Shown: one piece after another, positions 1 to 64,000 of the stretch
Layout: every line of letters starts with the position of its first letter
Position numbering within the stretch: position 1 is the first letter of the stretch
Source: a virus
DNA length: 64,000 nt
Strand: one strand, 5' to 3'
Virus genome (UHGV): UHGV-1421865
Notes under the pieces: generated by a model
What the model was told of the DNA's origin: nothing
The model's input: the letters and a program-made list of their open reading frames with translations, nothing else
Database searches by the model: none
Made by a program: the position numbers and the translations under genes

Positions 1-236
1 ACATCCCGTCCATATCAGTGACATTGCTAACGTCCCACTCGTCGATTTTGATGTTTCTAACACCAAGACCGTTGAACAAAAACGACATGTCTGTGATCTC
101 TGATGTATCAATGAAGTTTAGATCTATGTCTCGACCCTGACGTTTTAATTCTTGTTCTATAATAGATTTAAGTTCGGCTTTCGATTTGGGTCGAATACTG
201 AGTGATTTTGTAGTTGATGTAATATGTATACCCATA
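1..236 (-). CDS. DUF285/BspA-like leucine-rich-repeat protein, paralog 1. The gene's N-terminus is in the window (ATG at 236); its 3' end runs past coordinate 1.
   Basis: Reverse translation gives MGIHITSTTKSLSIRPKSKAELKSIIEQELKRQGRDIDLNFIDTSEITDMSFLF...WDVSNVTDM, the same leader and first DUF285 repeat as the three downstream paralogs. Nucleotides 20-56 are near-identical to 507-545. Confidence 0.6.
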
Positions 237-251
237 GTAGAACTACGCAAT

Positions 252-725
252 TTAGTTGAATTTCGGTTGTAAATGTGGTTTGGATTCCATTTTGGGGCAG
301 TCCCAAAACATTTCCATTTTTACTCTAACATTAGATACATCCCAAGAACTTAGATCGGAATTAAATTTATTACAACCAAGAAACATTGAGGACATGTTTT
401 CCACATTTGATACGTCCCAACCAGACAAGTCACAATTAACAGCGTAGTGGAACGCTGTGTGTTCCATAAAGTTCTTACAATATCTAAACATAGATTCCAT
501 ATTAGTGACATTGCTAACGTCCCACTCGTCGATTTTGATATTACGTACATAATATAGAGGATGAAACAACCATGACATGTCTGTGATCAATGATGTGTCG
601 ATGAAGTTCAAATCGGCATCCCAACCTTGACGTTCCAGTTCTTGTTCTATCAACGACTGTAACTCATCTTTCGTCGTGGGTCTGAATATCGCTGGTCTAG
701 TATTAGATGTTATCCGTATAGCCAT
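252..725 (-). CDS. DUF285/BspA-like repeat protein, paralog 2.
   Basis: Conserved leader MAIRITSNTRP..FRPTTKDELQSLIEQELERQGWDADLNFIDTSLITDMS, followed by repeated WDVSNVTNM..MF..C..FN.DLS.W units. Confidence 0.75.
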   Translation of the reverse strand: MAIRITSNTRPAIFRPTTKDELQSLIEQELERQGWDADLNFIDTSLITDMSWLFHPLYYVRNIKIDEWDVSNVTNMESMFRYCKNFMEHTAFHYAVNCDLSGWDVSNVENMSSMFLGCNKFNSDLSSWDVSNVRVKMEMFWDCPKMESKPHLQPKFN

Positions 726-741
726 AATAAAACCGCGTAAT

Positions 742-1446
742 TTAGTTGAATTTTGGTTGAAGGTGTGGATTATCTAGCATATTCGGGGAATCATAAAATA
801 CATCGACTCTACGCTTCACCTTTGCTACGTTCCATCCGGAAAGGTCACATTTTAGTTTAGGACATTCTGAAAACATGTAATTCATATTAGCAACTTTGGA
901 CACTCGTGGACCCCATTTATCTAAACCAGTACCCCTAAAAATAGAACATTTAGAGAACATTCTTTCCATAATAACAACTTTTGATACATTCCAACGAGAT
1001 AGATCACTGTCAAATTTGTAGCAATAATTAAACATAGCATCCATTTTAGTTACCTTTGATACATTCCAATTATCTAAACCACTACCCTCAAAAACATTAC
1101 AACCGTAAAACATGGTTCCCATATTAGTTACCTTTGAAGTATCCCAACAAGATAGATCAGCATTGAAATTTTCACAATTATAGAACATATAAGACATATT
1201 TGTCACATTCGAAGTGTCCCACTCATCAATCCGTATATTACCAATATGAAGGTTGAGAAATAACCAAGACATATCAGTGATCTCAGATGTGTCGATAAAG
1301 TTCAAATTGGCATCCGGACCCTGTTTCTTTAGTTCGTTGAAGATCAGCGCCTGTAGTTCGTCTTTCGATTCGGGTTTTGTTTTGTTCAAAGGCTTAGAAT
1401 TTGATGTAATCTTTAATCGTTCTGTGACGTGCGTTGAAAGTGACAT
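742..1446 (-). CDS. DUF285/BspA-like repeat protein, paralog 3.
   Basis: Five or six tandem WD(V/T)S(N/K)VT(N/K)M..MF..C..F units of about 25 aa; leader MSLSTHVTERLKITSNSKP. Confidence 0.8.
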   Translation of the reverse strand: MSLSTHVTERLKITSNSKPLNKTKPESKDELQALIFNELKKQGPDANLNFIDTSEITDMSWLFLNLHIGNIRIDEWDTSNVTNMSYMFYNCENFNADLSCWDTSKVTNMGTMFYGCNVFEGSGLDNWNVSKVTKMDAMFNYCYKFDSDLSRWNVSKVVIMERMFSKCSIFRGTGLDKWGPRVSKVANMNYMFSECPKLKCDLSGWNVAKVKRRVDVFYDSPNMLDNPHLQPKFN

Positions 1447-1484
1447 TTTAATCAGTTATATTTTTTGAAACAAATAACTCAACA

Positions 1485-2042
1485 CTATGCGTTGTTAAAC
1501 TTTGGTTGAAGTTGTGGATTATCGTACATCTGCCGACAGCCGACAAATATATCTTCATTATCTGATACCTTAGAAACGTCCCAACCAGAAAGGTCACATT
1601 TTAGTTTGCGACAAAACATAAACATTCCGTTCATATCAGTAGCGCGCTTTGTGTTCCAGCGAGACAGATTAGATTCAAAATTTTCACAAAAATAGAACAT
1701 CCTTCGCATGTTATTCACATTACGCACGTCCCAATTAGATAAGTCACAGTTGAATTCTTTACATCTAAGAAACATGCCGGCCATGTTCGTCACGTTAGAG
1801 ACGTCCCATTCATCGATTTTGATGTTTCTGATCTTACAATTTTCAAACAATGTGACCATGTCTTCAATTTCAGATACATCAATATGGTTCAAATCGGCAT
1901 CCGGTCCTTGTTTTCTCAGTTCTCCTCTTATTGCAAGTTGAAGATCAAATTTTGTTTCCGGTTTTATAGTTCGTACTGTTGAGGCTGATTTAGACTTAGA
2001 CGTAATCTTTAATCGTTCTGTGATGTGTGTTGAAAGTGACAT
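1485..2042 (-). CDS. DUF285/BspA-like repeat protein, paralog 4.
   Basis: Leader MSLSTHITERLKITSKSKSAS, then WDVSNVTNMAGMF / WDVRNVNNMRRMF repeats. Confidence 0.75.
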   Translation of the reverse strand: MSLSTHITERLKITSKSKSASTVRTIKPETKFDLQLAIRGELRKQGPDADLNHIDVSEIEDMVTLFENCKIRNIKIDEWDVSNVTNMAGMFLRCKEFNCDLSNWDVRNVNNMRRMFYFCENFESNLSRWNTKRATDMNGMFMFCRKLKCDLSGWDVSKVSDNEDIFVGCRQMYDNPQLQPKFNNA

Positions 2043-2115
2043 AACTGTTTGTAGTATAAGTAGTTAAAGAATCTACTAAGTCAAATAATAGCTTAGTAGA
2101 TTCTTTTTATAAGTA

Positions 2116-3624
2116 TTAGTCTTTATTAGGCGATACTACAAATCCAAAGCGGCTTATAATATCTCTATTGAGTAGCACCCGTGTAGACTTGTCTCTGTTG
2201 TCAACTAAGGCAAACTCTACATCCAATACTCTACGCGTTCCTATTTGGATAGACGGTATCTTAACAGTGATTCGTTTTTCTCGGTTTCTACTAATCTCAC
2301 CAGATTTCTCGAATGTATAATCTTCACCGTCGATTGTAACGACCACTTCAGTACCGTTCACTTTTAATTTATCATAACAAATTGTCGATATATCGTCACT
2401 ACCTGTACTTAGTTGTGCGTTTGTTGATAATACATTAGTATCCTCCAGAGTAGTAACATCTATATCACATAAGTACGGTACAGTTTTGGTTGTATATGCC
2501 AGTCCGCTTGCATCATTGATACTATCCAGCAATAACTTAAAGAAATTAAGCCCCATCGCTTCAGAAATACCTTCGGTACCAGGACTCATATTGTATTCTA
2601 ACACAACATTATCACCGATTTCCTTATTAGAACCTTTTACTAAGGGCATAATATCGACAGCGCACCAAGGCATACCGGATATTTTAGCGACTTTCTTAGC
2701 AATTTCCTCTTGTTCTTTTGTTAATACAACATGTTCTACTTTCGCTCCCAACGATACATTACTTCTGAAGTCACCTTTACCCAACATCACGCGTTTCATT
2801 GCACCGAGAATAATTTGACGACCGTGCAATGTAATTACATGTACTCTGATGTCACCACCGTCACCTTCTTCTTTTTTCTGAATAAGCAACTCTATTTCTG
2901 GATCCACATCGAATACCGCTTGTAATACCGGTAGGATATTCGTACCGTTCAACATAAATACACCGACACCACCATGACCACTTAATGTTTTTACAACATA
3001 TTCGAATTTTTCATCTTGCTTTTCATCTTCACCGACATTAGGATAAATCTCTACAAGTTTTTCATACAACGATTTCTTACCCTCCCTTATATCATCAGCT
3101 GTTAATAAAGCAAAACGAGGTTGAGGGATATTATACTTATCTAATAAAACACTAGAACTGTATTTATTTGACGCGATACGACCTTTGTCGATAGGGTTAA
3201 TAACATAAAAACCACGGTCTTGTAGTAGTTCTATTATATTAGCGCATTCTTCGTTAAATAACGTACTTAAACGTGCTATTACAATAGTATCGGTATTAGA
3301 CTTATCTGTTACAGTAAATTTATTATTCTCATCAAAAATAATGATATTACCATTACTAAGCTGTTTATACCTCACACTATTTGTCTTGAACATCTGTAAA
3401 ACAGTAGAGGTATTCTTTATAGCATCACACAAATTAGCTAGTGTTTTATCTTCTAAACAATCTGTTGACGCACCAAACAATAAAATGTTCTTAAAGAAAT
3501 AGTTGTCTTTAGATTTACCAAACGAGGTAACTTCATTCTCATCTTTAGCCTCGTGAATCTGCCTATCCTTTAAGTAACGTTTTTGAACTACATCTTGCAA
3601 TGATAAAATATAATTTGAGTTCAT
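2116..3624 (-). CDS. RimK-type ATP-grasp ligase (alpha-L-glutamate ligase-like) fused to a C-terminal DUF785 retropepsin-like domain.
   Basis: ATP-grasp motifs VVKTLSGHGGVGVF, IQKKEEGDGGDIRV and GDFRSNVSLGA (compare RimK DFRSN.H.GG). The C-terminal ~140 aa resemble the RimK-associated protease domain, with STGS at the position of the catalytic DTGA. Confidence 0.7.
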   Translation of the reverse strand: MNSNYILSLQDVVQKRYLKDRQIHEAKDENEVTSFGKSKDNYFFKNILLFGASTDCLEDKTLANLCDAIKNTSTVLQMFKTNSVRYKQLSNGNIIIFDENNKFTVTDKSNTDTIVIARLSTLFNEECANIIELLQDRGFYVINPIDKGRIASNKYSSSVLLDKYNIPQPRFALLTADDIREGKKSLYEKLVEIYPNVGEDEKQDEKFEYVVKTLSGHGGVGVFMLNGTNILPVLQAVFDVDPEIELLIQKKEEGDGGDIRVHVITLHGRQIILGAMKRVMLGKGDFRSNVSLGAKVEHVVLTKEQEEIAKKVAKISGMPWCAVDIMPLVKGSNKEIGDNVVLEYNMSPGTEGISEAMGLNFFKLLLDSINDASGLAYTTKTVPYLCDIDVTTLEDTNVLSTNAQLSTGSDDISTICYDKLKVNGTEVVVTIDGEDYTFEKSGEISRNREKRITVKIPSIQIGTRRVLDVEFALVDNRDKSTRVLLNRDIISRFGFVVSPNKD

Positions 3625-3694
3625 TATTGTTTTAATATATTTCTGATATACTTAAAAATCCTTATTATTAAGGATTTTACAAGACTACACCAGA

Positions 3695-3976
3695 CTATCG
3701 ACGATCTTTCACCGACACTACAATCTTACGATTAGCAATCTTCTCGAGTGCATCAGCTCTGTCTTGTAGTTGACTGTCTTTGTTATTAAGTGTCAAATTG
3801 AGTGTTTTAACACTGTCTTGATAACGAGAGAGTACTTGTTGTACACTATCGAGTTCTGTACGTGTACTATCGAGTTCGTTCGAGTAGTTACAAGACGATA
3901 CACAACGGTTGAGGCTAAAAAGTCCCAAGATACCGACTACAATAGCAAACTTATTTCTTTTAAGGAATTCTTTCAT
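3695..3976 (-). CDS. Small membrane-anchored coiled-coil protein; possible i-spanin-like lysis accessory protein.
   Basis: N-terminal K/R then hydrophobic stretch FAIVVGILGLFSL, followed by a predicted coiled coil (LDSVQQVLSRYQDSVKTLNLTL..). Function inferred from architecture only. Confidence 0.35.
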   Translation of the reverse strand: MKEFLKRNKFAIVVGILGLFSLNRCVSSCNYSNELDSTRTELDSVQQVLSRYQDSVKTLNLTLNNKDSQLQDRADALEKIANRKIVVSVKDRR

Positions 3977-4059
3977 TTTTTTTCTTTTATATCATTTAGT
4001 TGAAATATATACGTTGGTTTACTAGCGTTAAGTCGTCTTGCGCCGACTGACTGGAGGCG

Positions 4060-4362
4060 TTAAACTGACCAACCAATCTTAGCACCGACGGCCGTCAAGA
4101 TAATTCGGGATGTCAGTAGACTACCGAAAGTACCTTTTACGTCGACACCCAGCGCATCACAGACGGCTTTCATCACAGCGGGACCGAACGTCATACCGGC
4201 TGCACCGCCCAAGATAGAACTGAACAGGCCTTCTTCTAAAGGTACGCCTTGTTCTTTTGCCTCTTGTAGACGTTTGATAGTGTCGTCGTAAACAGCCGAT
4301 TCGTTGAGCTGTCGTTCGCGCTCGTCTTTAATATGTTTTACTGTTTCGGAATAGTTATTCAT
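4060..4362 (-). CDS. Small protein with an N-terminal coiled coil and a C-terminal glycine-zipper membrane segment.
   Basis: GGAAGMTFGPAVMKAVCDALG...LLTSRIILTAVGAKIGW. The ATG at 4362 lies directly after the stop of the upstream gene; the track start at 4371 is a TTG. Confidence 0.4.
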   Translation of the reverse strand: MNNYSETVKHIKDERERQLNESAVYDDTIKRLQEAKEQGVPLEEGLFSSILGGAAGMTFGPAVMKAVCDALGVDVKGTFGSLLTSRIILTAVGAKIGWSV

Positions 4363-4363
4363 A

Positions 4364-6034
4364 TTATACAAAATTTATTGTTACAGCATCCATTGTAATG
4401 CTGTCGTATTTATGTTCTCTGTTGTTTTTGTTATAATAGTATCGTATAGAACCGGTGATAAGGGGAATTCTAAGATCGGAATCCAGTTCGATGTTACCGG
4501 ACATATCGAGTCCTACTTGTTTTGACGGCTCGTAGGCTCTTTTATACGGTACATATTTTTCTGTCCCGTTAACAAATTCTTTCTTATATAAAGTATAATA
4601 TCCGTCTCTGTACGCCTTTTCGTTATCGTCGCTGATGATGTCTACCACTATCGACTCCACACCGTTTATACCGGAAAGTTCTTTTATAATATCGCTCTTG
4701 ACAATCTTTCGCGTATTGGTAAGCCGTTTCGACAGGTACTGTGCTAGACTTGTCTTTACCGACTGTTCTATTGTTTTTTTATAGTTATTGTTTTTAGCCT
4801 TTATATAGAACACCAACGCATATTTGCTTATAATAGGCTCTATGATGTTTATAGTAGTACCTGCAAAGGACCTGTTTGAGTTTTTTAAGGTGGTTTTAAT
4901 CTGTTCTTGTTCGCTATTAGATAATAGTATATCTTTATGAGACAAATCAAAATAATTGGTTCTTTTTTTGTACAATTCTTTGAGGTTTCTGGTTAGTATA
5001 CAGTTGACTACCATAGAGTTGTACTCACTCCATATCTTGGTGTACCCTATAAAGGAGAATCTCGACAAAAAGAGTTTGAAATTATCTGGTGTTGCCAGTA
5101 CGCTACTACGAGAGTTTTTACCCACCATATTACGAACAAAATTGATACTTTCTGCGTTACTACCGCCGGCGATAACGTTATTTACCGTTATATTAACATA
5201 CTCGTTCGGATTGACAGAATTACCGTACGCGTCGACAACATAGTCTCGGAACATCAGTCGTGCGTTTTGTAACGTGATATTTCCTAGTATTCCCGAATGT
5301 GTTAAATAACGAACCCCGACGGTCTGCCCTTCTCTTAACTGCGTACCATGGACGTTATTACCGAACTGAATCGTTATCTCGTTATTAAAACCGACGGTGA
5401 CGATGTAACTGTTACCAGACAGATCATAAAAGTTCTGTACCGGTGACCATAGTTCGTTGTCGACACGGACTTCGATATAGTCTTTGTCGAACAGTTCGGG
5501 TGTCGTTATATTAAATTGTTCTAACGGTTTTCCTTCCGACACAAAATTAGCATGGTTGAACTGCCCCTGTAATACCTTCAGTTCATGGTTGATGATAGGC
5601 TTCGATACGTCGATAACATAGTACTCTGAATTGATAACTGTATTATATAACAACCCAGTGTTCGGATCCTGTAACAAACAACCGTTCGGAATGTATATCT
5701 TAGACGATTTAGTACTCAATCCGTTATTGACTTCTACCTGCATCGTAACCGTCCCGACAGCGGCTGTACCGTAGCTCGGTTCGTAGCCGGATAACGTTGC
5801 TAAGTTATATATAGATTTCTTACGTCGCGCGGTGTATATATTCTGTTCCGACAACGCGTCTTCTATATAAAACATGATATTTTGCATCACACCTTTTATA
5901 CCGTCGAAAATGACAGTAAATACTTGACTGTGCCCGTACGGTATATTTAACGACGCAAACGTCTTCGACAAATAGGTCCGGACCGTCTCGTCGAACCGAT
6001 TAAAAGACGTTTCTATTGTTTTGAATAGTTTCAT
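4364..6034 (-). CDS. Hypothetical protein, 556 aa; possibly structural.
   Basis: Long uninterrupted ORF with an ATG start and codon usage matching its neighbours; no recognisable motif. Confidence 0.6.
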   Translation of the reverse strand: MKLFKTIETSFNRFDETVRTYLSKTFASLNIPYGHSQVFTVIFDGIKGVMQNIMFYIEDALSEQNIYTARRKKSIYNLATLSGYEPSYGTAAVGTVTMQVEVNNGLSTKSSKIYIPNGCLLQDPNTGLLYNTVINSEYYVIDVSKPIINHELKVLQGQFNHANFVSEGKPLEQFNITTPELFDKDYIEVRVDNELWSPVQNFYDLSGNSYIVTVGFNNEITIQFGNNVHGTQLREGQTVGVRYLTHSGILGNITLQNARLMFRDYVVDAYGNSVNPNEYVNITVNNVIAGGSNAESINFVRNMVGKNSRSSVLATPDNFKLFLSRFSFIGYTKIWSEYNSMVVNCILTRNLKELYKKRTNYFDLSHKDILLSNSEQEQIKTTLKNSNRSFAGTTINIIEPIISKYALVFYIKAKNNNYKKTIEQSVKTSLAQYLSKRLTNTRKIVKSDIIKELSGINGVESIVVDIISDDNEKAYRDGYYTLYKKEFVNGTEKYVPYKRAYEPSKQVGLDMSGNIELDSDLRIPLITGSIRYYYNKNNREHKYDSITMDAVTINFV

Positions 6035-6078
6035 TTATTGTATATTTTTGTGATGTTCGTTAACGTGATTATTTTTGG

Positions 6079-6180
6079 CTGTGACGCACGATTTTTCTTT
6101 GACCTTAGAGTACCAAGATCAACACATTTGAGTGCGTCAGAGAGCCTAAAAAGTGCCAAAGAATCGATTCTATGTTGCAC
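6079..6180. repeat. Conserved intergenic structured palindromic element, copy 1 (plus form).
   Basis: gtgacgcacgatttttctttgaccttagagtaccaagatcaacacatttgagtgcgtcagagagcctaaaaagtgcc. Outer inverted repeat gacgcac/gtgcgtc. Confidence 0.8.
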
Positions 6181-6226
6181 ATACTAGTACACATAACAAA
6201 TATAGACTGATACAGACTGTAAAAGA

Positions 6227-6571
6227 CTATCTAAACTGATACTGACGTTCACCTTCGGTATCTGTTTTTTCGTCGTAGATGTTTATTATAACGTGATATA
6301 TACTGCGATAGTCGCCGTCGAGTAGTTTGACTTCTACGCTATGCTTCATCTGTGACAGATAAAAAGTGTCTTTAATATGTTCTTTAATGTATTCTTCGAC
6401 GCGTGTCGTAGACGGATTCATGTCCCAGAGAAATTGATCGAAGTTGGTACCGAACTGCGGTTCTCCTATCAGCTCTGTATTTTCTGTATTAAATAACATA
6501 TCTAGTTCTTGTAGGGCAGCGTCTAATTCCGACGTCAAGAACACTCTACTGTCTATGGCTAAATCCAACAT
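6227..6571 (-). CDS. Hypothetical protein, 114 aa.
   Basis: ORF with ATG start, packed tightly against the 6580..8487 gene. Confidence 0.5.
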   Translation of the reverse strand: MLDLAIDSRVFLTSELDAALQELDMLFNTENTELIGEPQFGTNFDQFLWDMNPSTTRVEEYIKEHIKDTFYLSQMKHSVEVKLLDGDYRSIYHVIINIYDEKTDTEGERQYQFR

Positions 6572-6579
6572 TGTTTTTA

Positions 6580-8487
6580 TTATATAGATTGATTGATAGA
6601 ATACGTACCGGATGAAAGATATGTATCGTCGTCTACTATGATGTCGAAGACACCCGAAATGTCGACTATATCGCTTGCCTTTATCTTAAATATAACAAAC
6701 GATTCGTTTCGTCCGATTTCTTTGTACTCTTTACCTCCGATACTGATACAAAATAGGTCTACCTTTGTCATATAGTTACCTAAATTGATACCTATATTCT
6801 GTTCTATGCGGGGACGAAGATTGATATGCTGTAAGTTTTGTACTTTATAGAATATCGGCTTATAAAGTATCTGTTTGTCTAAATTGTTGTTTATAATAGA
6901 CTGTTTAGTACTACACTCGCTGTCTACATTAGGATCTACGATATGACAGTTTAATTTATCTATAAATTTGAATTTAGATGCGTCTTGTATTTCCATGTCG
7001 GATTGAATATGAATATGTTGTTTTTGTGACGTCACAATGTACTTGTACCATTCGTCTGTTATAATAACGTCGTTGGAATTTATCACAGTACCGGTATATC
7101 GGTCTACAAAAGCGACTCGGCATACAAGGAACGCCGGTTTTTGTTTCCACGACTTAAATATGTTATATAAAGGAAAACTAAATGACGACAGGCTACTTAA
7201 ATCACTATTTTCGTTACGTGAATAGACAATGTTTTTATATAGTCGATCGGTTGCTATTTCGATGCGATAACCCAGGAACAGTTCGTCTGTATGCAGCGAT
7301 GCTTCGTACTCTTCTCTTATAACACTCTTTCGCATCTCCTTATATAACTCTAATGTCTTGTTATCGTCTAAAATCCATTTATAGATAAGGTTGTTTCGTT
7401 TGATATGAACATAGTAGTCTATGAGTTGCTGTTTGTCTGTTTCTGTTATAGTAGTAATAGCGTCTACGTCGGCGTACATGTCGTCTACTATGCGTTCTTT
7501 AGAATATACTTCATATTCCGATTCTGTGACACAAAAATGGTACTTGTACGCTTCCAACAAACCGCCGTCGGTACGAGGGAATTTATCGTAAGAATGATTA
7601 AAGTTACTTATAATAGACACTTCTCCGTTTTCAAACCCTAATTTAGACGTTAGTTCGAATCGATTTGTATCGGCTAAAACACAAGTACCGACACCTACGG
7701 TATCGTCTGTTTCGTACCTGTTTTCGTCTACCGTTCTGTACGGTAATAGTGTTATTGTTATATTATAAGGCGATCTGTGTTTTCGTTTAAGATATTGCTT
7801 TGTGTATATCGTATTATCGTCGTACTGTTCCGACACTATTTTGTACGGGTATTCGAACAGATTCATGCTAATAAACTGTTTATTACCCAATATAGTAGAT
7901 ACTTTATTGACAAAACCGGATTGCTTATTGAACGAATTAAAACGAATAAGTGTAGTATCATAAATCCAACCGGACAGTAAATCGTCTAAATCCGGTATGT
8001 CGACATAACTGTATTCGGAATAAGATTTGTTATAAAGAGAATGCTGTGTTTTCAGTTCCGTCTCCGACGCCGTATTTAGTTGATTTACTTTATATAAACC
8101 AAGATGGATTTTGATACCGTTTATATAAGAGGTAATGTGTACAATTTTAGGTACGTCGACGTCTGTTATAGGGTGGTAGATCTTGATTCTTCGTGTTCGT
8201 ACTTTCTTTGTCAGCATCTTGTCCTCTTGCCGTGTGTAGATAGGAGACGATTCCAGTTCGTAGTTGACAAATTCGGTCTTATCTGTACTATATAAACGGT
8301 TATTGTTTTGTACCGGGTACAGTTCTTGCTCTATAGACGAAGCTACAATAAACAAATCGGTGTCGTTAAGTACTTTATTTTTATAGTCGACAGAGCGTAT
8401 AACATTAAACGTATCGTAACGCTCCGAGTCATCGACTTCTAATTTATACGAATACGACCCTAATTGAACGTTGTATATCTTGCCCAT
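6580..8487 (-). CDS. Hypothetical protein, 635 aa.
   Basis: Long ORF with ATG start. Confidence 0.6.
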   Translation of the reverse strand: MGKIYNVQLGSYSYKLEVDDSERYDTFNVIRSVDYKNKVLNDTDLFIVASSIEQELYPVQNNNRLYSTDKTEFVNYELESSPIYTRQEDKMLTKKVRTRRIKIYHPITDVDVPKIVHITSYINGIKIHLGLYKVNQLNTASETELKTQHSLYNKSYSEYSYVDIPDLDDLLSGWIYDTTLIRFNSFNKQSGFVNKVSTILGNKQFISMNLFEYPYKIVSEQYDDNTIYTKQYLKRKHRSPYNITITLLPYRTVDENRYETDDTVGVGTCVLADTNRFELTSKLGFENGEVSIISNFNHSYDKFPRTDGGLLEAYKYHFCVTESEYEVYSKERIVDDMYADVDAITTITETDKQQLIDYYVHIKRNNLIYKWILDDNKTLELYKEMRKSVIREEYEASLHTDELFLGYRIEIATDRLYKNIVYSRNENSDLSSLSSFSFPLYNIFKSWKQKPAFLVCRVAFVDRYTGTVINSNDVIITDEWYKYIVTSQKQHIHIQSDMEIQDASKFKFIDKLNCHIVDPNVDSECSTKQSIINNNLDKQILYKPIFYKVQNLQHINLRPRIEQNIGINLGNYMTKVDLFCISIGGKEYKEIGRNESFVIFKIKASDIVDISGVFDIIVDDDTYLSSGTYSINQSI

Positions 8488-8599
8488 GTGCAGTTATTGT
8501 CTCTTTATATATGAAAATCCCATGTCTCTACATTGATTTTTGTCTTCAAATGTACTATATTTTAACTACGAACAAGAAAATAAACAACAGCATACTACA

Positions 8600-8866
8600 A
8601 TGGAACAAACAAAAACATATCAAACAGCTATTCTGACAGCCCTTAAACGTCTACAAGAACAGTGCGTAGACACAAATCCTGAACTTTATTCTATTGTAGA
8701 AGAATTTGAACGGTTGTACGATGTGGAAAACAGCACTTTCGGTAGCCTCTATCTACTGAATTTGGATCTCTATACGACACTCGTTATAACAGAAGATGTA
8801 GAGCTCCAACCCTACATTAGCATTCTTATCGATATTATTGAGAATTTCCCTACATTTTTCTCTTAA
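8600..8866 (+). CDS. Hypothetical small protein.
   Basis: ATG at 8600 (MEQTKTYQTAILTALKRLQEQ..). The track start at 8540 is a TTG. Confidence 0.35.
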   Translation: MEQTKTYQTAILTALKRLQEQCVDTNPELYSIVEEFERLYDVENSTFGSLYLLNLDLYTTLVITEDVELQPYISILIDIIENFPTFFS

Positions 8867-8931
8867 GAAAAGATGCTAATCTGGGGTCGTACGGGATTTT
8901 TACGTATAACAGATACGAACAAGAACAATAT

Positions 8932-9636
8932 ATGAACAAAAGATACAAATTTCAGGTCGGCGATATTATCGCTTTTAAGTTCATGGGGCTTAGATTTAAG
9001 TTCCGTGTAGTGCCGCAATTCGAGTATTTCTTGCCAAGAATGTGCGATTATTGGGATATTTCGGATTCCACACCGATTACTTTTACCGGTTTGAAGTTGG
9101 AGTATGTGTCTAAACGTCGGGGTGAATTACCCCGTGATGTAATCGGTATGTACTATCCCGAGCTTACCGACTTAGGTTCAACCTGTTATTGTATTTTGAA
9201 CAACAGTGAAGATTTCGACTTTTGGACGGCGTTGATGCGATTTACCCACCACGGTATCATTAAAAACCTTACTATTTATACATTAGGCGATCGTCCTGTT
9301 CGTTATAACAACAACCGAGTGTGTAAAGTAGTGAACACAAAAGCACCTTTTAGAAATAGTGTCGGCACTATTAAGTCTAAATCAGTGCCTGTATCGAAAG
9401 AGTGGCATCTAAATAATGCTACTAATATAGATGATGTACTTGCTGCTATTAAAGGTACTCTTATCAAATCCGCCGGTTTTGGAGGGGACGATTATAGTAC
9501 GCAGTTTAGTTCTGCTACAACTACACAAGACATAGTAGACAGTCCATACAAGTTGACAACAGACATATATACAGAAGTACTTGAAAACTTATTAGTACAG
9601 TTGTATAGTATACTTTCAAAAGCACCTCCTGTATAA
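8932..9636 (+). CDS. Hypothetical protein, 234 aa.
   Basis: ORF with ATG start. Confidence 0.5.
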   Translation: MNKRYKFQVGDIIAFKFMGLRFKFRVVPQFEYFLPRMCDYWDISDSTPITFTGLKLEYVSKRRGELPRDVIGMYYPELTDLGSTCYCILNNSEDFDFWTALMRFTHHGIIKNLTIYTLGDRPVRYNNNRVCKVVNTKAPFRNSVGTIKSKSVPVSKEWHLNNATNIDDVLAAIKGTLIKSAGFGGDDYSTQFSSATTTQDIVDSPYKLTTDIYTEVLENLLVQLYSILSKAPPV

Positions 9637-9639
9637 CGT

Positions 9640-11110
9640 GATAGCGTCATTAAACATTGAATATCAAGGAGATAATAAGTAGATACAAAATGACCAAACA
9701 GTTGTATAGTTTAAGAAGAAAATAAAGAAAGATGTATTTAACTGAAAAGCATATTATCAAACGAACGCACCCATTCTACAATGAGTGTGATAAGTTATGT
9801 TTTCAGTCAAAAAACATCTACAATCAAGGACTGTACAATGTAAGACAACACTACTTTAATACAAAGAAATATCTAAATTATTATGGAAATTATCACTTAA
9901 CCAAAACTCAGGAATGTTATGATTACCTTCCAACGAGAGTATTTTGTCAAACGTTAAAGCATGTTGATATGGTTTTCAAATCATTTTTCGCATTGCTTAA
10001 AAACAAAACTGTAAAGAATAGCCTACCAAAATACCTTGACAAGGTGAATGGTCGCTATGTAGCAACATTTATAAAGCAAGCAATAGGTTTAGGACAGTTT
10101 AAGAAAACGGGTAAACTACACTTATCACAAACAGATGTATACATATCAACAAAACTAACAGATTTTAGTTCTTTGAAAGAAGTTCGTATTGTTCCAAGGA
10201 TACATCATTATGTTATTGAAGTCGTTTATCAAGTGAAAGAAAAGACGCATTGTGATAATGGAAAGTATGCTGCCATTGACCTTGGATTAAACAATTTGGC
10301 AACAGTAGCATTTAATGATGGCTCAAAACCACTCATTGTTAATGGTAGACCCATTAAATCCATCAACCAATACTACAACAAAAAGAAGGCTCAATACCAA
10401 TCAAGGCTTAAAGGAAACAAACGAAGAAGCCAAACTATATGTACATTAACTAATAAGCGTAATAACAAGGTGACTGATTACTTGCATAAGGCAAGCCGAT
10501 TGTTGGTGAATCAATTAGTTTCGCAAGGAATAACCACATTGGTTATTGGTAAAAACAAAAATATGAAACAAGACATCAACATTGGCAAAGTGAATAATCA
10601 GAATTTTGTTCAGCTTCCCATAATGCGTTTTGCTGATTTAATGAAATACAAGTGTGAACTTGAAGGCATTAAAGTTTTGTTCAATGAGGAAAGTTACACA
10701 TCGAAGTGTTCCTTTTTAGACGGTGAACCCATTTGTAAACATGACAAATATATGGGTAAGCGTGTAAAAAGAGGTTTGTTCGTTTCACAGAACGGTATTA
10801 AGATTAACGCTGATGTTAATGCTGCATATAATATACTGATAAAAGCAATCCCAAATGCTTTTGCAGACGGGATAGAGGGTGTTGTAGTTCACCCATTGGT
10901 ATTAACCATAAAGAAATAATATATTATTTCATACTATTTCACGCTTATATCAGTCGAACTACAAACCTTCGACACAGCATTTGATATGCTGAGCAAAAAA
11001 GATACAATAAAAACCTACAAAGTGAATGTCGCGAAAGACGACAACACCTTTATCGATGATTTCCATGACACTATACTAGATCTTGTCAAACCCTAACCAA
11101 CCTACACATC
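9640..11110 (+). mobile_element. Probable solo IS200/IS605-type (IS1341-like) element carrying tnpB; ends not defined.
   Basis: tnpB is flanked by about 95 bp upstream and about 260 bp downstream of non-coding DNA, which could hold the LE/RE and an omega-RNA. A small hairpin cagcatttgatatgctg lies at about 10973-10989. Boundaries are inferred only. Confidence 0.4.
9732..10919 (+). CDS. tnpB: IS200/IS605-family TnpB (OrfB) RNA-guided nuclease-like transposon protein.
   Basis: 395 aa. The C-terminus has a Zn-finger-like region (C..C..C spacing in KCSFLDGEPICKHDKYMGKRV) followed by ADVNAAYNILIKA, the hallmark TnpB RuvC-III motif. N-terminal region typical of OrfB. No tnpA nearby. Confidence 0.8.
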   Translation: MYLTEKHIIKRTHPFYNECDKLCFQSKNIYNQGLYNVRQHYFNTKKYLNYYGNYHLTKTQECYDYLPTRVFCQTLKHVDMVFKSFFALLKNKTVKNSLPKYLDKVNGRYVATFIKQAIGLGQFKKTGKLHLSQTDVYISTKLTDFSSLKEVRIVPRIHHYVIEVVYQVKEKTHCDNGKYAAIDLGLNNLATVAFNDGSKPLIVNGRPIKSINQYYNKKKAQYQSRLKGNKRRSQTICTLTNKRNNKVTDYLHKASRLLVNQLVSQGITTLVIGKNKNMKQDINIGKVNNQNFVQLPIMRFADLMKYKCELEGIKVLFNEESYTSKCSFLDGEPICKHDKYMGKRVKRGLFVSQNGIKINADVNAAYNILIKAIPNAFADGIEGVVVHPLVLTIKK

Positions 11111-11182
11111 GCTTAGTAACGTACGTTGTTCTTTGAAGATCGTTAAAATAGATTATTATAAGAATAATATACGTAACAATAA

Positions 11183-11989
11183 ATGGATTTTGGGGTAGCA
11201 CTAAAGATATTAGATAAATACGGGCTGGAAGGTATAGCCTTATGTATAATTGCAGCGTTGATTTTTTACGGTGGGAAATGGGTACATACCAAGATAAGCG
11301 GTTCAATAACGACAACTATTCAACGACAGAACGATACCCTATCAAATAGCATAAAGGACTTATCTGTATCTTTAGCTACTGCGATGGTAGACAGAGAACA
11401 GTTTTTGATAAATGCCGTTGCCGAACAGAACAAGCACATGGTAGAATATCTCGTTAAACGAGACAATATCAAAAAAGACACACACGATACATTACTCGAA
11501 GAACGGCTGAAGAATACAGAGAACATCGAGCACAGACTGAACGACTTACTGAACTATTATCACTGTGATAGAATTCTACTGTACGAATTCCATAACTCGC
11601 TACAGAATTTATCGGGTATTCCGTTTGCGCGATTCTCTTGTAATTACGGTCGGCCGGCACCGGGTATTGTTTCGGTAAAACATAAATTACAGAATATCCC
11701 TTTCAGTACAATTAACACAGTAGTTCAGGACATAATGGAATCACCGGATTCGACAACATCGAATGTATGGTATAATGTGTCAGACTTAGCTATCAAGAAT
11801 CCGGATCTTGCACAGCTATTAACGTCTAACGGTGTGAAGTCGGTATTATTCAAGGGTCTGTACGGTAAGAACAATAATATGATCGGTCTTATCTCGATGG
11901 AATACATCAAACATCCTCAAGATATAAATATATCGTACACTAAACTATTGATTGAGGCATCTAAGATTGAGTCAATGCTCACCGCTTGA
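11183..11989 (+). CDS. Type-II membrane protein, 268 aa; possible T4 t-type holin given its architecture and position just upstream of the endolysin.
   Basis: Single N-terminal TM segment (GIALCIIAALIFYGG) and a large C-terminal domain. Its stop overlaps the endolysin start region. Confidence 0.45.
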   Translation: MDFGVALKILDKYGLEGIALCIIAALIFYGGKWVHTKISGSITTTIQRQNDTLSNSIKDLSVSLATAMVDREQFLINAVAEQNKHMVEYLVKRDNIKKDTHDTLLEERLKNTENIEHRLNDLLNYYHCDRILLYEFHNSLQNLSGIPFARFSCNYGRPAPGIVSVKHKLQNIPFSTINTVVQDIMESPDSTTSNVWYNVSDLAIKNPDLAQLLTSNGVKSVLFKGLYGKNNNMIGLISMEYIKHPQDINISYTKLLIEASKIESMLTA

Positions 11990-12033
11990 CAGTCCAATAC
12001 AGACTATCACAGTACAACGCAGACAACATAAGT

Positions 12034-12861
12034 ATGATCAACACAGCCTCAACAAGTCTCAACAAGCCCCCCCAAGACCAACATAAACCAGTACAGCCAG
12101 ATCAAGTATTAGAAGGTCTCGACGATTCAGAACGTCTTGTGTACCAACTACGGTCAGTACAGATGGATTTATTGAAGTCATGTATAGAGGGTTTCTCGTC
12201 TGAACAAATGGATGACGGTCATGCAGGTATCGACTACATCAACTATGCCGCTACTATGCCGATGGGCAGCGCTGAATTAGGTATCGATTCGTTATCAGAA
12301 TTTACTAACTATAACGGTTCTATACCTACTAACAAAGTCGCCGCAGCACTTAAAGTACCTAAACAATATAGTAACCGACTAGCGGCGTCGATAGCGATGC
12401 TCGACAAGTATGCACCTCAACTTGGCCTGAATAGTACAGGTAAGGTGTTATTGTTAGCACAGTTCGCTCACGAAAGCGGTAATTTCCAATTCTTTAAGGA
12501 AATAGGTGGCGCTGGTCGAAGCTACGGTCAACCGAAAGGTCCTTATGGTAAGCGATACTACGGACGAGGTCCGATACAAGTAACCCACGATTATAATTAT
12601 AAGGATATATACGAAAAGGCATTCCCGCAAATGGGACTGTCACAGTACAATATCTATGCTAATCCGGACCTGTGTGAAACAAACGACGTTATCGCTATTG
12701 CAGCAACCTTAGGATTTCTAATGTTGAACAAACGAGTCATAGAAGCCGCTAATTCTGGTGACATTAGAAAGACTACACGATATATCAACGGCGGACAAAA
12801 CGGTCTCGACGATCGTATAAAAAAGACTGGGCAGATCATATCGGCGCTGTCGACGACTTGA
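12034..12861 (+). CDS. Glycoside hydrolase family 19 (chitinase-like) endolysin.
   Basis: LLAQFAHESGNFQFFKEIG...YYGRGPIQVTHDYNYKD...INGGQNGLDDR matches the GH19 catalytic core (HESG..E.., GRG.IQ.T, INGG.NG). ATG at 12034; an alternative TTG at 11986 overlaps the upstream stop. Confidence 0.8.
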   Translation: MINTASTSLNKPPQDQHKPVQPDQVLEGLDDSERLVYQLRSVQMDLLKSCIEGFSSEQMDDGHAGIDYINYAATMPMGSAELGIDSLSEFTNYNGSIPTNKVAAALKVPKQYSNRLAASIAMLDKYAPQLGLNSTGKVLLLAQFAHESGNFQFFKEIGGAGRSYGQPKGPYGKRYYGRGPIQVTHDYNYKDIYEKAFPQMGLSQYNIYANPDLCETNDVIAIAATLGFLMLNKRVIEAANSGDIRKTTRYINGGQNGLDDRIKKTGQIISALSTT

Positions 12862-12986
12862 GTGACTGGGTGACGATTCGGAAGTTCAGTCAAATCAAAA
12901 GTAGTCTACTAGTAGTTTAGTAACGTCAATAGTAGTGTACCGATGATTCGGAAGTTCAGCCAAATAAGCAACAATAATAATATAAG

Positions 12987-13550
12987 ATGTTTGATAATAT
13001 AGATGCTTTATTAAAGGATGTAGGTAGTGTCGAGGTAGAAGAACAGTCTATGTCGATGCCCTTAGATTTAGACGAGGTGAATTCTGAATCGGAGCGTCAG
13101 GCGTACAATATAACACAGCGACTTGCTAATTATTTCTTCGACGAGCGCTATATTAAAGAGCATCCGTATATCCCTACTAAGATTTCTCAAGAGGTCGATA
13201 CCTTACGTCGTCTTATTAAGATGTTGAGAATCAACGAGAAAGCACAGGACACCGTCATTCAGGCAATATCGTTAGACGCCACTAAAGGTGCGTTGTACAG
13301 TGCGTTGACGTCGTTACAGAACAGTATGTTGTCGATGCAAACACAGCTGAATAATATCGTTAAAGAATTGGAGACCATCTTCAAAGAGATGCAAGACTAT
13401 ACAGAGAAAACCTTCGCTGAAAAAGAGAAAGAGCAAACAGATAACGGCGATATTATCGTTAGAGGTTCCAGAGACTTTATTAAGGACATCGAACGACAAT
13501 TATCTGGCACTACTAGTGAAGATATTGTATATACTAATAAAGACAGTTAA
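12987..13550 (+). CDS. Hypothetical coiled-coil protein.
   Basis: ORF with ATG start, followed by a terminator hairpin. Confidence 0.55.
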   Translation: MFDNIDALLKDVGSVEVEEQSMSMPLDLDEVNSESERQAYNITQRLANYFFDERYIKEHPYIPTKISQEVDTLRRLIKMLRINEKAQDTVIQAISLDATKGALYSALTSLQNSMLSMQTQLNNIVKELETIFKEMQDYTEKTFAEKEKEQTDNGDIIVRGSRDFIKDIERQLSGTTSEDIVYTNKDS

Positions 13551-13585
13551 GACAATACTAATACTATATAAAACAACTGAAACAG

Positions 13586-13640
13586 CAAAGGTAGGACCTT
13601 ATTTTGGGTTCTACCTTTATTCGATTTTTGGTCGATTTTT
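13586..13640 (+). terminator. Rho-independent terminator.
   Basis: Stem caaaggtaggacc / ggttctaccttt, followed by ttcgatttttggtcgattttt. Confidence 0.6.
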
Positions 13641-13660
13641 AGATATATAGATATAAATAT

Positions 13661-16600
13661 ATGAAAGCAACATTTACTGACCACCTTCCAAGTGGTAAAA
13701 CAGTAGAGTACACCTCAGTGCCGTTGCCTGTATGGAACACACAAGGTAATCCTATTGCGAGTGCTCAATATGTTGTCGACGGTACGAGGATAACACGGAC
13801 CGGACTACACAGCGACGAAGGTAAGCTCCAAGATTTTATTGTTAATTTGATGAATGTTCATTTCTGTGGCATGGTCTTGGATGTACCGAGCGAATGTCCT
13901 ATTAAAAAGTTATACACATCGTCTGACCTGAAGTTTTTACTTGACTGGTATGCTGCCCAGCTTGCTAAGAATAGCGATGAGATAAATGCACTATTTATTA
14001 GAGTACAAGAGCTCGAAAGAAAGAGTTTTAGTTCCAGTGACGGGTACTATTATATCACACCCAAGGACACATCGATGATCTCGTTTGTTACCGGTACTAA
14101 TCTTGTATTATCGACTATAAAAAACAAATTCGATGTTGGTGGCTCTGGAGATGATCTTGTATTCACGTCGAAAAATCCCGAACTGTTCACCGTCGAAAAC
14201 GGTAATTTGGTCAAGAAAGGTACTGGTATCGGTGTACTGGAAGCCGCCTCGAAAAAGAATAGTTCGTTAAAGACAACTGTAAAAGTACTCAGCATCCGCC
14301 CTGAAGATATAGACATCGAAGGCGTTGATGGACTTCAAAATGGCCAGATACATGGTACAACAGCACCAGTGGACTTTAATTTGGATACAAATACCGGTGG
14401 TGATTTTACACAGTCTGTACTGACTATTGCGACAGCAAAAGATCACAAGAATGACGTAGATGAGATTAAAAAGAGTCTTACTGTAACAGAAACGTACAAT
14501 GTCGATAATTCAAATGGCACATACAGATTGAATGATCAAGGCAAACTAGAAAAGACAGGAAATGAAGGTAGTGGTAGTGTAACTAAGACAGTAACAGTTA
14601 AGTACGGACAAGAGGTAGTTAGAACAGCCGAAGTGTATACTAATGTAACTGTAGAAAGAACACATCGTACACTTGAGTTGAAGAAACCTGTATTGTTTAT
14701 TGAACAATCAAGTTTAGAATATAACGTACAGGACGTTCTTGATGTAAAGAATAACGGTAGGTCAGAGTCCCTGTCTGGCTACGTAGTAAAATCCGGTTCG
14801 CCTTTCCGAATTGAAGGTAACAAGCTTAAATATACCGGTACTTTCGGTGATACTGCAACATTAACATTAGTTAAGGACGGTACAGAAGTAAGTACTACTA
14901 TAAAGACTTATAAGTTGCCTACATTTAGTACTATAGACGACAACGTTACAATGGGTGATCATGTGATTAAAAAGATCACAGTTCCGAACCCGACTGGTCC
15001 TATAATGTCGTTATTTGGTATTACTACTAACACAGAATTCGTTCAACCGAATGCTGACTTTACTATGAATGTTAATGGTAATACGGCGTCTATTGCATCT
15101 AGTAAAGCGAATACTGGTGTATTTAGAATTACACAAACTGTAAGATACAACGGTACTATCATTGCTCGAAAAGAATTCAATGTAACTGTAACTGTTACGT
15201 CTGGTGAACAGGAAGCACATCGTACTATTGTTATTAAGAAACCCATTATATTTGTAGAGAATAATGATCTAGAATATGATCTATCTGATGTAATTGATAT
15301 ACAGCGCAACGGTACATCTGAATCCTTGTCGGGCTATACTGTGAAACCCGGATCGCCGTTTGTTATCAACAATGGCAAGCTTAAATTTACTGGTTCTTTT
15401 GGTAGTAATTCAACGTTAACCTTGGTTAAGAACGGTACAGAAGTAAGTACTACTATAAAGACTTATAAGTTGCCTACATTTGATAAGGCAGAAGATAAAA
15501 AAAATATAGTTGGTAGTGTTACTAGATATGTTGCAGCACGCGTGCGAGGTGAATTGATTAATGATTATTTTAAGCCCGAAATGGATGACGAAGATGCTTA
15601 TCCTGTTACTATTGAATATACGTATACTAAAGTATCTGGCGACTTTAAGGCAAATCAGGGCGAATATGATATACAGCTTACGTCTGATGTACCTAGTACC
15701 GGCATAGTTAAATACACTCAACTTGTAAAAGTAAATGATAATACTATTGCAACAAATGAAGGAAGTTTTAACGTTACGTTTACTAGCAAAGAGGTGTATG
15801 AATTAAGTAGTCCTACAAGTGATGTTGTGTTATATAACAATGTTATAAAATCAGTAGGTATTCTTGGTATAACATCTACCAAAAATGGACAGCCTGTTAT
15901 GCCTACAATGAATGTAACTATCATGGATCATACCGATCCGACCGATTCTGAGGGTTCGACACCCACACCTACTCCAACACCTGTCCCGGGTACTACTCCT
16001 GAACCTGGTGTCGTTCGTTCACATTATGTAACTGTAAATTGTACAAAAAATGCAGAGAATACTTATGACCTAAGAATAACTGCGGCAGACGGTTTACGTC
16101 CAGGTGAAACAGCACGAGGATATGTTGAATTAACAAACGGCAACAAGAACTTGGCTATTCAATTTGAATTGAAAGAATTTGTAACGGGTCTACATGCTGT
16201 ACCGACAGAAGTTACAATGAACAAGGCACAGCGTAGTGCATATTTTGATGTGTTTGTAGACGGTGTTCCCAGTGAATACGGTTATTCATATTGCCATTCG
16301 GACTATGATATTACCTATAACGATCAAAATGGAAATTGGAACATTACAGGATCACCCGACGGTGAAATGGAAGAAAGGGGTTACCATCGTATAAGAGTAG
16401 AACAACGCAATGATGTACAGAATACTGGTATAGATGTTGTAGTTAGATCTAGACATGATTCGTCTAAGACAATTACTGTACCGGTTAGATACCTGGCAGG
16501 TCAATCCACTGGAGGTGCTACACCAACACCCACGATAGATCCAAATAGACCTGTAACTTCAACTAGTGCTGTTGAGAGAAAACATTTTAATGTAGGTAAT

Positions 16601-18220
16601 GCTGTAAAACTTTCTGCACCAGAATTCTCTGACGCGACATATACTTGGCATCTACCTGATGGATCAACCCGTACAGGTCGTGAAATCGAGTTCACTGCAG
16701 CACAGCAATACGCCGGTAAGTACACAGTTGATGTCACTTTCCCTGACCCATATAGAATTCACACCCACTTTATCATAGTAAATATCATTAGTCTACAAGA
16801 AACTGCGGTGTCAGAGGCAGATAAGGAGATTCGTACCGGTGACTCTGTAGATTTTACAGCACCTCCCGCTATCGGTATGATCTACACTGCACCCGATAAA
16901 ACTATAGAGGCTGAAGAAGACGATCTAGAATACCAATGGCAAATTACGACAACACCCGATGTTGAGGACAGCTGGAAGGACATCGAAGGTGCAGATACGC
17001 AAAATCTAAAGTATGTTGCTTCAAAACCTGGTGTCTACTATATACGTCGTACAACACAGTTTAGTGAAGTACGAGCCATTGGTGGTAAAACAAAGCTGAC
17101 TGTAACAGCAGCTGTTGATTCACAACCGGAAATTATAGGAACTAGCAATGCTGAAGAACAAGCTTTAGTAGGCGAGACTGTGAAACTCACTGCAAGAGAA
17201 TATCCTGGTGCAACCTACACTTGGACTCTACCTGATGGGTCAACTCGTACAGGTCGTGAAATTGAATTTATTGCCGCTGTAGATAAAGCCGGTGAATACA
17301 GAGCACTCATCACCCTATCGAATCGAACCGAAGCTTACTTGGTAAAATACAACGTGAACGTCTATAGTCTGGAAGACACCGCAGTATCGGAAGCAGATAA
17401 AGAGATTCACGTCGGTGACTCTATAGAGTTCACTGCGCCGGCTTCCGTTAGTGCAGCTTACGATAGTACTGGTCATGAACAGATTGATGAAGACGAATTT
17501 GAATACAAATGGGAAATAACCAGCACCCCTGATGTAGATAGTAGTTGGACGAGTATTACTGGAGGAGACAAACAAAATCTCACCTACACCGCTTCACAGG
17601 AGGGTGTATATTATATTCGCCGTACAACAGAGTTGGGTGAATTGAAAGCATTCGGTGGAAAAACGAAAGTGACAGTGAAAGCGACTGGATCTACATCGAC
17701 ACCTAAACGTATATCTAATGTAACGGTAAATGTTCATAATTTAGTAAACATACAAGCTGGTACACCTACTACTGTTAGTTATACTGTAAATTATACAGGT
17801 GAACTTGAGGATGGAAATACTAATGACTTAAACATTATACCAAATAACGCCGAAACATCGTATGCAATAGGGAATAATAATAGTGTAACTATTGATGACA
17901 TTTATATTACAGTAGATAAAACAAACAAGACAATTACATTCGAGACATCACGCAAGCTAGGTGCAAAAGAAGTAGAACTTGAAGTACTATCTAATAGTAA
18001 TGTAGTAGGTATGTTCACAGTTAGTGTAACGCCGCAATCTACACCTACACCTAAACCTGTAGATGGTGGTTATGACGAACATGGCGTACATATAAATCCT
18101 AACAGTGATGGTACACCTACACCGACGTCTACGCCCACACCTACGACACCTGTAGCAGACGGTAGTAGTACACCTACACCAACGTTAGAACCTGTGGTGA
18201 CACCGCGACCTGTGTTGTGA
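13661..18220 (+). CDS. Large (1519 aa) Ig/PKD-like multidomain virion surface protein with internal duplications and Pro/Thr-rich linkers.
   Basis: Duplicated ~80 aa module (..SESLSGY.VK.GSPF...TLVK.GTEVSTTIKTYKLPTF) and duplicated ~190 aa module (YTW.LPDGSTRTGREIEF...AVSEADKEI..GDS..FTAP...VYYIRRTT). TPTPTP linkers at about 15955-16010, 16508-16540 and 18040-18215. Confidence 0.8.
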   Translation: MKATFTDHLPSGKTVEYTSVPLPVWNTQGNPIASAQYVVDGTRITRTGLHSDEGKLQDFIVNLMNVHFCGMVLDVPSECPIKKLYTSSDLKFLLDWYAAQLAKNSDEINALFIRVQELERKSFSSSDGYYYITPKDTSMISFVTGTNLVLSTIKNKFDVGGSGDDLVFTSKNPELFTVENGNLVKKGTGIGVLEAASKKNSSLKTTVKVLSIRPEDIDIEGVDGLQNGQIHGTTAPVDFNLDTNTGGDFTQSVLTIATAKDHKNDVDEIKKSLTVTETYNVDNSNGTYRLNDQGKLEKTGNEGSGSVTKTVTVKYGQEVVRTAEVYTNVTVERTHRTLELKKPVLFIEQSSLEYNVQDVLDVKNNGRSESLSGYVVKSGSPFRIEGNKLKYTGTFGDTATLTLVKDGTEVSTTIKTYKLPTFSTIDDNVTMGDHVIKKITVPNPTGPIMSLFGITTNTEFVQPNADFTMNVNGNTASIASSKANTGVFRITQTVRYNGTIIARKEFNVTVTVTSGEQEAHRTIVIKKPIIFVENNDLEYDLSDVIDIQRNGTSESLSGYTVKPGSPFVINNGKLKFTGSFGSNSTLTLVKNGTEVSTTIKTYKLPTFDKAEDKKNIVGSVTRYVAARVRGELINDYFKPEMDDEDAYPVTIEYTYTKVSGDFKANQGEYDIQLTSDVPSTGIVKYTQLVKVNDNTIATNEGSFNVTFTSKEVYELSSPTSDVVLYNNVIKSVGILGITSTKNGQPVMPTMNVTIMDHTDPTDSEGSTPTPTPTPVPGTTPEPGVVRSHYVTVNCTKNAENTYDLRITAADGLRPGETARGYVELTNGNKNLAIQFELKEFVTGLHAVPTEVTMNKAQRSAYFDVFVDGVPSEYGYSYCHSDYDITYNDQNGNWNITGSPDGEMEERGYHRIRVEQRNDVQNTGIDVVVRSRHDSSKTITVPVRYLAGQSTGGATPTPTIDPNRPVTSTSAVERKHFNVGNAVKLSAPEFSDATYTWHLPDGSTRTGREIEFTAAQQYAGKYTVDVTFPDPYRIHTHFIIVNIISLQETAVSEADKEIRTGDSVDFTAPPAIGMIYTAPDKTIEAEEDDLEYQWQITTTPDVEDSWKDIEGADTQNLKYVASKPGVYYIRRTTQFSEVRAIGGKTKLTVTAAVDSQPEIIGTSNAEEQALVGETVKLTAREYPGATYTWTLPDGSTRTGREIEFIAAVDKAGEYRALITLSNRTEAYLVKYNVNVYSLEDTAVSEADKEIHVGDSIEFTAPASVSAAYDSTGHEQIDEDEFEYKWEITSTPDVDSSWTSITGGDKQNLTYTASQEGVYYIRRTTELGELKAFGGKTKVTVKATGSTSTPKRISNVTVNVHNLVNIQAGTPTTVSYTVNYTGELEDGNTNDLNIIPNNAETSYAIGNNNSVTIDDIYITVDKTNKTITFETSRKLGAKEVELEVLSNSNVVGMFTVSVTPQSTPTPKPVDGGYDEHGVHINPNSDGTPTPTSTPTPTTPVADGSSTPTPTLEPVVTPRPVL

Positions 18221-18242
18221 CAACTAGAAAAATTAAAAAGAA

Positions 18243-18644
18243 ATGTTCAAAATAGTATCGACAGTACTTAACTTGTTGACTTTTGGTATCTTTAAGCAAA
18301 AAGGTAACGACGGTGATAAACAAGATTCGTTGTTCAAAAAGCTAATAAAGGACAATAACAATTATAGTGTTGGTAATTTCTTCCTTATCGTGCTAACAAT
18401 GGTTGCTATATTGCTACTGATGGTACCGATGTCGTTGTTGATAGAAATGCTTTTTAATAAGACTATTGTTACCGACCTTAATGGTATGGCGGCGTATATA
18501 CTCGCTGTTGTGTCGTTGTTGGGTATCGGTGGGGGTACCTTCGGGTGGGTAGAATGGTCTAAGAATAAGTATTCTGGAGACAACACAGACAGTACAGACA
18601 CTGTTGACACTGTTGAAGTCAACAATCTTGAAAACAACAAGTAA
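18243..18644 (+). CDS. Small polytopic membrane protein.
   Basis: Three hydrophobic segments; ATG start. Confidence 0.5.
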   Translation: MFKIVSTVLNLLTFGIFKQKGNDGDKQDSLFKKLIKDNNNYSVGNFFLIVLTMVAILLLMVPMSLLIEMLFNKTIVTDLNGMAAYILAVVSLLGIGGGTFGWVEWSKNKYSGDNTDSTDTVDTVEVNNLENNK

Positions 18645-18669
18645 GTCAATTAAGTACATGTAAATCAAA

Positions 18670-18710
18670 AAGAGACAGCTTCTAAAATTAGGAGCTGCCT
18701 CTATTTTTTA
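18670..18710. terminator. Probable bidirectional hairpin terminator between convergent genes.
   Basis: agagacagcttc..taaaatta..ggagctgcctct, with T-runs on both flanks. Confidence 0.45.
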
Positions 18711-18751
18711 TACTGTTAAGTCAAATACTGTTAAGTTAAATACTGATATAG

Positions 18752-19618
18752 TTAAATGTTGATAAACCTATTCGGTTCTGGTTTGTCTTCGACTGACGTA
18801 TCAACTGTGTTTGTAACACTATTCACGTCTGTATTAGTACTGTCGTTGACTGTAGTACTGTCGTTGACTACTGTAGTAGGGCTAACTGTTGACGTATCAA
18901 CTATGTTTGTACTGTCTGTATTAGAAATGCCCCCGACTATGTTGTTCACTGTATTAGTATCGTCTACTGCAGTGTTGTTTAGCGTTTTATTGTGTGTGAT
19001 AGTACTGTCACTGACTACTGTAGTAGGACTAACTGTTGGTATATCAACTGTGTCTACCGTCGAACTTTCATTGACTACATTAGTACTAGTATCATCTGTA
19101 TTGGATTTGACTGTAGTAGGTTGTACGTCAATGGTGTCATCAGGAGACTCTAACGACGCATCAGAACCGTTGATAAAGTCTGCCAGGGTCGATGTCATCA
19201 GTAGTGCAATGATAGGTAGTATCGCACCTACAATATAAGTGACAATAACAGTTGTCATTTTATCGGGTAGATTCGTCCATATAAAGATAGGATCTTTGAA
19301 GTATTGTAGGTCTGCAACACTATTTGTTACAATGTACTTATATGACGCAAAGATATTACCCATTACCTGGACTATCGTCAGTACTGTCATCAACACCCAC
19401 GGTACGACCTTCGATTGTTCTTTCTTCGTCGACAAGATACTGAACAGCACCACTGCCTGGCCGATTTCGAAAGCAATACCCAACAACACACTCATAATGG
19501 TCGTATTAGCAAGCCCAAAGAATGAGAACGAGTGGATAAGTGAAACGACTGCAACGATGACATACAAAAATGAAAACGAACCGATGTATAGATTACGTTT
19601 ATTAAGAAATTTTGTCAT
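18752..19618 (-). CDS. Polytopic membrane protein with a Ser/Thr/Val/Asp-rich low-complexity C-terminal tail.
   Basis: Four predicted TM segments, then repeated TVDT/TVVSDST-type sequence. Confidence 0.55.
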   Translation of the reverse strand: MTKFLNKRNLYIGSFSFLYVIVAVVSLIHSFSFFGLANTTIMSVLLGIAFEIGQAVVLFSILSTKKEQSKVVPWVLMTVLTIVQVMGNIFASYKYIVTNSVADLQYFKDPIFIWTNLPDKMTTVIVTYIVGAILPIIALLMTSTLADFINGSDASLESPDDTIDVQPTTVKSNTDDTSTNVVNESSTVDTVDIPTVSPTTVVSDSTITHNKTLNNTAVDDTNTVNNIVGGISNTDSTNIVDTSTVSPTTVVNDSTTVNDSTNTDVNSVTNTVDTSVEDKPEPNRFINI

Positions 19619-19640
19619 TTTTTTTTCTGAGTATGTTATA

Positions 19641-20174
19641 CTATTCTGAAAATTGAATACTATTCTTTGTCAAATATAATTTTACCGGATACCTATTGAT
19701 GTTGTTGGACACTGTCGCTCCGAAGACAGCTTCTAATGTCGCTTGAACATCTTCTGTGGTGTCAGAAACATCGAATCTATCGAAGTGAACGATGAATCGT
19801 AGATTCGACACCTTGAATGTATCCAATGTAAAGTCTTTAATACCTTTTACATCGTATCGCTCGTCGAAATTGATATTTATATGTGGCATCTGTTTGTTGA
19901 GATGTTCAAACTTGTCGTATTCGAAATAGGCATCAGTGATATTGTCCTTGTTGACACCGAAGAATTTGGGTGCCATTTTTACGCTCGTCGGCATCTGTTC
20001 CAGCAACCAACTGTCTAAATATGCCGCTACGTCTTGTTCTTGATACAGTGCCGGCGCCGATATAAAGACATCTTTGGGGTCTATCTCGTATGTTACGGTA
20101 ACATCGTTAAGACGAATAATGTCCTCTATACCTTCCGATAAATGCTCGGCAATGTATTTTTTAAGTTCTATCAT
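19641..20174 (-). CDS. Hypothetical protein, 177 aa.
   Basis: ORF with ATG start. Confidence 0.5.
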   Translation of the reverse strand: MIELKKYIAEHLSEGIEDIIRLNDVTVTYEIDPKDVFISAPALYQEQDVAAYLDSWLLEQMPTSVKMAPKFFGVNKDNITDAYFEYDKFEHLNKQMPHININFDERYDVKGIKDFTLDTFKVSNLRFIVHFDRFDVSDTTEDVQATLEAVFGATVSNNINRYPVKLYLTKNSIQFSE

Positions 20175-20266
20175 ATCTTTTGATGTACTTATATTGTCTG
20201 TTGTAGTGTTAGTATTATTTAAGCTTAATAACTACATCAACTGTACTTATATTGCCTGTTGTAGTG

Positions 20267-21388
20267 TCAGTCGTCTAAGAAGTCACTCAACAAGTCTTTC
20301 ATCTTACTGTCTGTAGATAGATAGTTCAAAATCTTCTTGATACGCGATGTGTACAACGATGTCGCAGCGATATTTTCTTTACCGTCTTCACGAGCGAAAT
20401 CACGCAGCTGTGCTTGTTTCTTGCCGTTCAGACCGTAAAATCGTTGGAATCTATCCAACTCTTGTTCACCGAACTTATTTTCAATAGCCTTGTACATCTC
20501 GGAGAATATCGATTTCATTTCACGAGCCGAAAGTGTACTGTCTGCCTGTGCCGACGGATCTGCCATACGAGTGAACAGGGAATCGACTGCATCTTCTGAC
20601 TTTGACAATGTCGCATCGCCGTCGATAGTGTTTTGTTTTACATATTTACCGTCATTGGCAGCCCTTTCTTTCTGTACTTCACCGTACGTCTTACGAATCA
20701 TATCACCTTCGCGTTTCATACCGTCTCTGATAGCATTTCTGATCATCCACGAAGCATAACCGACAAAACTCGTTGCGGCAATCTTCTCGTCGTCAGCCAT
20801 CGTCTTGTTCGGCTTACCATACTTGTTGAGTGCCCATGTGAAACCTTCCTGTGCGAAACCGAAGAGGTCGTCTTTGCTGAGGCTCGTCTTACCGACATAG
20901 CTGTTCGCGATACTGTGCATCAATGGTAAGTATTTGGTTACCAAGTGATTGCGTCCGAGTTCGGATTCGAAGTCATAAACAACAAAATCGACGGGTTTCT
21001 TTTTAGCCATGATACTGTCGAATTCTTGCCGTGTTTGGAATACCGGTACTTCTTTTACAGAGTACGAAACTGCAAGGTTATCGAGGGCCTTATACAGTTT
21101 TGCCAACGGAACGACCTTTGTTTGTCCGGCTTGGTAGAAGCTGTACAGCTTATTAGGACCTTCAAAATCGCTGAGGGGTTCCAGTTCCGGATTGTTGATA
21201 AGCCATTCTATAACAAACACACCGTCGTCGGAAAGATACTTACCGGCTACACTAAAATACCGTTGTAATTCGGCAGGTTCGAGTGTATTCATCGCACCGG
21301 GCTGGAGTTTAATGTTGCCGTTTTTAGCTTCATTCACACCAGATGATTGTGCTTCGAAATTGGACATAAAAGTTTTAAGAGATCTCAT
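20267..21388 (-). CDS. Sigma-70 family / gp55-like sigma factor with an N-terminal extension.
   Basis: Region-2-like NHLVTKYLPLMHSIANSYVG...DLFGFAQEGFTWALNKY...FVGYASWMIRNAIRDGM (compare DLIQEGNIGLMKAVEKF / FSTYATWWIRQAI). Region-4-like helix-turn-helix near the C-terminus (LRDFAREDGKENIAATSLYTSRIKKIL). Confidence 0.55.
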   Translation of the reverse strand: MRSLKTFMSNFEAQSSGVNEAKNGNIKLQPGAMNTLEPAELQRYFSVAGKYLSDDGVFVIEWLINNPELEPLSDFEGPNKLYSFYQAGQTKVVPLAKLYKALDNLAVSYSVKEVPVFQTRQEFDSIMAKKKPVDFVVYDFESELGRNHLVTKYLPLMHSIANSYVGKTSLSKDDLFGFAQEGFTWALNKYGKPNKTMADDEKIAATSFVGYASWMIRNAIRDGMKREGDMIRKTYGEVQKERAANDGKYVKQNTIDGDATLSKSEDAVDSLFTRMADPSAQADSTLSAREMKSIFSEMYKAIENKFGEQELDRFQRFYGLNGKKQAQLRDFAREDGKENIAATSLYTSRIKKILNYLSTDSKMKDLLSDFLDD

Positions 21389-21418
21389 ATATGTTATTTT
21401 ATGTTTTCTTTTTATATA

Positions 21419-21470
21419 AAAATCAAACTAGGTTTGATTTCACATTTGAGTTTTACTCAAATCAAAAATC
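21419..21470 (-). terminator. Tandem hairpins downstream of the 21576 gene.
   Basis: aaatcaaactaggtttgattt and atttgagttttactcaaat, followed by a T-rich run on the minus strand. Confidence 0.4.
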
Positions 21471-21575
21471 CAGCCGGTACAAATTATGACCACACTACAT
21501 TATTAAAAAAACTAACATAGTGTGGACGGTATATTATGGCTAATAATACTTTAAGTGGTCTGTCGGGTGAACAAA

Positions 21576-22091
21576 TTAGGAATTAACCTGTCCGGGAGTA
21601 GAAAGTTGTTCCATTCGTTGCATTACAGCTTGGTGTTTGTGTGCAACGTGGTAAACTTCTTCTGTGACACGGGTGTATTCGTCACGTGTTTGTTCGAAAT
21701 AGTCGTTGATGTCGACAATCGCTTGCCATTCCTCGTGGCCGGTGAACTGGAGTTGTCCGAGGACGCGAAGCGTTGTGTCCAAAATAGGATATGCCAGTTT
21801 ATCGTGGAACTTCTTGGTGTCCCAGAACTTATAAAGTTCAAGAAATGATTTAGTCGTCTGCCAAGGGCTCACTTGTTTGTCGAGGAACATACAAATCTTG
21901 GCATACACATTTTCGTAGCCCTTTGTTTTCTTCATCTTAAACTGATGACCTGCGACACGGGTGTTTACTTCGTCGATCTCTACAATTACTGCAGCTTCCA
22001 CCTCTTGAAGTTCTGTGAGGGATTTACCTTCGAGGCTCTTTTCGAACGCTTCGAAGTCTTGAAGCATCTGTTCTTTTTGTTTAGTACTCAT
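21576..22091 (-). CDS. Hypothetical protein.
   Basis: ATG at 22091 (MSTKQKEQ..). The track start at 22115 is a GTG. Confidence 0.5.
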   Translation of the reverse strand: MSTKQKEQMLQDFEAFEKSLEGKSLTELQEVEAAVIVEIDEVNTRVAGHQFKMKKTKGYENVYAKICMFLDKQVSPWQTTKSFLELYKFWDTKKFHDKLAYPILDTTLRVLGQLQFTGHEEWQAIVDINDYFEQTRDEYTRVTEEVYHVAHKHQAVMQRMEQLSTPGQVNS

Positions 22092-22206
22092 ATTTTGATA
22101 TATTTGATTTGTCACTGTTATAATATAGACAGTACCGTCAAGTGTATGTTTTTTAAGAGGTCAAAGCTGTACCTCAATTAGTTCTACACATGTTGGTGTG
22201 TGCTGA

Positions 22207-22713
22207 CTATAAATATATAGTCCATACCGCACCGAAAATCAGCCCGTACAGTAAAAAATGTAGTAAAAAGTATTTCAGGTTCTTGGCGTACGCTTGTCGT
22301 GACGCAATGTCGAAAACGACGAGGAAGTTATCGTGATCCACAGGCCCGACATGGTCGATGTCGCAAGTAAGGTACGTGTATAGATTCTCCATTTGAAACA
22401 GCTGTGCGATGATAGCAAGTTGTTTATATAAGAAATACTTTACTTGTTCTTCATTGTTCGTCCGCTGGTCGTCGAGTTCTATGATCGCGCTCGATATGTC
22501 TATTTTACCGTTTGTTATAATCGGGTTGATAACACCGTATATTCGTCCAATCCAGTCGGTATGAAATTCTGTTTTAAGGTACTTATACAACAGCTCTTTG
22601 AACTTGTCTGTGTATAGTATAGGTTTTACAATAGCTAATTCTCGTTTGTACGTGAAATAGGACGTTATCAGTACATACAAGTTATATAGTATAGATATTC
22701 GCTTTAGATTCAT
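22207..22713 (-). CDS. Hypothetical protein with a C-terminal hydrophobic segment.
   Basis: ORF with ATG start. Confidence 0.45.
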   Translation of the reverse strand: MNLKRISILYNLYVLITSYFTYKRELAIVKPILYTDKFKELLYKYLKTEFHTDWIGRIYGVINPIITNGKIDISSAIIELDDQRTNNEEQVKYFLYKQLAIIAQLFQMENLYTYLTCDIDHVGPVDHDNFLVVFDIASRQAYAKNLKYFLLHFLLYGLIFGAVWTIYL

Positions 22714-22785
22714 TTGTGGATTTTTATATAGACAAACAAAAATCGTTCATACTATTAAAACGACATACAAAATCTAAAACTAAAT

Positions 22786-24348
22786 ATGTTACACATACAG
22801 GATTATATGATCGTCGAAGCATACACTACTAAGTTGGTTATATCAAAAAACGAATATAAGAAAGCTACTGATATATACGACGGGATAATTAGTACCTTCG
22901 GTGCTATATATAAGACAACTACCAATTTTGATGCGCGATCAAATAAGTTAGCATATCTAATTTTCGACTATATAACTAAGACAAACGATACGGTCATCTT
23001 AAGTGGACAAGACAGTGAGAAAAAAAACACAAACAATTACCTTAAATTGAATAGAAGTTCATTTAAGAAAATGAAACTATTTTACGATAGAGAAAATGCC
23101 TTCGATATAGAAGGTGAAACATATAATGTGGGCTTTGGTAAAGATAGTGTTAACATTATAAACAACAAACACCAGTCGATAACTGTGGCTAAAGAAGGTG
23201 ACGGTTCGAATTCCTTAACGACACAACAACAAGAGAATTTTGTATGTACCGTTATTAACTATATACTGTCGCAAAATATAGACTGGGACGAACTACTAAG
23301 GCAATACAACGATACTAACAAGTTTCTTGCATTGGTGTTGTCGGCATTAGAACTAGACGAATCAAGTGATATTGCGAAAAAGATAAAGAACAGTGCATGG
23401 CATAACTCATTCCTAGGTACTTGTAAAGTCATATTAGAATTACTGGAAGGTAAAACATACAGCGACTACCAGGTTAAACGTATCGACGATACTGTCGGAA
23501 ATGCAACGGGTGTGGTAAAGACATACCTCGATTTAGTCGACGTCCTTAGAAAACCGTTAAACCAAAACAGAAACAATATCACAACGGCAGATATTCTTTT
23601 ATATAACAAAAACGAACAACAAAGTGCCGACCTAATTAAGAAAATAACAGACAGCGTCCAAGACCAAATAAAGGACAACAATACAGTCAATAGTGTAGAG
23701 AAATCCGACGCTCAACTAAAAGAGGTACGAAAATCTATAAAAGAGCAACTAATAGGACTCTGGAAAGAGCACGGTATCGTCGGTATCTCATTAAAGAAGA
23801 CAAATAAAAACGCAGGATACCAGTATTGTAATTTCGATGCAAATATCGATGCGAAAGTTGTTGTTTTCGGCTACGACATCGACGTTAAAGAAAATAGAAC
23901 AAGTATCTATATTAAATGCGATGAGAAAATTGTAAAAGAAACTATTACAAATACTAAAGACGAGAATGGAAATGTTGTTGAAAACATCGACGATAAATTA
24001 AGTAAAGACATCCTCAGTACCGACGACGAACAGAAGAAAAAATTTATATTAAAGGGTAAAACAACAATCACCATTCGTTCTTTCGGTAATAACAATTTCG
24101 GTGCAGACATCAAAATCGGAAAATCACCGACGCTGGGTAAAGTACAAGCTAATACATATAGACGTATCTTTAATAAACTTATCAATAACAAAGAGGATAC
24201 TTCAAAAGTACAATATAGTACGGTTAAACAATTCCTGGCGAGTATTCAAGAAGACAATCCTGAATCATTAAACAGCGAATTTGCAAAGTTGATAGCGTCT
24301 GGCATTAAAGTAAACAACTTTGCGTTGCCGTTTATATTGATTAAATAG
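22786..24348 (+). CDS. Hypothetical protein, 520 aa.
   Basis: Long ORF with ATG start; no clear motif. Confidence 0.55.
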   Translation: MLHIQDYMIVEAYTTKLVISKNEYKKATDIYDGIISTFGAIYKTTTNFDARSNKLAYLIFDYITKTNDTVILSGQDSEKKNTNNYLKLNRSSFKKMKLFYDRENAFDIEGETYNVGFGKDSVNIINNKHQSITVAKEGDGSNSLTTQQQENFVCTVINYILSQNIDWDELLRQYNDTNKFLALVLSALELDESSDIAKKIKNSAWHNSFLGTCKVILELLEGKTYSDYQVKRIDDTVGNATGVVKTYLDLVDVLRKPLNQNRNNITTADILLYNKNEQQSADLIKKITDSVQDQIKDNNTVNSVEKSDAQLKEVRKSIKEQLIGLWKEHGIVGISLKKTNKNAGYQYCNFDANIDAKVVVFGYDIDVKENRTSIYIKCDEKIVKETITNTKDENGNVVENIDDKLSKDILSTDDEQKKKFILKGKTTITIRSFGNNNFGADIKIGKSPTLGKVQANTYRRIFNKLINNKEDTSKVQYSTVKQFLASIQEDNPESLNSEFAKLIASGIKVNNFALPFILIK

Positions 24349-24401
24349 TCTGGTACAGCACAGATTTAGTTTATAAAAATAACTATATAATATAACATTC
24401 A

Positions 24402-25142
24402 ATGGCTATACGAATTACATCCAAGACGAAATCAGCAACATTTCGACCTACTTCGAAACTAGAACTAATCAATTATGTACGACAAGAAATAAACAAGCAA
24501 GGTCCGGATGCTGATTTGAACTTTATCGATACTTCTGAGATCACAGATATGTCTAAATTGTTCGCGGAACAAAAGATTGGAAACATCAAAATTGATTACT
24601 GGGACGTATCGAATGTGACGAACATGAGTAACATGTTTTATAACTGTAAACGATTCAATGCAGACCTGTCTCGGTGGGATGTCGGCAACGTGACCAATAT
24701 GACAGCTATGTTTTCGAATTGTTATAAATTCAATGCTGATTTATCTCATTGGGACGTCAGTAACGTTACCAATATGTCGGCTATGTTTAGTGGGTGTGAG
24801 GTTTTTGAAGGTACTGGATTAGATCGTTGGAATACGTCGAATGTCACTAGTACACGATATATGTTCTATAGTTGTAAACAACTCGATACCGATTTGTCTC
24901 GTTGGGACGTCAGCAATGTGACCGATATGGAGGGTATGTTCGGAAATTGTTATAAATTAAATTGTGACCTGTCTCGTTGGGACGTCTCTAATGTATGGAA
25001 CATGTTCTGTATGTTCGTCGAGTGTAAGGAATTTGATTCTGACTTACGAGGGTGGAACGTCTCTAATGTTACAAATAATAAAAATTTTGCCAGCGGGTGT
25101 TCAAAATCATTTCTTAATAAGTTACCGAAGTTTAACGACTAG
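24402..25142 (+). CDS. DUF285/BspA-like repeat protein, paralog 5, on the plus strand about 22 kb from the main array.
   Basis: MAIRITSKTKSATFRPTSKLELINYVRQEINKQGPDADLNFIDTSEITDMS leader, then seven WDVSNVTNM..MF..C..F repeats. Confidence 0.8.
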   Translation: MAIRITSKTKSATFRPTSKLELINYVRQEINKQGPDADLNFIDTSEITDMSKLFAEQKIGNIKIDYWDVSNVTNMSNMFYNCKRFNADLSRWDVGNVTNMTAMFSNCYKFNADLSHWDVSNVTNMSAMFSGCEVFEGTGLDRWNTSNVTSTRYMFYSCKQLDTDLSRWDVSNVTDMEGMFGNCYKLNCDLSRWDVSNVWNMFCMFVECKEFDSDLRGWNVSNVTNNKNFASGCSKSFLNKLPKFND

Positions 25143-25151
25143 TATAAATAA

Positions 25152-26888
25152 ATGATTCATTTTAATTTCAATCCAGACGATTTACGTTTTCTATTCCTAA
25201 CGTACGACAATGTTAAAGACAAAACAAATTTGGGGCTGCTAAAGAAACATCTTAATTTAGTAGACCCTATTTGTTATTTGCCTACATGGGGTAATCGTCC
25301 GAAACAGACACGTGATTTCTTATTCGAATATGTCCGTAAAGAAGACAGTAAACATATCTTTTATTGTTCGTTCGGCCTATGGAACGAGGTACGTACTTTC
25401 TTTATAACACATAATATCGAATTTGACGGTCTCCTGGACAAACCGGAACTGTTCAAAACCACGTTAAAACATACCTTCGAAGAATTCAAAGATATAGTGC
25501 AAAGTTGGGGATTAAAGTACCCACCTAGACCGTACCAACTTGAAGCGGCGTACAAAGTCTTAGATTATCGTCGTAGTTTGTCGGAATTGCCGACCCGTGC
25601 CGGTAAAACATTGATTTCTTATATCATATTCCGCTACGGAATGGAATTCTTAGGTATTAAGAAAATTCTGATGATTGTACCGTCTATTTCGCTCGTGAAA
25701 CAGGGCTTTGCTGACTTTGCAGAATACGGTGAGTTCTTTAATACAGAATGTGTGTGGGCAGGTGGAAAATTAGTTAATTCTTCCAATTTAACAATAGGTA
25801 CATTCCAGAGTCTCATTGGGTATCTGGATCCGAAGTCAAAGAAATACAATCCACAGTTCTTTAATGATTACGATTGTATTTTTGTCGACGAAACACACCG
25901 TGCTACGGCAGAGCAAACGAAGACGATTATATCACAAGACTTTGTAAAGAACGTTAAACTGTTCTTCGGTATGTCCGGTACCTTACCGAAGCCTAAAACT
26001 ATCGAATGGTATTGTCTACAGTCTATCATTGGCTGTAAGATACAAAGTATCGAACCACGCGAACTGATGGACGCCGGTTTTGTCTCGAACATCGAAATCA
26101 ACCAGATCGTCTTAGACTATCAAGACAAAGAACGAGTAAAAGATCTGTATCTAAAATGTGCAGAATACACCTGTTCTAGTTTCGATACAGACGATGACGG
26201 TAACAAAATACCGCTGAGCGACCCACAAAATCAGATCATGTTCCGAAAGTCGCTACCGATAGGACTAGCACAGGTACGAGAGAAATACCTCACTAAACAA
26301 ATCCCGAAAAACGACTACATTTCTCTTATAAAAGGATATATTAAAGACAATGCCGGTACAAACAATCTCGTCGTAGAGAAATACCTTACACATTTCCTGG
26401 ACGAACGGATAAACTATCTTATAACAGACATCCTTCCCGACTGTAAATACAATACACTTATACTGGCTCACCATACAGAATATATCGGGCGGCTTTATAG
26501 TATATTAAAAGAACAATTTAAGGACCGCCATGTCTATATGATCACCGGCGCCACGAAGTCGAAAGAACGAGAAGCAATCAAACAGTCGCTAAAAGAACAC
26601 AACGATTGTATCTTAGTCGCGTCGTATGGTACGCTTTCTACCGGTATTACATTAGCTAATCTATGTTTCGGTGTACTAATGGAATCATTTAAGTCGCCGG
26701 TGGTGAACATGCAGTCGTTGGGTCGCGGACTTGGACTGTCAAAACTAAAAGACAAATACATTGTTTACGATATTATCGACAAATTTCCTAAAGAATTGTC
26801 TAATGCAATCTACCTCCAAGGCAAACAAAAACGAAAGCTGTACGACGAATACAGGTACCCTTATAACACGACTGTTGTAAAACTATAA
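25152..26888 (+). CDS. Superfamily-2 DEAD/DEAH-box helicase (UvsW/RecG-like class).
   Basis: Walker A LPTRAGKT, motif II FVDETHRA, motif III-like SGTLP, and a C-terminal helicase domain (LVASYGTLSTGI, QSLGRGLG). Confidence 0.75.
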   Translation: MIHFNFNPDDLRFLFLTYDNVKDKTNLGLLKKHLNLVDPICYLPTWGNRPKQTRDFLFEYVRKEDSKHIFYCSFGLWNEVRTFFITHNIEFDGLLDKPELFKTTLKHTFEEFKDIVQSWGLKYPPRPYQLEAAYKVLDYRRSLSELPTRAGKTLISYIIFRYGMEFLGIKKILMIVPSISLVKQGFADFAEYGEFFNTECVWAGGKLVNSSNLTIGTFQSLIGYLDPKSKKYNPQFFNDYDCIFVDETHRATAEQTKTIISQDFVKNVKLFFGMSGTLPKPKTIEWYCLQSIIGCKIQSIEPRELMDAGFVSNIEINQIVLDYQDKERVKDLYLKCAEYTCSSFDTDDDGNKIPLSDPQNQIMFRKSLPIGLAQVREKYLTKQIPKNDYISLIKGYIKDNAGTNNLVVEKYLTHFLDERINYLITDILPDCKYNTLILAHHTEYIGRLYSILKEQFKDRHVYMITGATKSKEREAIKQSLKEHNDCILVASYGTLSTGITLANLCFGVLMESFKSPVVNMQSLGRGLGLSKLKDKYIVYDIIDKFPKELSNAIYLQGKQKRKLYDEYRYPYNTTVVKL

Positions 26889-26990
26889 AAAATCTCCCCT
26901 CTGACGCACGATTTTTATCGTACCTTGGTACTACTAAGGTCGCTACATTTGAGTGCGCCAGAGGGCCTTAAAAGTGCCTTTACGTCGATT
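26889..26990. repeat. Conserved intergenic structured palindromic element, copy 2 (plus form).
   Basis: tctgacgcacgatttttatcgtaccttggtactactaaggtcgctacatttgagtgcgccagagggccttaaaagtgcctttacg. Confidence 0.85.
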
Positions 26991-27059
26991 CTATGTTTGT
27001 ACATGTCTATACGAAAAATAGAAACTGCCAAAATCAGCTTAAAAGTAGACCAAAAAGAA

Positions 27060-27394
27060 TGAAAAAACTATCGAATTTCATTGCAGAACACTTAGACGAC
27101 AATCCAAATTCGGATGTATTGTATCGTCTGGATGTTTTTACTCGTGATAACAGTGACCTAAAAGATGACTTTATTCGTCTTAGTACTTATATAAAAGAGA
27201 ATCCGATGTCGACACGCGATGTGTTGTACACCTTCATGGAACAACATTGTCCTACACTATTCGCACAAGCGGTACAATTTTTGGTCTTTGTAGGATCTGA
27301 TACCGTGCCGGAGACGACAGATATAAAACAACTCGAAATCGATATTCCCTCGGCTGCACAGCGCCTGTGTAGAATGCTTGTACATAGCATATAA
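27060..27394 (+). CDS. Hypothetical small protein.
   Basis: ATG at 27060 (MKKLSNFIAEHL..) inside track ORF 26993..27394. Confidence 0.4.
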
Positions 27395-27412
27395 AATGAT
27401 TTAACTCAAATA

Positions 27413-29146
27413 ATGAACCAAACACCTTACTTGAGTGTTGTAATTCCAGTATACAATGAAGCAACGACAGTTGTCGATACACTAAATTCTATTCTACAGC
27501 AAGACTTCAACGGACCGTACGAGATTATATTGATCAATGATGGTTCTTCAGACAATACGTTGGACACTATAAAAGAATATGCTTACAAGTATAGTACAGA
27601 TGCTGTCGAGATTGTTATAACAAGTAATGATACTAATTTAGGCATCTCAGACAGTCTAAACAAAGGTATCGCGATGAGTAAGTCTGACATCATTGTTCGC
27701 ATCGACGCTGACAATAAAATGTTACCTGGACGACTACAACATCAATACGATACTCTACAGAGAGAACAAGAATTAGGTGTACTTGCAAGTTCGGGTATAT
27801 GTGTACAAGGTCCGGACAAAGAGTATCGTATACAATTCGGAAACGAATACCTAAGTCTTCATACATTCTCCGGCGATACAAATTACGTCGTTCACCCCGC
27901 TGTCGCATTCCGAAAGTCGATACTGATAGACAAGCTGGGACACAGACTGTACGAGTCGTATTTCAACAATGCCGAAGACATGTGGCTATGGGTGCGGTGT
28001 TTGGAACAAGGTATAAACATCCGGCATGACTCTAAAATGGTCACCGAATACCCTATGTGCAGTAGCATTTGTGATAATACATGGGTCTTGTCGCGACGAA
28101 TCGGTAAATTCTGTCGTCGTATGTTAGATGTCGAGGCGGAAGACAGTCCACAGTTGACTATTATAGTACCGTTCAAGAACGAAGGCGACGAAATTGCTTA
28201 TACTCTGCGAAATATACTAGCGACTGCCACGGCACGACCTGAGATTCTACTTATCAACGACGGTTCTGATGACAACTACAATTACAGTGCTGTAGCAAAC
28301 AAATACAGTTGTCGTTATATACACAACGAAACGTCACTGGGTGTCGGTGAAGCACGCATGCAAGGTGCACGGTGTACCCGTACCGAATTTATGATGATCA
28401 TCGACGGTCACATGCGATTCTACGACGACGGTTGGGACGAGAAAGTGATCAACATAATCCGTGAAAATAATCTATATAACGACATGCTCTGTTCACAGAC
28501 GTTAACATTATGGCGAACAGAGTCGGAAGAGTACTCAGGTTTATATAAGATAGACAACGAAGTCGGCACTAAAAGAAACAGTACGAACGGTACGGTGATT
28601 AAATTCGGAGACAGGCCGTTCGAATCACCTTGGACGTACAAAACTATTGAGGATGCTAATGTAATAGAAGGGCTTGTGAAAATACCTTGTATAATGGGTG
28701 CGTGCTATATCTGTTCAACTGAGTTTTATAATAGAATATCCGGAACGGAACATTTGGTCAATTGGGGGTGTGACGAACCGTTATTATCGATAAAAACATA
28801 CCTTGCGGGCGGGGGTTGTTATCTTATCCCGGACTTACATGTCGGACACATCTATCGCGACCGGGCACCGTATATAATACTAAACAAAACCTTGTATACT
28901 AACACGTTGTTCATGGTGTACTTATTCTGTCATTTCGACACAGAACTTAAAGAACTGTATCTCAATAAGTTACGTGAAAAGACAAGTGACGAACTATGGG
29001 CTGCTATGCACGAGAATATGGACGAAAAGGAATGGGATTTTTATATAACGAACTATTATAATCGGAACCCCCAGTGCATTTCCATTAGAGACTTCTTTAA
29101 GATGAACGATTATGCCCTACCAGACGACGGTACCAATTATGTTTAA
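27413..29146 (+). CDS. Bifunctional glycosyltransferase with two tandem family-2 (GT-A) domains.
   Basis: Domain 1: LSVVIPVYNEATTV..LINDGSSDNT..RIDADN. Domain 2: LTIIVPFKNEGDEI..LINDGSDDN..IIDGH. Confidence 0.8.
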   Translation: MNQTPYLSVVIPVYNEATTVVDTLNSILQQDFNGPYEIILINDGSSDNTLDTIKEYAYKYSTDAVEIVITSNDTNLGISDSLNKGIAMSKSDIIVRIDADNKMLPGRLQHQYDTLQREQELGVLASSGICVQGPDKEYRIQFGNEYLSLHTFSGDTNYVVHPAVAFRKSILIDKLGHRLYESYFNNAEDMWLWVRCLEQGINIRHDSKMVTEYPMCSSICDNTWVLSRRIGKFCRRMLDVEAEDSPQLTIIVPFKNEGDEIAYTLRNILATATARPEILLINDGSDDNYNYSAVANKYSCRYIHNETSLGVGEARMQGARCTRTEFMMIIDGHMRFYDDGWDEKVINIIRENNLYNDMLCSQTLTLWRTESEEYSGLYKIDNEVGTKRNSTNGTVIKFGDRPFESPWTYKTIEDANVIEGLVKIPCIMGACYICSTEFYNRISGTEHLVNWGCDEPLLSIKTYLAGGGCYLIPDLHVGHIYRDRAPYIILNKTLYTNTLFMVYLFCHFDTELKELYLNKLREKTSDELWAAMHENMDEKEWDFYITNYYNRNPQCISIRDFFKMNDYALPDDGTNYV

Positions 29147-29168
29147 GTTCTGATATAAATTAACATTG

Positions 29169-29987
29169 ATGAGCACAAATTTAGTATTTTTCGTAAGCCA
29201 TTTTGTCGATGAGTTTGTATTGTACGGATACAACAAATTACGACGGGAACTACCAGACGATCACGACTTGTTATTTATACTCGACAACTCGTGTGGGGAT
29301 AAATCCCATTATTATATAAAACAACTCGACGACAACAGTATACCCTATTATGAAATAACAGACCCTGTTTACCACGGCTGTATCGCAAAAACATACTGTA
29401 CTGTTAATCCGATTGTGTATTGTTTGAAATATATTAACGAAAATCGTGATTCTTCAAAAAATTATGACTACTATTATATAGTAGAATACGATGTTTGGTT
29501 CGGAGGTCGTTGGTCGAATATCTTCGATAGACTGAGCGGTGAACATGCCGATCTGATAGCCGGGTACTACCAAAAGAAATCGGAGCACCCGGAATGGGTA
29601 CATTGGGAATATAACTACAACTTAGACGTCACAGACGACGAGAAGATTATAAGAACATGTCTTAGCTTTTGCCGCTTGTCGTGCTCTGCGATGTATTACT
29701 TGTTGTCGTTTGTCGATACGAATAAGCTAAATTCGTTATATGAACTATGGGTACCGACCTTACTTTACGACGCAGGGTACGAATGTGTCGCGTTGGATAA
29801 ACTATCAGGACAGTTCAGTACAAAATACAATTATTTAGACTCTACGGACGGTAAACGTAAGTGCTATAGTATTTATACTTTTTATTACGATACGTTAGAA
29901 GACATACTAGAAGAACACCCTGATTTCAAAGGACATCTAATAACGCGAGTTAAGTCTCGTAACGATAATTGGAAATGGATAAAATAG
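29169..29987 (+). CDS. Hypothetical protein, possibly glycosylation-associated.
   Basis: ORF starting ATG 29169, co-directional and adjacent to the GT2 gene. Confidence 0.5.
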   Translation: MSTNLVFFVSHFVDEFVLYGYNKLRRELPDDHDLLFILDNSCGDKSHYYIKQLDDNSIPYYEITDPVYHGCIAKTYCTVNPIVYCLKYINENRDSSKNYDYYYIVEYDVWFGGRWSNIFDRLSGEHADLIAGYYQKKSEHPEWVHWEYNYNLDVTDDEKIIRTCLSFCRLSCSAMYYLLSFVDTNKLNSLYELWVPTLLYDAGYECVALDKLSGQFSTKYNYLDSTDGKRKCYSIYTFYYDTLEDILEEHPDFKGHLITRVKSRNDNWKWIK

Positions 29988-30002
29988 ATAAAAATCATTA
30001 TA

Positions 30003-30914
30003 ATGAGATCTTTTACTAGTATAATGGGGGTATCGACCCCACAAAATTTAACACAGGACATCAAGAATTTGTTTTGTCCTAGACTACTTATTACAGCCGA
30101 ACTAGACGAAGACACCTTGGCGCTTGTTTTTAAGTCGAGTAAGTTTGTATCGAAGCAAGTGGCACAAGCCGTGATGAACACCTTAGTTAACAATTCTAAA
30201 CTCGAAAACGGGTCGTCATCGTTACTCACCTTCCTCGTCAACCACGGCTACGGAAATGTAGAGTATGTAAAGAACGGTTTTTATTACGATGTCATTGCGT
30301 ACGATAACACGTACATCAAGCCGATCGTTTCTGGTACGGCAAAAGATCCGTCTGACGACAGCGGTGATGTTACAGAATCTGTCGACGAACTAATGGATAC
30401 CGACCTTACCAATCTCCTCAAAGACTCAGGTGTTGTCGGTGTTCCTTCGGAATTCTATATGGTACGCGTCGGTACCGACAAAGTACTCCTAAAATGGAAA
30501 TACGACAGAGAAACGGTGAACGGTATGCAAAAGTTCACACGAACATTGATAGAATTCTACGACAACAAGACCTTTGTTCCTGACCTGTCCAGAACTTCGA
30601 TGTTTGTACTACCCTCTAAGGTCCGTGTCGTCGTATTGTTGGTACTCGATAGACTAGGTTGTCTTCCGACCGGTAATCCCGCGATGTATTCCAAGGCACT
30701 TATCGGCACAGACACCAATACCAAGAAATTGTTAGAGCAACGTGTCTTCGAAGCCAACGACTTTTTTGCTATTGTTGGTCCAGACGGCGATATTGTAAAT
30801 GTCACCGATAATAGAGACGACGCAAATAGACTGATAGACACATTAAAGAAACAAGAACCCGATGTGACGTACGAGATTCAGAATATGTCACGAGGCGAAG
30901 TAATCGACAACTAA
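30003..30914 (+). CDS. Hypothetical protein, 303 aa.
   Basis: ORF with ATG start. Confidence 0.5.
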   Translation: MRSFTSIMGVSTPQNLTQDIKNLFCPRLLITAELDEDTLALVFKSSKFVSKQVAQAVMNTLVNNSKLENGSSSLLTFLVNHGYGNVEYVKNGFYYDVIAYDNTYIKPIVSGTAKDPSDDSGDVTESVDELMDTDLTNLLKDSGVVGVPSEFYMVRVGTDKVLLKWKYDRETVNGMQKFTRTLIEFYDNKTFVPDLSRTSMFVLPSKVRVVVLLVLDRLGCLPTGNPAMYSKALIGTDTNTKKLLEQRVFEANDFFAIVGPDGDIVNVTDNRDDANRLIDTLKKQEPDVTYEIQNMSRGEVIDN

Positions 30915-30931
30915 TAAAGACTAGCTAAATT

Positions 30932-30965
30932 AAAAGACGATTCTAAACTACTAGAATCGTCTTTT
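30932..30965 (+). terminator. Rho-independent terminator.
   Basis: Perfect 14-bp stem aaaagacgattcta / tagaatcgtctttt with loop aactac, then ttaag. Confidence 0.6.
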
Positions 30966-30989
30966 AAGTGCTATATTATGTGTGATTTG

Positions 30990-31125
30990 TAGAGTTTCTG
31001 TTTTGTATACTGACGTGTAAATATCTGACGTCCACATAAAGGCACTTTTAAGGCTCTCTAACGCACTCAAATGTACTTACCTTGGTACTACTAAGGTCAA
31101 ACAAAAATCGTGCGGTACAGGGCAA
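30990..31125. repeat. Conserved intergenic structured palindromic element, copy 3 (minus form, extended).
   Basis: Reverse complement of the consensus. Also contains the extended 5' segment gtttctgttttgtatactgacgtgtaaatat, which it shares with copy 5. Confidence 0.85.
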
Positions 31126-31150
31126 GTTTTGAACGTTTTGATTTATACTA

Positions 31151-31834
31151 TCAATCAGATACTGTCACTGACGTGCTCAACATATTTTGAATGTCGCTAA
31201 CGAGGCCTTCGCCGACCTTTTGTAATGCACTACCGGCACCGACGGCATGAGGGTCTTGTGTGACAAATTGCTGACCCACACCGGCGATACTGTTACCCAA
31301 CGTCAGTAGCGCATTGTACAGTGTCTCTCCCAGTACCGTCGCCTGACCTTTATTAGGACCAATATGTACATTCTGTCCTTCAATATCGACGTTACCGGCT
31401 TTAATCGTGATGTTACCATTACCGCCGATATTAACATGGGATATGCCCGTCGCTATATCAATACCGTTTTTGTCGTCGTAGGTTATATAAGAGTTAATAC
31501 CACCGCCTGCTCGCATGAGTAGAACCTCGGGGTTGTTGCCTTCTGCATTTTTGATAAATTCGGATGTCGACGTATTAGGATCGAAATACGGTAGATACCA
31601 GTATTCGGAATACGCTTTTGTGTTCTTTAATAACCATATTTTATTACCTGGTACCATCATAGCGAATCCCTGGTACCCGAACATACAAAACGGGTACACC
31701 CACGGTAGGAGGTCTTTATCTTGTGTGTTATCGTCAAATTCAGACGGTACTGCACATTTGATACGACCCTTATGATGTGGGTCTTTAACGTCTAAAACAA
31801 CACCGGGCAACAACTCGTAGTCTGATAGTTTCAT
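31151..31834 (-). CDS. Baseplate central spike protein (P2 gpV / T4 gp5 N-terminal OB-fold type) with a short beta-helix.
   Basis: N-terminus GVVLDVKDPHHKGRIKCAVP (gpV/gp5 OB-fold signature). C-terminal beta-helix repeats GISHVNIGGNGNITIKAGNVDIEGQNVHIGPN. Confidence 0.7.
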   Translation of the reverse strand: MKLSDYELLPGVVLDVKDPHHKGRIKCAVPSEFDDNTQDKDLLPWVYPFCMFGYQGFAMMVPGNKIWLLKNTKAYSEYWYLPYFDPNTSTSEFIKNAEGNNPEVLLMRAGGGINSYITYDDKNGIDIATGISHVNIGGNGNITIKAGNVDIEGQNVHIGPNKGQATVLGETLYNALLTLGNSIAGVGQQFVTQDPHAVGAGSALQKVGEGLVSDIQNMLSTSVTVSD

Positions 31835-31856
31835 ACTTTCGTAAATTTAATTAGTG

Positions 31857-32495
31857 TTAGTTATAACTAAAACCAGAATCGCTAGTATCAATCATTTCAT
31901 AGTCGAAACTAGAATACTTAAATTCTGTCTTAAACGTTCCGGCCGACGCAATTGGGCTCTTATAGTCGAAACTGAGCATGTCCATTCCAGACATTATCGG
32001 CATTCCTATTTTAATACGAGAATAAACGACATTATTTTGATTCAATAGTTCTATATAAAATGCTTGACACATCTCGTCGTACGTTCTGTCACGGGAATAG
32101 TTAAACCAAAAATTCTCAAATAAGATAAAATAGTTCAAATAGCCCAGAGTATGCCGAAATGTTATATTGAACGTCATATCCATCATCGAAAACGGCGAGT
32201 TCGGCGCTCTGTATGCGACCGGTGCATTGGGACTGAGTAAATTATTCTGTTCCGTACGTTCTTGTTTTATCAACGGACCTTGTGCTCTATTCGGTTGTTC
32301 TTGTGTTACAACGGCATTAGAAAACCCCAACACATCGACACTTTGTATTGTTTCGTTGATGAAATCAATAGGGGTTCTTATAAAAGATTTCCCCCTATTG
32401 ATTATATTCGTATACTTTTCTTCTATCTCCGGAGCGATAAACTCTTTCGGCAACAGTAGTCGAAACGCATCTTGTTTCGATTTAAGACTCAACAT
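31857..32495 (-). CDS. Hypothetical protein; possible baseplate component, judged by position next to the spike gene.
   Basis: ORF with ATG start. Confidence 0.5.
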   Translation of the reverse strand: MLSLKSKQDAFRLLLPKEFIAPEIEEKYTNIINRGKSFIRTPIDFINETIQSVDVLGFSNAVVTQEQPNRAQGPLIKQERTEQNNLLSPNAPVAYRAPNSPFSMMDMTFNITFRHTLGYLNYFILFENFWFNYSRDRTYDEMCQAFYIELLNQNNVVYSRIKIGMPIMSGMDMLSFDYKSPIASAGTFKTEFKYSSFDYEMIDTSDSGFSYN

Positions 32496-32519
32496 ATTTC
32501 TTTTATCGTCTTTATATTC

Positions 32520-32590
32520 TACTACAGTCTACAGTAGTCTTGTGCAGTCTACAGTAGTCTTATACAGTCTTGTGTAGTCTATTACAGCCT
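32520..32590. repeat. Tandem ~20-nt repeat (agtctacagtagtcttgtgc-like, 3-4 units).
   Basis: ctacagtctacagtagtcttgtgcagtctacagtagtcttatacagtcttgtgtagtctattacag. Related motifs occur at 36290-36365. Confidence 0.7.
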
Positions 32591-32591
32591 G

Positions 32592-34466
32592 CTACAGACC
32601 TGTGTCATTGCTGTCTGGAGCATCATCTGCCGGGACACTATCAGTCTCAGGTTGGACATCGCCTTGCATTTCGTCGTCTATTTCGTCCGAACTGTCGCTG
32701 GCACCTGCTTCCGGTTCCGGACCGTCGTCTTCAGGCTCGTCTCCTTCGTCGTCCATACCGAATCCACTGTCGTCATCGTCACCACCGAATCCACTGTCAT
32801 CTTCCGACTCGTCGTCCTCTTCATTATTGGTGGCAGTTTTGTCTTTGAATGACTTATTAAGTGCCAAATCGGACTCACTCATCTTCAGATATTTTGTAAT
32901 AAGGAACTCTAAATCGAAATAAGGATTCTCGTTTCCTTCGTCGTCCATTACAGATAGACTGTCTTTCAGATTCGTTATAAATTCGAGGCGCTTTGTCATA
33001 ATCTCTATGTTCATCATCTCTTCGAACATATTATATGAATTAAACCGAAGACCGACGCTACCGATAAGACGATAGTTGTTATTTAGTTTAGGAATACTTA
33101 ACGACAGTTGAATACGCAGCGGTTTCAGTAAGACCTCTGCAAAGACACCCCGAACTCTATTGACGAAACGAGAAAAGTCGATTTCTTCGCGCAGGGCCTG
33201 TGTCGCATCGGTACCGAACCATGTCGCTTGCGCATCGGTACTAAAACGACTGGCTGGAATCTGTGATGCTCTATATAGCTTATTTAAGAAATAATTAAGC
33301 TGATCATTATCGGACAATGTCGGTCCCGAGTCGGTTAAGGTTTCTATCCGGGGTGTGCCGTTCTCATTTTCCGGCATCCAGTATTCTTTGTTGAACGGTA
33401 GATTAACACGGCCGTTTATTTTCAATTCACCGGTTTCGTTATTAAAAGAAATATCTTCTTTATACCGGTTCATCGCTTCGGCTAATGTCTGCCGACCTTT
33501 GGCACGGTTCATACCGCCGACCGGAATAGTAAACATAGTCTTAAACGACGACTGTGTTACCGTCCAAATGATCTGCGCTTGCTCTACAATACGATATATA
33601 TTAAAAGGACGTATCAATCTTTCTAGATACGACTGACGTTGGTTAACACCGGAGTCTTCAAATTTAATATATATCACCTGTGAGTCCAACATTTTACGCT
33701 CATGGCTATGGGTGTCTTTGTACTGTACCCAGTAGGTAACACCGCCATCAACAACGCGAGTCAGTGTACAAGGATCGAGTTCGATTATAGCCTTTACAAA
33801 TTTAGGATGTTGTAGGTCATCGTAGACAATTTCAAAGGCCAGTACACCGTCGATAAGGAATCGTTTGTACTGGTACCATGCCCGTTGTTTCCATTGTAGC
33901 AAATTGTACAGTCGAATGAACTCGTTCTGTAACGTCGTGTTGATTTGTTCTATATATTCCTCTTCGAGATTCTGAATGATAGCATTATCTAAGAAAGGTT
34001 GACAAATGTACAAATCGTTTTCGTCGCCGACAATACTCTCGTTGGCCATTTTGTCGATGATGTCTTCTAATTCGGTATACAACGACATCTGACGTAAGAA
34101 ATCACGACGTTGTGTTAATGTCTTTTCAGAAAACGACCGTTCTTCCTCTGGTTTTATCTTCCAGTTACTAATAGAAGAATATATCGACATCGTATTCTCA
34201 GGCAATAAATCCTTCTGGAGAATAGGGTCTGCAGGTACTGCCTGCATGTTCTTGTATATATCGTCGTCGTAGTTCATCCCATAGTGGGACAACGACTTCA
34301 GGATTTTAGACAGTCCTTTGGGTTTCTTCGGTCTTGTATATTGCTGTGAGAATCCGTTACTGTTACTAAAGTTGTTCTTTATATTTGGATTACCAAAGCT
34401 CTCGTTTATAATGTTGTATATATTAGAACTGTCTTCGAAAACTGAGGACATGTCTGTAAATCTCAT
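32592..34466 (-). CDS. Portal vertex protein (T4 gp20-like).
   Basis: Collinear similarity to gp20 blocks: MNRAKGRQTLAEAMNRYKEDISFNNETGEL; EYWMP..TPRIETLTDSGP; LNYFLNKLYRASQIPASRF. Acidic C-terminal tail. Transcribed divergently from the terminase. Confidence 0.7.
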   Translation of the reverse strand: MRFTDMSSVFEDSSNIYNIINESFGNPNIKNNFSNSNGFSQQYTRPKKPKGLSKILKSLSHYGMNYDDDIYKNMQAVPADPILQKDLLPENTMSIYSSISNWKIKPEEERSFSEKTLTQRRDFLRQMSLYTELEDIIDKMANESIVGDENDLYICQPFLDNAIIQNLEEEYIEQINTTLQNEFIRLYNLLQWKQRAWYQYKRFLIDGVLAFEIVYDDLQHPKFVKAIIELDPCTLTRVVDGGVTYWVQYKDTHSHERKMLDSQVIYIKFEDSGVNQRQSYLERLIRPFNIYRIVEQAQIIWTVTQSSFKTMFTIPVGGMNRAKGRQTLAEAMNRYKEDISFNNETGELKINGRVNLPFNKEYWMPENENGTPRIETLTDSGPTLSDNDQLNYFLNKLYRASQIPASRFSTDAQATWFGTDATQALREEIDFSRFVNRVRGVFAEVLLKPLRIQLSLSIPKLNNNYRLIGSVGLRFNSYNMFEEMMNIEIMTKRLEFITNLKDSLSVMDDEGNENPYFDLEFLITKYLKMSESDLALNKSFKDKTATNNEEDDESEDDSGFGGDDDDSGFGMDDEGDEPEDDGPEPEAGASDSSDEIDDEMQGDVQPETDSVPADDAPDSNDTGL

Positions 34467-34491
34467 GTGCTGTTATATATTTGATATTTGA

Positions 34492-35475
34492 CTATATCGG
34501 AATAGAAATGCCCGTAAGAGCCATAATTTTTAGTACCGCTTTCTGGATAAGTGACCAGGCGACGATTAGTGCCTTGGACTTTGTCTTTTCCAGTAGTGCA
34601 TGTGCCGTCTCCACACCTTTCTGTCGTACGGCGTCCATTTTAAGTGCCATTTCGTACGCAACAGCGTCGACGGCTTTATCGACAAATTTGTCTCGCTTAT
34701 CTATTATTTTATCGCTATACTTCGTTACTTTCGTATCGATGTACGATAATGCTTTATTTACTGACTTTTCGGCGTATTCGTTAACATAGTCCGGTCCGTT
34801 TTCAATGTACGTCAGCGACAACGAAATGTAACTTTCTACTTGTGGTAAATAGTCGTCGCAGAGTTTTTTAACCTCGTTTGCGTTTTTAATAAGGTCATTT
34901 ACGAATTTCGATGACTTTTTCTTCTTCTTCTTTTCCTGTTCTCGTTTATTGATGTCTTCTGCCGACTTTATTAACGATTCTAAGAGCTCACCTTTCGTCA
35001 TAAAGTAGCCTTTACCGTCTTCTCGTGTTTCGTCGATAATTTCATTAGATATATACGCGATAGCTCTCTTTCCGGCGCGACTCATTATCTCAGATAGAAA
35101 ATCGGGAGGACTAAGAAACGGGCCTATAATACGTACAAGATGTTTTGTGCCGTACGAAACGATTTGCGTCGTACACTTTTCTAATAGTTGCGTACCTAGA
35201 CCTATCAATTCTTCTTTGAAAATATCGATATATTCCGACGCAGACTTGGGATTGATACGTGCGATAACACCTGTCACCGTCGCGGCAATTTTAAGACTGG
35301 ACATGGTCGTCGGGTCTTGTAACGCATCGGAAGTCAGTTTGGTAAGTGCGGTCGTCGCCTTGCCTTGCACAAAACTCGTGGCTTTATTGATAGCCAAATT
35401 AGAAAGTGTCGTACTGCCGCCTGGACCGGTAACTGCATTTATATTACTAATTGTTACTGCGTCTGTTAATCCCAT
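34492..35475 (-). CDS. Hypothetical protein, 327 aa, with a lysine-rich segment.
   Basis: ORF with ATG start. Confidence 0.55.
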   Translation of the reverse strand: MGLTDAVTISNINAVTGPGGSTTLSNLAINKATSFVQGKATTALTKLTSDALQDPTTMSSLKIAATVTGVIARINPKSASEYIDIFKEELIGLGTQLLEKCTTQIVSYGTKHLVRIIGPFLSPPDFLSEIMSRAGKRAIAYISNEIIDETREDGKGYFMTKGELLESLIKSAEDINKREQEKKKKKKSSKFVNDLIKNANEVKKLCDDYLPQVESYISLSLTYIENGPDYVNEYAEKSVNKALSYIDTKVTKYSDKIIDKRDKFVDKAVDAVAYEMALKMDAVRQKGVETAHALLEKTKSKALIVAWSLIQKAVLKIMALTGISIPI

Positions 35476-36129
35476 TTATCTCATATCATATCGTTCTGTC
35501 GCCCAATCGTACGTACCCTTCGCTTTGACTGTACTTTTCGGCTTGACTGTCGATGCTTTTAGTTGTTCTATAATAGTGTCTTTGTATTTGTTAAAGACAT
35601 TATGATACAACCATTCGGAAATATCGTCATCTGTTAAATTGAAATAGTGTTTTAATACATTTATCGCGTCGAACGGAAACGTACTCTCGTCGAAACTGAT
35701 TTTAACATTTAATTTAACATCTGATTCCGACATTATTTTATCTAACATCTTAACGGCTTCGCTTTGAGGCTCTACTACATCTTCTGAAGACTCGGTTGGT
35801 TGTGTAGTGCTGTCATATAAAGAATCAGGGTATTCTGTAACGACGTCGGAAAGGAATTCTTCGACTTTATTAGTCGGTTTCGCTAACATATCTTGCTGTG
35901 CCATCGCCATCAGGTCTGACGGTGCCGAAATAGGTGCTTCTTGTACCGGTGATGTGACTGTGCCTGTGTCCGATTCCATCTTAACATAATATCTCGAAAA
36001 CTCATTCATACTCATTTGACCGTGGTCTGTCATGATGATAGTATCGCCTTCCGGTGTCATTATACTGTCACGGACGAATATCGTTTGACCGGTTTGTGTA
36101 TTGATAAATTCGCCTTGTATATTTTGCAT
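35476..36129 (-). CDS. Hypothetical protein, 217 aa.
   Basis: Start is adjacent to the stop of the 34492 gene. Confidence 0.5.
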   Translation of the reverse strand: MQNIQGEFINTQTGQTIFVRDSIMTPEGDTIIMTDHGQMSMNEFSRYYVKMESDTGTVTSPVQEAPISAPSDLMAMAQQDMLAKPTNKVEEFLSDVVTEYPDSLYDSTTQPTESSEDVVEPQSEAVKMLDKIMSESDVKLNVKISFDESTFPFDAINVLKHYFNLTDDDISEWLYHNVFNKYKDTIIEQLKASTVKPKSTVKAKGTYDWATERYDMR

Positions 36130-36369
36130 AGTTATTTCGTTATTATTCTTTCATCTATATAATAGGACACAAAGGCGAAACACAGTATAGTTTGGGTAAC
36201 TTTTGTATTGTATATGCGTGATTTTCATATATATATGCTGATGTAATCTATCTACGTACAAAGCAAGACTACAACACTACTACAGTCAACTAATGTAATC
36301 TATATAGAGCATGTTGACGAAAGTCTATGTCTCGCATTACTGTAGTAGACTACACAAGACTACCAAAGT

Positions 36370-38223
36370 ATGATAAAAGAAAAAGAATACGAATTTAATC
36401 CTATAAAAGAACAAACTGCCGGAAAGCAATCGGAACAGGTAGTTTGGTCGACAAAATCTATCGAAAAAGCCTGTGAAGGTCTGGATAAGGGTATGCCGCT
36501 GAAAGCATCGCCGTTTATCGGTAAGGTGACGCAGCTACTGAAACCGAATCTGGTATATAGAAGAACAAAGGAGGAAATAGAAGACTATATCCGTTGTAAA
36601 ACCGACGTGGTTTACTTCGCGACGAAATGTTACCTAATGACACCGACGGGTTTACAACCCTGTGTACTTCGTGACTATCAAGAAGGTTACTTACAACATG
36701 TCGCTAATAATAGGTTCTCTATTATGTTGGCATGTCGACAGGCCGGTAAGTCAGTATCTACCGCAATAGCGTGCTTATGGAAGATTCTATTTAATACAGA
36801 CAAGCGAGCACTTATATTGTCTAAATCGGGACCTGCCGGCGAAGACTTATTGGCTAAGATAAAGGACATGTTTATGTTCTTGCCGTATCACCTTAAATGT
36901 GGTGTGATGAAGTGGAATCAAAAAGAAATCAGTTTCGATAACAATTCCAGTATCTCCACAGAGGCTTTCTCCGACACCGCAGGTCTGGGTAAGACAATTA
37001 ACTTTCTTATATTAGACGAGTTCGCATGGTGTCCACCCGGTGAAGTCGAACTGTTCTATAATAACATTATTCCTACTATTACGGCCGATACAAACTCTAA
37101 TATCTGTATCATGTCGACACAGAACGGCTTTAATTTGTTTTATAAGATATATAAAGCGTCGCTGGAAGGAAAAAACATCTATGCACCCTATAAAGTCGAC
37201 TGGTACCAAGTACCGCAATGGGACAAGGAGATAGGGGGTTGGAAGAAACGAGACGAGGCATGGAAACAAGAGATGATCGGTATCTTAGGATCCGAAGAGA
37301 ACTTCTATTACCAGTACGGTACTCAATTTTCTATTTCTAATGCTTGTTTGGTCAGTCGCGAATGTATGACGGTACTACACGACAAGGAAGCCAAGTTTAT
37401 TTCTTATACCGAAAACGAGTACAATGACAAAGGTCTTTATTTGACGTTACAGCATCCGGAATGTCTCAGATGGCATCCCGATTACGATATTTCTAATATA
37501 AAGAAAGACTATTTTGTCATACTTGTCGACTTAGCAGAAGGATCTGGTGGCGACTATACTGTTTTTAATATAATAAAAGTAAACGGAAAAGAAGACTACG
37601 AGGCAGTAGGTCTATGGCATTCCAACCAAGTGGACTTAGAGCATAGTGCACTGGAATTTTGGCTGTTGGTGTGTCAGCTGTTCAACGACGGTAACGCTAT
37701 CATATCCATAGAATACAACACATACGGACAACTGTTTTATACTTATATAACAAACTATAACGAACAAGAGTACGACAAAGAGAAACAGTGGCGATTTAAC
37801 GTACCCGGTGCCGCCGACGGTGTAGATACTTTTAATATAGCAAAATACGGTAAACAGTTCGGTGACGATAACTTCAAATCACTCAATACACCGGGTATAA
37901 AAATAACTAGTACGAACAAACCGGTGCTGTGCTCGATGTTAAAGATGTTGTTAGAGAAATCGAAACTTAAAATATACGACATCGGAACCATTACAGAACT
38001 TGAAAATTTCGAAGATAAAAACGGTACTGGTTCTTATAAAGCAAAATACGGTCACGACGACATTATCATGTCACTATGTCAACTACCGGCATTGGAACAA
38101 AATATAAGATTCAAAAATTTCTTAGAAGACATCGAAACCGCATCAGAATATAGTAATATAGAATCGAAATTCGATATGTCGGGATATGACGATTTCAGCC
38201 CGCACGGGGTGTCGTTATACTAA
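36370..38223 (+). CDS. terL: Terminase large subunit (T4 gp17-like).
   Basis: Walker A LACRQAGKS, Walker B LILDEFAW, nuclease-domain motifs DLAEGSGGDYTVFNI and GHDDIIMS. Confidence 0.85.
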   Translation: MIKEKEYEFNPIKEQTAGKQSEQVVWSTKSIEKACEGLDKGMPLKASPFIGKVTQLLKPNLVYRRTKEEIEDYIRCKTDVVYFATKCYLMTPTGLQPCVLRDYQEGYLQHVANNRFSIMLACRQAGKSVSTAIACLWKILFNTDKRALILSKSGPAGEDLLAKIKDMFMFLPYHLKCGVMKWNQKEISFDNNSSISTEAFSDTAGLGKTINFLILDEFAWCPPGEVELFYNNIIPTITADTNSNICIMSTQNGFNLFYKIYKASLEGKNIYAPYKVDWYQVPQWDKEIGGWKKRDEAWKQEMIGILGSEENFYYQYGTQFSISNACLVSRECMTVLHDKEAKFISYTENEYNDKGLYLTLQHPECLRWHPDYDISNIKKDYFVILVDLAEGSGGDYTVFNIIKVNGKEDYEAVGLWHSNQVDLEHSALEFWLLVCQLFNDGNAIISIEYNTYGQLFYTYITNYNEQEYDKEKQWRFNVPGAADGVDTFNIAKYGKQFGDDNFKSLNTPGIKITSTNKPVLCSMLKMLLEKSKLKIYDIGTITELENFEDKNGTGSYKAKYGHDDIIMSLCQLPALEQNIRFKNFLEDIETASEYSNIESKFDMSGYDDFSPHGVSLY

Positions 38224-38282
38224 CTTATCAAAACTTACAAAAATCTCGTCTGTGACAACGTGTGGGACACGTTTTGTGTTCC

Positions 38283-38410
38283 ATAACGCACGATTTTTCT
38301 TTGACCTTGGTACTAGTAAGGCTGGCTGGTTTGGACACGATACAGGAGCTCTAAAGTGCCTTTACGGGCTTGTTATAGTTTGGTATACCAGTATACAAAA
38401 CAGAAACCGT
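38283..38410. repeat. Conserved intergenic structured palindromic element, copy 4 (plus form, divergent 3' half).
   Basis: ataacgcacgatttttctttgaccttggtactagtaagg...ctaaagtgcctttacgggc...gtatacaaaacagaaacc. Confidence 0.75.
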
Positions 38411-38442
38411 CAAAGTTGAACTAAAATAAGACTAAAAATGAC

Positions 38443-41193
38443 ATGTTTTATACATTAGCAAAAACAGATCCCGCGTTATCGGGGAAATTCGGTCTTAGTA
38501 TAGACTACAAAGAGCACACCGTTGCTAATTTGATGTCTTTAGATACTAAAGCGACAATTCATAATATACCGGTAAAGTTATATAACGGACAGTACGAGTT
38601 CGATATTCGTCGTTGTTATAAACACTATTATGATAAATTTTATGGCACTACAAGCGATGATCCTAAGATGTACGAGTTCGGTGCCCAGCGAGTACAGAAA
38701 CAACTGTTCACACGACAGTTTATGTTTTATGCACCGTTCTATTGTGACGCAGTGAACGACATGCCCGATTCGTTTGTTATCGATATTTATCGAAAAGACA
38801 GAATACTGTCGTCGGTGAGTATTCCGTTAGACGATAAAACGTACGTAGGAAAATACTTACGTTCTTATATAGAGAAAATAGACGATAAAACAATAAACAT
38901 ATCTGTGCGCGAAAACGGTTATATCGTTACATATTACGGTATTGATCTTATAAAAGGCGGCTTGGTAGAATTCGAATATAATAACCTACATTTTGACGAG
39001 AATGGCTTGCCCAATATAGAAACAGGTTATTTCAACAAGAAAATCGTAATGCGGCAAATAATACCCCTTTGTATCACATTCGACTTAGACGAGTACATCG
39101 GACAAGACGTGATAATCCAAGGGTATTATGTCAAAAACAACATTAAATTGCCTTTATATAACATAGATAGGGTAAAAGAAACAAACAAACCGGAATATAA
39201 AAACGCATTGTCGAACAATACAACACCGTATCTATTACGCGAACGACTCCGAGAAACAGAACGCGACTATACATCACCTGTCACCAATGTATATTTCATC
39301 GACGACCTCTATACAGACGAAGAACATACTAAATCATTAAGTGACTTTATCAAATTTGCACAGAGTAAAACAAATACAAGTCTATTAAAGAACATTCAAG
39401 ACGTCGTTAATACCTATCGGTGGATAAACCGGCAATCGACAGACGCCACGGTTGTCGACGGAAAAGCGATGTACAACAATGTACTGTATTCTGGACTGGG
39501 TGATGCCAAACAGTTTAGAATCGAAGTGAATCCGATTGTAAATAACCTTAATAAAGAACATATTGTATCGTCGCGTTTTGTTATCGACAAACCGAACATG
39601 TCAAATACCAGAATCGACATCAATACGAAGGAAGGTCAAAATACATTACGAGTAGTTTCCGAACACAAGAAATACACCGTCGATTTCAATGCGTTTTTCG
39701 AACCGACGGACGATGTCACAGACAAGTCCGATTTGTACATAGAATATACTGGATTTATAAACGAATACATCACGTTAGTCGACTTCTGTGACAAGGCAGA
39801 TGGTGAAAAAGATTATATAAAAAATAATAGACTGGACGGGCAGTACGAATATACCGGTATAACAGTGGCCCCGAATAGTAACTATATCGGCGACGACTTA
39901 TACGTTGCCTCAGAAAACGGTTATACAGAATACAACGATAAAGTACACAAAGGACGGTTATATAAAAAGCAATCGTTTATTGACATTACAAAATTCAAAG
40001 ACCGGATTGTATTTGGTGCGGCAACAAGATACACCTACATACCCGTCGACGAATACAATAACAACGGCTATTTTGTAAAGACAGATTCATTGTACAGAAA
40101 CTTGTATATTTTAGGATATACACCATACAATGTCATTAAAGACTTGGGTGAAGCTGTATCGAACAAACAAATGTACTGCCAAGTCGATAATAACAAGTAT
40201 ACCGTAAAAAATTTTAGTACGTTGTTCACATCACCGGAACAAGTTGATATGTTTTATAATATAGATAACGACAGTAGACTGTATAACTCGACTAGTGACT
40301 TTGCAGCCTGGTTACCTTACCGCTTTATCACAGTACCGAAGTATTTTAATATAACAGCAGATATATATAAGAAATACATCAAATGGGACGGTAAATTTAA
40401 GCACATGTTATATCTTGTCGCATCGACAGAAAACAAACCGGCTGTGTATAATCCCAGTGCGACAAAAATAGATACAACGTCTATATTAGTAGACCCTCTA
40501 TTTGGTAACTTCGTCCAGTTCGAAGATAACGATATTGCTTTATATAACAAATTAAGATCGAAATGCGACTTTATAAACGAGCAAGCCGTCCTAAAAGAGC
40601 ACAATGCAGCATGCTTTATACGCTACGACTTAGCACCCGAAGGGGTACGTTCAACAGCCAAAAAGTATTATAAGAAGATTATCTCCGGTAGTCGTAACAG
40701 TTATATAACAAGTCGAAAAGAAAACGACGTATTTGTCTACACATTGAACGTAAACGTCACGTCGGAAGGGCACGACTGGATTTTACCGAACATGAATATA
40801 GACGTACTGAACGATCCTGAATACGTTAAGGATAACATTAGTATCATATTACCGTTATTAAAAAACAACCTCAACTTGACGGCGATAAACGAACCTGGAT
40901 TTTTTGAGCGACCGTACAAGAATAAGTTCTATTTAGGTTATTATACTCCTTATATAAAACTGTTAGAACAAACAAACCAGTTCTATTATAAGACAGAAAG
41001 GGTAGAAAACAAGTATTTACAGTATAATAAACTGTTCCCCTTACAAGACAAGGTCGTTATACCGTACGAGACCGATATATGGCAACCTTTATTATACTAC
41101 TACGGCCTATCAGACAGTACACATTTAGCATTCTTACAACGTGTTTACAACGTCATCATAACAGATGACAAAATAGAATATACACTTTTATAA
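38443..41193 (+). CDS. Large hypothetical virion protein, 916 aa.
   Basis: Long ORF, Tyr/Asn-rich, within the late-gene block after terL. Confidence 0.65.
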   Translation: MFYTLAKTDPALSGKFGLSIDYKEHTVANLMSLDTKATIHNIPVKLYNGQYEFDIRRCYKHYYDKFYGTTSDDPKMYEFGAQRVQKQLFTRQFMFYAPFYCDAVNDMPDSFVIDIYRKDRILSSVSIPLDDKTYVGKYLRSYIEKIDDKTINISVRENGYIVTYYGIDLIKGGLVEFEYNNLHFDENGLPNIETGYFNKKIVMRQIIPLCITFDLDEYIGQDVIIQGYYVKNNIKLPLYNIDRVKETNKPEYKNALSNNTTPYLLRERLRETERDYTSPVTNVYFIDDLYTDEEHTKSLSDFIKFAQSKTNTSLLKNIQDVVNTYRWINRQSTDATVVDGKAMYNNVLYSGLGDAKQFRIEVNPIVNNLNKEHIVSSRFVIDKPNMSNTRIDINTKEGQNTLRVVSEHKKYTVDFNAFFEPTDDVTDKSDLYIEYTGFINEYITLVDFCDKADGEKDYIKNNRLDGQYEYTGITVAPNSNYIGDDLYVASENGYTEYNDKVHKGRLYKKQSFIDITKFKDRIVFGAATRYTYIPVDEYNNNGYFVKTDSLYRNLYILGYTPYNVIKDLGEAVSNKQMYCQVDNNKYTVKNFSTLFTSPEQVDMFYNIDNDSRLYNSTSDFAAWLPYRFITVPKYFNITADIYKKYIKWDGKFKHMLYLVASTENKPAVYNPSATKIDTTSILVDPLFGNFVQFEDNDIALYNKLRSKCDFINEQAVLKEHNAACFIRYDLAPEGVRSTAKKYYKKIISGSRNSYITSRKENDVFVYTLNVNVTSEGHDWILPNMNIDVLNDPEYVKDNISIILPLLKNNLNLTAINEPGFFERPYKNKFYLGYYTPYIKLLEQTNQFYYKTERVENKYLQYNKLFPLQDKVVIPYETDIWQPLLYYYGLSDSTHLAFLQRVYNVIITDDKIEYTLL

Positions 41194-41200
41194 AAGACTC

Positions 41201-44200
41201 ATGGACAATACACTAAACGAATCCGAAAATATAAAGCCTATTGTTACTATCCAAAATAGGAACTATTCGACCGAAGACCGGGATAATACAATCAATGCCC
41301 TGGCCAATATGGGACAACGGCTCGGCTTAAAAGGAGACAGCGTCGCTTATCGTTATTTTACATTCGGTGACTTGTTTACCGGCAAGTACGATGCACAAAA
41401 ATATGTTGGTGTACTGTATTATGACAACAGTACAGCAAAGTTTTGTGTTGTAGAAAAAAAGGATGTGTCGTTATTATATACCGACGTTACAAAGTTCAAA
41501 ACTGTACAGGACGGTATTCCGGTATACAATACGATAGTGTCGAAAGAGATAAACAAGGCGTCGAACATTCCTATCAATAACATCGAGTACATGTGTCCGG
41601 GCACTAAGTTCTACACTGATAAGTCAAATACTAATAAGACGAACAATACGATTACCAGTGTAGGCTTCGGTAAAATCGCAGGTATGTTAGACGACGAAGA
41701 GAACAACCTCGAACTGTTGTACAGCAGATTCAATACCGAAACACACCGTCTCGAAAAGTATATTCGTATCTTCCATCTCGAAGATGTCTTTAATAACAAA
41801 TTTTATGTACTAGTACGACTCGAAGATACAAAATTAAGTATAAACATACTTGATATTTTACGTATCGACCAATATAAGAAATACTATATAGACGAAATCA
41901 TCAAACGGTTTAGCCTAAAAGGTAATCCTGAATTATCCGATTCGCGACTGTACGACCAAGGCAACTTCAACGGCGAATTGTCAAGTAACATGACAGTGTT
42001 ATTCGAAAGCATAGCCAGAAATACACCCGAGAACGATAAATACGGTCTAACATTAAACTGTACTTTCCACAGCGACGGTGTATTAGGTTATAGTATAGAC
42101 GGGGATAAAGCAAAGTTAACAAACAAATTCCTTAGTCAGTATCAACCTACACTCTCTGTACAGCGTATAATCGACTATATCAATGTATCGATAAACCGTA
42201 ATTATGAGTTTGTACTAACGGCGGTAAACAATAACATATACGGTGAGAACAAGGTTAAATTACGTCATAGTATCGTACAATCTCTGTACGAAACATTTTA
42301 TCCTGCATCACAATCACAATTATCGTACTATACAAAGACATTATATATACCCTTAGACTACAAGTTTTATTATGTCGGCAACTCGAATAACAGTGCGGAT
42401 ATTTACTATTCCAATAACATTTATATTCGACAGGTAAAGATATACCATAACAGCGACAAAGATGAGTTCAATAAACGCAATTCGCCTATTTTACAGAAAA
42501 ATGTGAAGGCGGGTGGTATTTTTTATTTCGACGACGCGGATAACGCAACAAATAAGACAGAAGTATACGGCTTTACTGTAAACTATAACGTTCGTCATAC
42601 GAATTTTATCAACTCTATTGAATCGCAGCATCTTTATACATTACCGTATATAAAAGACGAGCAATGGACGATCAACGACATCGATACTGGTGTGAACGCA
42701 GTAGGCCGAGATGCCGGTGTTCCTCATATAATCTTCGCATCGTATTTCGACGGTAAGTTCAAAATTATAAACACCAATTCACGATTCGGGTTCTTAGACA
42801 CAGAAAAAGAGGAAAATTTTACCCAAGTAGACTTACAGTTCGACGATGTAAACGGTCCGGTGACAGTGAAGGTCCCTCAAGCCTATGACGACTACCATTC
42901 TATATTCCGCGACGCTGTGATGTTTCTTTATATGAAGGTGAATACAAAGTTCGGTACTGTACGTTATCTTACGACAATTTGGGAATATAAACTAAATGCA
43001 AACAACTCGTGGTCGTTCGACTATATCCGGACACAGAATAAAAAGTACCCGATGGAACTGGGTAGTAACATTCAGGTCAGTCAATTCGATAAATTACGTT
43101 CTATTAAGTTAGACGCAACAAGTAAAGAGTTAAAGAAGAACACAGAATACGATCCCAGAGACAAGTCGGAACTTGAACTGTCGTCTAAAAAGAACTTAAA
43201 TTTTTCTATTATATATCGTCCAGACAAGTTAAACAGTACACCGACTAAAAAGTACCTTGCCGATATAGAAGTAACCAATACAGACTATAAACTGATCGGT
43301 GTATCGACTGGGACACCGCCCCCGCAACCGACGATCAACGTTATAAAACCAAATGAGTCTACTACAACAGAATCAGTACAATATACGACTGTTACAACAG
43401 ATCTAAATAGGTACATCTATCGTTCGTATATTGTCGACACTGATGCTACAGGGAAGACTGTAAAATCGTCTACACAAGTGCCAGTAAAACAATACACACC
43501 GACTGTGATGTACAGCGAGGCGCCTGACTCGTATTTTCCAGAGTATGTATTTAAGAACAATGTACCGACGTTTAACTTCGGCGAAACATTCCTCCGTGAT
43601 GTAAATGCGTTAAATAGATACAATGTTATCTCTCTGGACAGCGAAGGCCGGATGTACAATGCTTATATTGGAACACACTGGCGGAATCCCGACAAGAAAG
43701 AATTTGTTATCGGTACGTCGACAGAGAATATCAATTTAGGACGAGAAACGTTGTCGGACTATAATATGGCAGAACTGTTCTATAAGCACGATAGCCTGTC
43801 GTTGGAATTTCCACTTATAAAAACAGAATCTAAGGCGACATATCTTAGTAATCCTATATCGACACATACCATCGGTAACGTAAAACAACATTCGATATGT
43901 GGACTTGTACACGGTCATTATAGTGAACTTGCATGTGGTTATTTGGTCGACGACATGTCCAGGCTACAAGACGTCGACTCTAAATTAGGTATCAAGTTAG
44001 ATCTCACCGGTCAAAAGTTGGACGACAACGTGTTTATTAAAGTAAATCATATTAAACAGATACCGTCTAAGGAAAGGGCGTCAGAGTTAAATGCTATATA
44101 TAACAAAGACACATTATATACAACTGTTTTATATTCTAATAACAAGAGGGTACAGAACAAAGAATGCTCTGTTTACATTGAACAAGTTACTACAAAACCA

Positions 44201-44722
44201 GGTACTGCAGTAGATTTATTAGAGATACTAGGTATGAAAAATGCAGACGAAGCACAAAAAAGTAAAATTGTCTTATATATAGAACAGTATAATTTCGAGA
44301 ACGACCTTTGGGGTCTATATAAGCCGACGTACACCGCTACCGAAGTATCGTTTAAGAAGCAAGGACTGTACCGAATATGTACATGGTTAAAATACAATAA
44401 CGGGCAACATACGGGTAAAACGGTTTATGTTAAATCTATACATGCACAGGATGCTACAAACACCTATATTTGTACGTTGATAAACATCAATAAGCTACTG
44501 GAACAGAAATCTGGTATAAATGTGAATAAATTTGCAAATATAAATGTATTAAATGACGATGATAATGTGTTAAACATTAACAATCAACTATTCTTAGTAT
44601 GTAACGACGGTAAACTAATGTCGACCTCCAATAAATTTTACTATGAAAACGTAGATGTTATTTGGTATATGACCGAAGAAAAGAATGTACCTCAACTAAA
44701 CATTGAAGTTATCGATATATAA
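41201..44722 (+). CDS. Large hypothetical virion protein, 1173 aa.
   Basis: Long ORF. Confidence 0.65.
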   Translation: MDNTLNESENIKPIVTIQNRNYSTEDRDNTINALANMGQRLGLKGDSVAYRYFTFGDLFTGKYDAQKYVGVLYYDNSTAKFCVVEKKDVSLLYTDVTKFKTVQDGIPVYNTIVSKEINKASNIPINNIEYMCPGTKFYTDKSNTNKTNNTITSVGFGKIAGMLDDEENNLELLYSRFNTETHRLEKYIRIFHLEDVFNNKFYVLVRLEDTKLSINILDILRIDQYKKYYIDEIIKRFSLKGNPELSDSRLYDQGNFNGELSSNMTVLFESIARNTPENDKYGLTLNCTFHSDGVLGYSIDGDKAKLTNKFLSQYQPTLSVQRIIDYINVSINRNYEFVLTAVNNNIYGENKVKLRHSIVQSLYETFYPASQSQLSYYTKTLYIPLDYKFYYVGNSNNSADIYYSNNIYIRQVKIYHNSDKDEFNKRNSPILQKNVKAGGIFYFDDADNATNKTEVYGFTVNYNVRHTNFINSIESQHLYTLPYIKDEQWTINDIDTGVNAVGRDAGVPHIIFASYFDGKFKIINTNSRFGFLDTEKEENFTQVDLQFDDVNGPVTVKVPQAYDDYHSIFRDAVMFLYMKVNTKFGTVRYLTTIWEYKLNANNSWSFDYIRTQNKKYPMELGSNIQVSQFDKLRSIKLDATSKELKKNTEYDPRDKSELELSSKKNLNFSIIYRPDKLNSTPTKKYLADIEVTNTDYKLIGVSTGTPPPQPTINVIKPNESTTTESVQYTTVTTDLNRYIYRSYIVDTDATGKTVKSSTQVPVKQYTPTVMYSEAPDSYFPEYVFKNNVPTFNFGETFLRDVNALNRYNVISLDSEGRMYNAYIGTHWRNPDKKEFVIGTSTENINLGRETLSDYNMAELFYKHDSLSLEFPLIKTESKATYLSNPISTHTIGNVKQHSICGLVHGHYSELACGYLVDDMSRLQDVDSKLGIKLDLTGQKLDDNVFIKVNHIKQIPSKERASELNAIYNKDTLYTTVLYSNNKRVQNKECSVYIEQVTTKPGTAVDLLEILGMKNADEAQKSKIVLYIEQYNFENDLWGLYKPTYTATEVSFKKQGLYRICTWLKYNNGQHTGKTVYVKSIHAQDATNTYICTLININKLLEQKSGINVNKFANINVLNDDDNVLNINNQLFLVCNDGKLMSTSNKFYYENVDVIWYMTEEKNVPQLNIEVIDI

Positions 44723-44735
44723 TGAACAGAAAAAT

Positions 44736-45224
44736 ATGAAATTACTAATCGTTTATATAACAGAAAACGATAAAATGGAATACACCCACAATCATGTCAC
44801 ATGCGGTACCGGCGGACTGTATGATGCCATGGAATACATCAAAGAAGACGAAATAAAACAGACATACAAAAACAAACAATTCTTTTGTATATCACAGATC
44901 GGCGATAACTATATCGGTGTTTATTTAGATACATGGTATAAACTATCGGAACTATCGATTTCTATACACGAGTATTTGTCGATTCCGGAAAGGTATTTAG
45001 ACGATACATTAGTAATCTTTATAGACAATAAAAAAGCACGTAAGTTAACAAAACAACTTGCAGTTAACGTACTGGACGATCTACTCTCACCGGAGAACAA
45101 CAAAATGTGGCTATGGTGTGACGAATTGGACGACCTTCCAAAAATGAAACAAGATGCGAAGGTGATCATGTCGAGCTCGGATCCGTGTACAGCGTACGAA
45201 CAGTGCAAACTCGACAACGACTAA
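44736..45224 (+). CDS. Hypothetical protein.
   Basis: ATG at 44736 (MKLLIVYI..). The track start at 44703 is a TTG. Confidence 0.5.
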   Translation: MKLLIVYITENDKMEYTHNHVTCGTGGLYDAMEYIKEDEIKQTYKNKQFFCISQIGDNYIGVYLDTWYKLSELSISIHEYLSIPERYLDDTLVIFIDNKKARKLTKQLAVNVLDDLLSPENNKMWLWCDELDDLPKMKQDAKVIMSSSDPCTAYEQCKLDND

Positions 45225-45230
45225 CTAAAC

Positions 45231-45278
45231 ACAGCAACTATTGTATAAAATATACAGTAGTTGCTGTTTATTTTTGTA
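45231..45278 (+). terminator. Rho-independent terminator.
   Basis: Perfect 10-bp stem acagcaacta / tagttgctgt, then ttatttttgt. Confidence 0.6.
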
Positions 45279-45319
45279 TCATAAGGATTTTTACATAAGA
45301 GTACATACAAAATCAAAAT

Positions 45320-48300
45320 ATGTTATTTATAGACGATACCGGACACGGGTTTGAACTTCCCTCTTTCGATAAACTACCCGTGGGATATGAATATAACGAT
45401 AGCGGTTACAAATTCTGGGCAACCGGATACAATAGGAGCAAAGAGATCAGCGTAGGTCATTTTTGTTCCCTAACGACGTATGCCGCTGTACCGGTTAGTC
45501 ATTTGACGGATGAAAACAACGAATACGACGCAGAGTTTATAAATAACAGTCTACACATAGAGCTGTCGACGAATTCTAATGTATTTAGTCTTCTTAAATC
45601 AAAAGACGTGTCTGTACTTGCAGATTCTTCGAAACAATACTTGTCCGGCGTCAAAAGAGTAACGGACACCGATATGGTATGTACTATTATAGAAGGTTAT
45701 CTTATAATACCTATATACATTATCGGATCGTCGCAGGAAGAAGGTGACTGGTCTAGTCATGTACTGATACATCTCGAAGACAATAGTGAAGGCTATGCAG
45801 TACTGGGTACTAAAGAACAGTACTGTCCTATTGTCGTGTCGGCGGAATTTGTATCGGATATAGAAAAGTACAGTATCAATTTAGGCAATAACGGTGTACA
45901 AATACCGTATGACGTGATGCGTGCTGTGTACACTGGTTCAGGTGATCAATTCGATACGGCGAAATACAACGAGAAACTAAAAGAGTACCTTATAAATATA
46001 CATACTATTCATTCACAGGTCGGGAACTATACCTCGGCCTTAGATTCGTTGGCATGGTTCGATTGGGGTAATCTCTTAAAAGTTACAAAGCTGTTGCAGA
46101 CCGATAACGATATACAACGACAGTTTATAAGAGAACATTTTAATATCAACGAACACTTATTAGAATCTTATCGGTATTTTAGAAACTCTTCGTTACTGTC
46201 ACTCTCTGTCGACATTGACTATATTGCCGGTGAGAGTGTTCTCGACCATAGTGACGAGAGCAAGTTCTATGGTGAAGGACATCCTGTATACGACAGTCTC
46301 CTTACCAAAACTGTGGATGTCGTTCACGGTGTATGTGAGACAGTTACTTATATAAAGAACTATTTTGATTTCTCGTTCGTCGAACTGGGTATCAAACTCT
46401 CGATGCTACGGCACTATTACAAGCAACTGTTCTTACCGATTCACCTCGATGTTGCTTCGGCATCGCTAAGCGGGCATGTATGGGCAAACGATATAAAGAT
46501 GTACAATTCGGCATCGGTACAGTTGATAGAACCGACGGTACTTACCGATACAGTGCGGGTTACAGTAGAATTCCCACGTACCGACAGTCTTGTGATAAGC
46601 GAACAGGCACACCAAATCGACGACAGTTTTAATGTATTTGATAACAAAGTAGAGCGTGATGTAATGTACATCGACGAGCCTTGTATTTTCATACCTATTC
46701 GTATCAAGACGGTGAACAGTCACAAACCGGAAATGTTTTATAATGTAAATCTTATATTAGAAAAACAAATCGACGTCGACCTGTCTTATTACGATAGATA
46801 TTGTTATAGCACGGTAAAAGAGCTTAAAACTGTACGAGATATAACACTTAACGGTCAGTCTATATTCTCGGGCAATCGTACGCACAAGGTAGGTTTACAA
46901 GTGGGTAAAAAAGTAGTCTATAAAGACGTCCCGAAATCTGTAGACGATTTCAAGGCACTATTTAGTATCTTGGACGACAAGGTACAGATAATACTTAAAT
47001 TGTCGACTAACTTAGACGACACGCTAGAATTCGACGGTGTGCTGAAAGAATCGAAAATAGTCTATAAAGAGACGAGTAAGAAACTATTGGAGTCTTCTTT
47101 TAGTTTTGTACAACGACTGGACGAACACAAGAATGAAGAACATATCTACAAAGGCTTGGTAATACCCGTAGCCTGGTTAAACACGGAAGACGAACAATTT
47201 GACATCGGTGCCAGATATACGTTACGACTACTGGTGAACAATTCATGGTACAGCTACGACTTCGGTGCACATCTAACAGAACCTGAAATCCATGTCGGTG
47301 CATTAGAGTACAAATACGACGAACGCTTCAAACAGGTCTATTTCGATAATGGTGAACCGAAGTTTAATGCTTATATGTATCATCCGGAACTGGTACAATG
47401 GAATAACAAACAGTATATTTATGATCTGCACAGGTATATAAAAGACAGTAAACTAGCGGCTATAAGTGGGACTAAACTAAATAAGGGAGCGTTCTACTAT
47501 CGTTTCGAACTCGATATTGATAGTGACTACAAATTAGACCTTAATTTGTCCGAACAGGTATATAATAAACTAATAAACGAGAATGTTTACCTGAAAATGG
47601 ACACGTCTAAAATAGACAAGTCCAAGATAGAGACAGGTACGTTACAGGTGTTCGTAGACAATGAAATGTACTATATCCAATCGGGGGCGAGCGACAATGA
47701 AACATTCGACATTTATGATTTAGCCTCGCCGAACGGTGCATTTAGTATTTTACCAACCAATACAGACGTTACAAATACAGTATATCTCTATTATAATAAA
47801 ACCGATAAAGACAATAACGGGTTCGAACTGTATAATGCAGATAACAACTATTTGAGTCAACTGAAAGTACAAACCAATACGAGTAGAGATTATATAGTAC
47901 CCACACAAGTTCATAAGTTGTCGAATACGTTAGACAAATACGTACAAAATACAAGTGTGCTGTCTAAGAAATACCTTAATAGAATGCACCTATTCGAACT
48001 GTATAAGCAAGCACCGGTAAAAGACGATCTACTTTATATAAGAAGAAACTTCAATGTACAGTTCGGTAACATGCTATTTAGTCATAATATAGAACCGGAA
48101 TTTAACACAGACGGTTCGCTAAAAGTCGGAGCAAATAAGATTTTCGTGTACGCATTACCTAAATATCGAGAGACTGCACAAAACGGCATAACGTCAACAC
48201 AGACAGATATAGTAGTATCAGACGAATGGCACAATGTAGACGATACCGCAGGCAACAATACTGCACCGGACAATATAGAATACTTGTACTATACCGACAA

Positions 48301-49822
48301 TAACGACAATGCGATAAACGAGATGTCTTATTCTGTATACAAAACCGAAGAGGTGAACGAATTAGAAAAAGGTAAGAAAGTACAAACGAAATTCAGTACT
48401 ATACAAGAACTAGACGACTATTTCAATCAACCTGAACTCACTGGCGTATACTATAAAGTACTAAATATACTTGACGAGAATGGTAAAGAAATTATAGTGA
48501 CTAACCATAATTTCTATGATACTTATAATGTCTTACAAGGTAAAAGTAGTATAAAATACAGTATAAATATACAGCCTTATAAGACTGTTAAGAGCGGGGA
48601 GATAATATCTGTACCACATGTTGTGTCGGTAGATAAAGTACAGTTTGACAACGACGGTCCGTACACAGAAATCGACGGTAAACGTATTAAAGTATATATA
48701 AAGAGAGACTACGAATCACCTTATAGCGCAACACAACCAGGTATTCACTTTTATAACATCTGGGACGGTAGAGACGATGCGTACGTACAACAAGACTTGG
48801 AGTCGATAACATCGGGGCTTGATATAGATAGGTCCATAATGAACTATCTTTGTTATAAGATAAAACTACAAAAACCGGAGGGTGAAACCGACGTCAGATA
48901 CAAACTAGAACTTGGACACAACTTCACAGGTACTGCTCCGAAGCTGTATGTTTCTTGCGACGGTGGACTGTACAACTCTGTGACGAACAATACCTTTACT
49001 GTAAAATTTAACGACAACAAAAAAGAGGTAATATGTTTGTTTTATATAGAACTGCCGGACATTGTCGGCACAGATAAGTACTACGTAGAGCCTCATCTGT
49101 ATAGACTGCATGCCGAAGAGAATTCTTATGTGAATATCTATTATAGTGACACTGTGGGTGACAACGACAGTAGCATACAAGTCGGGAATACAACGTTGTA
49201 TCCGGTTTCTTCAGAACGTAATTTGCTGTATAAGGAGTTCTTTAAGGAGACAACGTTTAAGGACATACCCGGTACAGGCGATGTCGTTTATATCGACGAT
49301 ATACTAAATACGTCCGGTGCTTTGAGGGGTGAAGCCCTCCAATACGATATGTACCTCATGCACGATACGAAAAAGTACTATGTTGTACTAATATCGAGGC
49401 AAACTGAGTCCAATGTCACTACTTTGAAAGATTTAGAGTTCGTTAACAAACACATTCTTGTTAAAGGTTATAGCGAACAGAGTGAATACAAGTTGGTATG
49501 GCAACGTGCCGACGATAGATTCCTTATCAATAGAATGTCCATAAAAGACAAAGAAGGTAATAATATGTTTTCTAAAGATGAGATACCTGTTATATACACT
49601 ACTAATTACAGTAATATGTGGGCAGCACCGGAGTACGACCATAAATGGACGGTGCAGAACAAGTCGATACTTACTCACAACGAAGAAAAGACGTACAAAA
49701 CAGAGTACCTTATATTAGGAGAGAATCTTAACCGGGGCTACTACCGTATACAACAGAATTATAATATCTCTTATATAAGAAACAATTATAATCACATCAC
49801 TACTACCATCAGAGTAGACTAA
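45320..49822 (+). CDS. Large hypothetical virion protein, 1500 aa.
   Basis: Long ORF. Confidence 0.65.
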   Translation: MLFIDDTGHGFELPSFDKLPVGYEYNDSGYKFWATGYNRSKEISVGHFCSLTTYAAVPVSHLTDENNEYDAEFINNSLHIELSTNSNVFSLLKSKDVSVLADSSKQYLSGVKRVTDTDMVCTIIEGYLIIPIYIIGSSQEEGDWSSHVLIHLEDNSEGYAVLGTKEQYCPIVVSAEFVSDIEKYSINLGNNGVQIPYDVMRAVYTGSGDQFDTAKYNEKLKEYLINIHTIHSQVGNYTSALDSLAWFDWGNLLKVTKLLQTDNDIQRQFIREHFNINEHLLESYRYFRNSSLLSLSVDIDYIAGESVLDHSDESKFYGEGHPVYDSLLTKTVDVVHGVCETVTYIKNYFDFSFVELGIKLSMLRHYYKQLFLPIHLDVASASLSGHVWANDIKMYNSASVQLIEPTVLTDTVRVTVEFPRTDSLVISEQAHQIDDSFNVFDNKVERDVMYIDEPCIFIPIRIKTVNSHKPEMFYNVNLILEKQIDVDLSYYDRYCYSTVKELKTVRDITLNGQSIFSGNRTHKVGLQVGKKVVYKDVPKSVDDFKALFSILDDKVQIILKLSTNLDDTLEFDGVLKESKIVYKETSKKLLESSFSFVQRLDEHKNEEHIYKGLVIPVAWLNTEDEQFDIGARYTLRLLVNNSWYSYDFGAHLTEPEIHVGALEYKYDERFKQVYFDNGEPKFNAYMYHPELVQWNNKQYIYDLHRYIKDSKLAAISGTKLNKGAFYYRFELDIDSDYKLDLNLSEQVYNKLINENVYLKMDTSKIDKSKIETGTLQVFVDNEMYYIQSGASDNETFDIYDLASPNGAFSILPTNTDVTNTVYLYYNKTDKDNNGFELYNADNNYLSQLKVQTNTSRDYIVPTQVHKLSNTLDKYVQNTSVLSKKYLNRMHLFELYKQAPVKDDLLYIRRNFNVQFGNMLFSHNIEPEFNTDGSLKVGANKIFVYALPKYRETAQNGITSTQTDIVVSDEWHNVDDTAGNNTAPDNIEYLYYTDNNDNAINEMSYSVYKTEEVNELEKGKKVQTKFSTIQELDDYFNQPELTGVYYKVLNILDENGKEIIVTNHNFYDTYNVLQGKSSIKYSINIQPYKTVKSGEIISVPHVVSVDKVQFDNDGPYTEIDGKRIKVYIKRDYESPYSATQPGIHFYNIWDGRDDAYVQQDLESITSGLDIDRSIMNYLCYKIKLQKPEGETDVRYKLELGHNFTGTAPKLYVSCDGGLYNSVTNNTFTVKFNDNKKEVICLFYIELPDIVGTDKYYVEPHLYRLHAEENSYVNIYYSDTVGDNDSSIQVGNTTLYPVSSERNLLYKEFFKETTFKDIPGTGDVVYIDDILNTSGALRGEALQYDMYLMHDTKKYYVVLISRQTESNVTTLKDLEFVNKHILVKGYSEQSEYKLVWQRADDRFLINRMSIKDKEGNNMFSKDEIPVIYTTNYSNMWAAPEYDHKWTVQNKSILTHNEEKTYKTEYLILGENLNRGYYRIQQNYNISYIRNNYNHITTTIRVD

Positions 49823-49841
49823 CAAAATTATACTAACAAAA

Positions 49842-50228
49842 ATGAACAAGTCGATTGTTGACCTTGCTAACGGATTTATGATCCTCAAACCTGGTTTTGA
49901 ATATAGAAAAGACGATGTCGAAAGATACCTAATGACAAACGGTTGGTCTGTGTTAAAGTCAAAGGATGAATACATCGACGTCTTCAAAGCGGAAGAGTTG
50001 TATAAGATGTACGAATTCGAAGACTTCTATGTCGACCTCGTTGCTTATATGACGTCTGGTAAGTGCACCATATATCTACTATACAAACCGTCGTACGATC
50101 CTATAAAGGAACTGACTGCGTTAAAAGAGATTATTCGACGGGATTATAGTCTAGATAAAATGAAAAATGTAGTCCATAGTTCAGACAGTGTGGAGAACGT
50201 GCAACGAGAGGCTAAATTATTTTTCTAA
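49842..50228 (+). CDS. Divergent nucleoside diphosphate kinase-like protein.
   Basis: FMILKPGF (compare FIMIKPDG), MTSGKCTIYLLY (compare MNSGPVVAMVWEG), NVVHSSDSVENVQREAKLFF (compare NIIHGSDSVESAEKEIALWF, containing the catalytic His). Confidence 0.5.
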   Translation: MNKSIVDLANGFMILKPGFEYRKDDVERYLMTNGWSVLKSKDEYIDVFKAEELYKMYEFEDFYVDLVAYMTSGKCTIYLLYKPSYDPIKELTALKEIIRRDYSLDKMKNVVHSSDSVENVQREAKLFF

Positions 50229-50229
50229 A

Positions 50230-50478
50230 ATGAGAAAGCAAGTCGCTAACTTGACATATTCCGAATTATGTTCTTATATAGGACAGCATGTGCGAATGAC
50301 GAGCGATTGTGATATGTTTCCGAACTTCGATGTCACCGGTGAAATACAAAATATAACTATCCGTGACAACATAGAATACATTATAACAATAGCTGTCGAT
50401 ACACATACCTCCGTATACCATAAGAAGATAATACAAATAGGTTCTAATATGTCAAATTTAACAATCGAGCTAGAATAA
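50230..50478 (+). CDS. Hypothetical small protein.
   Basis: ATG at 50230, immediately after the ndk-like stop. Confidence 0.35.
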   Translation: MRKQVANLTYSELCSYIGQHVRMTSDCDMFPNFDVTGEIQNITIRDNIEYIITIAVDTHTSVYHKKIIQIGSNMSNLTIELE

Positions 50479-50492
50479 AATCTTTATAAACT

Positions 50493-51119
50493 ATGTTAAA
50501 GCATATCACTGAATTCTTAGATAATATAAACGAGTCGTCGTTAGATGCAAACAGTCTAAAATTATACGGTAGTTTATTAGAATCTTGGACCGCCGGCGCG
50601 AATAATACAGAAAAAGACAGCCTACAAGTCGACGTAAATAACATCGGCATCGCATCGGCACCGCCCTTAAAAGACAAAGACCTGTACGCCGATACAGTAA
50701 AGGATATTGTGACAACTAATTTTCAAGACGTCATCAAAGAGTCCAACAAGATGAAAATGACAGCGTCGAAACGCAAAGTTACCGGCTACTGGATACCTAT
50801 AACATACAATGCTGATCCGAATAACGAAAAGTCGTTGACACACATGATAGGACTTGTTCGTTTCGATACTTCTGGACTGTACATCGACTCTGTGATGCAC
50901 ATCTTAGGGATTTATATTAGTCCTGTTGTCAAAAACGATAAAGAGGTCTACAAGGCAATCCTTAGTCAGTTCGGAAAAGAATACCTTCAGAATTTTAAGA
51001 ACCTGTCGAAAACAGTGATGACGGGGCTTACTACGATAGATAATAACGACACACTGTACGATATGGGATTTGAAAAGAGCAAAGTAGGGCTACCTTTCGC
51101 AACTTATGTTATAAGATAA
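50493..51119 (+). CDS. Hypothetical protein, 208 aa.
   Basis: ORF with ATG start. Confidence 0.55.
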   Translation: MLKHITEFLDNINESSLDANSLKLYGSLLESWTAGANNTEKDSLQVDVNNIGIASAPPLKDKDLYADTVKDIVTTNFQDVIKESNKMKMTASKRKVTGYWIPITYNADPNNEKSLTHMIGLVRFDTSGLYIDSVMHILGIYISPVVKNDKEVYKAILSQFGKEYLQNFKNLSKTVMTGLTTIDNNDTLYDMGFEKSKVGLPFATYVIR

Positions 51120-51134
51120 ATATACTCGTATAAG

Positions 51135-52646
51135 ATGAGTCAACATGGCATAAACAGAGAACAGTGGGTAAAATTCTATTATACTAAAAACGAGCAACTA
51201 CCAGAACTGTTCGGACGGTATAATACCGGTGCGTTGATAGTTGTTGAAAAAACAGCCGAAAATAAGAAAGACAAGTTTTACGAACTGTACCGTGACGATA
51301 AGCTACTGAGTTCAGGTTACGGATTCCCAAATAAAGGATTAGTAGATACACTTACCGACATTGCCGTAAAGTACAATAAAGATACCACACAGATAAGAGA
51401 TAGTGTCAAGAAAATCAAAGATACGTTAGATCTTGAATATATAAAGAAGAATTCTAATTTAGAAGACGCGTACATCGTCGTAAACACCAACGGTAGCGAG
51501 ACTAAATTGAGTGTATCGAAACTACTCGACGTAGAAAATCCGTTTTTTGAAGATCTTGTTATAACATCGTGTACATACAATATCCGATACGGCTACGGCG
51601 ACGTCAACGACGGTCTTGATAAGAACATACAAGTGCCGATAACGTTAGTAAATAACAAGCCTGTGGACGATAACGTGTCACTAGATATTCCGATAGGGAC
51701 CTTTATAAAAGAGATCACTTGTTCGTTCAGCTATAACTTAAATGACACGCTGGGTATCGATAAAGGAAAATGTACGTTCAATCTACACACCAAAGACGGT
51801 ACACATCGACTCAAAGAAATACTACCGAATATCGACATCGACAGTAGTGACGTACGAACAGAAAATGTAAACATTACGTTGTTGCTTAATACAAATGCGT
51901 CGGAAGGTATCATGCCCTACATAACAGAACAAACTGTATTGTCCGATTTGAAATTCAAAGTTAAATATGGACCTCCCTCGACCAAGAAGCTACTGTACAG
52001 TAATCCACAAGTTTACGTAAAAGACAACTTTTATAGTCGTCCCGAGTCCTACATAGAGCTACCGAAGATAACCATTAAACCTAAACTATATTTTATATCA
52101 GTTGGTATCGACGAGAATAGCAATGAAATCCCACTCAACAAAGTGTCGTTAAAGAACGTCATAGAACTTAAAAGTCTGAACGAAGGTACCATCAAATGTG
52201 ATTATATTGTTAATAAGAAGAATGTGTTGCTGTTACCGAAAGGAATGACAGTGTCGAGAGCTTATCTGGTAGACAAAAAAACAGGTTATAAAGAGTCTAT
52301 ATCGTCTACTGTTAAGTATGTGACCGTGGGAGACGTTATAAAGGTAGTTCAAGTGCCGTTAATACCGTATACCGTTACCGACCAACGCGGTGTTACTGAT
52401 ATGAACTTGTATTTTATTACAGGACTATCGGGACTAACACAGTCTGACACGATGTCTATTGTATTAGACGTCGACTGCAGCGGTACTACAAATTATTTCC
52501 GTACAGACAGTACACCAGTGAACGTTGCTAATAATTTGACGATAGTAAATGGTACAGATGTATTAAAAACTGTTATAGACGAGTCGCACGAGAACTTGTA
52601 TTGGCACGGTGTAACAGATCTATCGACAATACATTTATATAAATAA
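51135..52646 (+). CDS. Hypothetical protein, 503 aa.
   Basis: ORF with ATG start. Confidence 0.6.
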   Translation: MSQHGINREQWVKFYYTKNEQLPELFGRYNTGALIVVEKTAENKKDKFYELYRDDKLLSSGYGFPNKGLVDTLTDIAVKYNKDTTQIRDSVKKIKDTLDLEYIKKNSNLEDAYIVVNTNGSETKLSVSKLLDVENPFFEDLVITSCTYNIRYGYGDVNDGLDKNIQVPITLVNNKPVDDNVSLDIPIGTFIKEITCSFSYNLNDTLGIDKGKCTFNLHTKDGTHRLKEILPNIDIDSSDVRTENVNITLLLNTNASEGIMPYITEQTVLSDLKFKVKYGPPSTKKLLYSNPQVYVKDNFYSRPESYIELPKITIKPKLYFISVGIDENSNEIPLNKVSLKNVIELKSLNEGTIKCDYIVNKKNVLLLPKGMTVSRAYLVDKKTGYKESISSTVKYVTVGDVIKVVQVPLIPYTVTDQRGVTDMNLYFITGLSGLTQSDTMSIVLDVDCSGTTNYFRTDSTPVNVANNLTIVNGTDVLKTVIDESHENLYWHGVTDLSTIHLYK

Positions 52647-52652
52647 AACAAC

Positions 52653-54101
52653 ATGCCTAACTTTATATCAAATAAAAGTCGTATTTTGTTTGTAACAGAC
52701 TCTACTACGCAGTATGTTACGACTACTTCTGGTACGACGCCGTCTATTTCAAAAGCGCATCCTAATGCAGTGTTCTTTACCAGTGATACGTACAACGGTG
52801 CTGTCCCATACAAGTCGGGAGATATTGTAAAGAACGGTGTTATTTATACTCGTGTCTTAGGTATCGCTAAGAGTGTCGTAGGTGAGGGGGCGAGTCGTAC
52901 TGTAACAGTCGCCGACGATACCAACACAGCAAAGGTCTATATCGGTAATAATAAAGAAATATCCCTCAAATTAACCGACAATAACGGTTCTTCAGGGTAT
53001 CTTTATATGCAACCGTCGCAGCGGTTCTACGAGTATATGGACGGATCGGAATTGAAAGGCGCCACGATAAAACTGTATATGTTAGACAATGGACACGAAA
53101 ACAAGCGAAACAGTATCACCTTGCGTTGTATTAACGTAGACAGTACAATACCTAATTATACCGATTTGAAGTCTGACCTTGTACAAACTGTGTATTCCAA
53201 CGACGGCGGGCAACATAAGGTAACGATGTCAATAAAACCGTTATCGGAGTCTGTTAAAAACACTATAAAAGAGAATTGGACAATCAAGGACATCCGATAT
53301 AAGCTGTGGAACGAGAAAGATATTACCATCCAACCTATACACAACTCTTATGTGTACTGTGGTAGCCGCTTACCGTCCGACGATAATAGAACAATAAAGC
53401 CGAAGTTAGAATTTATAAACGAGCCTACGAAATACCTCCGGACATACAATACCTTAGAAGACTTGATAGATAAAGTGTTTTATGTATCATACAACGACTA
53501 TATTGTACTACCCCAGGCATGGTACGACCAAGTAAAGATTTGTATGGCGAACTACCATTCTGAATACTTCGGACATATCACCAATAACAGTGCCGACTTA
53601 CTGTTGAATTCTTCTAAAGAAAACATTATACTAACAGACAGCATAGGAACAAAATATGTCGTGCTTCGTAGTCAGTCGATGAACGGATTTTCTTATATTA
53701 CATTCAAGAAAGGCAGACCTACCCCGGGTGTTGAAACACCTTCCACAAATGACGTATATACCAATAACGGTAATAGCTATGCCGATATTATTAGTTCGTC
53801 GGCGCGACCAAAACGTGTTGCCGCTATTAGAATTAAAAACAATGGCAAGTTGGTAGTAGGACCTGGAAAACGACTTGAAATCGGATATGAAATTGCACGT
53901 TATACGGGTTCTGTGGTTGATAACAGTACAAATCAATTTACTATCGACGAAATTCCGGGTATAAATATAACAAAAGATGCTACTAAGATTACAGTAGCTG
54001 TACCGACGGGAACACCGAATAAGACGATCTATTTACGACTTAAATTCCCAGGCTCGCCGTTTTCACAAGATATTCCTGTTATTATTGATTCAAACGCCTA
54101 A
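52653..54101 (+). CDS. Hypothetical protein, 482 aa.
   Basis: ORF with ATG start. Confidence 0.6.
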   Translation: MPNFISNKSRILFVTDSTTQYVTTTSGTTPSISKAHPNAVFFTSDTYNGAVPYKSGDIVKNGVIYTRVLGIAKSVVGEGASRTVTVADDTNTAKVYIGNNKEISLKLTDNNGSSGYLYMQPSQRFYEYMDGSELKGATIKLYMLDNGHENKRNSITLRCINVDSTIPNYTDLKSDLVQTVYSNDGGQHKVTMSIKPLSESVKNTIKENWTIKDIRYKLWNEKDITIQPIHNSYVYCGSRLPSDDNRTIKPKLEFINEPTKYLRTYNTLEDLIDKVFYVSYNDYIVLPQAWYDQVKICMANYHSEYFGHITNNSADLLLNSSKENIILTDSIGTKYVVLRSQSMNGFSYITFKKGRPTPGVETPSTNDVYTNNGNSYADIISSSARPKRVAAIRIKNNGKLVVGPGKRLEIGYEIARYTGSVVDNSTNQFTIDEIPGINITKDATKITVAVPTGTPNKTIYLRLKFPGSPFSQDIPVIIDSNA

Positions 54102-54109
54102 AATAATAA

Positions 54110-54152
54110 AGACCCGACTAGTTTAATAACCGGTCGGGTCTTATAATTTATT
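54110..54152. terminator. Bidirectional hairpin terminator between convergent genes.
   Basis: agacccgac..tagtttaataacc..ggtcgggtct, followed by tataatttattt. Confidence 0.6.
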
Positions 54153-54836
54153 TCAGTGTTTATACTTGTAAGAACGCCAGAACTTATGAATTTGTGTAAC
54201 GGTAGCCTTCGAAAAGTTACCTTCTGTGTACACCGCCGTAGCGAACAGTCTGGTCGGTATGACGTAGCTCTGCATTCTAAGTGATGGGACGTACATTTTA
54301 AGTCCGAATTCTATTGACTTGTTTATATTACAAATCGCTTCCAGTCTGTCTTGTGATATGATGGTGTACGGTTTATTAGACGCTTTATTAAAATACTTAT
54401 CGAACCACGGCTTGAATGTTTCGTACACTTTAATCAACATACGGGCTCGCGCGAAGGGAGGATAGTAATGTAAGTTAAATCCTAACTCTCGTATATTTCC
54501 GTCTCGTGTACGTATCATGCCGATAAATAATGTCAATGGGGTTCTGTCGTAGTACGGCAAATCTTCTTTGTGTTTCGGTTGTGTATAGTTAAACAGTACA
54601 AGCTGTCCGGGTAGTAAGTATTTCTTTGTCGGATGCAACTCCCGTTTTATATAGGCATAAGCCAGTTTCACTCGTACCGGTGTCGGCTTATTTAACAACG
54701 GACTGGAATTGATAGCATGCTCTAAGTCGAAGTTCTTGATCTCATCTGGACTATAAATATGTTTTACGTCCTGTTTGATGTCTCGAACTAGCCCCACAGT
54801 CTGTTCCGACTCGTTAATATGTCTATTATTTATCAT
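54153..54836 (-). CDS. Hypothetical protein, 227 aa.
   Basis: ORF with ATG start. Confidence 0.55.
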   Translation of the reverse strand: MINNRHINESEQTVGLVRDIKQDVKHIYSPDEIKNFDLEHAINSSPLLNKPTPVRVKLAYAYIKRELHPTKKYLLPGQLVLFNYTQPKHKEDLPYYDRTPLTLFIGMIRTRDGNIRELGFNLHYYPPFARARMLIKVYETFKPWFDKYFNKASNKPYTIISQDRLEAICNINKSIEFGLKMYVPSLRMQSYVIPTRLFATAVYTEGNFSKATVTQIHKFWRSYKYKH

Positions 54837-54877
54837 TCATTTCGGTCTGATTTTGTTGATTTTGTACAGTTTCTGTT

Positions 54878-55008
54878 TTGTGTACTGAGGTGTAAATATA
54901 TAACGTCCCCATAAAGGCACTTTTAAGGCTCTCTAACGCACTCAAATTAGTTGACCTTACCAACACCAAGGTCAAAGAAAAATCGTGCGTTAGAGTGGAG
55001 ATTTTACT
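54878..55008. repeat. Conserved intergenic structured palindromic element, copy 5 (minus form, extended).
   Basis: gtttctgttttgtgtactgaggtgtaaatatataacgtccccataaaggcacttttaaggctctctaacgcactcaaat..gaccttaccaacaccaaggtc..aaaaatcgtgcgttagag. Confidence 0.85.
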
Positions 55009-55014
55009 AAGTGC

Positions 55015-55371
55015 TTATTTAGTGTTGCCGTCGGTTGTATCGTCTTCGGTGTGTTTGTTTATATAAGTGCCGATTTCTTTCGACGCTAAATTGATAGCTT
55101 CCGATGTTTGTTTTGTATCAAGTTCTTTATAAGGAGGATCGGAATATGCCACAACACCGGGCTTCCCTACCCATAGGTACCATTTATTGTCTGTTTTACC
55201 TAATAGAAATTGGAATTCGTCGTTATAGGTGTATTCTATTTTCTGAAACTTTGAGTCATCATCCAATTCTGAGACTGTGTTACCTTGTTCGTCGTATATA
55301 TTAAAGACAACATCTCGTGTATTATCGGCTGCCGACTCTTGTAGTTTAATAAAAGAATATATTGATTTCAT
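55015..55371 (-). CDS. Hypothetical protein, 118 aa.
   Basis: ORF with ATG start. Confidence 0.5.
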   Translation of the reverse strand: MKSIYSFIKLQESAADNTRDVVFNIYDEQGNTVSELDDDSKFQKIEYTYNDEFQFLLGKTDNKWYLWVGKPGVVAYSDPPYKELDTKQTSEAINLASKEIGTYINKHTEDDTTDGNTK

Positions 55372-55372
55372 A

Positions 55373-57031
55373 TTATACGTTTCTTAGTTTGTCAACGAAG
55401 TCGAAAATACAAAGTTGGTCTGTACCTGAATTTTCCGCTTCTTGTTTATATTTGTTATAATACTCTACATTATGGTCTTGTGCCCACCCTAGCGGACTGG
55501 AGATGATTAGATTCGCACCGAAATCACCGTGACATTGTCGTTCTACGAGACCGTCGCGCAACGAAACATCTTCTGGACATCCAATCTCTTTCATTTTGTC
55601 GATAACAGCTTGGTGGCTATACCCTCGACCCCATGTGTTATAATAAAGTATATTGGTATATTTCTCTTTACAACGTTTTACGAAATGAATAAAAGCGTCT
55701 AAGCTATCTCCTTCGTGGTACAGCCGAACATAGCATCTTTCCGGAAACTTGTTTATAATATCCAACGCTGTTTCGACACTGAACTTGTACTTTCCCCAAC
55801 CGTGGTATGTATAACCGTCGTCGGTAGCCGTACCGTGTCGCCACGAACATTTCGGTCGTAAGTCGAAGTAGCGAACACCCATATCGTATTGCTCGTACAA
55901 GTTGATACGTTGACAGGTCGATTTCGACTCCAGCGCCTTTTGGAATATATTACCTGCAAACTTAGCGAAAGTACAACTGTTATGTGTACCGAAGATAACA
56001 CGTCCCGTAGGAATTTTCTTTATAATAGCATTTCTCATAATTACTACATTATTATACGATACTTTTAACGACACTGGTACATCTCTACCTTTTACTTGTT
56101 TTAGTACACGAACAGTGAGTTTATAATAGAAATTCGACAAGTCTTCTCTGGTAACTTCCAGGTATTCGTTGTCGTATTCTACATTGAAATCGGACGGTAC
56201 TGTCTTTTGCTCTGCACCTTGCTGTTGATATGCCTTAAATACAAGTTCTACTGTATTGTCTTTACTAAGTACCATAGGATTGTCCTTTATAAGCGACGTA
56301 TCTAATAAATGATATGTTATCGGAAGTTCCTTTCGTACGACACTGAGTCTTATTTCGTCACGCCCGATACGAATAACTCTATCTGACACATCACTACTCG
56401 TGCTGGTAAATTTCAGTCTGTATATGCACTCTTCTGTTAGCGTCGTTGTTTCGATTGTGAATTTAGACGTATCGTAATCTATATTCGGCAAATTCCAAAT
56501 CCGGGTACCATTTTCGTCCCGTACAGTACTCTTTATATCTATTATAACAAAACCGTCGGCGTCGATACTAGTCGGGCGATTAAGTATTTCTGTATTGTAG
56601 ACTATGCTTGTTAACACCGTATATTCTTTATTATAAATAATATCACCGTCAACATTAGTCACAACTAGATTATAAGTACCTGATTTGTACGGCATTATGT
56701 TGATTATTTTTTGAGATAAGTCTATTGTCGTTGTTTTGTCGCCGAAAGTAGCTGTTAAAGTGTCTGTACGGCCGTCTCTATCGGTACCTTTATAAGCCGT
56801 TATATTATAGCTAATTGTTGTTTGTTGTCCTACTCGCAGCACTACATTTTCAGTAACAGAAATAGATGATATTCGTTTCAGTACGACATGGTCTTGGGGC
56901 GCTACACTGTTTTGTTGTATATATTCTAGTATATAAGAACGAAATTTAGGATTGTCCATACAAGATCTTATAAAACGAGAAGATAACGTTTTTGCTTTTG
57001 CCAGCTTTATATAATACTCTTTTTCTGTCAT
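55373..57031 (-). CDS. Ig-like repeat protein with a C-terminal PI-PLC X-domain-like phosphodiesterase.
   Basis: C-terminal half has FGTHNSCTF...MGVRYFDLRP...H (compare PI-PLC X-box GTHDS / G.RY.D.R). N-terminal ~300 aa is beta-rich and repetitive. Confidence 0.6.
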   Translation of the reverse strand: MTEKEYYIKLAKAKTLSSRFIRSCMDNPKFRSYILEYIQQNSVAPQDHVVLKRISSISVTENVVLRVGQQTTISYNITAYKGTDRDGRTDTLTATFGDKTTTIDLSQKIINIMPYKSGTYNLVVTNVDGDIIYNKEYTVLTSIVYNTEILNRPTSIDADGFVIIDIKSTVRDENGTRIWNLPNIDYDTSKFTIETTTLTEECIYRLKFTSTSSDVSDRVIRIGRDEIRLSVVRKELPITYHLLDTSLIKDNPMVLSKDNTVELVFKAYQQQGAEQKTVPSDFNVEYDNEYLEVTREDLSNFYYKLTVRVLKQVKGRDVPVSLKVSYNNVVIMRNAIIKKIPTGRVIFGTHNSCTFAKFAGNIFQKALESKSTCQRINLYEQYDMGVRYFDLRPKCSWRHGTATDDGYTYHGWGKYKFSVETALDIINKFPERCYVRLYHEGDSLDAFIHFVKRCKEKYTNILYYNTWGRGYSHQAVIDKMKEIGCPEDVSLRDGLVERQCHGDFGANLIISSPLGWAQDHNVEYYNKYKQEAENSGTDQLCIFDFVDKLRNV

Positions 57032-57207
57032 TGTGTTTTTCTTTGTAGTTTTCCGTTCGCGACCAAATAGTCCAATATATATGATTTCATCTGTTCGAAC
57101 TCCGGACTGGAATAAAACTCGTCGCTGAGTGATTCAGCCTCATCTGCGATAAACGAGTATTCTACATCGCCGACTATTATAGATTCTATATATTCCTTCT
57201 CGTCCAT
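57031..57207 (-). CDS. Small acidic protein (58 aa, below the ORF-track cutoff).
   Basis: ATG at 57207 (MDEKEYIESIIVGDVEYSF..). Its stop overlaps the ATG of the 55373 gene (ATGA). Confidence 0.3.
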
Positions 57208-57285
57208 TTATACTTATATTGTATATAAATGATAATCCTTTCGTCTGCGTATTTACTATGTATACAAAACATTCAAAAACTTGCC

Positions 57286-57410
57286 CTCTAACGCACGATT
57301 TTTGTTGAGGCTTAGTAGTACCAAGGTAAGTGTATTTGAGTGCGTCAGAGAGCCTTAAAAGTGCCTTTATGGACGTGTCACGTATTTGTACGTCGGTGGG
57401 AAAAACACAA
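57286..57410. repeat. Conserved intergenic structured palindromic element, copy 6 (plus form).
   Basis: ctctaacgcacgatttttgttgaggcttagtagtaccaaggtaagtgtatttgagtgcgtcagagagccttaaaagtgcctttatggacgtg. Confidence 0.85.
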
Positions 57411-57617
57411 ACCGGTCAAAATCGACAAAATCAGGCATACTTTTATAGAAAGAATACCTGATTTGTACGTCACAGAACGATACATTGTACGATCTGTGTT
57501 CTATTCAACGGGATTGTTAGTACAGAACCGTCGGGCTGTACCTTCGAGACGTAGCCCTGTTTTTTAATAGTCGACAGTATATCGTCTGTTATGGGGTCTT
57601 TATTGATTCTAACACCG

Positions 57618-58559
57618 TTAGAGTAGATGTTCCAGTTCTTTGTTTGTGTATCCATGATTTTCTCCGAACAGTTTTATAACAAATGCGTTATTATACTGTG
57701 CCATCTCATCAAAGCCACTATCGAGACTAGTCTTTCCGTCCATAACACCGCTAATATCGACCAGGGCGCGTTCGTACATCGCTTTAATGACATCTTTGTC
57801 GTTGATGTCATTCAGCGTTTCTGCAATGGCCTTGACAGTACCCAGTCGACTTTTCGGTCTGTCGCCATTGACAATAGAATTTCTCTGTGCACTATAATTT
57901 ACTTCGACGCTATTGATAATAACAATCTTACGGGCTCGCATCAACCACTGTGGTATCGTCCGAACATCTTCAAACTCACGTTCTCTACTATACGGATAAC
58001 TCAGTACTATTTTTCGTGTATAGATTTTGTTCCATACATTGAATTTGATAGCATTCTCCTTATATAGCGAAATAAGTGCTTGTTTCGGGTTGTTTTCAAT
58101 ACCGAACGACTCTTTTACAACACTGTTCTTTAGTCTACCGCTCAAATCACGAACTCGAACGCCGTATTCGACAATATCAGCGTTGTTTTCTAGTATTGTG
58201 ATTACAGCCGCATGGACGAAATCGGCGTTGATATAGTAGTCGTCTGCATCTAAAAACATAAAGTAGTCACCGGTACCGGCGTCGATACCGACAGCACGAG
58301 CATATCCACAACCCATATTTTCCGACAGCTCTATACTTTTATATGCGATATGGGAATTATCCGGACGTTCCGAAATCAGCCGTTCTGCAACTGTCATCGA
58401 CGAATCGGTACTACCGTCGTTAACCAGGATAAATTCAATGTTGACGTCGTCTGTTCGCTGCTTTAGAATAGACTGAACTGCACGACCTATGGTTGTCTCG
58501 GCATTGTATACCGTCATTATAATAGACACTTTATGTCTTTGTACGTCCTGTTCGTTCAT
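57618..58559 (-). CDS. Family-2 glycosyltransferase.
   Basis: VSIIMTVYNAETTI..LVNDGSTDSS..FLDADD. Confidence 0.75.
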   Translation of the reverse strand: MNEQDVQRHKVSIIMTVYNAETTIGRAVQSILKQRTDDVNIEFILVNDGSTDSSMTVAERLISERPDNSHIAYKSIELSENMGCGYARAVGIDAGTGDYFMFLDADDYYINADFVHAAVITILENNADIVEYGVRVRDLSGRLKNSVVKESFGIENNPKQALISLYKENAIKFNVWNKIYTRKIVLSYPYSREREFEDVRTIPQWLMRARKIVIINSVEVNYSAQRNSIVNGDRPKSRLGTVKAIAETLNDINDKDVIKAMYERALVDISGVMDGKTSLDSGFDEMAQYNNAFVIKLFGENHGYTNKELEHLL

Positions 58560-59157
58560 ATTGTGGGTAGTTAAAGATTAAAATAGTAGTGTCGTCGATG
58601 CGATTTAGTACCGGGAATGTTAACGTAGACTTTGTAGATGCCTTCTTAACAGTGCCTTTGCCAGTAACGATAACAAAATCACCGGGTTGGACGCTACTGT
58701 CATCACAAAGTACGTAGCATTTACCTAAGATATTCACTTGTCGCCATTCCTGCCGTGTGCTACGAGGCATATATATGGCACTGTCATCGTAATCTGGGTG
58801 TTTAATAGGTGTGTATTCAACATCCTTTACGGTTGTCATAATCGTCATTTCCAGTACCGGGTCGTAGACTTTCTGACCGCGCAAGATGTCTTTTCGTTCC
58901 ATATACGGGTCCCCCATACCGTTTGCACACCATTTCAACGGGTGTTCTTCTGGGTCGTCGGAGACATATTCCCCGTTCATCGCTGTGAACCCTAAGAAGA
59001 AACCACCGGTATACGGTTCTATCTTACCGGGTTCTGTCTTCGACAGCTGTACCGGTGTACCGTAAGGGAGCGACCCTGTCAGATCGCTCCTTATCTCGTA
59101 CATCTCACAGACACCGAATTTATGAACAAAATCCTGATAGTCTATAATGTTTTTCAT
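58531..59157 (-). CDS. Hypothetical protein, 208 aa.
   Basis: ORF with ATG start; its 3' end overlaps the GT2 start by 29 nt. Confidence 0.5.
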   Translation of the reverse strand: MKNIIDYQDFVHKFGVCEMYEIRSDLTGSLPYGTPVQLSKTEPGKIEPYTGGFFLGFTAMNGEYVSDDPEEHPLKWCANGMGDPYMERKDILRGQKVYDPVLEMTIMTTVKDVEYTPIKHPDYDDSAIYMPRSTRQEWRQVNILGKCYVLCDDSSVQPGDFVIVTGKGTVKKASTKSTLTFPVLNRIDDTTILIFNYPQYERTGRTKT

Positions 59158-59160
59158 GTA

Positions 59161-59562
59161 TTATCCCAGTAGCTGTTTCTCTTCCTTGGTTCGTAGCATA
59201 TCGAGGGGCATATACTCCCAGTATGTCGTCATCATTTCCGAGAAGGCATTGTAATCGAAATCCTTAAAGACTTCCATTACCAACATCGGATTATTGTAAG
59301 CATTCTCCGCAGCGATGTCGATACCGTCCTGTACCAGTACATTGTGTTCGTCGGGGTGTTGTTTTGCCATACCGACATACAGTACGTACTTCGGCATTTG
59401 CCCGTCGATCTTATAAAGATTACCGACAAAGGTGACAGCCTGCTCTCTTCCGGTTTTGTAGTACTTGCGACCGGCAATAACTACCGGCTTCAATACTTCA
59501 CGGTTCTCTGTCAGAGATGTCCAGCTGAAGGACTTTACAAATTCTTTTGATACGTCGATCAT
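59161..59562 (-). CDS. Hypothetical protein, 133 aa.
   Basis: ORF with ATG start. Confidence 0.5.
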   Translation of the reverse strand: MIDVSKEFVKSFSWTSLTENREVLKPVVIAGRKYYKTGREQAVTFVGNLYKIDGQMPKYVLYVGMAKQHPDEHNVLVQDGIDIAAENAYNNPMLVMEVFKDFDYNAFSEMMTTYWEYMPLDMLRTKEEKQLLG

Positions 59563-59582
59563 TATAATTTATTATTAAAAAG

Positions 59583-60815
59583 TTAAAAAAGTTCTAGTTG
59601 TACAGCCTCTCCGACTTCACAATCCGGTAGCTGCATTGTTGTCATAAAACGATTAAGCGGAATAATCACCGTCTTGTCCCATTGAATTGTTCTGTTCGGT
59701 ACCGGTGCCCATTCCGGCAACTCACCCTGTGGGAATGCAAAATACTGTCCTTTGTCGAATTCGTAGTATTTAATCTTCCCGGATGTCGTCTTCAGGAACT
59801 TCTGGTTGTTTTTGTACGCCAGATGGTTATAGCGAGCGATACCATGAACACTAACGGGACAACGTTTTTCGAGTAACAACATCTCTTCGTCGTCTATAAC
59901 ATATTTCTTATAGTTACCGATACCGACGCTCGACGAAATATCCTGTACCGGTGCCGTCATGAACTCGTCGCGGTACTTTAACAGTTTCTTGTTAAATTCG
60001 GTTAAGAAAGTACTTTTATCGCTCACATTATAGTCGAACATCAACATCTTCACCATATCGGTAAGGATTTTACGCGACAGCTGTGGCGTCGTCGACTTGA
60101 TGATTTCGATACCGGTACCCGATACCTTCGGACTGTCCAAGAATTTACCTTTATTAAAGACGAGACCTTTGATGTATTTCTTCTTCTTTAGATAAATACA
60201 CGACTTGGAAATTGTCTCAAGCTCAAATTCATGGATGCTAGTTGCATGACGAGGTTTGTAAATCGCCTCGCACCATTCGTTATTCAGCTTATTCTGGAAT
60301 TCTGTATTATAACGAAGAATCCATTCTGTCTTTGCTCTGTCGGACTTGTACAGTTCTTTGTATTCCGGTGTCATACACTCGAAGAACGTACCGTAGCTGA
60401 CATATACCGAATCGGTATCGGAGAACACTGCGACCTGTTGTTGTCGATACCAGTCGTGTTTAGACTCGTCCAGAGCGAAATTAAATTGTTCCCATAGGTC
60501 GTACCGTGTCCAGATGGTCTCATGGAACCACTCTTGCATATTGTGCCACATCGTTTGTGTTAGATGCCGACACTCACCGGTAATGTCACCTGCCAATTCT
60601 ACGTTATAAAAATAGAATCCTGGATTTCCACTCGCACCGTATGCCCCGTTACCGGCCAATTTCTTAGACAATTCGAACATGGTATAGTCGTGACGGAGGT
60701 CTTCGACCTTGTCCCGTAGTTCTGTTAGCTCTTCCAACGACATATTTGCCATCGCCTCTGGTGATGTCTTCAATACGTCAGAAATAATTGTCTTGATGTC
60801 GGGAGAAAATTCCAT
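59583..60815 (-). CDS. DNA polymerase family B, C-terminal half only (T4 gp43 '43B'-like: palm motifs B and C plus thumb).
   Basis: KKLAGNGAYGASGN (motif B, K..G.YG), VAVFSDTDSVYVS (motif C, DTDS), LKKKKYIKG (KKRY). Collinear with the gp43 C-terminus through to the last residues. No exonuclease domain or motif A (D..SLYPS) is present. Confidence 0.8.
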   Translation of the reverse strand: MEFSPDIKTIISDVLKTSPEAMANMSLEELTELRDKVEDLRHDYTMFELSKKLAGNGAYGASGNPGFYFYNVELAGDITGECRHLTQTMWHNMQEWFHETIWTRYDLWEQFNFALDESKHDWYRQQQVAVFSDTDSVYVSYGTFFECMTPEYKELYKSDRAKTEWILRYNTEFQNKLNNEWCEAIYKPRHATSIHEFELETISKSCIYLKKKKYIKGLVFNKGKFLDSPKVSGTGIEIIKSTTPQLSRKILTDMVKMLMFDYNVSDKSTFLTEFNKKLLKYRDEFMTAPVQDISSSVGIGNYKKYVIDDEEMLLLEKRCPVSVHGIARYNHLAYKNNQKFLKTTSGKIKYYEFDKGQYFAFPQGELPEWAPVPNRTIQWDKTVIIPLNRFMTTMQLPDCEVGEAVQLELF

Positions 60816-60887
60816 TTTAGATATGTAGTAGTATTCTATATTATTTAGTGTTTAACACCAGAGCCTATAGAAAGATTCTACAGAATA

Positions 60888-61226
60888 TCACATAAGACCC
60901 AGTGTGTTCGGTACCTTACCGTTCGTTACCGGCGTCGGCATACTGTTAATCACAGCCACCTGTGCGACCGGACTGCCTGCTGTCATGATAGTACCGTAGA
61001 TCTGCGCGTTTTTAACGTAATAGTCGATTGCATTTGCAATACTAGACGCCAGCGGCTGTGATACAAGTTCGTCAAAGGTATCTGCAAAGCGTTGTGCTTT
61101 CTCTTCTGCGAGTTTAGATTTACCGAATTGACAATAGTCTTGTAATACACAGTGCCGGATAGCGTCTTTAAGGTATTTGCTAAATGCAGCTTTTAATTGC
61201 GATTCTAGCGCACTTGCATTTAACAT
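60888..61226 (-). CDS. Hypothetical protein.
   Basis: ORF with ATG start. Confidence 0.45.
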   Translation of the reverse strand: MLNASALESQLKAAFSKYLKDAIRHCVLQDYCQFGKSKLAEEKAQRFADTFDELVSQPLASSIANAIDYYVKNAQIYGTIMTAGSPVAQVAVINSMPTPVTNGKVPNTLGLM

Positions 61227-61253
61227 GTTGAATATCAGATATTTATTAACTCG

Positions 61254-61703
61254 TTACTGAGCCATTACAAAGTCACAAAATTGACGAAGGTATTCGTAGT
61301 CTGCTTTGTCTACAGTACCTTTGGTATCATAAAGATACTTGATGATCCAATGTCCGTACTTAGAAGGGGTCAGTACAGGTGAGCTGCAGTCACACTTAGC
61401 GTACGTGTTGTTGTCACAAGTCTTCAGTCGAGCGAGGACATCAATGTTATTTTTGAGGATCTTATCGAAACTATCTTGTGACGACTTGTCGTCCTCAGGC
61501 TGGTCTTTTTCTTGACTGATACCGTCATCGTCAGCATCGTCGTTGCAACCGAACACCTCTGTAAGCAATGCGACAAGTGCATTTTGAAGTGCTTCAAATT
61601 CTTGTTTCACTTCTTTATGTTCATTTACATTGTCCTTTTGTTGTTCTTGTTTGGACTGTTCTTGGTCGCTTTGAAGTAAATTAAAAAGTTCGTCGAGTGT
61701 CAT
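61254..61703 (-). CDS. Hypothetical acidic protein with a Cys-rich C-terminal region.
   Basis: ORF with ATG start. Confidence 0.5.
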   Translation of the reverse strand: MTLDELFNLLQSDQEQSKQEQQKDNVNEHKEVKQEFEALQNALVALLTEVFGCNDDADDDGISQEKDQPEDDKSSQDSFDKILKNNIDVLARLKTCDNNTYAKCDCSSPVLTPSKYGHWIIKYLYDTKGTVDKADYEYLRQFCDFVMAQ

Positions 61704-61708
61704 AATTT

Positions 61709-61963
61709 TTACTGATTTAGTTTATAAAAGAAATTAAGTTTATAGTTGTTGTTTTCGTCGCGGTTTCGTTCCGTCATAGAACGATCGGCTTCGTTGATTT
61801 GTTCTTCTGTCCACGGCCCGTCTCCGTTTGCGTCGTAGAACTTGCCGTCTCTGTATTGAAACGTCGCTTCGTAGTCAGGTTCCCAGTTACCCGGTGAGTC
61901 TATCTTCATCAACGTCCAAAATCCAGGTGTCTTTATATCTCGAAGAAGTTTTGCTACTGTCAT
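61709..61963 (-). CDS. Hypothetical small protein.
   Basis: ATG at 61963 (MTVAKLLRDIK..). The longer track ORF has no clean start. Confidence 0.4.
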   Translation of the reverse strand: MTVAKLLRDIKTPGFWTLMKIDSPGNWEPDYEATFQYRDGKFYDANGDGPWTEEQINEADRSMTERNRDENNNYKLNFFYKLNQ

Positions 61964-62019
61964 ATTTTTTATATAAACTAGTGAACTACTTAAGAGTTTT
62001 ACTACTGTATTACTATTTG

Positions 62020-62211
62020 TTAAATAAAAGTACCCAAGATACCGAATACAACACACAACAAAGTAATAGCGATAGCGATGATAATTACACTTGATATGCT
62101 GTTAATAAGTAGACTAATACCTTGCCATAGGAGTCCGAACACAAAACCGGATACTTTGAAGAATACCCCGATGCCTACAACAAATAATAGGATGAAAAGT
62201 AGAACTGACAT
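62020..62211 (-). CDS. Small two-TM membrane protein.
   Basis: Sixty-three residues, almost entirely hydrophobic; ATG start. Confidence 0.35.
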   Translation of the reverse strand: MSVLLFILLFVVGIGVFFKVSGFVFGLLWQGISLLINSISSVIIIAIAITLLCVVFGILGTFI

Positions 62212-62246
62212 ATTAAATAGTCTCTTTTATTTGTATTCGGTTATTA

Positions 62247-62483
62247 TCAACAGTCATCACCAGACCAGTATTGTGGTCCGAAGTAGCTGTTTACACTACG
62301 ATCCATAATTGCCTCTGTTTCTTCGGGGTTGAACATGTTATAATGTTCTGCAGCACCCGGCTCGTCCATGTGTTTAAGATAATTGTACGTGTCGTGAACA
62401 GTCCATTGTTCGTATTCGTCGCACGTATCGATGATAGGCTTGAAGTATTCAATGTCGCTGAGAAGAGAACTGAGATTAATCAT
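62247..62483 (-). CDS. Hypothetical small protein.
   Basis: ORF with ATG start. Confidence 0.4.
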   Translation of the reverse strand: MINLSSLLSDIEYFKPIIDTCDEYEQWTVHDTYNYLKHMDEPGAAEHYNMFNPEETEAIMDRSVNSYFGPQYWSGDDC

Positions 62484-62571
62484 GACTGTAGCACTTTAAC
62501 TGTTTGACTTGTTTGTTATATATGTAATATAGCGTACTTTGTGAGCAAAATCAATACAACCACATAGAAAG

Positions 62572-62835
62572 TTAGTCCTTGAAGAGCATTAGTTTGTCGG
62601 ACAATACTTCCGTCTTGTATTTTATATCACTGTGTTCGATGACAGTAGCCGCGTCTATACTACAAGTTTCTAAGTCAGTAGCCTGCTCCTCTGTTATAGG
62701 TACAGTAGTGTATTCCGGTTGCTCACTGTCTGTACGCTGACACAAATACAGCCGGTTGTCTTTCGAAGACCGACAATAGAACTCTATCGGTTCGTCGTAG
62801 AAACATAAAATCTTAATCTTACCTAACTGCTCCAT
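62572..62835 (-). CDS. Hypothetical small protein.
   Basis: ORF with ATG start. Confidence 0.4.
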   Translation of the reverse strand: MEQLGKIKILCFYDEPIEFYCRSSKDNRLYLCQRTDSEQPEYTTVPITEEQATDLETCSIDAATVIEHSDIKYKTEVLSDKLMLFKD

Positions 62836-62969
62836 CTTTATCTTGTTTTATATACTTTATATAGTACATGATGTATACAAAATCAGTGCAATTTTGACGG
62901 TTTCTGTTTCGCATACTGGTATGTATAAACGTAGAATCGTAATAAAGCCACCATATTCGTCCTCTGTCG

Positions 62970-63025
62970 CGTCCGAATGGTCTAGCCTTGGTACTACTAA
63001 GCCTCAACAAAAATCGTGCGATAGA
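62970..63025. repeat. Conserved intergenic element, copy 7 (minus form, truncated to the inner hairpin half).
   Basis: gccttggtactactaagcctcaacaaaaatcgtgcgatagag. Identical over 28 nt to the inner hairpin of copy 6 (in reverse complement) but lacks the ccttaaaagtgcc arm. Confidence 0.7.
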
Positions 63026-63103
63026 GGAGAGATTTTCTCAAGTTTTTTAATGTTAACAAAAAGAACACTTGTACGGTTAGCTGTACAAGTGTTCTTTATA
63101 GTA

Positions 63104-64000
63104 TCAAAGTTTATAGCGTTTATTGACAGTTATTGATATAATATAGTGTTCTAGTTCTTTTAAGAGCGCCGGACGAATATCGAAAGCCAGTGTCTTGCTG
63201 TAGCTCTCTTCTAAACCGTTGTCCTTAAACATATAGTCCATTACGAGAGGTATAGTAATGTCCTTGTTGGAATCTATCGTGCTATATTGGTATTTATCGT
63301 ATTTGTTACATTGAAGCGACTCGACATCTTTCAATTCAAGATAAAGTACCGCACCGAACATCTTAGATTGGAATTCAGTACCCGGTCTACTGTTCTTCGC
63401 CGGATTCTTGATCTTATCCGAAGACGTGACCGGAATATCCACATAACGATAAATATCGGATATTGTATTATATACAAATGTATCTAAAAAGTCCCCGTCG
63501 TCGTACGTTAGGTTGTCTAAGTTATTTATCACATCGACGTTTTCCGAAGCTGTATTGTTTTTATCTAATACATTGTCGTTTTTAAGTACCAATTTATCGT
63601 CTTCTTTCACTAACGACAGTACTTTATTAGTCGCTACATTTATAATACCGTCACTGACATAACTTAAGATGCTGTTTTTATCGCCTATTCTGTACCGATA
63701 CGGCAACGACAGCTGTTGTTTGCTTTCAAGTATCCTATCTTGTGTGGCAATATCGTACCTTAGTCTATCTTTCTTCTCCAACGTCATATTTTTGCGATAC
63801 ACAGCCAAGTCTTTCATTCGTTGCTGCGGACTGTCGTAATAATAAGATTGATGGGTGTACGGATCCGTTGTTCTAAAATAGATAAATTGTCCCAACGTTT
63901 GTGCACGTGCTGTTTTAGTATCGTCTTTTATATGAAACGGTGTTCTTTCGTAGTCGCCTATCTTGTATTCGTAATAGTCTGCGTTTGTACACAGTAACGG
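63104..64000 (-). CDS. Hypothetical protein whose 5' end lies beyond the window end.
   Basis: The reading frame stays open through 64000 upstream of the TTG-annotated track start at 63895. Translation ...PLLCTNADYYEYKIGDYERTPFHIKDD.. continues with no stop. Confidence 0.5.
   Translation of the reverse strand, partial: PLLCTNADYYEYKIGDYERTPFHIKDDTKTARAQTLGQFIYFRTTDPYTHQSYYYDSPQQRMKDLAVYRKNMTLEKKDRLRYDIATQDRILESKQQLSLPYRYRIGDKNSILSYVSDGIINVATNKVLSLVKEDDKLVLKNDNVLDKNNTASENVDVINNLDNLTYDDGDFLDTFVYNTISDIYRYVDIPVTSSDKIKNPAKNSRPGTEFQSKMFGAVLYLELKDVESLQCNKYDKYQYSTIDSNKDITIPLVMDYMFKDNGLEESYSKTLAFDIRPALLKELEHYIISITVNKRYKL

Follow-up and report, generated by a model that had tools for sequence, protein, structure and literature searches.

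Of all phage molecules, host immunity encounters injected internal proteins first, and in T-even coliphages Ip1-3 each block one GmrSD restriction enzyme. Beyond the T-even coliphages, we know of almost nothing on injected internal proteins, and PARCEL/DUF285, a widespread repeat domain, has to our knowledge no assigned function.

In T4, a few unrelated, small, basic proteins (IPI, IPII, IPIII) and Alt carry a short N-terminal tag and are processed by gp21, and their loci differ between strains (PMC9026906; PMC12373910). Targeting by this capsid-targeting sequence (CTS) needs residues 4 and 7, while processing needs residues 8 and 10 (PMC9026906). An Asp at residue 10 abolishes processing and leaves targeting intact. 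IPII and IPIII begin MKTYQEFIAE|A, and IPI has ...STITE|A; Alt is cut at ITE-6, and gp21 itself carries LIE-9 (PMC5694885, PMC9026906). Ejection or inner-body proteins of phiKZ-like giant phages, such as the diverged paralogs gp53 and gp54 of SPN3US, share an identical N-terminal propeptide with protease motifs; the head carries them until they are ejected (PMC5694885). In these phages the propeptide is more than 100 aa long, processing falls to an S80-family protease with A/S/G-x-E cleavage sites, and the cargo is not PARCEL. DUF285 proteins are found in virions too. The giant virus AaV (Aureococcus anophagefferens virus) has an expanded DUF285 gene set and packages two of the products (PMC7507832), but it infects a eukaryote whose own genome also holds the domain, and its proteins are larger and come with no T4-type tag or protease. 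The product of gene 1-30 of the T4-like Campylobacter phage vB_CcoM-IBB_35 is among 38 virion proteins identified by ESI-MS/MS (PMC3322345, Table S2).

We analyzed a window of 64,000 nt from the virus genome UHGV-1421865, whose source is a large, T4-like phage of the human mouth. Its host is probably an oral Bacteroidota. The locus resembles the T4 internal proteins in its candidate tag of 9 to 10 residues (M-K-x-hydrophobic-x-x-aromatic-I-x-E), in the (I/L/V)-x-E site at the tag's end (as in IPI STITE| and Alt ITE-6), in the presence of one tag on otherwise unrelated proteins, in a Peptidase_S77 protease encoded by the genome, and in variation of the locus between strains. It differs from T4 in that the candidate cargo is mostly one repeat family, encoded in a tandem array of 11 to 15 genes, in that many copies lack the tag and the proteins are not basic, and in a conserved stretch, (R/K)L(K/R)I(T/S)(S/K), that follows the tag here and is missing in T4.

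The PARCEL/DUF285 array and its setting

The original prediction placed five related genes in the window, and all five are DUF285/PARCEL repeat genes with a common N-terminus at the positions given. Four lie side by side on the minus strand. The gene at 1-235, with short-form start MGIHITS and no decapeptide, is present as a 5' part of 78 codons (Pfam DUF285, E 4.5e-8); it is cut by the window start and continues in contig L002. It is followed by genes at 252-725 (157 aa, short-form MAIRITS), 742-1446 (234 aa, long-form MSLSTHVTE|RLKITS), and 1485-2042 (185 aa, long-form MSLSTHITE|RLKITS), the last being the first array gene. The product of 742-1446 is identical to P0092, which occurs on human oral metagenome contigs. 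A dispersed fifth paralog (246 aa, 7 repeats, short-form MAIRITS) lies on the plus strand at 24402-25142, and a helicase gene begins 10 nt past its end. The profile search bore out the family assignment: all five genes exceed the gathering score of PF03382 (E 4.5e-8 to 1.8e-64; 33 to 215 bits, cutoff 25), and all four complete proteins, among them those of 252-725 and 742-1446, pass NCBIfam TIGR02167, the "PARCEL repeat" (45 to 148 bits, cutoff 30).

The complete proteins consist of 3 to 7 units of about 25 aa (consensus WDVSNVTxMxxMFxxCxxFNxDLSx), in agreement with the predicted variable repeat number. The repeat bodies keep a conserved hydrophobic framework and vary at hydrophilic positions, and AlphaFold2 (AF2) predicts a confident solenoid (mean pLDDT 91 for the 1485-2042 product). 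Foldseek found no significant match in the PDB when the fold was compared with canonical leucine-rich repeats (LRRs), and the LRR_5 profile (PF13306) did not match the genes. The repeats are overlain by long antisense open reading frames (ORFs).

These proteins share several features with the cellular PARCEL/DUF285 ("BspA family") proteins of Mollicutes, Listeria, Bacteroidota, and protists: a 25- to 26-aa repeat above the curated cutoffs, an N-cap helix of the form K.EL..lI....G.d.dLn.iDvS.iTDMs.lF, antisense ORFs that fit the dyad symmetry described for PARCEL (PMC2996958), and variable repeat number with intragenomic shuffling (PMC2996958). They differ from them in their small size (150 to 260 aa), a phage-specific N-terminal tag, a conserved C-terminal tail (NP.LQPKF), a neighborhood of phage head genes, and the absence of a signal peptide, lipobox, or membrane segment. 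No hydrophobic stretch occurs in the polar N-termini (MSLSTHITERLKITS, MAIRITSNTRP), so the proteins do not qualify as BspA-type surface proteins or lipoproteins. Their pI values of 4.3 to 8.6 and net charges of -17 to +4 make them neutral to acidic, unlike small, basic internal proteins.

The window also encodes a portal, a large terminase, and a gp6-like baseplate wedge, which supports the earlier call of a T4-like phage, as do a Peptidase_S77 and a Gp23 gene on contig L001. The latter two lie outside the window; we assign them to the source genome through L001, which is 99.98% identical to the window over 10,951 nt. The window cuts the array, whereas on L001 it comprises 11 DUF285 genes. 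It stops 73 nt before a gene for a 637-aa protease-scaffold fusion (L001 17609-19522; Peptidase_S77 PF03420, E 3.3e-9, 37 bits, cutoff 27), and the Gp23 capsid gene comes next. The order array, protease, major capsid protein (MCP) recurs in L011, L031, and L032, and L014 carries 12 paralogs at a distance of about 3 kb from Gp23. Most array genes are separated by 4 to 40 nt, with larger gaps on both sides of the single non-DUF285 gene. Across 79 IMG/VR loci, a prohead protease lies within 10 kb of DUF285 in 6, about the chance level; we therefore claim the adjacency for the window's own clade only. Arrays of 4 to 20 small DUF285 genes occur on about 10 uncultivated large-phage contigs, so the array is less unusual than had been thought. 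Some come from outside oral samples and have a very different base composition (L014, 29% GC).

Among cultured phage genomes, no near-identical match to window positions 1-6000 was found, and an IMG/VR search with the RimK-like neighbor returned only distant phages (42 to 45% identity) with no adjoining DUF285 array. The stretch that separates the RimK-like gene from the first array gene contains a perfect inverted repeat (15 nt, loop of 11 nt; 2066-2106), a possible terminator or boundary of a transcription unit. Promoter-like sites in a sigma-70 scan were at shuffle level, terminator-like sites (4, compared with 1.8 ± 1.5 in shuffles) were barely above it, and the T4 late-promoter box TATAAATA was not found upstream of the array.

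Recombination and selection among the paralogs

A nearly identical stretch in two of the genes had been taken as a sign of gene conversion. It proved to be a repeat of 36 nt without mismatch (17-52 and 504-539) that encodes IKIDEWDVSNVT. Taken with its flanks (9-62 versus 496-549), it is 91% identical, in a region where the two genes are otherwise 72% identical, and a codon-column permutation test gave a P value of 0.0014 for the pair (about 0.014 corrected for 10 pairs). Recombination between paralogs is seen directly in a second, cocirculating haplotype (L001, L003) with a 487-bp deletion whose crossover falls exactly in the repeat, i.e., unequal crossing-over. The deletion fuses gene 252-725 to gene 1-235: L001 encodes a 148-aa chimera in which the first 238 nt of gene 252-725 are joined to the 3' part of gene 1-235, L001 and the window cease to be identical at window position 496, and gene 252-725 has no separate copy in this haplotype. 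Thus, recent recombination among paralogs is established, while gene conversion itself is inferred. The window's own haplotype was followed in L002, which, like L003, breaks inside the array.

Orthologues on L001 and L011 keep their order, with dN/dS of 0.18 to 0.30 at dS of 0.33 to 0.92. The array genes are under purifying selection, and the label "hypervariable" given to their bodies is not supported; the family diversifies through gain and loss of copies and through recombination between paralogs.

A CTS-like peptide at the N-terminus

The genes were predicted to share a leader of about 45 aa. The common N-terminus is real, with 33 invariant columns among the first 78 residues of the window copies, but it is not one targeting signal, and the start described as M(A/S) holds for four genes, that at 1-235 beginning with MG. 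The leader has three parts: a peptide of 9 to 10 aa, a short linker, and an N-cap helix with the first repeat. In the AF2 model of the 1485-2042 product, residues 1 to 25 are of low confidence (a helix at 3 to 15, then a linker with pLDDT <50), and the confident cap helix and solenoid run from residue 26 onward. Residues ~26 to 66, with pLDDT ~98, also occur in bacterial and eukaryote-like DUF285 proteins (P0058, P0115, P0112); they include the N-cap helix at residues 31 to 45 (1908-1952, minus strand; K.EL..lI in bacterial homologues). The Pfam match begins as early as residue ~36 to 49, which makes the second half of the leader part of the domain. We rejected a Sec-type secretion or lipoprotein signal for the leader, since the N-terminus has no hydrophobic core. 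A shared upstream gene fragment was also rejected because every gene has a start of its own right behind the preceding stop.

The resemblance to T4 capsid targeting suspected for the whole leader holds for its first 9 to 10 residues, which end in (I/V)-x-E, and not for the rest, which is fold. In the window this flexible peptide, MSLSxF(I/V)xE, occurs in two of five copies, as the 9-aa extension MSLSTH(V/I)TE of genes 1485-2042 (codons 1 to 9, MSLSTHITE, ending I-T-E; 2016-2042, minus strand) and 742-1446 (MSLSTHVTE; 1420-1446, minus strand). T4-type propeptides have 10 to 20 aa and end in an (L/I)-x-E cleavage motif. When the copies were aligned for a cleavage motif, as had been proposed, the peptide was seen to end in (I/V)-T-E-9 in two of five from the window and in 8 of 11 from L001; three in each set lack it. 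The short-form copies (MAIRITS, MLKITS) start exactly at the predicted mature N-terminus.

Long-form copies follow the pattern M-(S/K)-x-L-x-x-(F/Y/H)-(I/V)-x-E. This candidate tag matches the T4 CTS MKTYQEFIAE in length, at the key positions, and in its I-x-E protease site; hydrophobic residue 4, aromatic residue 7, I/V at 8, and E at 10 are retained, for example, in MKKLNQFITE, MKHLNTYITE, and MSLSNFITE; in the shorter MSLSNFITE the aromatic residue stands at position 6 and the Glu at position 9. V at the first motif position lies outside the cited T4 sites, which have L or I (PMC5694885, PMC9026906), and the putative cut site falls within the predicted, low-confidence helix. Among the 77 top homologues whose cap lies close to the N-terminus, 60 have a motif ending at residue 9 to 12, and the motif ends at residue 9 or 10 in five window proteins, compared with 0.18 expected. 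As far as sequence can tell, the match to T4 is closer than the original prediction could have known, and the tag also heads unrelated proteins. A motif scan found three non-DUF285 ORFs in the window: one of 177 aa without a Pfam match (19641-20174, minus strand; MIELKKYIAE|HL), one of 111 aa from an internal Met as the putative start (27059-27394, plus strand; MKKLSNFIAE|HL), and one of 162 aa (44736-45224, plus strand; MKLLIVYITE|ND). Tagged non-DUF285 genes also lie inside the arrays of relatives, in L031 at 11444, 11839, 12168, and 19801 and in L032 at 10770, 11234, and 11923, with starts MKDLKQHIFEKLKVS, MKSFKNFITEKLKITS, and MHSLRQYITEKLHLNK. In L001, L031, and L032, the MCP begins MF(I/L)xE and the protease ...C(I/M)(I/V)(Y/F)E-10, and the scaffold-like tail of the protease fusion holds 25 [LIV]xE sites (12.9 expected). 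Depletion of [LIV]xE in the repeat bodies, a possible sign of exposure to a prohead protease, was not seen in a test without power (14 observed, 11.6 expected). Some arrays of other phages have no decapeptide at all (L078, L092) or a different leader (L066).

The homologue in IBB_35 has a similar layout. Gene 1-30 (CPt10 gp076; CP21_043) encodes a 180-aa DUF285 protein that starts MNFYNLIYE|KQKKNNKPKTKADLKELI, a 9-aa peptide ending I-Y-E before a short basic linker and the cap helix KPKTKADLKELI, and is 34% identical to the 1485-2042 product (E 7e-23). Its detection in virions, at 7.2% coverage, fits a location inside or outside the capsid (PMC3322345); the CP21 paper gives no per-gene proteome data for its homologue. 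IBB_35 differs from the oral phage in having a single locus (two matching places per genome at most), no array, and a position near baseplate and PAAR genes instead of beside the protease. DUF285 repeats of other cultured phages lie in giant, probably fibre-like proteins, including Vibrio pir03 ORF200, PAU gp103 (1857 aa), and one of Aeromonas D3 (2676 aa); we therefore rejected PAU and Aeromonas D3 as models for an array of small genes.

Proposed roles of the array proteins

We favor, at a probability of about 50%, the reading that the array proteins are cargo of a T4-type capsid-targeting system, i.e., binders that would be targeted to the prohead, trimmed by its protease, and probably injected. 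Since the array shares its strand with the protease-scaffold and major capsid genes and directly precedes them, these genes would probably be expressed together, as gene order and short gaps suggest. The N-terminal peptide of the long forms would then dock the protein on the scaffolding core, as the T4 CTS does, and Peptidase_S77 would cut after Glu 9 or 10, leaving a mature protein (RLKITS...) in the head with the DNA. More speculatively, DNA and protein would pass into the host together, and the protein's variable solenoid face would bind host targets, most plausibly defense proteins by analogy with T4 Ip1-3. Short-form copies such as 24402-25142, beside the helicase gene, probably act only after synthesis in the cell.

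It is possible, although rather doubtful, that none of these proteins is packaged and that they are cytoplasmic binders for host takeover or anti-defense, made after infection, whose solenoid binds host proteins and whose shared N-terminus is a conserved amphipathic helix of the family used in folding, partner binding, or expression. The commonness of decapeptide-free short forms and the lack of the peptide from the whole L078 and L092 arrays speak for such a role, as do the replication-type neighborhood of the fifth copy, the absence of a signal peptide, and the nonbasic composition; the dN/dS values are compatible with any functional protein. The decapeptide, however, heads unrelated bodies, is left unpacked against the domain by AF2, and has exactly the T4 length and the I-x-E site even in lineages that have diverged very far. 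Purified virions of IBB_35 yielded the small homologue, whose N-terminal layout is the same, and in the window's clade the array directly precedes the head genes.

Virion detection would fit a surface protein equally well, and the array adjoins head genes, but we consider it quite unlikely that the proteins are Hoc-like decorations or BspA-like adhesins, held on the capsid or tail by their N-terminal 25 residues, with the mixture of paralogs displaying varied binding faces toward oral mucosal or bacterial surfaces. Most bacterial members of the PARCEL/DUF285 family are lipoproteins or adhesins of the cell surface (PMC2996958; NCBIfam names), and the giant phage proteins with these repeats are probably fibre-like. 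Against this, known decoration proteins require no N-terminal propeptide, no capsid- or tail-binding domain is recognizable here, and similar arrays occur beyond oral samples; the I-x-E tag at residue 9 or 10 is also found on tiny unrelated proteins, a distribution more in keeping with a cargo tag than with a capsid anchor. Highly improbable, finally, is a silent PARCEL reservoir whose copies, selfish or decaying, would persist purely as donors for recombination. Dyad symmetry of PARCEL coding DNA and the "reservoir" ORFs suggested for Mollicutes (PMC2996958) point that way, together with the antisense ORFs and the contig breaks inside the array, yet every copy is an intact ORF in which both the N-cap and the C-cap are conserved, AF2 models the fold with confidence, and orthologues keep their order and have low dN/dS.

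On the preferred reading as injected cargo, a recombining array with T4-like tags suggests a diversifiable set of host-binding proteins. A tentative and on balance unlikely extension is that, in the mouth and elsewhere, T4-like jumbo phages maintain a recombining library of solenoid binders, loaded through the CTS and injected before gene expression: a premade anti-defense or host-capture repertoire in the style of variable lymphocyte receptors, in which shuffling, of which the chimera here is a natural case, would yield new specificities and untagged copies would provide these binders at later stages of infection.

Cultured Campylobacter phages, with their virion-detected homologue, make the idea directly testable. 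If the tag works like the T4 CTS, a 10-residue motif would predict candidate injected proteins in thousands of uncultivated T4-like and jumbo phages, PARCEL/DUF285 would acquire a concrete function, that of a binding scaffold open to diversification, and the array would be a natural case of a phage cargo family diversified by recombination between paralogs.

DUF285 array and its genomic setting

The window opens with four minus-strand DUF285 genes lying head to tail, with 16-38 nt between neighbours: 1-235 (cut by the window edge), 252-725, 742-1446 (234-aa protein) and 1485-2042 (185-aa protein). A fifth copy is on the plus strand at 24402-25142. All five genes exceed the Pfam DUF285 gathering score (E values of 4.5e-8 to 1.8e-64), the complete proteins, four in all, also exceed the cutoff of NCBIfam TIGR02167, the PARCEL repeat (Röske et al. 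2010; PMC2996958), and each complete protein has 3-7 repeats of ∼25 aa. The original prediction of five DUF285 genes with a shared N terminus is thus confirmed; the complete proteins also have a common C-terminal tail, NP(Q/H)LQPKF, absent from that prediction. Long antisense ORFs overlie the DUF285 genes (plus strand of the window, 18-140, 256-447, 1253-1468 and 1708-1941; minus strand of L001, a 187-kb viral contig, 13985-14569), the longest reaching 194 aa in L001; they are probably not genes and are consistent with the dyad symmetry described for DNA that encodes PARCEL repeats.

The window codes for a portal, large terminase, gp6-like baseplate wedge, helicase and DNA polymerase. We found no close relative of the window among cultured phages; human oral metagenome contigs encode a protein identical to the 234-aa array protein. 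One viral contig, L002, matches positions 1-11446 of the window at 100% identity, and L001 is 99.98% identical to 496-11446. Beyond the window edge, the L001 array comprises 11 DUF285 genes interrupted by a single unrelated gene (168 aa), and stops 73 nt upstream of the gene for a 637-aa protein (L001 17609-19522, outside the window and just past its left edge in the genome). This protein has a prohead protease of the T4 type at its N terminus (Peptidase_S77, 37 bits; cutoff, 27), and its gene is followed by one of 211 aa and by a Gp23-type major capsid gene. Thus, we conclude that the phage is T4-like, as originally assumed, and that the array lies in a head-gene neighbourhood. The order of array, protease and capsid gene is kept in two more distant relatives, L031 and L032. 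The C-terminal 440 aa of the 637-aa protein form a repeat-rich, scaffold-like tail, in which a unit of roughly 28 aa (EYSxxLxxYLKExFAPTIGETIQxWVT) is present five times and [LIV]xE sites are abundant. The whole looks like a protease-scaffold fusion, whereas gp21 and gp22 are separate in T4.

The window has further genes of note. A 502-aa RimK-like ATP-grasp protein (2116-3624, minus strand; PF08443, E = 9e-21) is extended at its C terminus by ∼130 aa and has homologues with 42-45% identity in other large phages (L006-L008). The spacer between its gene and the array contains a perfect inverted repeat (2066-2106; 15-nt arms, 11-nt loop), which may be a terminator or transcription-unit boundary. 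A 395-aa TnpB/OrfB_IS605-type (Cas12f-like) transposon protein is encoded at 9732-10919 (plus), and two GtrB-like glycosyltransferases at 27413-29146 (plus) and 57618-58559 (minus). For the 410-aa product of 59583-60815 (minus), the match to the phage DNA polymerase profile phrog_262 is confined to the C-terminal half of the profile (positions 489-838 of 856), suggesting that the polymerase gene is split; two DNA polymerase genes are likewise annotated in Sphingomonas phage PAU. Four very large plus-strand ORFs match no PHROG family: 13661-18220 (1519 aa), 38443-41193 (916 aa), 41201-44722 (1173 aa) and 45320-49822 (1500 aa).

Recombination and selection in the array

Recent recombination among the paralogs had been proposed from a near-identical stretch in genes 1-235 and 252-725. 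The stretch is real: an exact 36-nt repeat (17-52 and 504-539) in genes that are otherwise 72% identical over 234 aligned nt (permutation P = 0.0014 for the pair, ∼0.014 after correction). Stronger evidence is a second haplotype, present on L001 and L003, contigs from different samples, where identity to the window ends at position 496. Its 148-aa gene joins the first 238 nt of 252-725 to the 3' part of 1-235, with the junction within the repeat. This haplotype is a 487-bp deletion produced by unequal crossing-over of neighbouring paralogs, yielding an in-frame chimera. Crossing-over is thus seen directly; gene conversion is only the inferred origin of the 36-nt identity.

Across the leader region, paralog nucleotide identity is only 59-72%; the paralogs are old, and the shared peptide has been kept by selection rather than by recent homogenisation. 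The arrays of L001 and the related phage L011 are syntenic, with gains and losses (11 versus ∼15 copies). The dN/dS values of array orthologues in this pair are 0.18-0.30, compared to 0.09 for the protease-scaffold gene and 0.05 for the capsid gene. The family is fast-evolving yet under purifying selection, and "hypervariable" is not borne out.

A tag resembling the T4 capsid-targeting sequence

The proposed 45-aa leader is a shared N terminus in three parts rather than a single unit. AlphaFold2 modelling of the 185-aa protein (mean pLDDT, 91) gives low confidence for residues 1-25, with a tentative helix (3-15) and then a linker with pLDDT of <50, and a pLDDT of ∼98 for residues 26-46, where a strand and a helix (31-45) cap the solenoid. 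The first repeat already begins at DADLNxIDxS, where the Pfam match also starts. The same layout of cap helix and first repeat occurs in a Fibrobacter protein (P0058) and in two further proteins, one bacterial with a signal peptide (P0115) and one eukaryote-like (P0112); these elements are not phage specific. Thus, roughly the back half of the leader is the N-terminal end of the domain, and only the first 9 to 10 residues retain the predicted likeness to T4 internal-protein leaders.

A 9-aa extension, MSLSxF(I/V)xE, followed by RLKITS, begins the products of two genes in the window and of eight of the 11 in L001; an insert places the Glu further from the start in two of these eight. The other copies lack this extension, and their short-form starts (MAIRITS, MGIHITS, MLKITS and MALKITS) coincide exactly with the end of the extension. 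In the genome record of T4, MKTYQEFIAE begins IPII and IPIII, and MKTFKEFTSTTTPVSTITE begins IPI, each followed by A. Residues 1-10 of IPIII are the capsid-targeting sequence, in which positions 4 and 7 matter most for targeting and positions 8 and 10 for processing; the cleavage site of Alt is ITE-6, and gp21 has LIE-9 of its own (PMC9026906, PMC5694885). Length and key positions are retained in the tags, which have 10 residues in MKKLNQFITE (L030/L059), MKHLNTYITE (L014) and MKRINNYIIE (L036) and 9 in MSLSNFITE (L001) and in MNFYNLIYE, which begins a small DUF285 protein in the T4-like Campylobacter phages CPt10 and IBB_35. Of the best 120 database homologues, 77 carry the cap close to the N terminus; [FYHWL][IVL]xE ends at residues 9-12 in 60 of these, 56 of them at 9 or 10. 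The head proteins have similar starts: MF(I/L)xE in the capsid protein of the window's clade and ...C(I/M)(I/V)(Y/F)E at residue 10 of the protease in L001, L031 and L032. The scaffold-like tail has 25 [LIV]xE sites versus 12.9 expected, a count inflated by its internal repeats.

The tag is portable across unrelated proteins. Five window proteins have [FYH][IV]xE ending at residue 9 or 10, versus 0.18 expected from overall motif frequency, and three of them are unrelated to DUF285: 19641-20174 (minus, MIELKKYIAE), 44736-45224 (plus, MKLLIVYITE) and 54153-54836 (minus, MINNRHINE). Together with a possible further case at 27059-27394 (plus, MKKLSNFIAE) and an unrelated small ORF at 50493-51119 (plus, MLKHITE), these are candidate further tagged cargo; none has a Pfam hit. 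In L031 and L032, adjoining DUF285 and non-DUF285 genes have a common leader. Three L031 DUF285 genes start with MKDLKQHIFEKLKIS, an unrelated 132-aa protein with the near-identical MKDLKQHIFEKLKVS, and a 110-aa gene between the protease and capsid genes with MKSFKNFITEKLKITS; MxxLxxYITEKLHLxK begins two DUF285 and three unrelated proteins of L032. A distant relative, L007 (IMG/VR 3300012662_000009), has a non-DUF285 paralog family (2067-2837, 6261-7160, 11763-12479 and 12723-13286) starting with MKSIKEYIIE, MKNIKEYINE or MKNLKNSILE, the first closer to MKTYQEFIAE than the window's own tags.

Related arrays and possible packaging

In cultured phages, DUF285 is mostly found within giant proteins (see also PMC7765460). 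Arrays of small DUF285 genes recur among uncultivated viral contigs, and the original view of such an array as unusual is not supported: 8 copies each in L020 and L036, 15 in L030 and L059 together (one 410-kb contig), 12 in L014 (408 kb, 29% GC), 20 in L078 and L092 together, without the decapeptide, and 10 in L066, with a different leader. We found no description of these arrays or their leader within the literature searched.

Laboratory evidence for packaging comes solely from a homologue. Gene 1-30 of Campylobacter phage vB_CcoM-IBB_35 (NC_027989.1, 24670-25212; 180 aa), whose product is 34% identical to that of gene 1485-2042 over 147 aa (E = 7e-23) with the cap helix aligned, is among 38 virion proteins detected by ESI-MS/MS (21,402 Da, 7.2% coverage; PMC3322345, Table S2), and, separately, the giant virus AaV has two DUF285 proteins in its particles (PMC7507832); both results are at the level of the whole virion, whether inside or outside the capsid and whether trimmed or intact. 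The analysis establishes the domain membership and fold anatomy, the conservation, enrichment and portability of the motif, and the protease/capsid neighbourhood. On the most economical reading, the long-form copies are cargo for capsid targeting and processing of the T4 type, and we give packaging about an even chance (0.5). Against packaging, many copies are untagged, as are the arrays of some lineages, the array proteins have a neutral to acidic rather than basic pI, and a genome-wide comparison found no enrichment of protease adjacency to DUF285. It is possible that the array proteins are binders that are never packaged, or else surface decoration proteins.

If the long-form copies are packaged cargo, the array would be co-expressed with the head genes, the tag would dock the long-form protein on the scaffold, and cleavage would follow after Glu9/10. 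More speculatively, the cargo would probably be delivered into the host together with the DNA, where it may act on anti-defence targets; the short-form copies would then be untagged versions of these binders.

Follow-up and report, generated by a model that had tools for sequence, protein, structure and literature searches.

The 64,000-nucleotide stretch of virus genome UHGV-1421865 analysed here (the window) belongs to an uncultured T4-related jumbo gut phage and carries seven copies of a non-coding repeat in which one hairpin is nested inside another. With about 20 copies per genome of roughly 215 kb, and 44 distinct copies found across related metagenomic phage genomes, the repeat is a lineage-specific, clade-restricted interspersed intergenic family: it was absent from sister phages whose terminase is 53–67% identical, from IMG/VR and from the 185,579 bacterial and archaeal species genomes of GTDB that were scanned, and Rfam held no matching family. 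The phage genes lack Shine–Dalgarno sequences, which points to a host of Bacteroidota type. The family is new and of a general kind already known, with a function that is putative only. We favour, at a probability of roughly 40%, the explanation that it is a recombination-homogenised repeat resembling REP/BIME/ERIC elements and the PeSLs of T4-type phages, acting as a hairpin at transcript boundaries.

Extent, architecture and gene context

An earlier, sequence-only reading had named seven intergenic copies, and all of them lie where it put them (Table 1). The core pattern ACGCACGATTTTTN7CTT, allowing up to two mismatches, matched seven times in the 64-kb window against 0.05 expected from dinucleotide shuffles; nhmmer recovered the same seven copies (E = 1e-44 to 1e-54) and no others, and a covariance-model scan of the window returned exactly the identical set. 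Alignment and nhmmer give a conserved unit of about 170–200 bp, longer than the ~100–150 bp first proposed. The copies are also less alike than the 80–95% identity originally given, with values of 65–81% over 156 nt and about 84% per-column identity in a 117-nt core.

Table 1. Copies of the repeat and associated features in the window.
Feature	Position	Strand	Details and basis
Copy c1	6055..6252	+	Nested-palindrome core ~6077-6146; nhmmer E = 4.9e-44, covariance model 78 bits, alignment, ssDNA fold
Copy c2	26870..27052	+	Core 26897-26965; inner hairpin 26921-26941 TACCTTGGTACTACTAAGGTC; alignment, nhmmer, covariance model, ssDNA fold
Copy c3	30933..31142	-	Core 31053-31123; inner hairpin 31078-31098; alignment, nhmmer, covariance model, ssDNA fold
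Copy c4	38227..38458	+	Divergent subtype (GGACACGATACAGG); covariance model 59 bits, alignment, nhmmer, orthologue alignment
Hairpin mini-insert AACGTGTGGGACACGTTTTGTGTTCCATA	38257..38285	+	29 nt, within 5' arm of c4 outer stem, 'AC' either side
Copy c5	54819..55018	-	Core 54931-54995; loop GGTGTTGGT; alignment, nhmmer, covariance model, ssDNA fold
Copy c6	57257..57463	+	Core ~57284-57353; alignment, nhmmer, covariance model, ssDNA fold
Copy c7	62853..63051	-	Core 62960-63028; divergent subtype (ATCGCAC ... GGACGCGACAGAGG); alignment, nhmmer, covariance model, ssDNA fold
Two overlapping perfect Bacteroidota promoter matches (TTTG-N19-TAnnTTTG)	6020..6077	+	Pointing into c1; pattern scan
Canonical bidirectional terminator	30932..30965	.	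A-run, 13-bp stem, T-run; adjoins c3; read from sequence, inverted repeat

The outer stem, previously read as 7 bp, extends over 14 bp (CCCTSTRACGCAC / GTGCGTYAGAGRG) and encloses 43 nt, including an inner hairpin of 7–10 bp; the whole nested palindrome measures 71 nt, and conserved unpaired segments and A-rich flanks complete each copy. The structure is 87% paired, compared with 27–44% when the partners were slid, and folds of the copies as ssDNA and RNA reached z-scores down to −5.5. Even the divergent subtype retains the outer stem, via an A–T to T–A double change and wobble pairs. Covariation was significant on neither strand, so the stems are explained equally well as a conserved DNA palindrome. 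Folding the copies as both RNA and ssDNA, as had been suggested, showed that the strand opposite the originally proposed consensus (R) folds slightly better than the consensus strand (F), in four of five copies as RNA and five of six as DNA. A T-run follows the outer stem on one strand only, 3–5 nt beyond it. Long non-palindromic blocks (CGCACGATTTTT, CATTTGAGTGCGTCAGAGAGCCTTAAAAGTGCCTTTA and AAACAGAAAC) are near-invariant and, not being needed by a mere hairpin, suggest sequence-specific recognition.

Each copy had been described as lying close behind a stop codon; six of the seven indeed abut one, with c6 about 155 nt from the nearest. Orientation relative to the transcription of flanking genes is mixed, as claimed, in a ratio of five (c2, c3, c4, c5 and c7) to two (c1 and c6) rather than four to three. 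Copy c1 lies antisense between the minus-strand late genes 6227-6571 and 4364-6034 (a baseplate wedge gene); its 3' third is degenerate, and its two promoter matches take the place of the A-rich 5' block present in other copies. A pattern scan for the Bacteroidota promoter consensus quoted in PMC7366714, TTTG-N19-TAnnTTTG, gave five matches across the window where 2.2 would be expected; these are two of them. Copy c2 spans from the stop codon of a helicase gene (25152-26888) to just short of an ATG at 27059, and c4 lies between the large terminase gene (36370-38223) and a 916-aa gene. At a convergent junction, c3 is bordered by the stop of 31151-31834 (−) on one side and the bidirectional terminator on the other; this terminator exemplifies the ordinary terminators of the phage. 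Copy c5 separates the stop of 55015-55371 (−) from the start of a gp2-like DNA end protector gene (54153-54836, −), c6, antisense to the minus-strand genes on either side, has a hairpin at 57428-57464 after it, and c7 has a terminator hairpin (63058-63097) before it and a late promoter of TATATAA type and gene 62572-62835 (−) after it.

Across the wider family, 21 of 29 copies have an upstream gene that runs in the same direction and terminates at the repeat. The downstream gene is co-directional in just 15 of 30, which disposes of the counter-case that every copy is a promoter-plus-terminator pair in fixed orientation. Convergent junctions are over-represented (4 of 15 classifiable loci versus 3 of ~61 intergenic regions in the window, a hand tally with orthologues collapsed to ~18 unique loci). 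A terminator T-run lies immediately upstream of about 12 copies, and several copies are flanked by terminators on both sides. The repeats themselves are not plain rho-independent terminators, as the sequence-only reading had argued: a terminator scan called no copy, the stem encloses 43 nt, and the T-run occurs on one strand only and is set off from the stem. The sites are fixed and intergenic, with a preference for gene 3' ends and convergent junctions, often beside ordinary terminators and occupied in either orientation.

Fixed sites, inverted loops and concerted evolution

All seven window copies have a same-position counterpart in phage genomes of 85% nucleotide identity (for c1, on the evidence of its matching 5' flank alone), and five strain backgrounds all carry c2, c3 and c4. 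We saw no gain or loss at the seven sites relative to the 85%-identical strains or at c2–c4 in the five backgrounds, and found no target-site duplications at the copies. This conservation of position gives no sign of transposition among the sampled strains. The proposal of a MITE-like mobile element is accordingly unsupported: the palindrome is internal rather than terminal, and a search for target-site duplications or empty sites of the whole element turned up neither in the strains compared.

The inner loop does occur in both polarities. Read relative to the flanks, it is GGTACTACT in c2, AGTAGTACC in c3, c6 and c7, AG-AGTACC in c1 and GGTGTTGGT in c5; the earlier assignment holds for c2, c3, c6 and c7 and is off by one mismatch for c4 (GGTACTAGT). 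The flipped segment amounts to 21 nt: 26921-26941 of c2 is identical on the + strand to 31078-31098 of c3, and the copies surrounding this 21-mer are reverse complements of each other. Among the 44 distinct copies there are 17 loop variants. AGTAGTACC and GGTACTACT are exact reverse complements. In the pairs GGTGTTGGT/ACCAACACT, GGTATGTGT/ACACATACT and ACTAGCACC/GGTACTAGT, each member matches the reverse complement of the other at all but one position, although the two differ at 6–8 of 9 positions when compared directly. At least three loop families show genuine inversion of the inner loop, and the apical 9–21 nt of the inner hairpin have been inverted repeatedly.

Larger rearrangements have also occurred. 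Between L135 and L137, strains 93–96% identical, one whole copy has been inverted through recombination between two inverted copies of a neighbouring terminator, within which the breakpoints fall. In strains 93% identical the loop differs at all three orthologous sites compared, and the repertoire is common to paralogues; the variable segment and inner loop together are unlike between orthologues and common to paralogues, the variable region has been recombined segment by segment, and the cores of two paralogues separated by 2.3 kb are identical. The copies thus evolve in concert, with short-patch gene conversion moving variable segments between paralogues. The 29-nt insert that interrupts the outer stem of c4 is missing from the orthologue of c4 in four other strains, the alignment of orthologues showing one site both filled and empty, and the insert recurs in other copies at different positions. 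Loop inversion, whole-element inversion and gene conversion bear out hairpin-mediated events at the DNA level as part of how the repeat evolves.

Candidate functions

Formation of a hairpin or cruciform in DNA would be the simplest account of the loop inversions, with strand switching or recombination within the stem flipping the loop, as invoked for small inversions in chloroplast hairpins. Homologous recombination, which is very active in T4-type phages, would maintain the homogeneity of the family. The repeat could then serve as a portable hairpin cassette at transcript boundaries, like REP/BIME/ERIC elements and T4 PeSLs: in RNA crossing it either way, the nested hairpin might act as an attenuator of transcription, as a site of processing or as a stable 3' end, and in DNA the conserved blocks might act as homology patches for recombination. 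Several observations count against this favoured reading. Little transcription should reach the copies that lie between two terminators, the long invariant blocks exceed the needs of a hairpin, the hairpin is no canonical terminator by the terminator scan, and we saw no gain or loss of the flanked genes, unlike in PeSL-mediated shuffling.

The same invariant blocks would suit protein recognition, as in a model in which the repeat is a DNA-level cis-element. Its nested palindrome would extrude as a cruciform, its flanks carrying phased A-tracts and, on one face of the helix, three GTGC motifs, and phage proteins would bind or cut it. Such a site might be a hotspot at which recombination or replication starts, or might help to organise or package the genome. 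T4-type phages rely on recombination-primed replication. Orientation-independent function, location between terminators where transcription is low, loop inversions suggestive of a hairpin in DNA, folding of both strands, covariation no greater than for a DNA palindrome and intense gene conversion centred on the element would all fit. We nevertheless consider this unlikely: no partner protein was identified, ~20 origins or hotspots per genome are many, the slight strand asymmetry in pairing and the conserved T-runs are left unexplained, and inversions and conversion prove DNA events rather than a DNA-level function. That asymmetry bears on the idea that the copies are autonomous genes, each encoding a small RNA on strand R, in which a promoter-like 5' block (GTTTCTGTTTYG, with TTTG at −33 in ~60% of copies and TAAC 20 nt on) drives a ~95-nt RNA made up of a single-stranded 5' end (AUAAAGGCACUUUUAAGG), the long nested hairpin and CAAAUUUUU..GUUUU. 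The ends of the conserved region fit such a gene exactly whatever the orientation of neighbouring genes, inversion between terminators is tolerated, the T-runs 3–5 nt past the stem are invariant columns, and a perfect promoter of the host type, placed and directed as this model requires, is found in copy L137_1847. Besides folding better, R has an RNAalifold energy of −11.5 kcal/mol against −1.6 for the other strand, and outer-stem pairing is 90% on R versus 81% on F (42 G–U versus 6 A–C cells), although the wobble asymmetry, of ~5 columns versus 4, is not significant, and nor is covariation. TTTG is missing from the −7 box, −33 reads TTCG in 40% of copies, a gap separates the T-run from the stem, hairpin insertions within stems and loop flips are tolerated, the perfect host promoters of c1 point the opposite way and no Rfam family matches. 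We are not aware of any phage with ~20 almost identical genes for small RNAs, and regard such genes as an unlikely explanation.

Those c1 promoters, which replace the 5' block in register, would be at home in a true PeSL equivalent, with strand F carrying a host-type promoter (−33 TTTG(ACC), 22 nt, −7 TAcATTTG, or alternatively an upstream AAAAATTTG box), the inner hairpin in its spacer and a conserved A-rich leader, and with the downstream gene expressed early or in the middle period. Copy c3 fits TTTG-N22-TAnnTTTG, and an ATG lies at a fixed 145–156 nt from the anchor in five copies. We judge this improbable, because the downstream gene is co-directional in only half of the copies, the remainder facing a terminator or convergent gene, and copies are enriched at convergent junctions. 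By hand count of the alignment, only some one-third of copies carry the TA that is essential to the −7 box (the others having TG or CA), and the 22-nt spacer exceeds the 19–21 nt of Bacteroides promoters. The window shows no enrichment of consensus promoter matches, and several of the downstream genes come with a TATATAA-type promoter of their own. What does fit is the layout described for PeSLs (AT-rich sequence after an upstream stop, a stem-loop between promoter boxes and a downstream ATG at the 3' end; PMC2839356) and the A-rich leader, which is preferred in Bacteroidota translation (PMC7366714). A classical non-autonomous transposable element (a MITE, or an IS200/IS605 or REP/RAYT derivative) mobilised by a transposase would account for a multi-copy, intergenic, palindromic, clade-restricted family in two orientations, which implies past spread, and for the small hairpin units that insert into the repeat, with one filled versus empty polymorphism. 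To this we give very little credence: terminal inverted repeats are lacking, the ends being A-rich and not inverted; target-site duplications and gain or loss were not found at the sites compared between strains; the scanned bacterial and archaeal species genomes lack the repeat; and no transposase was found among the scanned part of the window proteins.

Comparison with known systems

REP/BIME, ERIC/IRU and Correia elements are bacterial extragenic imperfect palindromes of ~100–170 bp, whose hairpins have known or presumed effects at the ends of mRNAs. Like them, the phage repeat lies near gene 3' ends in both orientations, is a mosaic with conserved linkers and has internal-insertion variants. 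It differs in residing in a lytic-type phage genome rather than a bacterial chromosome, in having stable positions with shuffled sequences and no RAYT transposase detected among the scanned part of the window proteins, and, relative to ERIC and Correia, in lacking terminal inverted repeats and a TA or other target duplication. Invertons are invertible promoters of Bacteroidales, and one locus of the repeat resembles them in having a ~230-bp segment, bracketed by inverted repeats, in both orientations in closely related genomes. Here the brackets are copies of an ordinary terminator hairpin, found at only 3 of ~18 loci; no site-specific recombinase was identified, and the inversion is between strains rather than within a population.

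The loop flips recall inversions in non-coding chloroplast hairpins, where loops of 4–50 bp flip recurrently and independently between inverted-repeat arms, with flanks unchanged (Kelchner and Wendel 1996, as cited in PMC12371153). This is a mutational mechanism and not an element family, whereas the flips of the repeat occur within a multi-copy family, are mixed with gene conversion and involve arms of only 7–10 bp.

The promoter-early stem-loop cassettes (PeSLs) of T4-type phages are repeated stem-loop cassettes of roughly 100 bp between which recombination takes place (Arbiol et al. 2010, PMC2839356; Comeau et al. 2014, PMC4122927). The repeat shares with them a T4-related myovirus genome, tens of copies and a conserved intergenic motif of at least ~100 bp that begins in an A/T-rich stretch at the upstream stop codon, contains a stem-loop and recombines between copies. 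It departs from them in lacking a conserved consensus promoter and evidence of gene gain, gene loss or mini-circles, in an orientation independent of the downstream gene, and in being enriched where genes converge, not in front of orphan genes. It is also longer and much more conserved in sequence than a PeSL, and its palindrome is nested, 71 nt long and invertible at its apex.

Copies, anatomy and distribution of the repeat

The seven window copies recognized in the sequence-only reading are real, lie where it placed them and are far above chance. With up to two mismatches allowed, the core ACGCACGATTTTTN7CTT matched seven times in the window against 0.05 matches expected from dinucleotide shuffles, the control which that reading had itself proposed. 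A profile built from the seven copies recovered all of them at E = 1e-44 to 1e-54 with zero other matches in the window, a covariance model built later found the identical seven, and none of the conserved blocks stands alone elsewhere in the window. Alignment and profile search gave a unit of 170-200 bp, longer than the ~100-150 bp first suggested. The palindrome is only the inner 71 nt, and conservation reaches 40-90 nt further on either side. The feature is real and non-trivial, and it is characterized well outside the window too.

Along the strand of the original consensus (F; its complement is R), the element begins with an A-tract block, AAAACC..AAAAAT, in which two A-tracts lie ~10 nt apart as AAAACC-N4-AAAAATTTG (in some copies AAAAATCTC). 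There follow the 5' arm of a 14-bp outer stem (CCCTSTRACGCAC), an invariant GATTTTT, the inner hairpin TGACCTT-N9-AAGGTCA, nnnCATTTGA, the 3' arm of the outer stem (GTGCGTYAGAGRG), a nearly invariant CCTTAAAAGTGCCTTTAYGG, a ~30-nt segment of constant length but variable and mosaic sequence, and an A-rich block, AAACAGAAACCGTCRAAATYAG-CTAAAAT. Across the family, including a divergent subtype (c7, partly c4, and copies L135_3977, L101 and L115 of related-phage loci) whose opposite arm is GGACGCGA, the 12-mer CGCACGATTTTT shows little or no change. We rejected a conserved third hairpin in the variable segment (mean z -0.2 to -0.4), the sole good stem being disrupted by mosaic variants, and also a small peptide, as the ATGs inspected by eye, not systematically, run almost immediately into stop codons. 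Resemblances to CRISPR repeats, integron attC sites and parS were considered and set aside, since the motifs do not seem to fit.

Coordinates of the repeat and of associated features (window positions unless a related-phage locus, L-number, is named)
Feature	Position	Strand or orientation	Detail
Copy c1	6055-6252	+ on F	
Copy c2	26870-27052	+ on F	
Copy c3	30933-31142	- on F	
Copy c4	38227-38458	+ on F	
Copy c5	54819-55018	- on F	
Copy c6	57257-57463	+ on F	
Copy c7	62853-63051	- on F	
c2 loops in L166, L169, L171			ACCAACACT, ACACATACT, AGTAGTACC
c3 loops in L166, L169, L171			AGTAGTACC, GGTACTACT, GGTAGTACC
c4 loops in L166, L169, L171			AGTAGTACC, GGTACTACT, ACTGTTACT
Terminator-element-terminator loci	L137 5550-5784; L135 313-548; L105 10897-11131		
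Mini-element	38257-38285; L117; L137 (copy 1847-2133); L105; L130; L132 (copy 12517-12745)		
Second insert	L136; L129; L104		after GTGCCTT
Second insert	L130 1422-1602	reverse-complemented	inside inner hairpin
Promoters directed into c1	6020-6077	+	
Terminator-like hairpin with T-run	6238-6270	+	
GGATTTT(T) sites	3660(-), 8519(-), 8895, 13623-13640, 21424(-), 22719, 22744(-), 36220, 45286		
Sigma factor gene	20267-21388	-	373 aa
Paralogous gene group	1-2042; 24402-25142	-; +	families D2-D8, D13, D19
Short tandem/interspersed repeats	18701-19053		D16, D18, D20; units 15-147 nt

We pattern-scanned metagenome contigs for copies and added strain genomes via the 41-member terminase cluster, members of which lie on contigs of 205-223 kb. 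True copies were present on contigs of closely related phages (ERZ651108 NODE-28 and NODE-4, BNJU01003715, ERZ1674171, ERZ1674155, ERZ773061 and ODJA01020362), with 44 distinct copies in all and roughly 18-20 per genome; beyond the seven in the 64-kb window, an eighth lies 3.9 kb past its end. ERZ772909 NODE_12 (187 kb) is 100% identical to the window over the two ~21-kb stretches compared, a near-identity nucleotide search of INPHARED gave zero matches, and the nearest isolate, judged by terminase, is Tenacibaculum phage PTm1 (31.6%). Pattern scanning of IMG/VR returned 60 single chance matches and zero real copies, and one genome from each of 185,579 GTDB species returned 16 and zero. Sister phages (terminase 53-67% identical; 40 loci, 751 kb) contained zero copies by nhmmer or covariance model, and their post-terminase spacers are unrelated. 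Given its absence from IMG/VR, the GTDB genomes and the 40 sister-phage loci, the family is young and restricted to one clade.

The repeat fragments metagenomic assemblies of these phages and flags their breakpoints. Short-read Logan contigs of several samples (L164, L168, L170 and L172; ~7.1-7.2 kb) start in c3 and end in c4, and c7 is the exact point at which two contigs of a single sample, ERZ651108 NODE-28 and NODE-4, part ways. The repeat may also mark genuine rearrangement points.

Stable positions, reshuffled sequences and inversions

All seven window copies have same-place counterparts in genomes 85-87% identical, for c1 from 5' flank similarity only, and the c2, c3 and c4 sites are occupied in five strain backgrounds. 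The sequences at these sites, however, do change: L166, L169 and L171, strains with 93% mutual identity, have different inner loops at all three sites. The variable segment is reassorted piece by piece from variants that are those of paralogues, and the cores of two paralogues separated by 2.3 kb are identical. These loop differences at orthologous sites, together with the piecewise reassortment, the shared variants and the identical cores, amount to short-patch gene conversion among copies.

The inner loop had been described as occurring in both polarities, and this was borne out as true inversion. Among the 17 loop variants, AGTAGTACC (13 copies) is the exact reverse complement of GGTACTACT (4 copies). 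Three near pairs (GGTGTTGGT/ACCAACACT, GGTATGTGT/ACACATACT and ACTAGCACC/GGTACTAGT) are reverse complements with one mismatch and differ at 6-8 of 9 positions when compared directly; by a back-of-envelope estimate ~0.015 such pairs are expected by chance. The flip within the window spans 21 nt, including asymmetric stem positions, such that 26921-26941 equals 31078-31098 on the + strand although the host copies are oppositely oriented. For the quasi-palindromic loop pair, a path of three point changes is possible and both intermediates were observed; for the remaining pairs only inversion fits.

L135 and L137 (93-96% identical) carry one entire copy in opposite orientations, with breakpoints inside two inverted copies of a local 40-bp terminator that brackets it. 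The same bracketing is seen in L105, the ~40-bp terminator hairpin differing among the three loci. The duplicated terminators around the copy supply the inverted repeats for inversion of the whole element. A site-specific inverton would need inverted repeats flanking a segment present in both orientations, and a dedicated recombinase; here one locus is inverted between strains, its breakpoints lie in inverted terminator copies, and a recombinase was not found. Hairpin formation in DNA, which has been proposed for small chloroplast inversions (PMC12371153), would be the simplest explanation of the inversions, and the family would be kept up by the recombination machinery typical of T4-type phages.

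Small hairpin units also insert into the main repeat. A mini-element of 29-33 nt, (A)ACRYCGTGTGGGACACGTTKTGTGTDCCATA, is called terminator-like by a terminator scan and is inserted at four distinct sites within or next to the main repeat, its orientation never changing. In the window it is a 29-nt unit that splits the c4 outer stem, with 'AC' on either side, and it is missing from the orthologue in four strains. It has the look of a micro-insertion distinct from the main repeat and mobile at present. A second insert of ~38 nt consists of two hairpins (TGTTCAC-TCT-GTGAACA and CAACGC-ACA-GCGTTG) and occurs in both orientations within copies, and L117, L137_1847 and L115 carry a third, GTTACCGAGGTAAC..., in their variable region.

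Gene context and transcription signals

All copies are intergenic. The initial statement that every copy follows closely on a stop codon holds for six of the seven window copies, which abut one, and not for the seventh. Among 42 of the copies, 21 of 29 had a co-directional F-upstream gene that stopped at the element or shortly ahead of it, but only 15 of 30 had a co-directional F-downstream gene; in the remaining 15 the element meets the 3' end of a convergent gene, mostly across a bidirectional terminator. After collapsing orthologues to ~18 unique loci and tallying context classes by hand, we counted 7 tandem-F, 3 tandem-R, 4 convergent, 1 divergent and 3 unknown. Convergent junctions are therefore over-represented among repeat loci (4 of ~18) relative to the intergenic regions of the window (3 of ~61). 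About 12 copies start directly after the T-run of a terminator, and several copies have a hairpin and a TATATAA box between them and the next gene. Such a mixed context speaks against a promoter for mRNA on either strand. It would suit an autonomous unit, or an element that is tolerated, or selected for, where genes end.

Proteins encoded in the window include a portal, large terminase, baseplate wedge, helicase, gp2-like DNA end protector, B-family polymerase fragment and sigma factor (PHROG 351, E = 6e-12, with a weak Pfam Sigma70_r2 match); the sigma factor is far larger than T4 gp55. A Shine-Dalgarno motif was found at 0 of the 46 listed gene starts and upstream regions are A-rich, which is the Bacteroidota pattern (PMC7366714). 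Bacteroidota promoters read TTTG at -33 and TAnnTTTG at -7 (PMC7366714), and the element has three partial matches to this grammar. On F, TTTG(ACC) is separated by 22 nt (the inner hairpin) from yrCATTTG, with the TA in ~1/3 of copies by our own count, and an upstream AAAATTTG has a terminator TTTTTTG 18 nt before it in ~1/3 of copies; on R, CTGTTTYG is followed after 20 nt by TAAC. In none of the three is the full consensus conserved, pattern scans of the window showed no enrichment of the host-type motif, and a sigma-70 and terminator scan called none of the elements. Within the element, TTTG-N22-TAnnTTTG, with its 22-nt spacer, occurs in c3 only.

Perfect promoters are found at two copies, in opposite directions: at c1 on F and at L137_1847 on R. 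Those at c1 are two overlapping perfect TTTG-N19-TAnnTTTG motifs that point into the copy and run antisense to late baseplate genes. Together with the terminator-like hairpin ~160 nt after them, they could form a small antisense transcription unit.

A TATATAA-type box, of the T4-like late-promoter type, lies 15-30 nt upstream of many genes. We also observed that GGATTTT(T) recurs 0-17 nt upstream of such boxes in the window, and that its GATTTTT is the same as the invariant heart of the repeat; GGATTTT(T) may be an upstream element of phage late or middle promoters. Separately, repeats of ~70-110 nt define a paralogous gene group on both strands, to which the inverted matches I7-I11 and I14 belong; the equivalent region of a related locus has DUF285 domains. 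The short tandem and interspersed repeats are found both at the 5' end of an ORF at 18752-19618 (-) and within that end.

Candidate explanations and known systems

Together, our comparisons show an interspersed repeat that is confined to one clade, keeps to fixed sites between genes, is homogenized and reshuffled by gene conversion and undergoes inversions at the level of both hairpin and element. It provides a clean natural record of phage gene conversion and hairpin-driven micro-inversion, and its main interest lies in evolutionary dynamics. As to function, our leading but tentative reading (probability about 0.4) is a hairpin cassette like those of the bacterial REP/BIME and ERIC palindromic repeats, or like the promoter-early stem-loops (PeSLs) of T4-type phages, which would act on transcripts crossing it either way and also serve as a homology patch. 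If a function at the transcript or DNA level were demonstrated, the repeat would show how such phages punctuate transcription or seed recombination. A plain rho-independent terminator, against which the sequence-only reading had argued, is excluded: the scan calls no copy, the outer stem encloses 43 nt, and a T-run is found on one strand only, 3-5 nt off, rather than directly after a compact G+C-rich stem-loop. Ordinary terminators of this phage look different (for example, 30932-30965).

Folding bears on two alternatives, an autonomous small-RNA gene on the R strand and a cruciform or protein-binding site at the DNA level. Pairing in the named structure is 87%, and sliding the partners lowers it to 27-44%. 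The RNAalifold energy is -11.5 kcal/mol for R against -1.6 for F, the outer stem is paired at 90% on R and 81% on F, and R folds better in four of five copies as RNA and in five of six as single-stranded DNA. On R, moreover, an invariant T-run follows the stem and a second T-run comes after it. Mismatches of A-C type on F are G-U pairs on R in 42 versus 6 cells, but in only 5 versus 4 columns. The stems vary little, and column shuffles reached the observed compensatory-change scores in 88-249 of 500 cases for R and in 112-356 of 500 for F, so that neither strand exceeds the control. Rfam 15 matched nothing in the window at gathering threshold (two copies at E up to 10, chance-level only), and a tRNA/tmRNA scan of the window found none. 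The strand asymmetry is modest and would suit an R-strand RNA or, just as well, a preference for the R-strand DNA hairpin; we regard the small-RNA gene as unlikely, and the DNA-level site as unlikely to the same degree. Less probable still is a multi-copy phage family of non-coding RNA, or of cruciform DNA, in which inversion and gene conversion serve to diversify the apical loop on purpose. Were it true, one genome would hold exactly complementary loops, such as AGUAGUACC and GGUACUACU, such loops could pair between copies as kissing loops or work as a variable guide or decoy, and the family would be a recombination-driven diversity system within a non-coding scaffold.

PeSLs are cassettes of T4-type phages that lie after stop codons, carry a stem-loop and recombine between copies (PMC2839356, PMC4122927). 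The repeat resembles them in host type, copy number, stem-loop, inter-copy recombination and place after stops, a PeSL starting at the upstream stop codon in an A/T-rich stretch. However, a PeSL needs a strong consensus host promoter, which only c3 matches, and has a fixed orientation with the downstream RBS and ATG at its 3' end, whereas the gene downstream of the repeat is co-directional in only half of the cases. The PeSL stem-loop terminates or attenuates upstream transcription; the repeat has a predicted stable nested hairpin that is not a canonical terminator. Recombination between PeSL copies also shuffles the genes they flank or forms mini-circles; the between-copy events seen here were gene conversion and one inversion, with no gene gain or loss in the regions compared. 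With the promoter and orientation so different, a true PeSL-type promoter cassette on F is quite improbable.

A transposase-driven MITE, the ERIC and Correia types included, fares worst of all and is highly improbable; the sequence-only reading had considered a MITE-like element. The ends of the element are not inverted repeats, no direct repeat was seen to flank it, and sites are occupied in all relatives compared (c1 via its flank), so that terminal repeats, target duplication and presence/absence polymorphism are all lacking; no transposase, including the RAYT (Y1 HUH) type cognate to REP/BIME, was found among the 29 distinct window proteins scanned against PHROGs or Pfam.

Interspersed palindromic repeats are much studied in bacteria. 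To our knowledge they have hardly been described in phages outside the PeSLs of coliphage-type T4 relatives, and we know of no earlier such family in a Bacteroidota-type jumbo phage, to which this repeat extends them. With REP/BIME it shares a palindrome with conserved linkers, units in either polarity and extra hairpin units, and the resemblance to these and to ERIC is architectural, an extragenic mosaic of palindromic units with internal insertions. Given that likeness, and the departures from PeSLs in promoter and orientation and from MITEs in their hallmarks, we file the repeat outside any named family, as an 'interspersed intergenic palindromic repeat or regulatory cassette'.

Follow-up and report, generated by a model that had tools for sequence, protein, structure and literature searches.

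The window, the whole 64,000-nt stretch of DNA that was analysed, is from an oral phage and has genes for portal protein, large terminase, baseplate wedge protein and endolysin. It carries an intact tnpB within a transposon remnant, flanked on either side by a fragment of a thymidylate-kinase-like gene (Table 1). The sequence-only reading of this region had described a solo IS200/IS605 tnpB inserted in a phage. Its placement in a phage and its call of a lone tnpB hold, and the annotation is corrected here in four respects, namely the family, the element boundaries, the position of the omega-RNA and the identity of the downstream 'gap'.

Table 1. Features of the tnpB locus and its surroundings (window positions)
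Feature	Position	Strand	Basis or remark
Unoccupied 'site A'	8912..9035	+	in L088/L089 the same tnpB element replaces 8912-8988
Thymidylate-kinase-like gene start ATGACCAAACAGTTG (MTKQL, five codons)	9690..9704	+	left junction of element
Transposon remnant, ~1.23 kb (tnpA stub, tnpB and right end; no left end)	9705..10938	+	DNA similarity limits
tnpA 3' remnant TATAGTTTAAGAAGAAAATAA, reads ..YSLRRK-stop	9705..9725	+	21 nt; aligns to ATGTACGGTTTACGAAGAAAAAA
tnpB	9732..10919	+	395 aa, intact ORF
Sigma-70-like promoter match TTAACG-17-TATAAT	10804..10832	+	10/12 matches; just upstream of scaffold
Omega-RNA scaffold (predicted)	10841..10938	+	covariation, MFE fold, CM, synonymous diversity
Scaffold helix 1	10848-10852/10869-10873; inner stem 10856-10858/10863-10865	+	
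Conserved AUAGAGG motif	10872-10878	+	overlaps into helix 2
Scaffold helix 2	10877-10881/10890-10894	+	
Scaffold helix 3	10896-10900/10905-10909	+	
Scaffold helix 4	10913-10919/10924-10930	+	spans tnpB stop codon
Terminal motif CATACTATT	10930-10938	+	
Predicted guide, first ~20 nt past right end	10939..10958	+	family-wide boundary and IS607 TnpB analogy
Thymidylate-kinase-like gene 3' remnant LISVELQTFDTAFDML...DLVKP-stop	10944..11096	+	50 codons and stop, in-frame
Hairpin cagcat-ttgat-atgctg of the sequence-only reading	10975..10991	+	dead kinase CDS, codons TAFDML; outside element

The profile search that had been proposed as a check on the TnpB call bore it out, with NCBIfam NF040570 (guided_TnpB) matching residues 8-371 of the product at 176 bits (1.2e-51) against a curated cutoff of 100 bits. 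The Pfam domains OrfB_IS605 (PF01385; 85 bits, 5e-24) and Cas12f1-like_TNB (PF07282; 43 bits, 6e-11) were also matched, and the RuvC-III motif noted earlier is present as INADVNAAYNILIKA at residues 358-372. By these matches the ORF is a genuine, intact TnpB of the RNA-guided nuclease family. Relatives with at least 69 % identity were found solely on phage or metagenome contigs, while the best match among 185,579 species genomes was 47 % identical; the clade appears, from this distribution, to be confined to phages.

Conservation of the active site was assessed by column in an alignment of 58 TnpB relatives. Two RuvC aspartates are kept, D183 in 57 of 58 relatives and D361 in all 58, but the plain D...E...D triad that had been anticipated was not recovered. 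The canonical RuvC-II glutamate position is G273, with Gly in 58 of 58 relatives ('VIGKN' faces 'QMEDL' in an alignment to AsCas12f), and an alternative glutamate, E320, is invariant (58/58) and lies 6 residues N-terminal of the first zinc-finger Cys. An alternative Glu at such a position has been described for rearranged TnpBs and Fanzors (PMC10691335; PMC13565253). At the level of sequence the catalytic triad is thus present as a rearranged set, D183/E320/D361, and the protein is, by its aligned residues, a 'RuvC-II rearranged' TnpB. It resembles the RIIr TnpBs (Altae-Tran et al. 2023; 'TnpB2'; Fanzor-like Glu), some branches of which are reported to be virus-specific (PMC10691335; PMC13565253), in the Gly at the canonical Glu and in the invariant Glu 6 residues ahead of the zinc-finger position, and differs from them in its degenerate zinc finger. 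The zinc-finger-like segment seen earlier coincides with a TNB domain match, but only C326 (48/58 relatives) and C335 (20/58) remain between RuvC-II and RuvC-III, and the second Cys pair of a CCCC finger is absent. Some TnpB branches are reported to be without a zinc finger (PMC10691335). Unlike pro-Fanzors and Fanzors, which are defined by a D-P-G RuvC-I motif (PMC10711439), the protein has I-D-L-G (D-hydrophobic-G) at RuvC-I together with the alternative Glu. An AlphaFold model built from a shallow alignment (24 sequences, 69-92 % identity) reached a pLDDT of 63.6, with residues 320-395 below 50, and is therefore too poor for judging active-site geometry or the reach of E320; Foldseek matched this model to Cas12f, TnpB and Fanzor2 structures, including 8H1J and 8EXA.

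Twelve IMG/VR copies, as well as L088, L090, L091 and L092, resemble the window DNA solely within 9710/9728..10929/10940, and GC content is ~0.30 within the element versus 0.38-0.44 in its flanks. Complete relatives (69-91 % identity) are 1,880-bp elements in which a serine-recombinase tnpA stands ahead of tnpB, in the order G/TCT-left end, tnpA, tnpB, ...CATACTCT/T (slashes mark the element boundaries). The partner TnpA of the full-length relatives matches Pfam Resolvase (4e-18), is co-oriented and upstream of tnpB in L001, L092, L005-L012 and L011, and, among TnpB relatives at 50-91 % identity, takes the place of a Y1 (HUH) TnpA. This pairing is that of an IS607-type element and replaces the IS200/IS605 label. 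The full-length relatives have no terminal inverted repeats and their ends, which read G/TCT... and ...CTCT/, share a short recombination core. The left end follows a single G at seven of seven sites, and the first nucleotide past the right end is a fixed T for 13 of 14 copies. Joining the ends would give TCATA-CTCT-TATGA in L005-L012, the subfamily at 78 % TnpB identity. A fixed nucleotide after the right end has been published for IS607 reRNA boundaries (PMC10711439). Insertion 3' of a specific motif of 4-5 nt, with the first nucleotide of the flank free to vary, as in IS200/IS605 elements, was not seen, and the pattern is that of IS607. The GG terminus, GG target and G-rich TAM described for IS607 (PMC13565253) were not found either, the termini being TCT and CTCT.

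Compared with the IS607 family (IS607, IS1535, ISXfa1; serine-recombinase TnpA with TnpB), the element is alike in its relatives' 189-191-aa MerR-like/resolvase TnpA immediately upstream, in the short core at both ends without inverted repeats and the fixed nucleotide past the right end, and in an omega-RNA (reRNA) that overlaps the 3' end of tnpB (PMC10711439). It is unlike that family in having ends of the form G/TCT...CTCT/T rather than a GG terminus at a GG target, in showing no evident G-rich AGGAG/GAGGG motif (PMC13565253), and in lacking, in the window copy, tnpA and the left end.

The absence of an adjacent tnpA, as first noted, extends to the whole 64-kb window, in which tblastn with a relative's TnpA gave chance matches only; no left-end sequence was found in the window. 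What is left of tnpA is the 21-nt stub, whose counterpart ATGTACGGTTTACGAAGAAAAAA (..MYGLRRKK..) is the TnpA C-terminus in L001, L005 and L092. Because only this stub remains, the window copy is a derivative of an IS607-type element and not an autonomous member; by its sequence, 9705-10938 is what is left of a phage-resident insertion sequence of the IS607 type. The stub is fused to the start of the kinase-like gene in an 11-codon micro-ORF (9690-9725); derivation of the micro-ORF wholly from tnpA was ruled out by comparison with L085, which assigns its first five codons to the kinase. The right end is also atypical, with CATACTATT where CATACTCTT is expected, and is followed, ahead of the point where host homology begins again, by an extra 5-8 nt (10936-10943) that both the intact target gene and the sister phage's junction lack. 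A 10-nt tandem duplication fitted these nucleotides imperfectly as their source. If every tnpA-less copy were 5'-truncated, one-sided repair would be suggested, but this does not hold generally, as L091 and L002 still have a left end and carry deletions within tnpA.

The element landed, as judged from homology on both sides, inside a thymidylate-kinase-like phage gene. The left flank matches the start of the intact gene in L085 (187 aa, 5360-, ATGACGAAACAGTTG) and in L095, and the L085 protein matches phrog_761 thymidylate kinase (4e-12). On the right, blastn alignments to L085 (5771-6805) and L095 begin exactly at 10944 with 74-75 % identity, and ~396 bp of the gene are absent between the two remnants. 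The stretch 10920-11182 had been taken as simply non-coding; much of it is the in-frame C-terminal end of the kinase-like protein, and from 11151 it is homologous to the region upstream of the next gene in sister phages. The hairpin proposed there as part of an omega-RNA exists, 2 nt from the position first given, but lies in the kinase remnant. It lacks conservation in L085 and L095, the intact homologues, and its L085 counterpart, gttgcatttgacattctc, does not form it.

Instead, the predicted scaffold comprises the last ~80 nt of the tnpB ORF and ~19 nt past the stop codon. Pairing across the family supports this position, as 75 % of cells were paired compared with 63 % in shuffles, none of 500 shuffles reached 75 %, and sliding one strand lowered pairing to about 45 %. 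Helix 1 has compensatory changes at four of five pairs and helix 2 is 99 % paired; compensatory changes in the alignment clearly support two of the four hairpins. A Pro..Gly to Gly..Pro swap in the TnpB protein tracks the base pairing. The folding and covariance comparison suggested at the outset yielded the same four hairpins in the MFE fold (z = -2.9) as well as covariation. An Rfam scan of 9000-12000 (E <= 10) gave no match to RAGATH-18, and the only two matches that it did return, a minus-strand CRISPR-DR53-like match in the ORF and a viral pseudoknot, were dismissed as chance. A covariance model of the scaffold matched at 10841-10914 with 84.5 bits, its sole match in the window, and third-codon-position diversity falls from ~0.4 to 0.13 across the last ~35 tnpB codons. 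The covarying scaffold and the hairpin at the stop codon place the RNA within the 3' end of the ORF, rather than in 10920-11182.

An IS200/IS605 origin, with a right end and omega-RNA scaffold in 10920-11182 that include the hairpin at 10975-10991, is accordingly very improbable. The Pfam name OrfB_IS605, a weak sub-threshold match to NCBIfam IS200_TnpB (38 bits versus a cutoff of 425) and the folding of the gap, which is better than that of shuffles (z = -3.2), speak for it. However, other copies share nothing past 10929-10940, the gap is homologous to a sister-phage coding region from 10944 and, from 11151, to sequence upstream of the next gene, the hairpin is unconserved, the relatives' partner transposase is a serine recombinase and Rfam finds nothing in the region. 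ISDra2/IS605 TnpB with its omega-RNA, the reference OMEGA system, is alike in fold family (Foldseek 8H1J, 8EXA), in a scaffold in the tnpB 3' end and in a guide taken from flanking DNA. It differs in its Y1 HUH transposase and single-strand 'peel and paste' mechanism, in its canonical D-E-D triad, CCCC zinc finger and TTGAT TAM, and its sequence similarity to the window TnpB is weak (E about 1e-4). The ISFba1-type IS607 TnpBs with RAGATH-18-derived RNAs (PMC11061315) are similar in their ~390 aa and structured 3' RNA, although the window scaffold is a different RNA.

The family-wide boundary, ...CATACTCT(T) followed by variable flank, is sharp. From this boundary and the published behaviour of IS607 TnpBs (PMC10711439), the guide would start at ~10939, so that at most a guide of ~20 nt is predicted to fall in the gap 10920-11182. 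No second match to the predicted guide was found in the 64-kb window. The altered terminal motif and the extra 5-8 nt mean that the present guide may no longer match the ancestral empty allele. Just ahead of the scaffold, the promoter-like match at 10804-10832 offers a hint, but only a hint, of an internal omega-RNA promoter; 20 promoter-like sites were found in the region versus 13 expected. Its TATAAT is confounded with conserved Tyr-Asn codons.

In sister phages the element is either missing or located 0.8 kb further upstream, and its presence varies at two sites 0.8 kb apart among phages that are 75-93 % identical. The earlier suggestion of a selfish insertion is upheld, since the element is elsewhere or missing in these phages. 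At the upstream site A, which is unoccupied in the window, a 46-nt stretch (8990-9035) has exactly the sequence that adjoins the right end of the L088/L089 element, with an identity gradient of 100 %, 97 %, 90 % and then ~80 %. The window therefore perfectly matches the presumed guide of the L088/L089 element (~8992-9011); GGGGCTT lies upstream of this match. At the window's own site the L088 copy has decayed to a 98-nt stub, so that L088 retains there an orphan scaffold with a second guide alongside a full tnpB. Comparison with an empty site, as had been advised, gave both junctions from the intact gene in L085 and L095, but no empty site above 75 % identity was found in IMG/VR pattern or metagenome searches. 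A metagenome scan with a conserved 20-mer from the kinase remnant returned only the more distant intact allele L095 and chance matches, exact-pattern IMG/VR searches with the flanks of the full-length copies L007 and L006 returned no empty site, an INPHARED megablast of 8500-12900 gave no match, and no relatives of the 268-aa neighbour turned up in IMG/VR.

We favour, with a probability of roughly 0.72, an account in which a tnpA-less IS607-type remnant in a kinase gene retains an intact tnpB and omega-RNA and may spread by RNA guidance. In this account the left end and nearly all of tnpA were lost by deletion, together with ~396 bp of the kinase-like gene that the element had entered, and tnpB and its omega-RNA were left intact. 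TnpB would bind the omega-RNA and cut DNA that carries a short adjacent motif and a match to the guide, the presumed target being the uninterrupted insertion-site allele in related phages that infect the same cell. Repair by recombination with the genome that carries the element would then maintain or spread it, with no need of a transposase. Such a locus is a well-documented, essentially ordinary case and stays within known OMEGA logic.

The missing left end and tnpA, the altered terminal motif with its extra nucleotides, the 98-nt stub in L088 and the lack of an empty allele among the close relatives searched could also describe an inert relic, stranded with its guide out of register, inactive and passively inherited, in which tnpB is not yet degraded. 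We consider this unlikely. The ORF is full-length with every conserved catalytic position present, each of the four RNA helices is preserved, and the CM score is the same as for complete elements. The dN/dS of tnpB is ~0.1 against six other copies, and 55 synonymous versus 25 non-synonymous differences separate it from the other tnpA-less copy (dN/dS 0.10). Purifying selection that continues without a transposase would suit a TnpB domesticated by the phage as an RNA-guided weapon or regulator, for competitor exclusion or TldR-like gene repression, as would the restriction of the clade to phages and the orphan scaffold with a second guide beside the full tnpB of L088. Domestication is nonetheless improbable by a wide measure. 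TldR is a nuclease-dead TnpB-like repressor in which RuvC residues are lost or the C-terminus is truncated and the guide matches a promoter, whereas the window TnpB is full length, keeps its catalytic residues and C-terminus, and has no other guide match in the 64-kb window. Furthermore, sister phages have the element at different locations, with damage to a phage gene at every insertion, a pattern typical of a parasite rather than of a fixed host function.

For the proposed RNA-guided spread, the free-standing homing endonuclease genes of T-even phages (Seg, Mob) offer a parallel: in both, close relatives differ in whether a nuclease gene sits between conserved phage genes, and spread is expected during co-infection. 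In the window, however, target recognition would be RNA-guided, whereas theirs is by protein. Transposase-free homing of TnpB between phages was raised in a 2026 review as a theoretical possibility only. The neighbouring genomes form a natural test case for it, with one occupied site, one empty site that a guide matches perfectly and an orphan scaffold, and the 395-aa protein with its ~100-nt scaffold makes a compact candidate pair. It is conceivable, though doubtful, that this phage-only tnpB lineage spreads and persists without a transposase through RNA-guided 'non-restorative' homing between co-infecting phages, in which a nuclease encoded by one phage would cleave a related phage's unoccupied site and repair would copy the element in. 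Orphan omega-RNA scaffolds, as in L088, might then supply additional guides to a tnpB at another place in the genome, a two-guide stage that would be reminiscent of a route to CRISPR arrays.

The gene in the window encodes a genuine TnpB and represents a genuine selfish insertion, an OMEGA-type element of an already known kind. The predicted product matched the NCBIfam guided_TnpB profile along the entire length (176 bits against a cutoff of 100), Pfam OrfB_IS605 and Cas12f1-like_TNB, and PHROG 506 'transposase', in agreement with the sequence-only reading; NADVNAAYNILIKA comprises residues 359-372. The surrounding DNA is that of a phage, encoding a portal protein, large terminase, baseplate wedge protein, helicase and endolysin, and contigs identical to it (up to 223 kb) were found in human oral metagenome ERR589709. 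No phage close to the window was found in the INPHARED collection, and bacterial and archaeal species genomes contained no relative of this TnpB above 47 % identity. More than 100 protein clusters at least 69 % identical to it were located on metagenome contigs, the longest of 330 kb; some of these contigs have two tnpB variants. The tnpB lineage looks phage-resident.

As noted from the sequence, tnpA is not adjacent to tnpB; neither tnpA nor left-end sequence was found anywhere in the 64-kb window. The retrieved loci contained 94 tnpB copies, of which 29 had an adjacent tnpA match; most of these belonged to closer relatives (TnpB identity ≥50 %). The relatives L001/L092, L005-L012 and L011 have, upstream of tnpB, an ORF of 189-191 aa that encodes a Resolvase catalytic domain (Pfam 4e-18) and matches PHROG 6620 'transposase'. 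Complete elements were 1,880 bp in most such copies, 1,860 bp in L008/L009 and 1,892 bp in L011, starting with TCT after a G and ending with ...CATACTCT. The ends of L005-L012 (78 % TnpB identity), if joined, would read TCATA-CTCT-TATGA, plausibly a serine-recombinase crossover site. T was the base directly after the right end in 13 of 14 copies, resembling the right-flanking nucleotide of IS607, which is fixed and part of the RNA scaffold (PMC10711439). The Resolvase-domain tnpA of relatives and the fixed T indicate that the element is IS607-type and not IS200/IS605, the family first proposed. IS607 elements usually have GG termini and G-rich target-adjacent motifs (TAMs; PMC13565253), a rule to which this element does not conform. 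The only regularities bearing on a TAM were a G before the left-end TCT at seven of seven sites and (G/A)(G/T)CT before the two candidate target sites.

DNA similarity to the window among 12 IMG/VR and several metagenome loci, with TnpBs 69-94 % identical to the window's, extended only from 9710/9728 through 10929/10940, with unrelated flanks. On the 3' side all copies have ...AAAGAAATAA, a short palindrome and TTTCATACTCT; the next base is usually T, after which the copies diverge completely. This places the element end at ~10938, just 19 nt beyond the tnpB stop codon. GC content was ~0.30 within the element versus 0.38-0.44 outside. Two sets of sister phages were retrieved via the 268-aa neighbour downstream of tnpB. 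One of these phages, L085, lacks tnpB and is 75-86 % identical to the window; similarity restarts at window position 10944, within an intact 187-aa gene (L085 5360-5923) whose product matches PHROG 761, thymidylate kinase (4e-12). Approximately 396 bp of this gene is missing between its two remnants in the window, and the tnpA remnant reads YSLRRK followed by a stop, compared with MYGLRRKK in the TnpA of relatives. The simplest history is that a complete element would first have entered the kinase gene, and that one deletion would then have taken the 5' part of the gene remainder, the left end and nearly all of tnpA.

This comparison divides the gap downstream of tnpB, initially read as non-coding and as a possible site of the omega-RNA scaffold, into four parts (see the table). 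The hairpin reported there exists (10975-10991) but consists of dead kinase codons, and is absent from the homologous sequence of L085 and of L095, which also has an intact kinase-like gene. Separately, the segment ~11120-11182, immediately before the 268-aa gene, contains a long predicted hairpin and a conserved motif (gattattataagaaYaatata) that the window has in common with L085 and the sister phage L088; it is probably the control region of that gene, outside the element.

Features of the tnpB locus and dispersed repeats in the window
Feature	Position	Strand	Basis or remark
Unoccupied counterpart of sister phage's insertion site (site A)	8912-9035		Comparison with L088/L089
Kinase gene start, first five codons (ATGACCAAACAGTTG)	9690-9704	+	Comparison with L085
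tnpA remnant, 21 nt between kinase start and tnpB	9705-9725	+	Aligns to last codons of tnpA
tnpB ORF, 395 aa	9732-10919	+	ORF call and profile matches
Sigma-70-like match, possible omega-RNA promoter	10804-10832		Coincides with conserved Tyr-Asn codons
Gap part 1, extra ~5-8 nt	10936-10943
Gap part 2, kinase gene end (last 50 codons and stop codon)	10944-11096	+	Comparison with L085; hairpin within as codons TAFDML
Gap part 3, no similarity to L088	11097-11150
Gap part 4, next gene's conserved upstream region	from 11151		90 % identical to L088
Dispersed ~130-nt repeat	~6079-6198, 26879-27037, 38284-38428, 57266-57378	+
Dispersed ~130-nt repeat	30971-31144, 54861-55005, 62890-63062	-

A structured RNA was detected, mostly in the 3' end of tnpB, ~100 nt upstream of where the omega-RNA had been placed. 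Among 35 non-redundant 3' regions anchored at the conserved AUAGAGG motif, stems vary by compensation, with UCCC/GGGA in the window and UCGGA/UCCGA, UACC/GGUA, UUCCG/CGGAA or GGGG/CCCU elsewhere; in relative L016 this compensation changes the protein from P....G to G....P. In a 25-sequence alignment, 75 % of cells were paired versus 63 % in shuffles (0 of 500 as high) and 36-46 % with one strand slid. Four of five pairs in helix 1 had compensatory changes; helix 2 was 99 % paired with three compensatory pairs, and helix 3 was weaker (54 % of cells paired), probably through loss of register by MAFFT. The MFE fold of 10826-10937 contained the same hairpins and a fourth spanning the stop codon (z=-2.9), and a covariance model from the alignment had a single match in the window (10841-10914, 84.5 bits). 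Third-codon-position diversity across eleven copies fell from ~0.36-0.42 to 0.13 over the last 35 codons. No Rfam family matched the scaffold region. The sigma-70-like match gives only a hint of a promoter. The predicted guide would start at ~10939 and had no second match within the 64-kb window. Third-codon-position diversity was also low in the first ~30 tnpB codons (9732-9820; 0.18 versus 0.3-0.45 mid-gene), which hints at extra constraint, e.g. translation initiation, an antisense element or a regulatory RNA.

In the alignment to AsCas12f, 'QMEDL' lines up with 'VIGKN' of the window, which puts a glycine (G273) at the canonical RuvC-II glutamate position. The two aspartates of the expected D...E...D triad are conserved (D183 in 57 of 58 distinct relatives, D361 in 58), whereas the canonical glutamate is replaced by G273, with E320, six residues ahead of C326, as the alternative (both 58 of 58). 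The segment originally called zinc-finger-like is degenerate. By alignment, the protein has the rearranged set of catalytic residues described for RuvC-II-rearranged (RIIr) TnpB branches, some of them virus-specific, 'TnpB2' and Fanzors (PMC10691335; PMC13565253). RuvC-I reads D-L-G and not D-P-G as in pro-Fanzors. A Foldseek search with the AlphaFold model (pLDDT 63.6; residues 320-395 too weak for geometry) returned Cas12f, ISDra2 TnpB, ISFba1 TnpB and Fanzor2.

The full-length tnpB is under purifying selection, with dN/dS of 0.10-0.13 against six copies and 55 synonymous and 25 non-synonymous differences from the equally tnpA-less copy of L088, and the scaffold helices are intact. Counting against activity, the terminal motif is CATACTATT and not CATACTCTT, and the extra nucleotides of gap part 1 separate it from host homology; the same-site stub in a sister phage reads ...ACTCT joined directly to ATATCAGTCG, while the window reads ...ACTAT-TTCACGCTT-ATATCAGTCG. 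In its current form, the guide may thus no longer be in register with the ancestral target.

Site polymorphism among relatives bears out the earlier suggestion of a selfish insertion: L085 lacks tnpB, and in the sister phages L088/L089 (86-93 % identical to the window) a full element, 93 % identical, lies 0.8 kb upstream of the window's site, where it replaces window 8912-8988, including the start of a 234-aa gene. Where the window has its element, these phages have no tnpB, just a 98-nt stub (L088 5631-5728; L089 4669-4766) that scored 82.9 bits with the RNA model, as good as scaffolds of complete elements, and has one compensatory stem pair change (TGC..GCA to TAC..GTA). With full tnpB 1 kb upstream, this orphan scaffold could act as a second guide in trans. 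The 46 nt adjoining the right end of L088's element are identical to window 8990-9035, so the window perfectly matches that element's presumed guide. With distance, identity to the L088 flank falls from 100 through 97 and 90 to ~78-80 %; this decay could reflect a co-conversion tract or simply the conserved N-terminus of the 234-aa gene. Loss of tnpA took several forms, with internal deletions that kept the left end in L091 and L002, and loss of the left end in the window, L088, L003 and L090. In the mechanism inferred here, TnpB and omega-RNA would form an RNP that cuts DNA matching TAM plus guide, and recombinational repair between co-infecting phages would then maintain or spread the element. 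Such 'non-restorative homing' has been discussed as a theoretical possibility (PMC13565253); literature searches turned up no phage study that puts it to the test.

Other observations concern further tnpB copies and the rest of the window. A 40 %-identical tnpB clade without tnpA (IMG/VR L044-L080) is found at numerous distinct sites across related viral contigs (~60-110 kb), each copy with a different flank after a precise right boundary at ...TATAATTACC, and is apparently another transposase-free yet mobile phage lineage. In contig L091 (41 kb, from a jumbo-phage lineage), whose tnpB is also on a 323-kb contig, the tnpA-defective tnpB is directly followed by a 529-aa ORF (6494-8083) with a Pfam match just to the Cas12f1-like TNB domain, possibly a larger TnpB/Cas12-like protein. 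Beside the baseplate module and close to two DUF285 genes (252-1446) lies an unusual auxiliary gene, a 502-aa phage ORF with a RimK-like ATP-grasp domain (2116-3624, minus strand; Pfam 9e-21). The ~130-nt repeat is present at ≥7 places, apparently between ORFs, and sister contig L090 also contains several copies; the repeat combines an invariant CGCACGATTTTT with an internal hairpin (CCTTAGTAGTACCAAGG) and outer ACGCAC...GTGCGT pairing, and could be a phage promoter/terminator cassette or a small structured RNA, unrelated to tnpB.

Follow-up and report, generated by a model that had tools for sequence, protein, structure and literature searches.

In the T4-related Aeromonas phages 44RR and 25, and in the group of phages 133, 31 and 65, the family B DNA polymerase is split into two proteins, gp43A and gp43B (Petrov et al. 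2006, 2010; summarised in PMC2988022 and PMC3061061). In T4-like phages, the distance between the split cistrons ranges from 2 bp to 3 kb (PMC3061061), and the 43A and 43B proteins of phage 25 co-purify and polymerise (PMC2988022). In PhiKZ, gp82 (DNAP-N) and gp50 (DNAP-C) form a stable 1:1 complex in which one chain carries motif A and the other motif C (PMC13648687). The polymerase of Methanothermobacter (Mth PolB) is a natural two-gene enzyme whose genes lie 85 kb apart, and Pfu polymerase divided at the fingertip retains wild-type kinetics, with a C-fragment that folds only together with the N-fragment (PMC3061061). The fingers domain has been termed a hotspot for insertion elements (PMC3061061).

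The locus described here lies near one end of a 64,000-nucleotide stretch of a virus genome (the window), where a single open reading frame (ORF) encodes the C-terminal half (C-half) of a family B polymerase. We compared this gene with its relatives, searched the surrounding genome for the N-terminal half (N-half), and considered the locus in light of the split polymerases already described.

Results

An intact gene for the C-terminal half

The ORF runs from ATG to TAA, encodes 410 aa and spans the equivalent of RB69 gp43 residues 508–890 or thereabouts, so that only the C-terminal part of a family B polymerase is matched. The Pfam family PF00136 (DNA_pol_B) matches it with a score of 32.2 bits, the cut-off being 23 (E = 6.7e-08), and phmmer aligns residues 15–346 with RB69 gp43 residues 526–827 (E = 6e-06); identity to T4-type gp43 is approximately 20–25%. 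An AlphaFold2 (AF2) model built on 35 homologues has a mean pLDDT of 84.4, and its best matches in the PDB are all RB69 gp43 (Foldseek probability 1.00, query-normalised TM-score 0.53–0.60). Profile, alignment and fold therefore agree with the first-pass annotation that only a 43B-like C-terminal half is encoded here, and the ORF aligns to a polymerase and not to a non-polymerase protein. Motif B, motif C and the KKKKY motif lie where that annotation had put them (Table 1). It had also held that the N-terminal/exonuclease domain and motif A are lacking, and this is correct: the protein starts at the equivalent of about residue 513 of unsplit relatives, and with exonuclease domain and motif A absent from the 410 aa, the single polypeptide is not a complete enzyme.

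Across 35 stand-alone C-halves, the residues K52, N56, Y59 and G60 of motif B (a KxxxNxxYG pattern), D133, T134 and D135 of motif C, and K211 to Y214 of the KKKKY motif are invariant. The sole poorly predicted internal stretch of the AF2 model is residues 55–78, in the motif B region, where pLDDT falls below 50 when the C-half is modelled alone; the equivalent stretch of the intact enzyme packs against parts that the N-half supplies. We found 46 variants of the C-half at 90% identity or more; the 15 listed, which come from independent assemblies with contigs as long as 228 kb, all have the full length of 410 aa. Judged by these sequences, the C-half gene is maintained. Copies in GenBank (third-party annotation records DAR80979.1 and DAO55375.1) are annotated as “MAG TPA: DNA polymerase [Caudoviricetes sp.]”, and a megablast search of the region against GenBank phages gave no match.

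Table 1. Features of the C-half locus and of the genome around it (window positions).
Feature	Position	Strand	Basis or remark
C-half gene (gp43B analogue; finger helix 2, C-terminal palm, thumb)	59583..60815	-	ORF, PF00136, RB69 gp43 alignment, AF2 model
Split junction, N-terminal MEFSPDIKT	60789..60815	-	M1 corresponds to I513 of the unsplit L008 polymerase and about L508 of RB69
Motif B, SKKLAGNGAYGASGN	residues 50-64, 60624..60668	-	aligned to RB69 K560-G568
Motif C, FSDTDSVYV	residues 131-139, 60399..60425	-	catalytic aspartates D133 and D135
KKKKY (KKRY-type, primer-terminus binding)	residues 210-214, 60174..60188	-	sequence
Intergenic spacer upstream of the C-half gene, 72 nt	60816..60887	.	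stop codons present, no polymerase coding potential
Six small genes of unknown function	60888..62835	-	gene calls; no Pfam or PHROG matches; not similar to the DUF7487 gene
3' end of a 1093-aa gene (PHROG 29329, unknown function)	63104..64000, runs off the window	-	not a polymerase
Portal gene	32592..34466		T4-like structural gene
Window genes with homologues upstream of the split locus in L119	18752..22713		include a sigma-70 region 2 protein
Conserved 272-aa gene	about 77.1-77.9 kb, window scale

The split junction

Residue 1 of the C-half corresponds to residue 513 or 514 of unsplit relatives of 926–928 aa, single-ORF polymerases drawn from IMG/VR and JGI metagenomes, and from there the two are collinear to the C-terminus at 55–57% identity. 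When the unsplit L008 polymerase is aligned with RB69 gp43, the break point falls between N507 and L508 of RB69, whose fingers domain spans residues 469–572. The break is accordingly placed by alignment in the fingertip loop, after the first long finger helix and between the two finger helices. Unsplit relatives read ...EIDNILKHNNEH followed directly by ITFHQDIIDL... at this point, while split relatives read ...EIDKLIAEKKNEKTNK and a stop, then MEFSQDIIDL..., and the protein of this phage begins MEFSPDIKTI.... No residues are added on either side of the junction, and M1, F3 and I7 are conserved across the 35 stand-alone C-halves. An intein boundary had been suggested as a possible explanation of the N-terminal residues MEFSPDIKT. 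This did not hold up: the alignment is collinear from residue 1, with no intein remnant or intein C-fragment ahead of the polymerase sequence, and the ORF has no PF14890 match.

Arrangements in the relatives

The best 120 of 466 homologues of the C-half are nearly all stand-alone proteins of 408–425 aa with a conserved MxFSxDI start. Stand-alone N-halves also number in the hundreds in this clade, which consists mostly of rumen and gut jumbo phages and megaphages. They are 506–535 aa long (mostly 509–518), match PF03104, contain motif A (DFASLYPSQ) as well as the exonuclease motif FDIET, and end at the junction with EIDxLIxEK (also EIDxLIKEK) and a stop.

To describe how the halves are arranged, we took a census of 95 non-duplicate loci of the clade at 50% identity or more. 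A single fused ORF is present in 34, and in six others a single ORF has a further interruption of approximately 1.77 kb in its C part. Two loci have adjacent cistrons 14–15 nt apart, one of which (L115) is a single in-frame TAG away from a fused gene. In nine, the N-half and C-half flank an insert, either a single gene (1.0–1.1 kb) or a pair of genes (2.9 kb), and two (L124 and L125) are permuted, with the C-half directly upstream of the N-half. The remainder hold only an N-half (31 loci, about a dozen of them with 6–10 kb of flank on both sides) or only a C-half (11 loci). In each of the nine insert-type loci, the inserted gene is a member of the same family, with matches to DUF7487, PHROG 3339 and PHROG 12131 (“homing endonuclease”), and in one case there is a further match to an HNH endonuclease PHROG. 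Relatives therefore do hold a homing-endonuclease-like gene at the site where this polymerase is broken.

Where the halves are separated, they can be far apart. In one relative, a single 245,817-bp contig very probably carries both, more than 10 kb from each other. In many relatives with separated halves, the N-half has the portal gene at a distance of 2–4 kb and, about 5 kb downstream, a conserved 272-aa gene. From these loci, wide separation is common in the clade and consequently not special to this phage. In a neighbor-joining tree of C-halves, split and fused forms are intermixed, and this phage forms a long branch near dispersed and permuted forms. The tree is rough and indicative only, and it suggests that splitting or dispersal may have occurred repeatedly.

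Genome setting

An identical C-half protein is encoded on the contig ena:ERZ772909:NODE_12_length_187286, on which the record position is 70,436 plus the window position; sibling assemblies are human oral metagenomes (PRJEB6997). As strain variants lie on contigs of up to 228 kb, the source genome is that of a jumbo phage of roughly 205–228 kb. T4-like structural genes are present in the window (portal, large terminase and gp2), and a gp21-like protease and gp23 are encoded just outside it. Long ORFs in the window end with TAA (27), TAG (8) or TGA (6). Gene order around the C-half is identical in eight contigs of independent assemblies, and a scan for promoters and terminators around the C-half gene gave results at chance level.

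The first-pass annotation described the seven ORFs upstream of the C-half gene as small and not polymerase-like. Pfam and PHROG searches bear out the second part of this description, and no in-frame N-terminal half lies upstream of the ORF. The first part is wrong for one of the seven, 63104–63895, which belongs to the 3' end of the 1093-aa gene (Table 1). The other six occupy the position at which relatives have the N-half or the homing endonuclease gene. Whether the intervening ORFs are mobile genes was checked as well, and they show no similarity to such genes in the window by Pfam, PHROGs or comparison with DUF7487; no DUF7487-like homing endonuclease homologue was found in the 90 kb searched.

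Several landmarks differ in position between this phage and its relatives. The portal gene and the conserved 272-aa gene are 43 kb apart here. A Dam-type methyltransferase gene lies 7.3 kb upstream of the C-half in this phage and immediately ahead of the C-half in L011 and L012. In L119, homologues of a group of genes from early in the window (Table 1) lie a few kb upstream of a unit composed of N-half, homing-endonuclease-like gene and C-half. The C-half region has clearly been rearranged.

Search for the N-half

We read the contig over record positions 51,729–158,340, extending the sequence by look-up of edge genes. This stretch of 106.6 kb reaches 27.1 kb upstream and 78.3 kb downstream of the C-half, and no N-half was found in it. 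Six-frame translations of the window and 42.6 kb of flank were searched, without any filters, with N-half profiles (alignments A2 and A3) and gave no match; in the same setting, a C-half profile recovered its ORF at E = 2e-213. There was likewise no N-half in the window by tblastn with gp105 of Sphingomonas phage PAU and the N-halves of relatives, among all window ORFs of at least 250 aa and ten mid-size ORFs by Pfam, or among the large unknown proteins near the C-half (1093, 400, 632 and 942+ aa) by Pfam and PDB searches. The portal neighborhood and the neighborhood of the 272-aa gene, which are N-half sites in relatives, hold none in this phage. Nor did the 106.6 kb show any other DNA polymerase.

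Database searches beyond the contig gave the same result. Two homologue searches with N-half queries (best 120 matches) returned no N-half cluster on a contig of this phage, and none of the listed members of the five largest N-half clusters comes from it. The N-half of this phage was not found in scans of IMG/VR, JGI metagenomes and GTDB genomes, either because the phage is absent there or because the patterns missed it. One unusually GC-rich N-half (L199) was considered as a partner and belongs to a different phage. Amino-acid composition was also tried as a cue for finding the partner, but it does not discriminate between phages.

Given that no N-half is present in the 106.6 kb, a partner gene upstream of the C-half would be no closer than 27.1 kb, and one downstream no closer than 78.3 kb, presumably in the other 80.6 kb of the contig or in the 20–40 kb of genome beyond it. 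The 43A half had been expected at least 3.2 kb away or outside the window, a bound that now becomes at least 27 kb. From the relatives of this phage and from the enzymology of split polymerases, we infer that a partner exists.

Discussion

The feature is a fingertip-split family B polymerase, which is an already known kind, with unusually dispersed subunit genes, although such dispersal is common in its clade. We consider it highly probable that the gene encodes one part of a two-subunit polymerase of the gp43A/gp43B type whose other subunit gene has been dispersed. An ancestral single gene of approximately 926 codons would have been cut in the fingertip loop, likely through invasion by a free-standing homing endonuclease gene of the kind still found at that site in relatives, and we infer that this endonuclease caused the original split. 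Later genome rearrangements would have separated the two cistrons. The C-half would be translated from its own start codon and would pair non-covalently with an N-half of approximately 510 aa, which is probably encoded elsewhere in this genome. This N-half would supply the N-terminal domain, the 3'-5' exonuclease, motif A and finger helix 1, and the C-half would supply finger helix 2 with motif B, the palm motif C, KKKKY and the thumb, so that the two together may rebuild one active site. By analogy with phage 25, Pfu and PhiKZ, the two proteins could form an active complex without splicing. The low pLDDT of the model at residues 55–78 is consistent with a dependence of the C-half on a partner.

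The failure of the N-half to appear in 106.6 kb of a genome of approximately 205–228 kb, and its absence from both neighborhoods used by relatives, could also mean that it has been lost. The C-half would then be a relic or have been re-purposed, having no function or no canonical exonuclease/motif-A partner, and another polymerase would replicate the genome. We regard this as improbable. The search covered about half of the genome, and no second DNA polymerase was seen in that half. Moreover, the residues of motif B, motif C and KKKKY are intact and invariant in the family, and the ORF is full-length in each of the 15 listed strain variants. Within the clade, an N-half stands alone as often as a C-half does, and motif A, the source of one of the two catalytic aspartates, resides in the N-half. 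A related suggestion is that the canonical N-half is absent from the genome and that the C-half uses a non-homologous partner or borrowed exonuclease/motif-A functions. We give this little credence, and if true it would represent a new polymerase architecture. In a milder version, the halves would be located in different transcription modules, and polymerase assembly would be timed by two expression programmes.

Two further explanations seem to us exceedingly unlikely. The halves could be joined post-translationally by a split intein, in the style of Nanoarchaeum equitans PolB or of the intein and HNH arrangement of phage MIJ3, the latter being a published precedent (PMC6892783). There are PF14890 matches in the same polymerase family (P0079, P0113, P0116 and the 775-aa proteins), and an intein-like insertion in L019 and L020 is itself interrupted by an ORF. 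However, the inteins of these relatives are at another site, at about residue 134 of the C-half. In this phage, the C-half can be aligned with unsplit polymerases from residue 1 onward and has no added N-terminal segment, and the stand-alone N-halves end at most a few residues from the junction, without an intein N-fragment of approximately 100 aa. The lack of extra residues on either side of the junction excludes a split intein for practical purposes. The split could instead be an artefact, in which a continuous gene is hidden by misassembly, by a frameshift or sequencing error, or by recoding of a stop codon. Stop-codon recoding is known in gut megaphages, and the halves of L115 are in frame with one TAG between them. 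Here, however, a 72-nt spacer and then unrelated genes lie upstream of the start codon, with no N-half sequence among them, the gene order recurs in all eight contigs from independent assemblies, and TAA, TAG and TGA all end long ORFs. A polymerase of two subunits, encoded by dispersed genes, consequently remains our preferred reading.

Family B polymerases were known to withstand a break at the fingertip, a place that also attracts mobile elements. To the known examples we can add a jumbo phage of the human oral cavity whose subunit genes would be at least 27 kb apart. Its clade spans fused, adjacent, homing-endonuclease insertion, permuted and dispersed arrangements, and since this full range occurs in one family, it offers a convenient natural series for the passage of an essential enzyme gene into a two-gene system. 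There is a practical side to this as well. In annotation pipelines, such ORFs receive the label “DNA polymerase” or “hypothetical”, and checks of completeness or of the replication module that expect one polB gene will therefore misread these phages.

Comparison with known split polymerases

The closest cultured phage in the collection searched is the Sphingomonas jumbo phage PAU (27% identity, E = 2e-24). The break in its PolB is at the same site and yields gp105 (487 aa) and gp110 (404 aa), which are encoded on the same strand and are both labelled DNA polymerase in the PAU record. However, the PAU halves are only 2.4 kb apart, with four genes between them including a dUTPase gene, and the separation in this phage would be far wider.

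The first-pass annotation assigned the locus to the gp43A/gp43B type of split, and this assignment stands, as the break falls in the same fingertip loop as in 44RR. In that phage, 43A (498 aa) corresponds to RB69 residues 4–511, and residue 6 of 43B corresponds to RB69 residue 519, so that 43B starts at about 514. The fingertip break is thus at about RB69 511/514 in 44RR and at about 507/508 here, within about five residues, and the subunits are of 498 and 391 aa in 44RR compared to about 512 and 410 aa here. The T4-related split phages and this clade also share a site that is associated with free-standing homing endonuclease genes and that lacks an intein, although the endonuclease is of the DUF7487 family in this clade and seg-like in phage 25. 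The arrangement of the genes is different. T4-like cistrons stay adjacent, with a spacer of 49 nt between 43A and 43B in 44RR, whereas the partner here would be at least 27 kb away. The earlier view that the separation is larger than in the known T4-related cases is thereby upheld, though wide separation is common in this clade. The T4-like splits and the one described here are very likely independent events in distant lineages.

Comparisons can also be drawn outside the T4-related phages. The Pfu split concerns an archaeal enzyme and is artificial, and Mth PolB is likewise archaeal and is split at a separate site on the RB69 map (PMC3061061). A trans-spliced split of the Nanoarchaeum type does not apply, as there is no intein fragment in the C-half or at the end of the N-halves of relatives. 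The chimallivirus PhiKZ makes its family B polymerase from two separate genes, as this phage probably does too. The PhiKZ type of split was rejected as a description of this locus because the site differs: the PhiKZ enzyme is divided inside the palm-insertion domain, with both finger helices in DNAP-C, while here helix 1 would be in the N-half and helix 2 in the C-half. The PhiKZ subunits are also far larger (638 and 731 aa) and come from another phage lineage. Even so, as an analogy, the PhiKZ pair is structurally the best precedent for the working of an enzyme of this sort.

Arrangement and predicted structure of the polymerase halves

The gene for the C-terminal polymerase half (C-half) lies directly 5' of that for the stand-alone exonuclease and motif A half (N-half) in two relatives, with a gap of 17-20 nt. 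These loci, L124 and L125, carry the two subunit genes in permuted order. Another relative, L115, was classed as an adjacent split because a single in-frame TAG separates its polymerase halves (...KTNK*IKIFNMEFSQ...). This is the sole TAG stop on the 7-kb contig; it may have arisen recently by nonsense mutation, be read through, or be a recoded TAG.

A further common variant points to a second interruption site, near motif C. In loci L019 and L020, and in proteins P0149, P0156 (135 member sequences), and P0175, a first ORF of 775-780 aa joins the N-half and the first ~134 C-half residues to an intein-like start (PF14890). A free-standing second ORF of 417-438 aa (PHROG 22677) follows, and a third of 325 aa begins with non-polymerase sequence before the remaining polymerase. 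This arrangement looks like an intein broken up by an inserted gene, and is possibly a natural split intein.

When the C-half of our phage was modeled alone with AF2, confidence was low only at the motif B stretch (ORF residues 55-78; pLDDT 41-51).

The clade of phages carrying fused or split polymerases includes a stand-alone N-half on a contig of 48% GC (L199, JAEIGA010051382.1), versus 25-31% in all other members and 39% in the window. The clade therefore spans hosts that differ strongly in base composition.

Gene content around the C-half

Features of the polymerase loci, the window, and its flanks (L002, L208, L213)
Feature	Location	Strand	Remarks
C-half directly 5' of N-half	L124:1398-4171; L125:1-2693
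In-frame TAG junction	L115:2620-2720
Three-ORF variant	L019:6287-10840; L020:6287-10840
Motif B stretch	60582-60653
Three tandem DUF285 genes	252-2042	-	start of window
RimK-like ATP-grasp protein	2116-3624	-	502 aa; adjoins baseplate-like genes
TnpB/IS605 OrfB-type gene	9732-10919	+	395 aa; PF01385 + PF07282
Five-gene module	18752-22713	-	sigma-70 region 2 protein at 20267-21388
Single DUF285 gene	24402-25142	+
Second GT2 gene	27413-29146		577 aa
Family 2 glycosyltransferase (GT2)	57618-58559	-
Peptidase_G2 autoproteolytic (IMC) domain protein	58531-59157	-	208 aa
Serine hydroxymethyltransferase; Fer4_12 radical-SAM-activase-like protein; Dam-type N6-adenine methyltransferase	L002:85-2808		consecutive genes
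Five further DUF285 genes	L208:10001-17535		in run of ~10 same-strand genes just left of window
Tn7 TnsA-like N-terminal endonuclease domain protein	L213:15636-16088		150 aa

The TnpB/IS605 OrfB-type gene sits within the phage genome, in a plus-strand block (8.9-18.2 kb) that breaks the synteny found in relatives, and the TnsA-like gene lies directly 3' of a 1601-aa gene, ~22 kb upstream of the C-half. In L119 and L004, two relatives, the region syntenic with the sigma-70 module precedes the polymerase genes; in the window, the module instead runs up against a 1519-aa PKD-domain gene in convergent orientation.

Upstream of the C-half and past the window end (~68.0-70.7 kb on the window scale), the three-gene row beginning with serine hydroxymethyltransferase may be linked to the modification of nucleotides or DNA. 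The Peptidase_G2 and GT2 genes, which overlap by 29 nt, lie two genes downstream of the C-half.

Leucine-rich-repeat paralogues of DUF285 (PF03382) form a large family in the phage genome, and they are also similar to repeats in gp103 of the Sphingomonas jumbo phage PAU.
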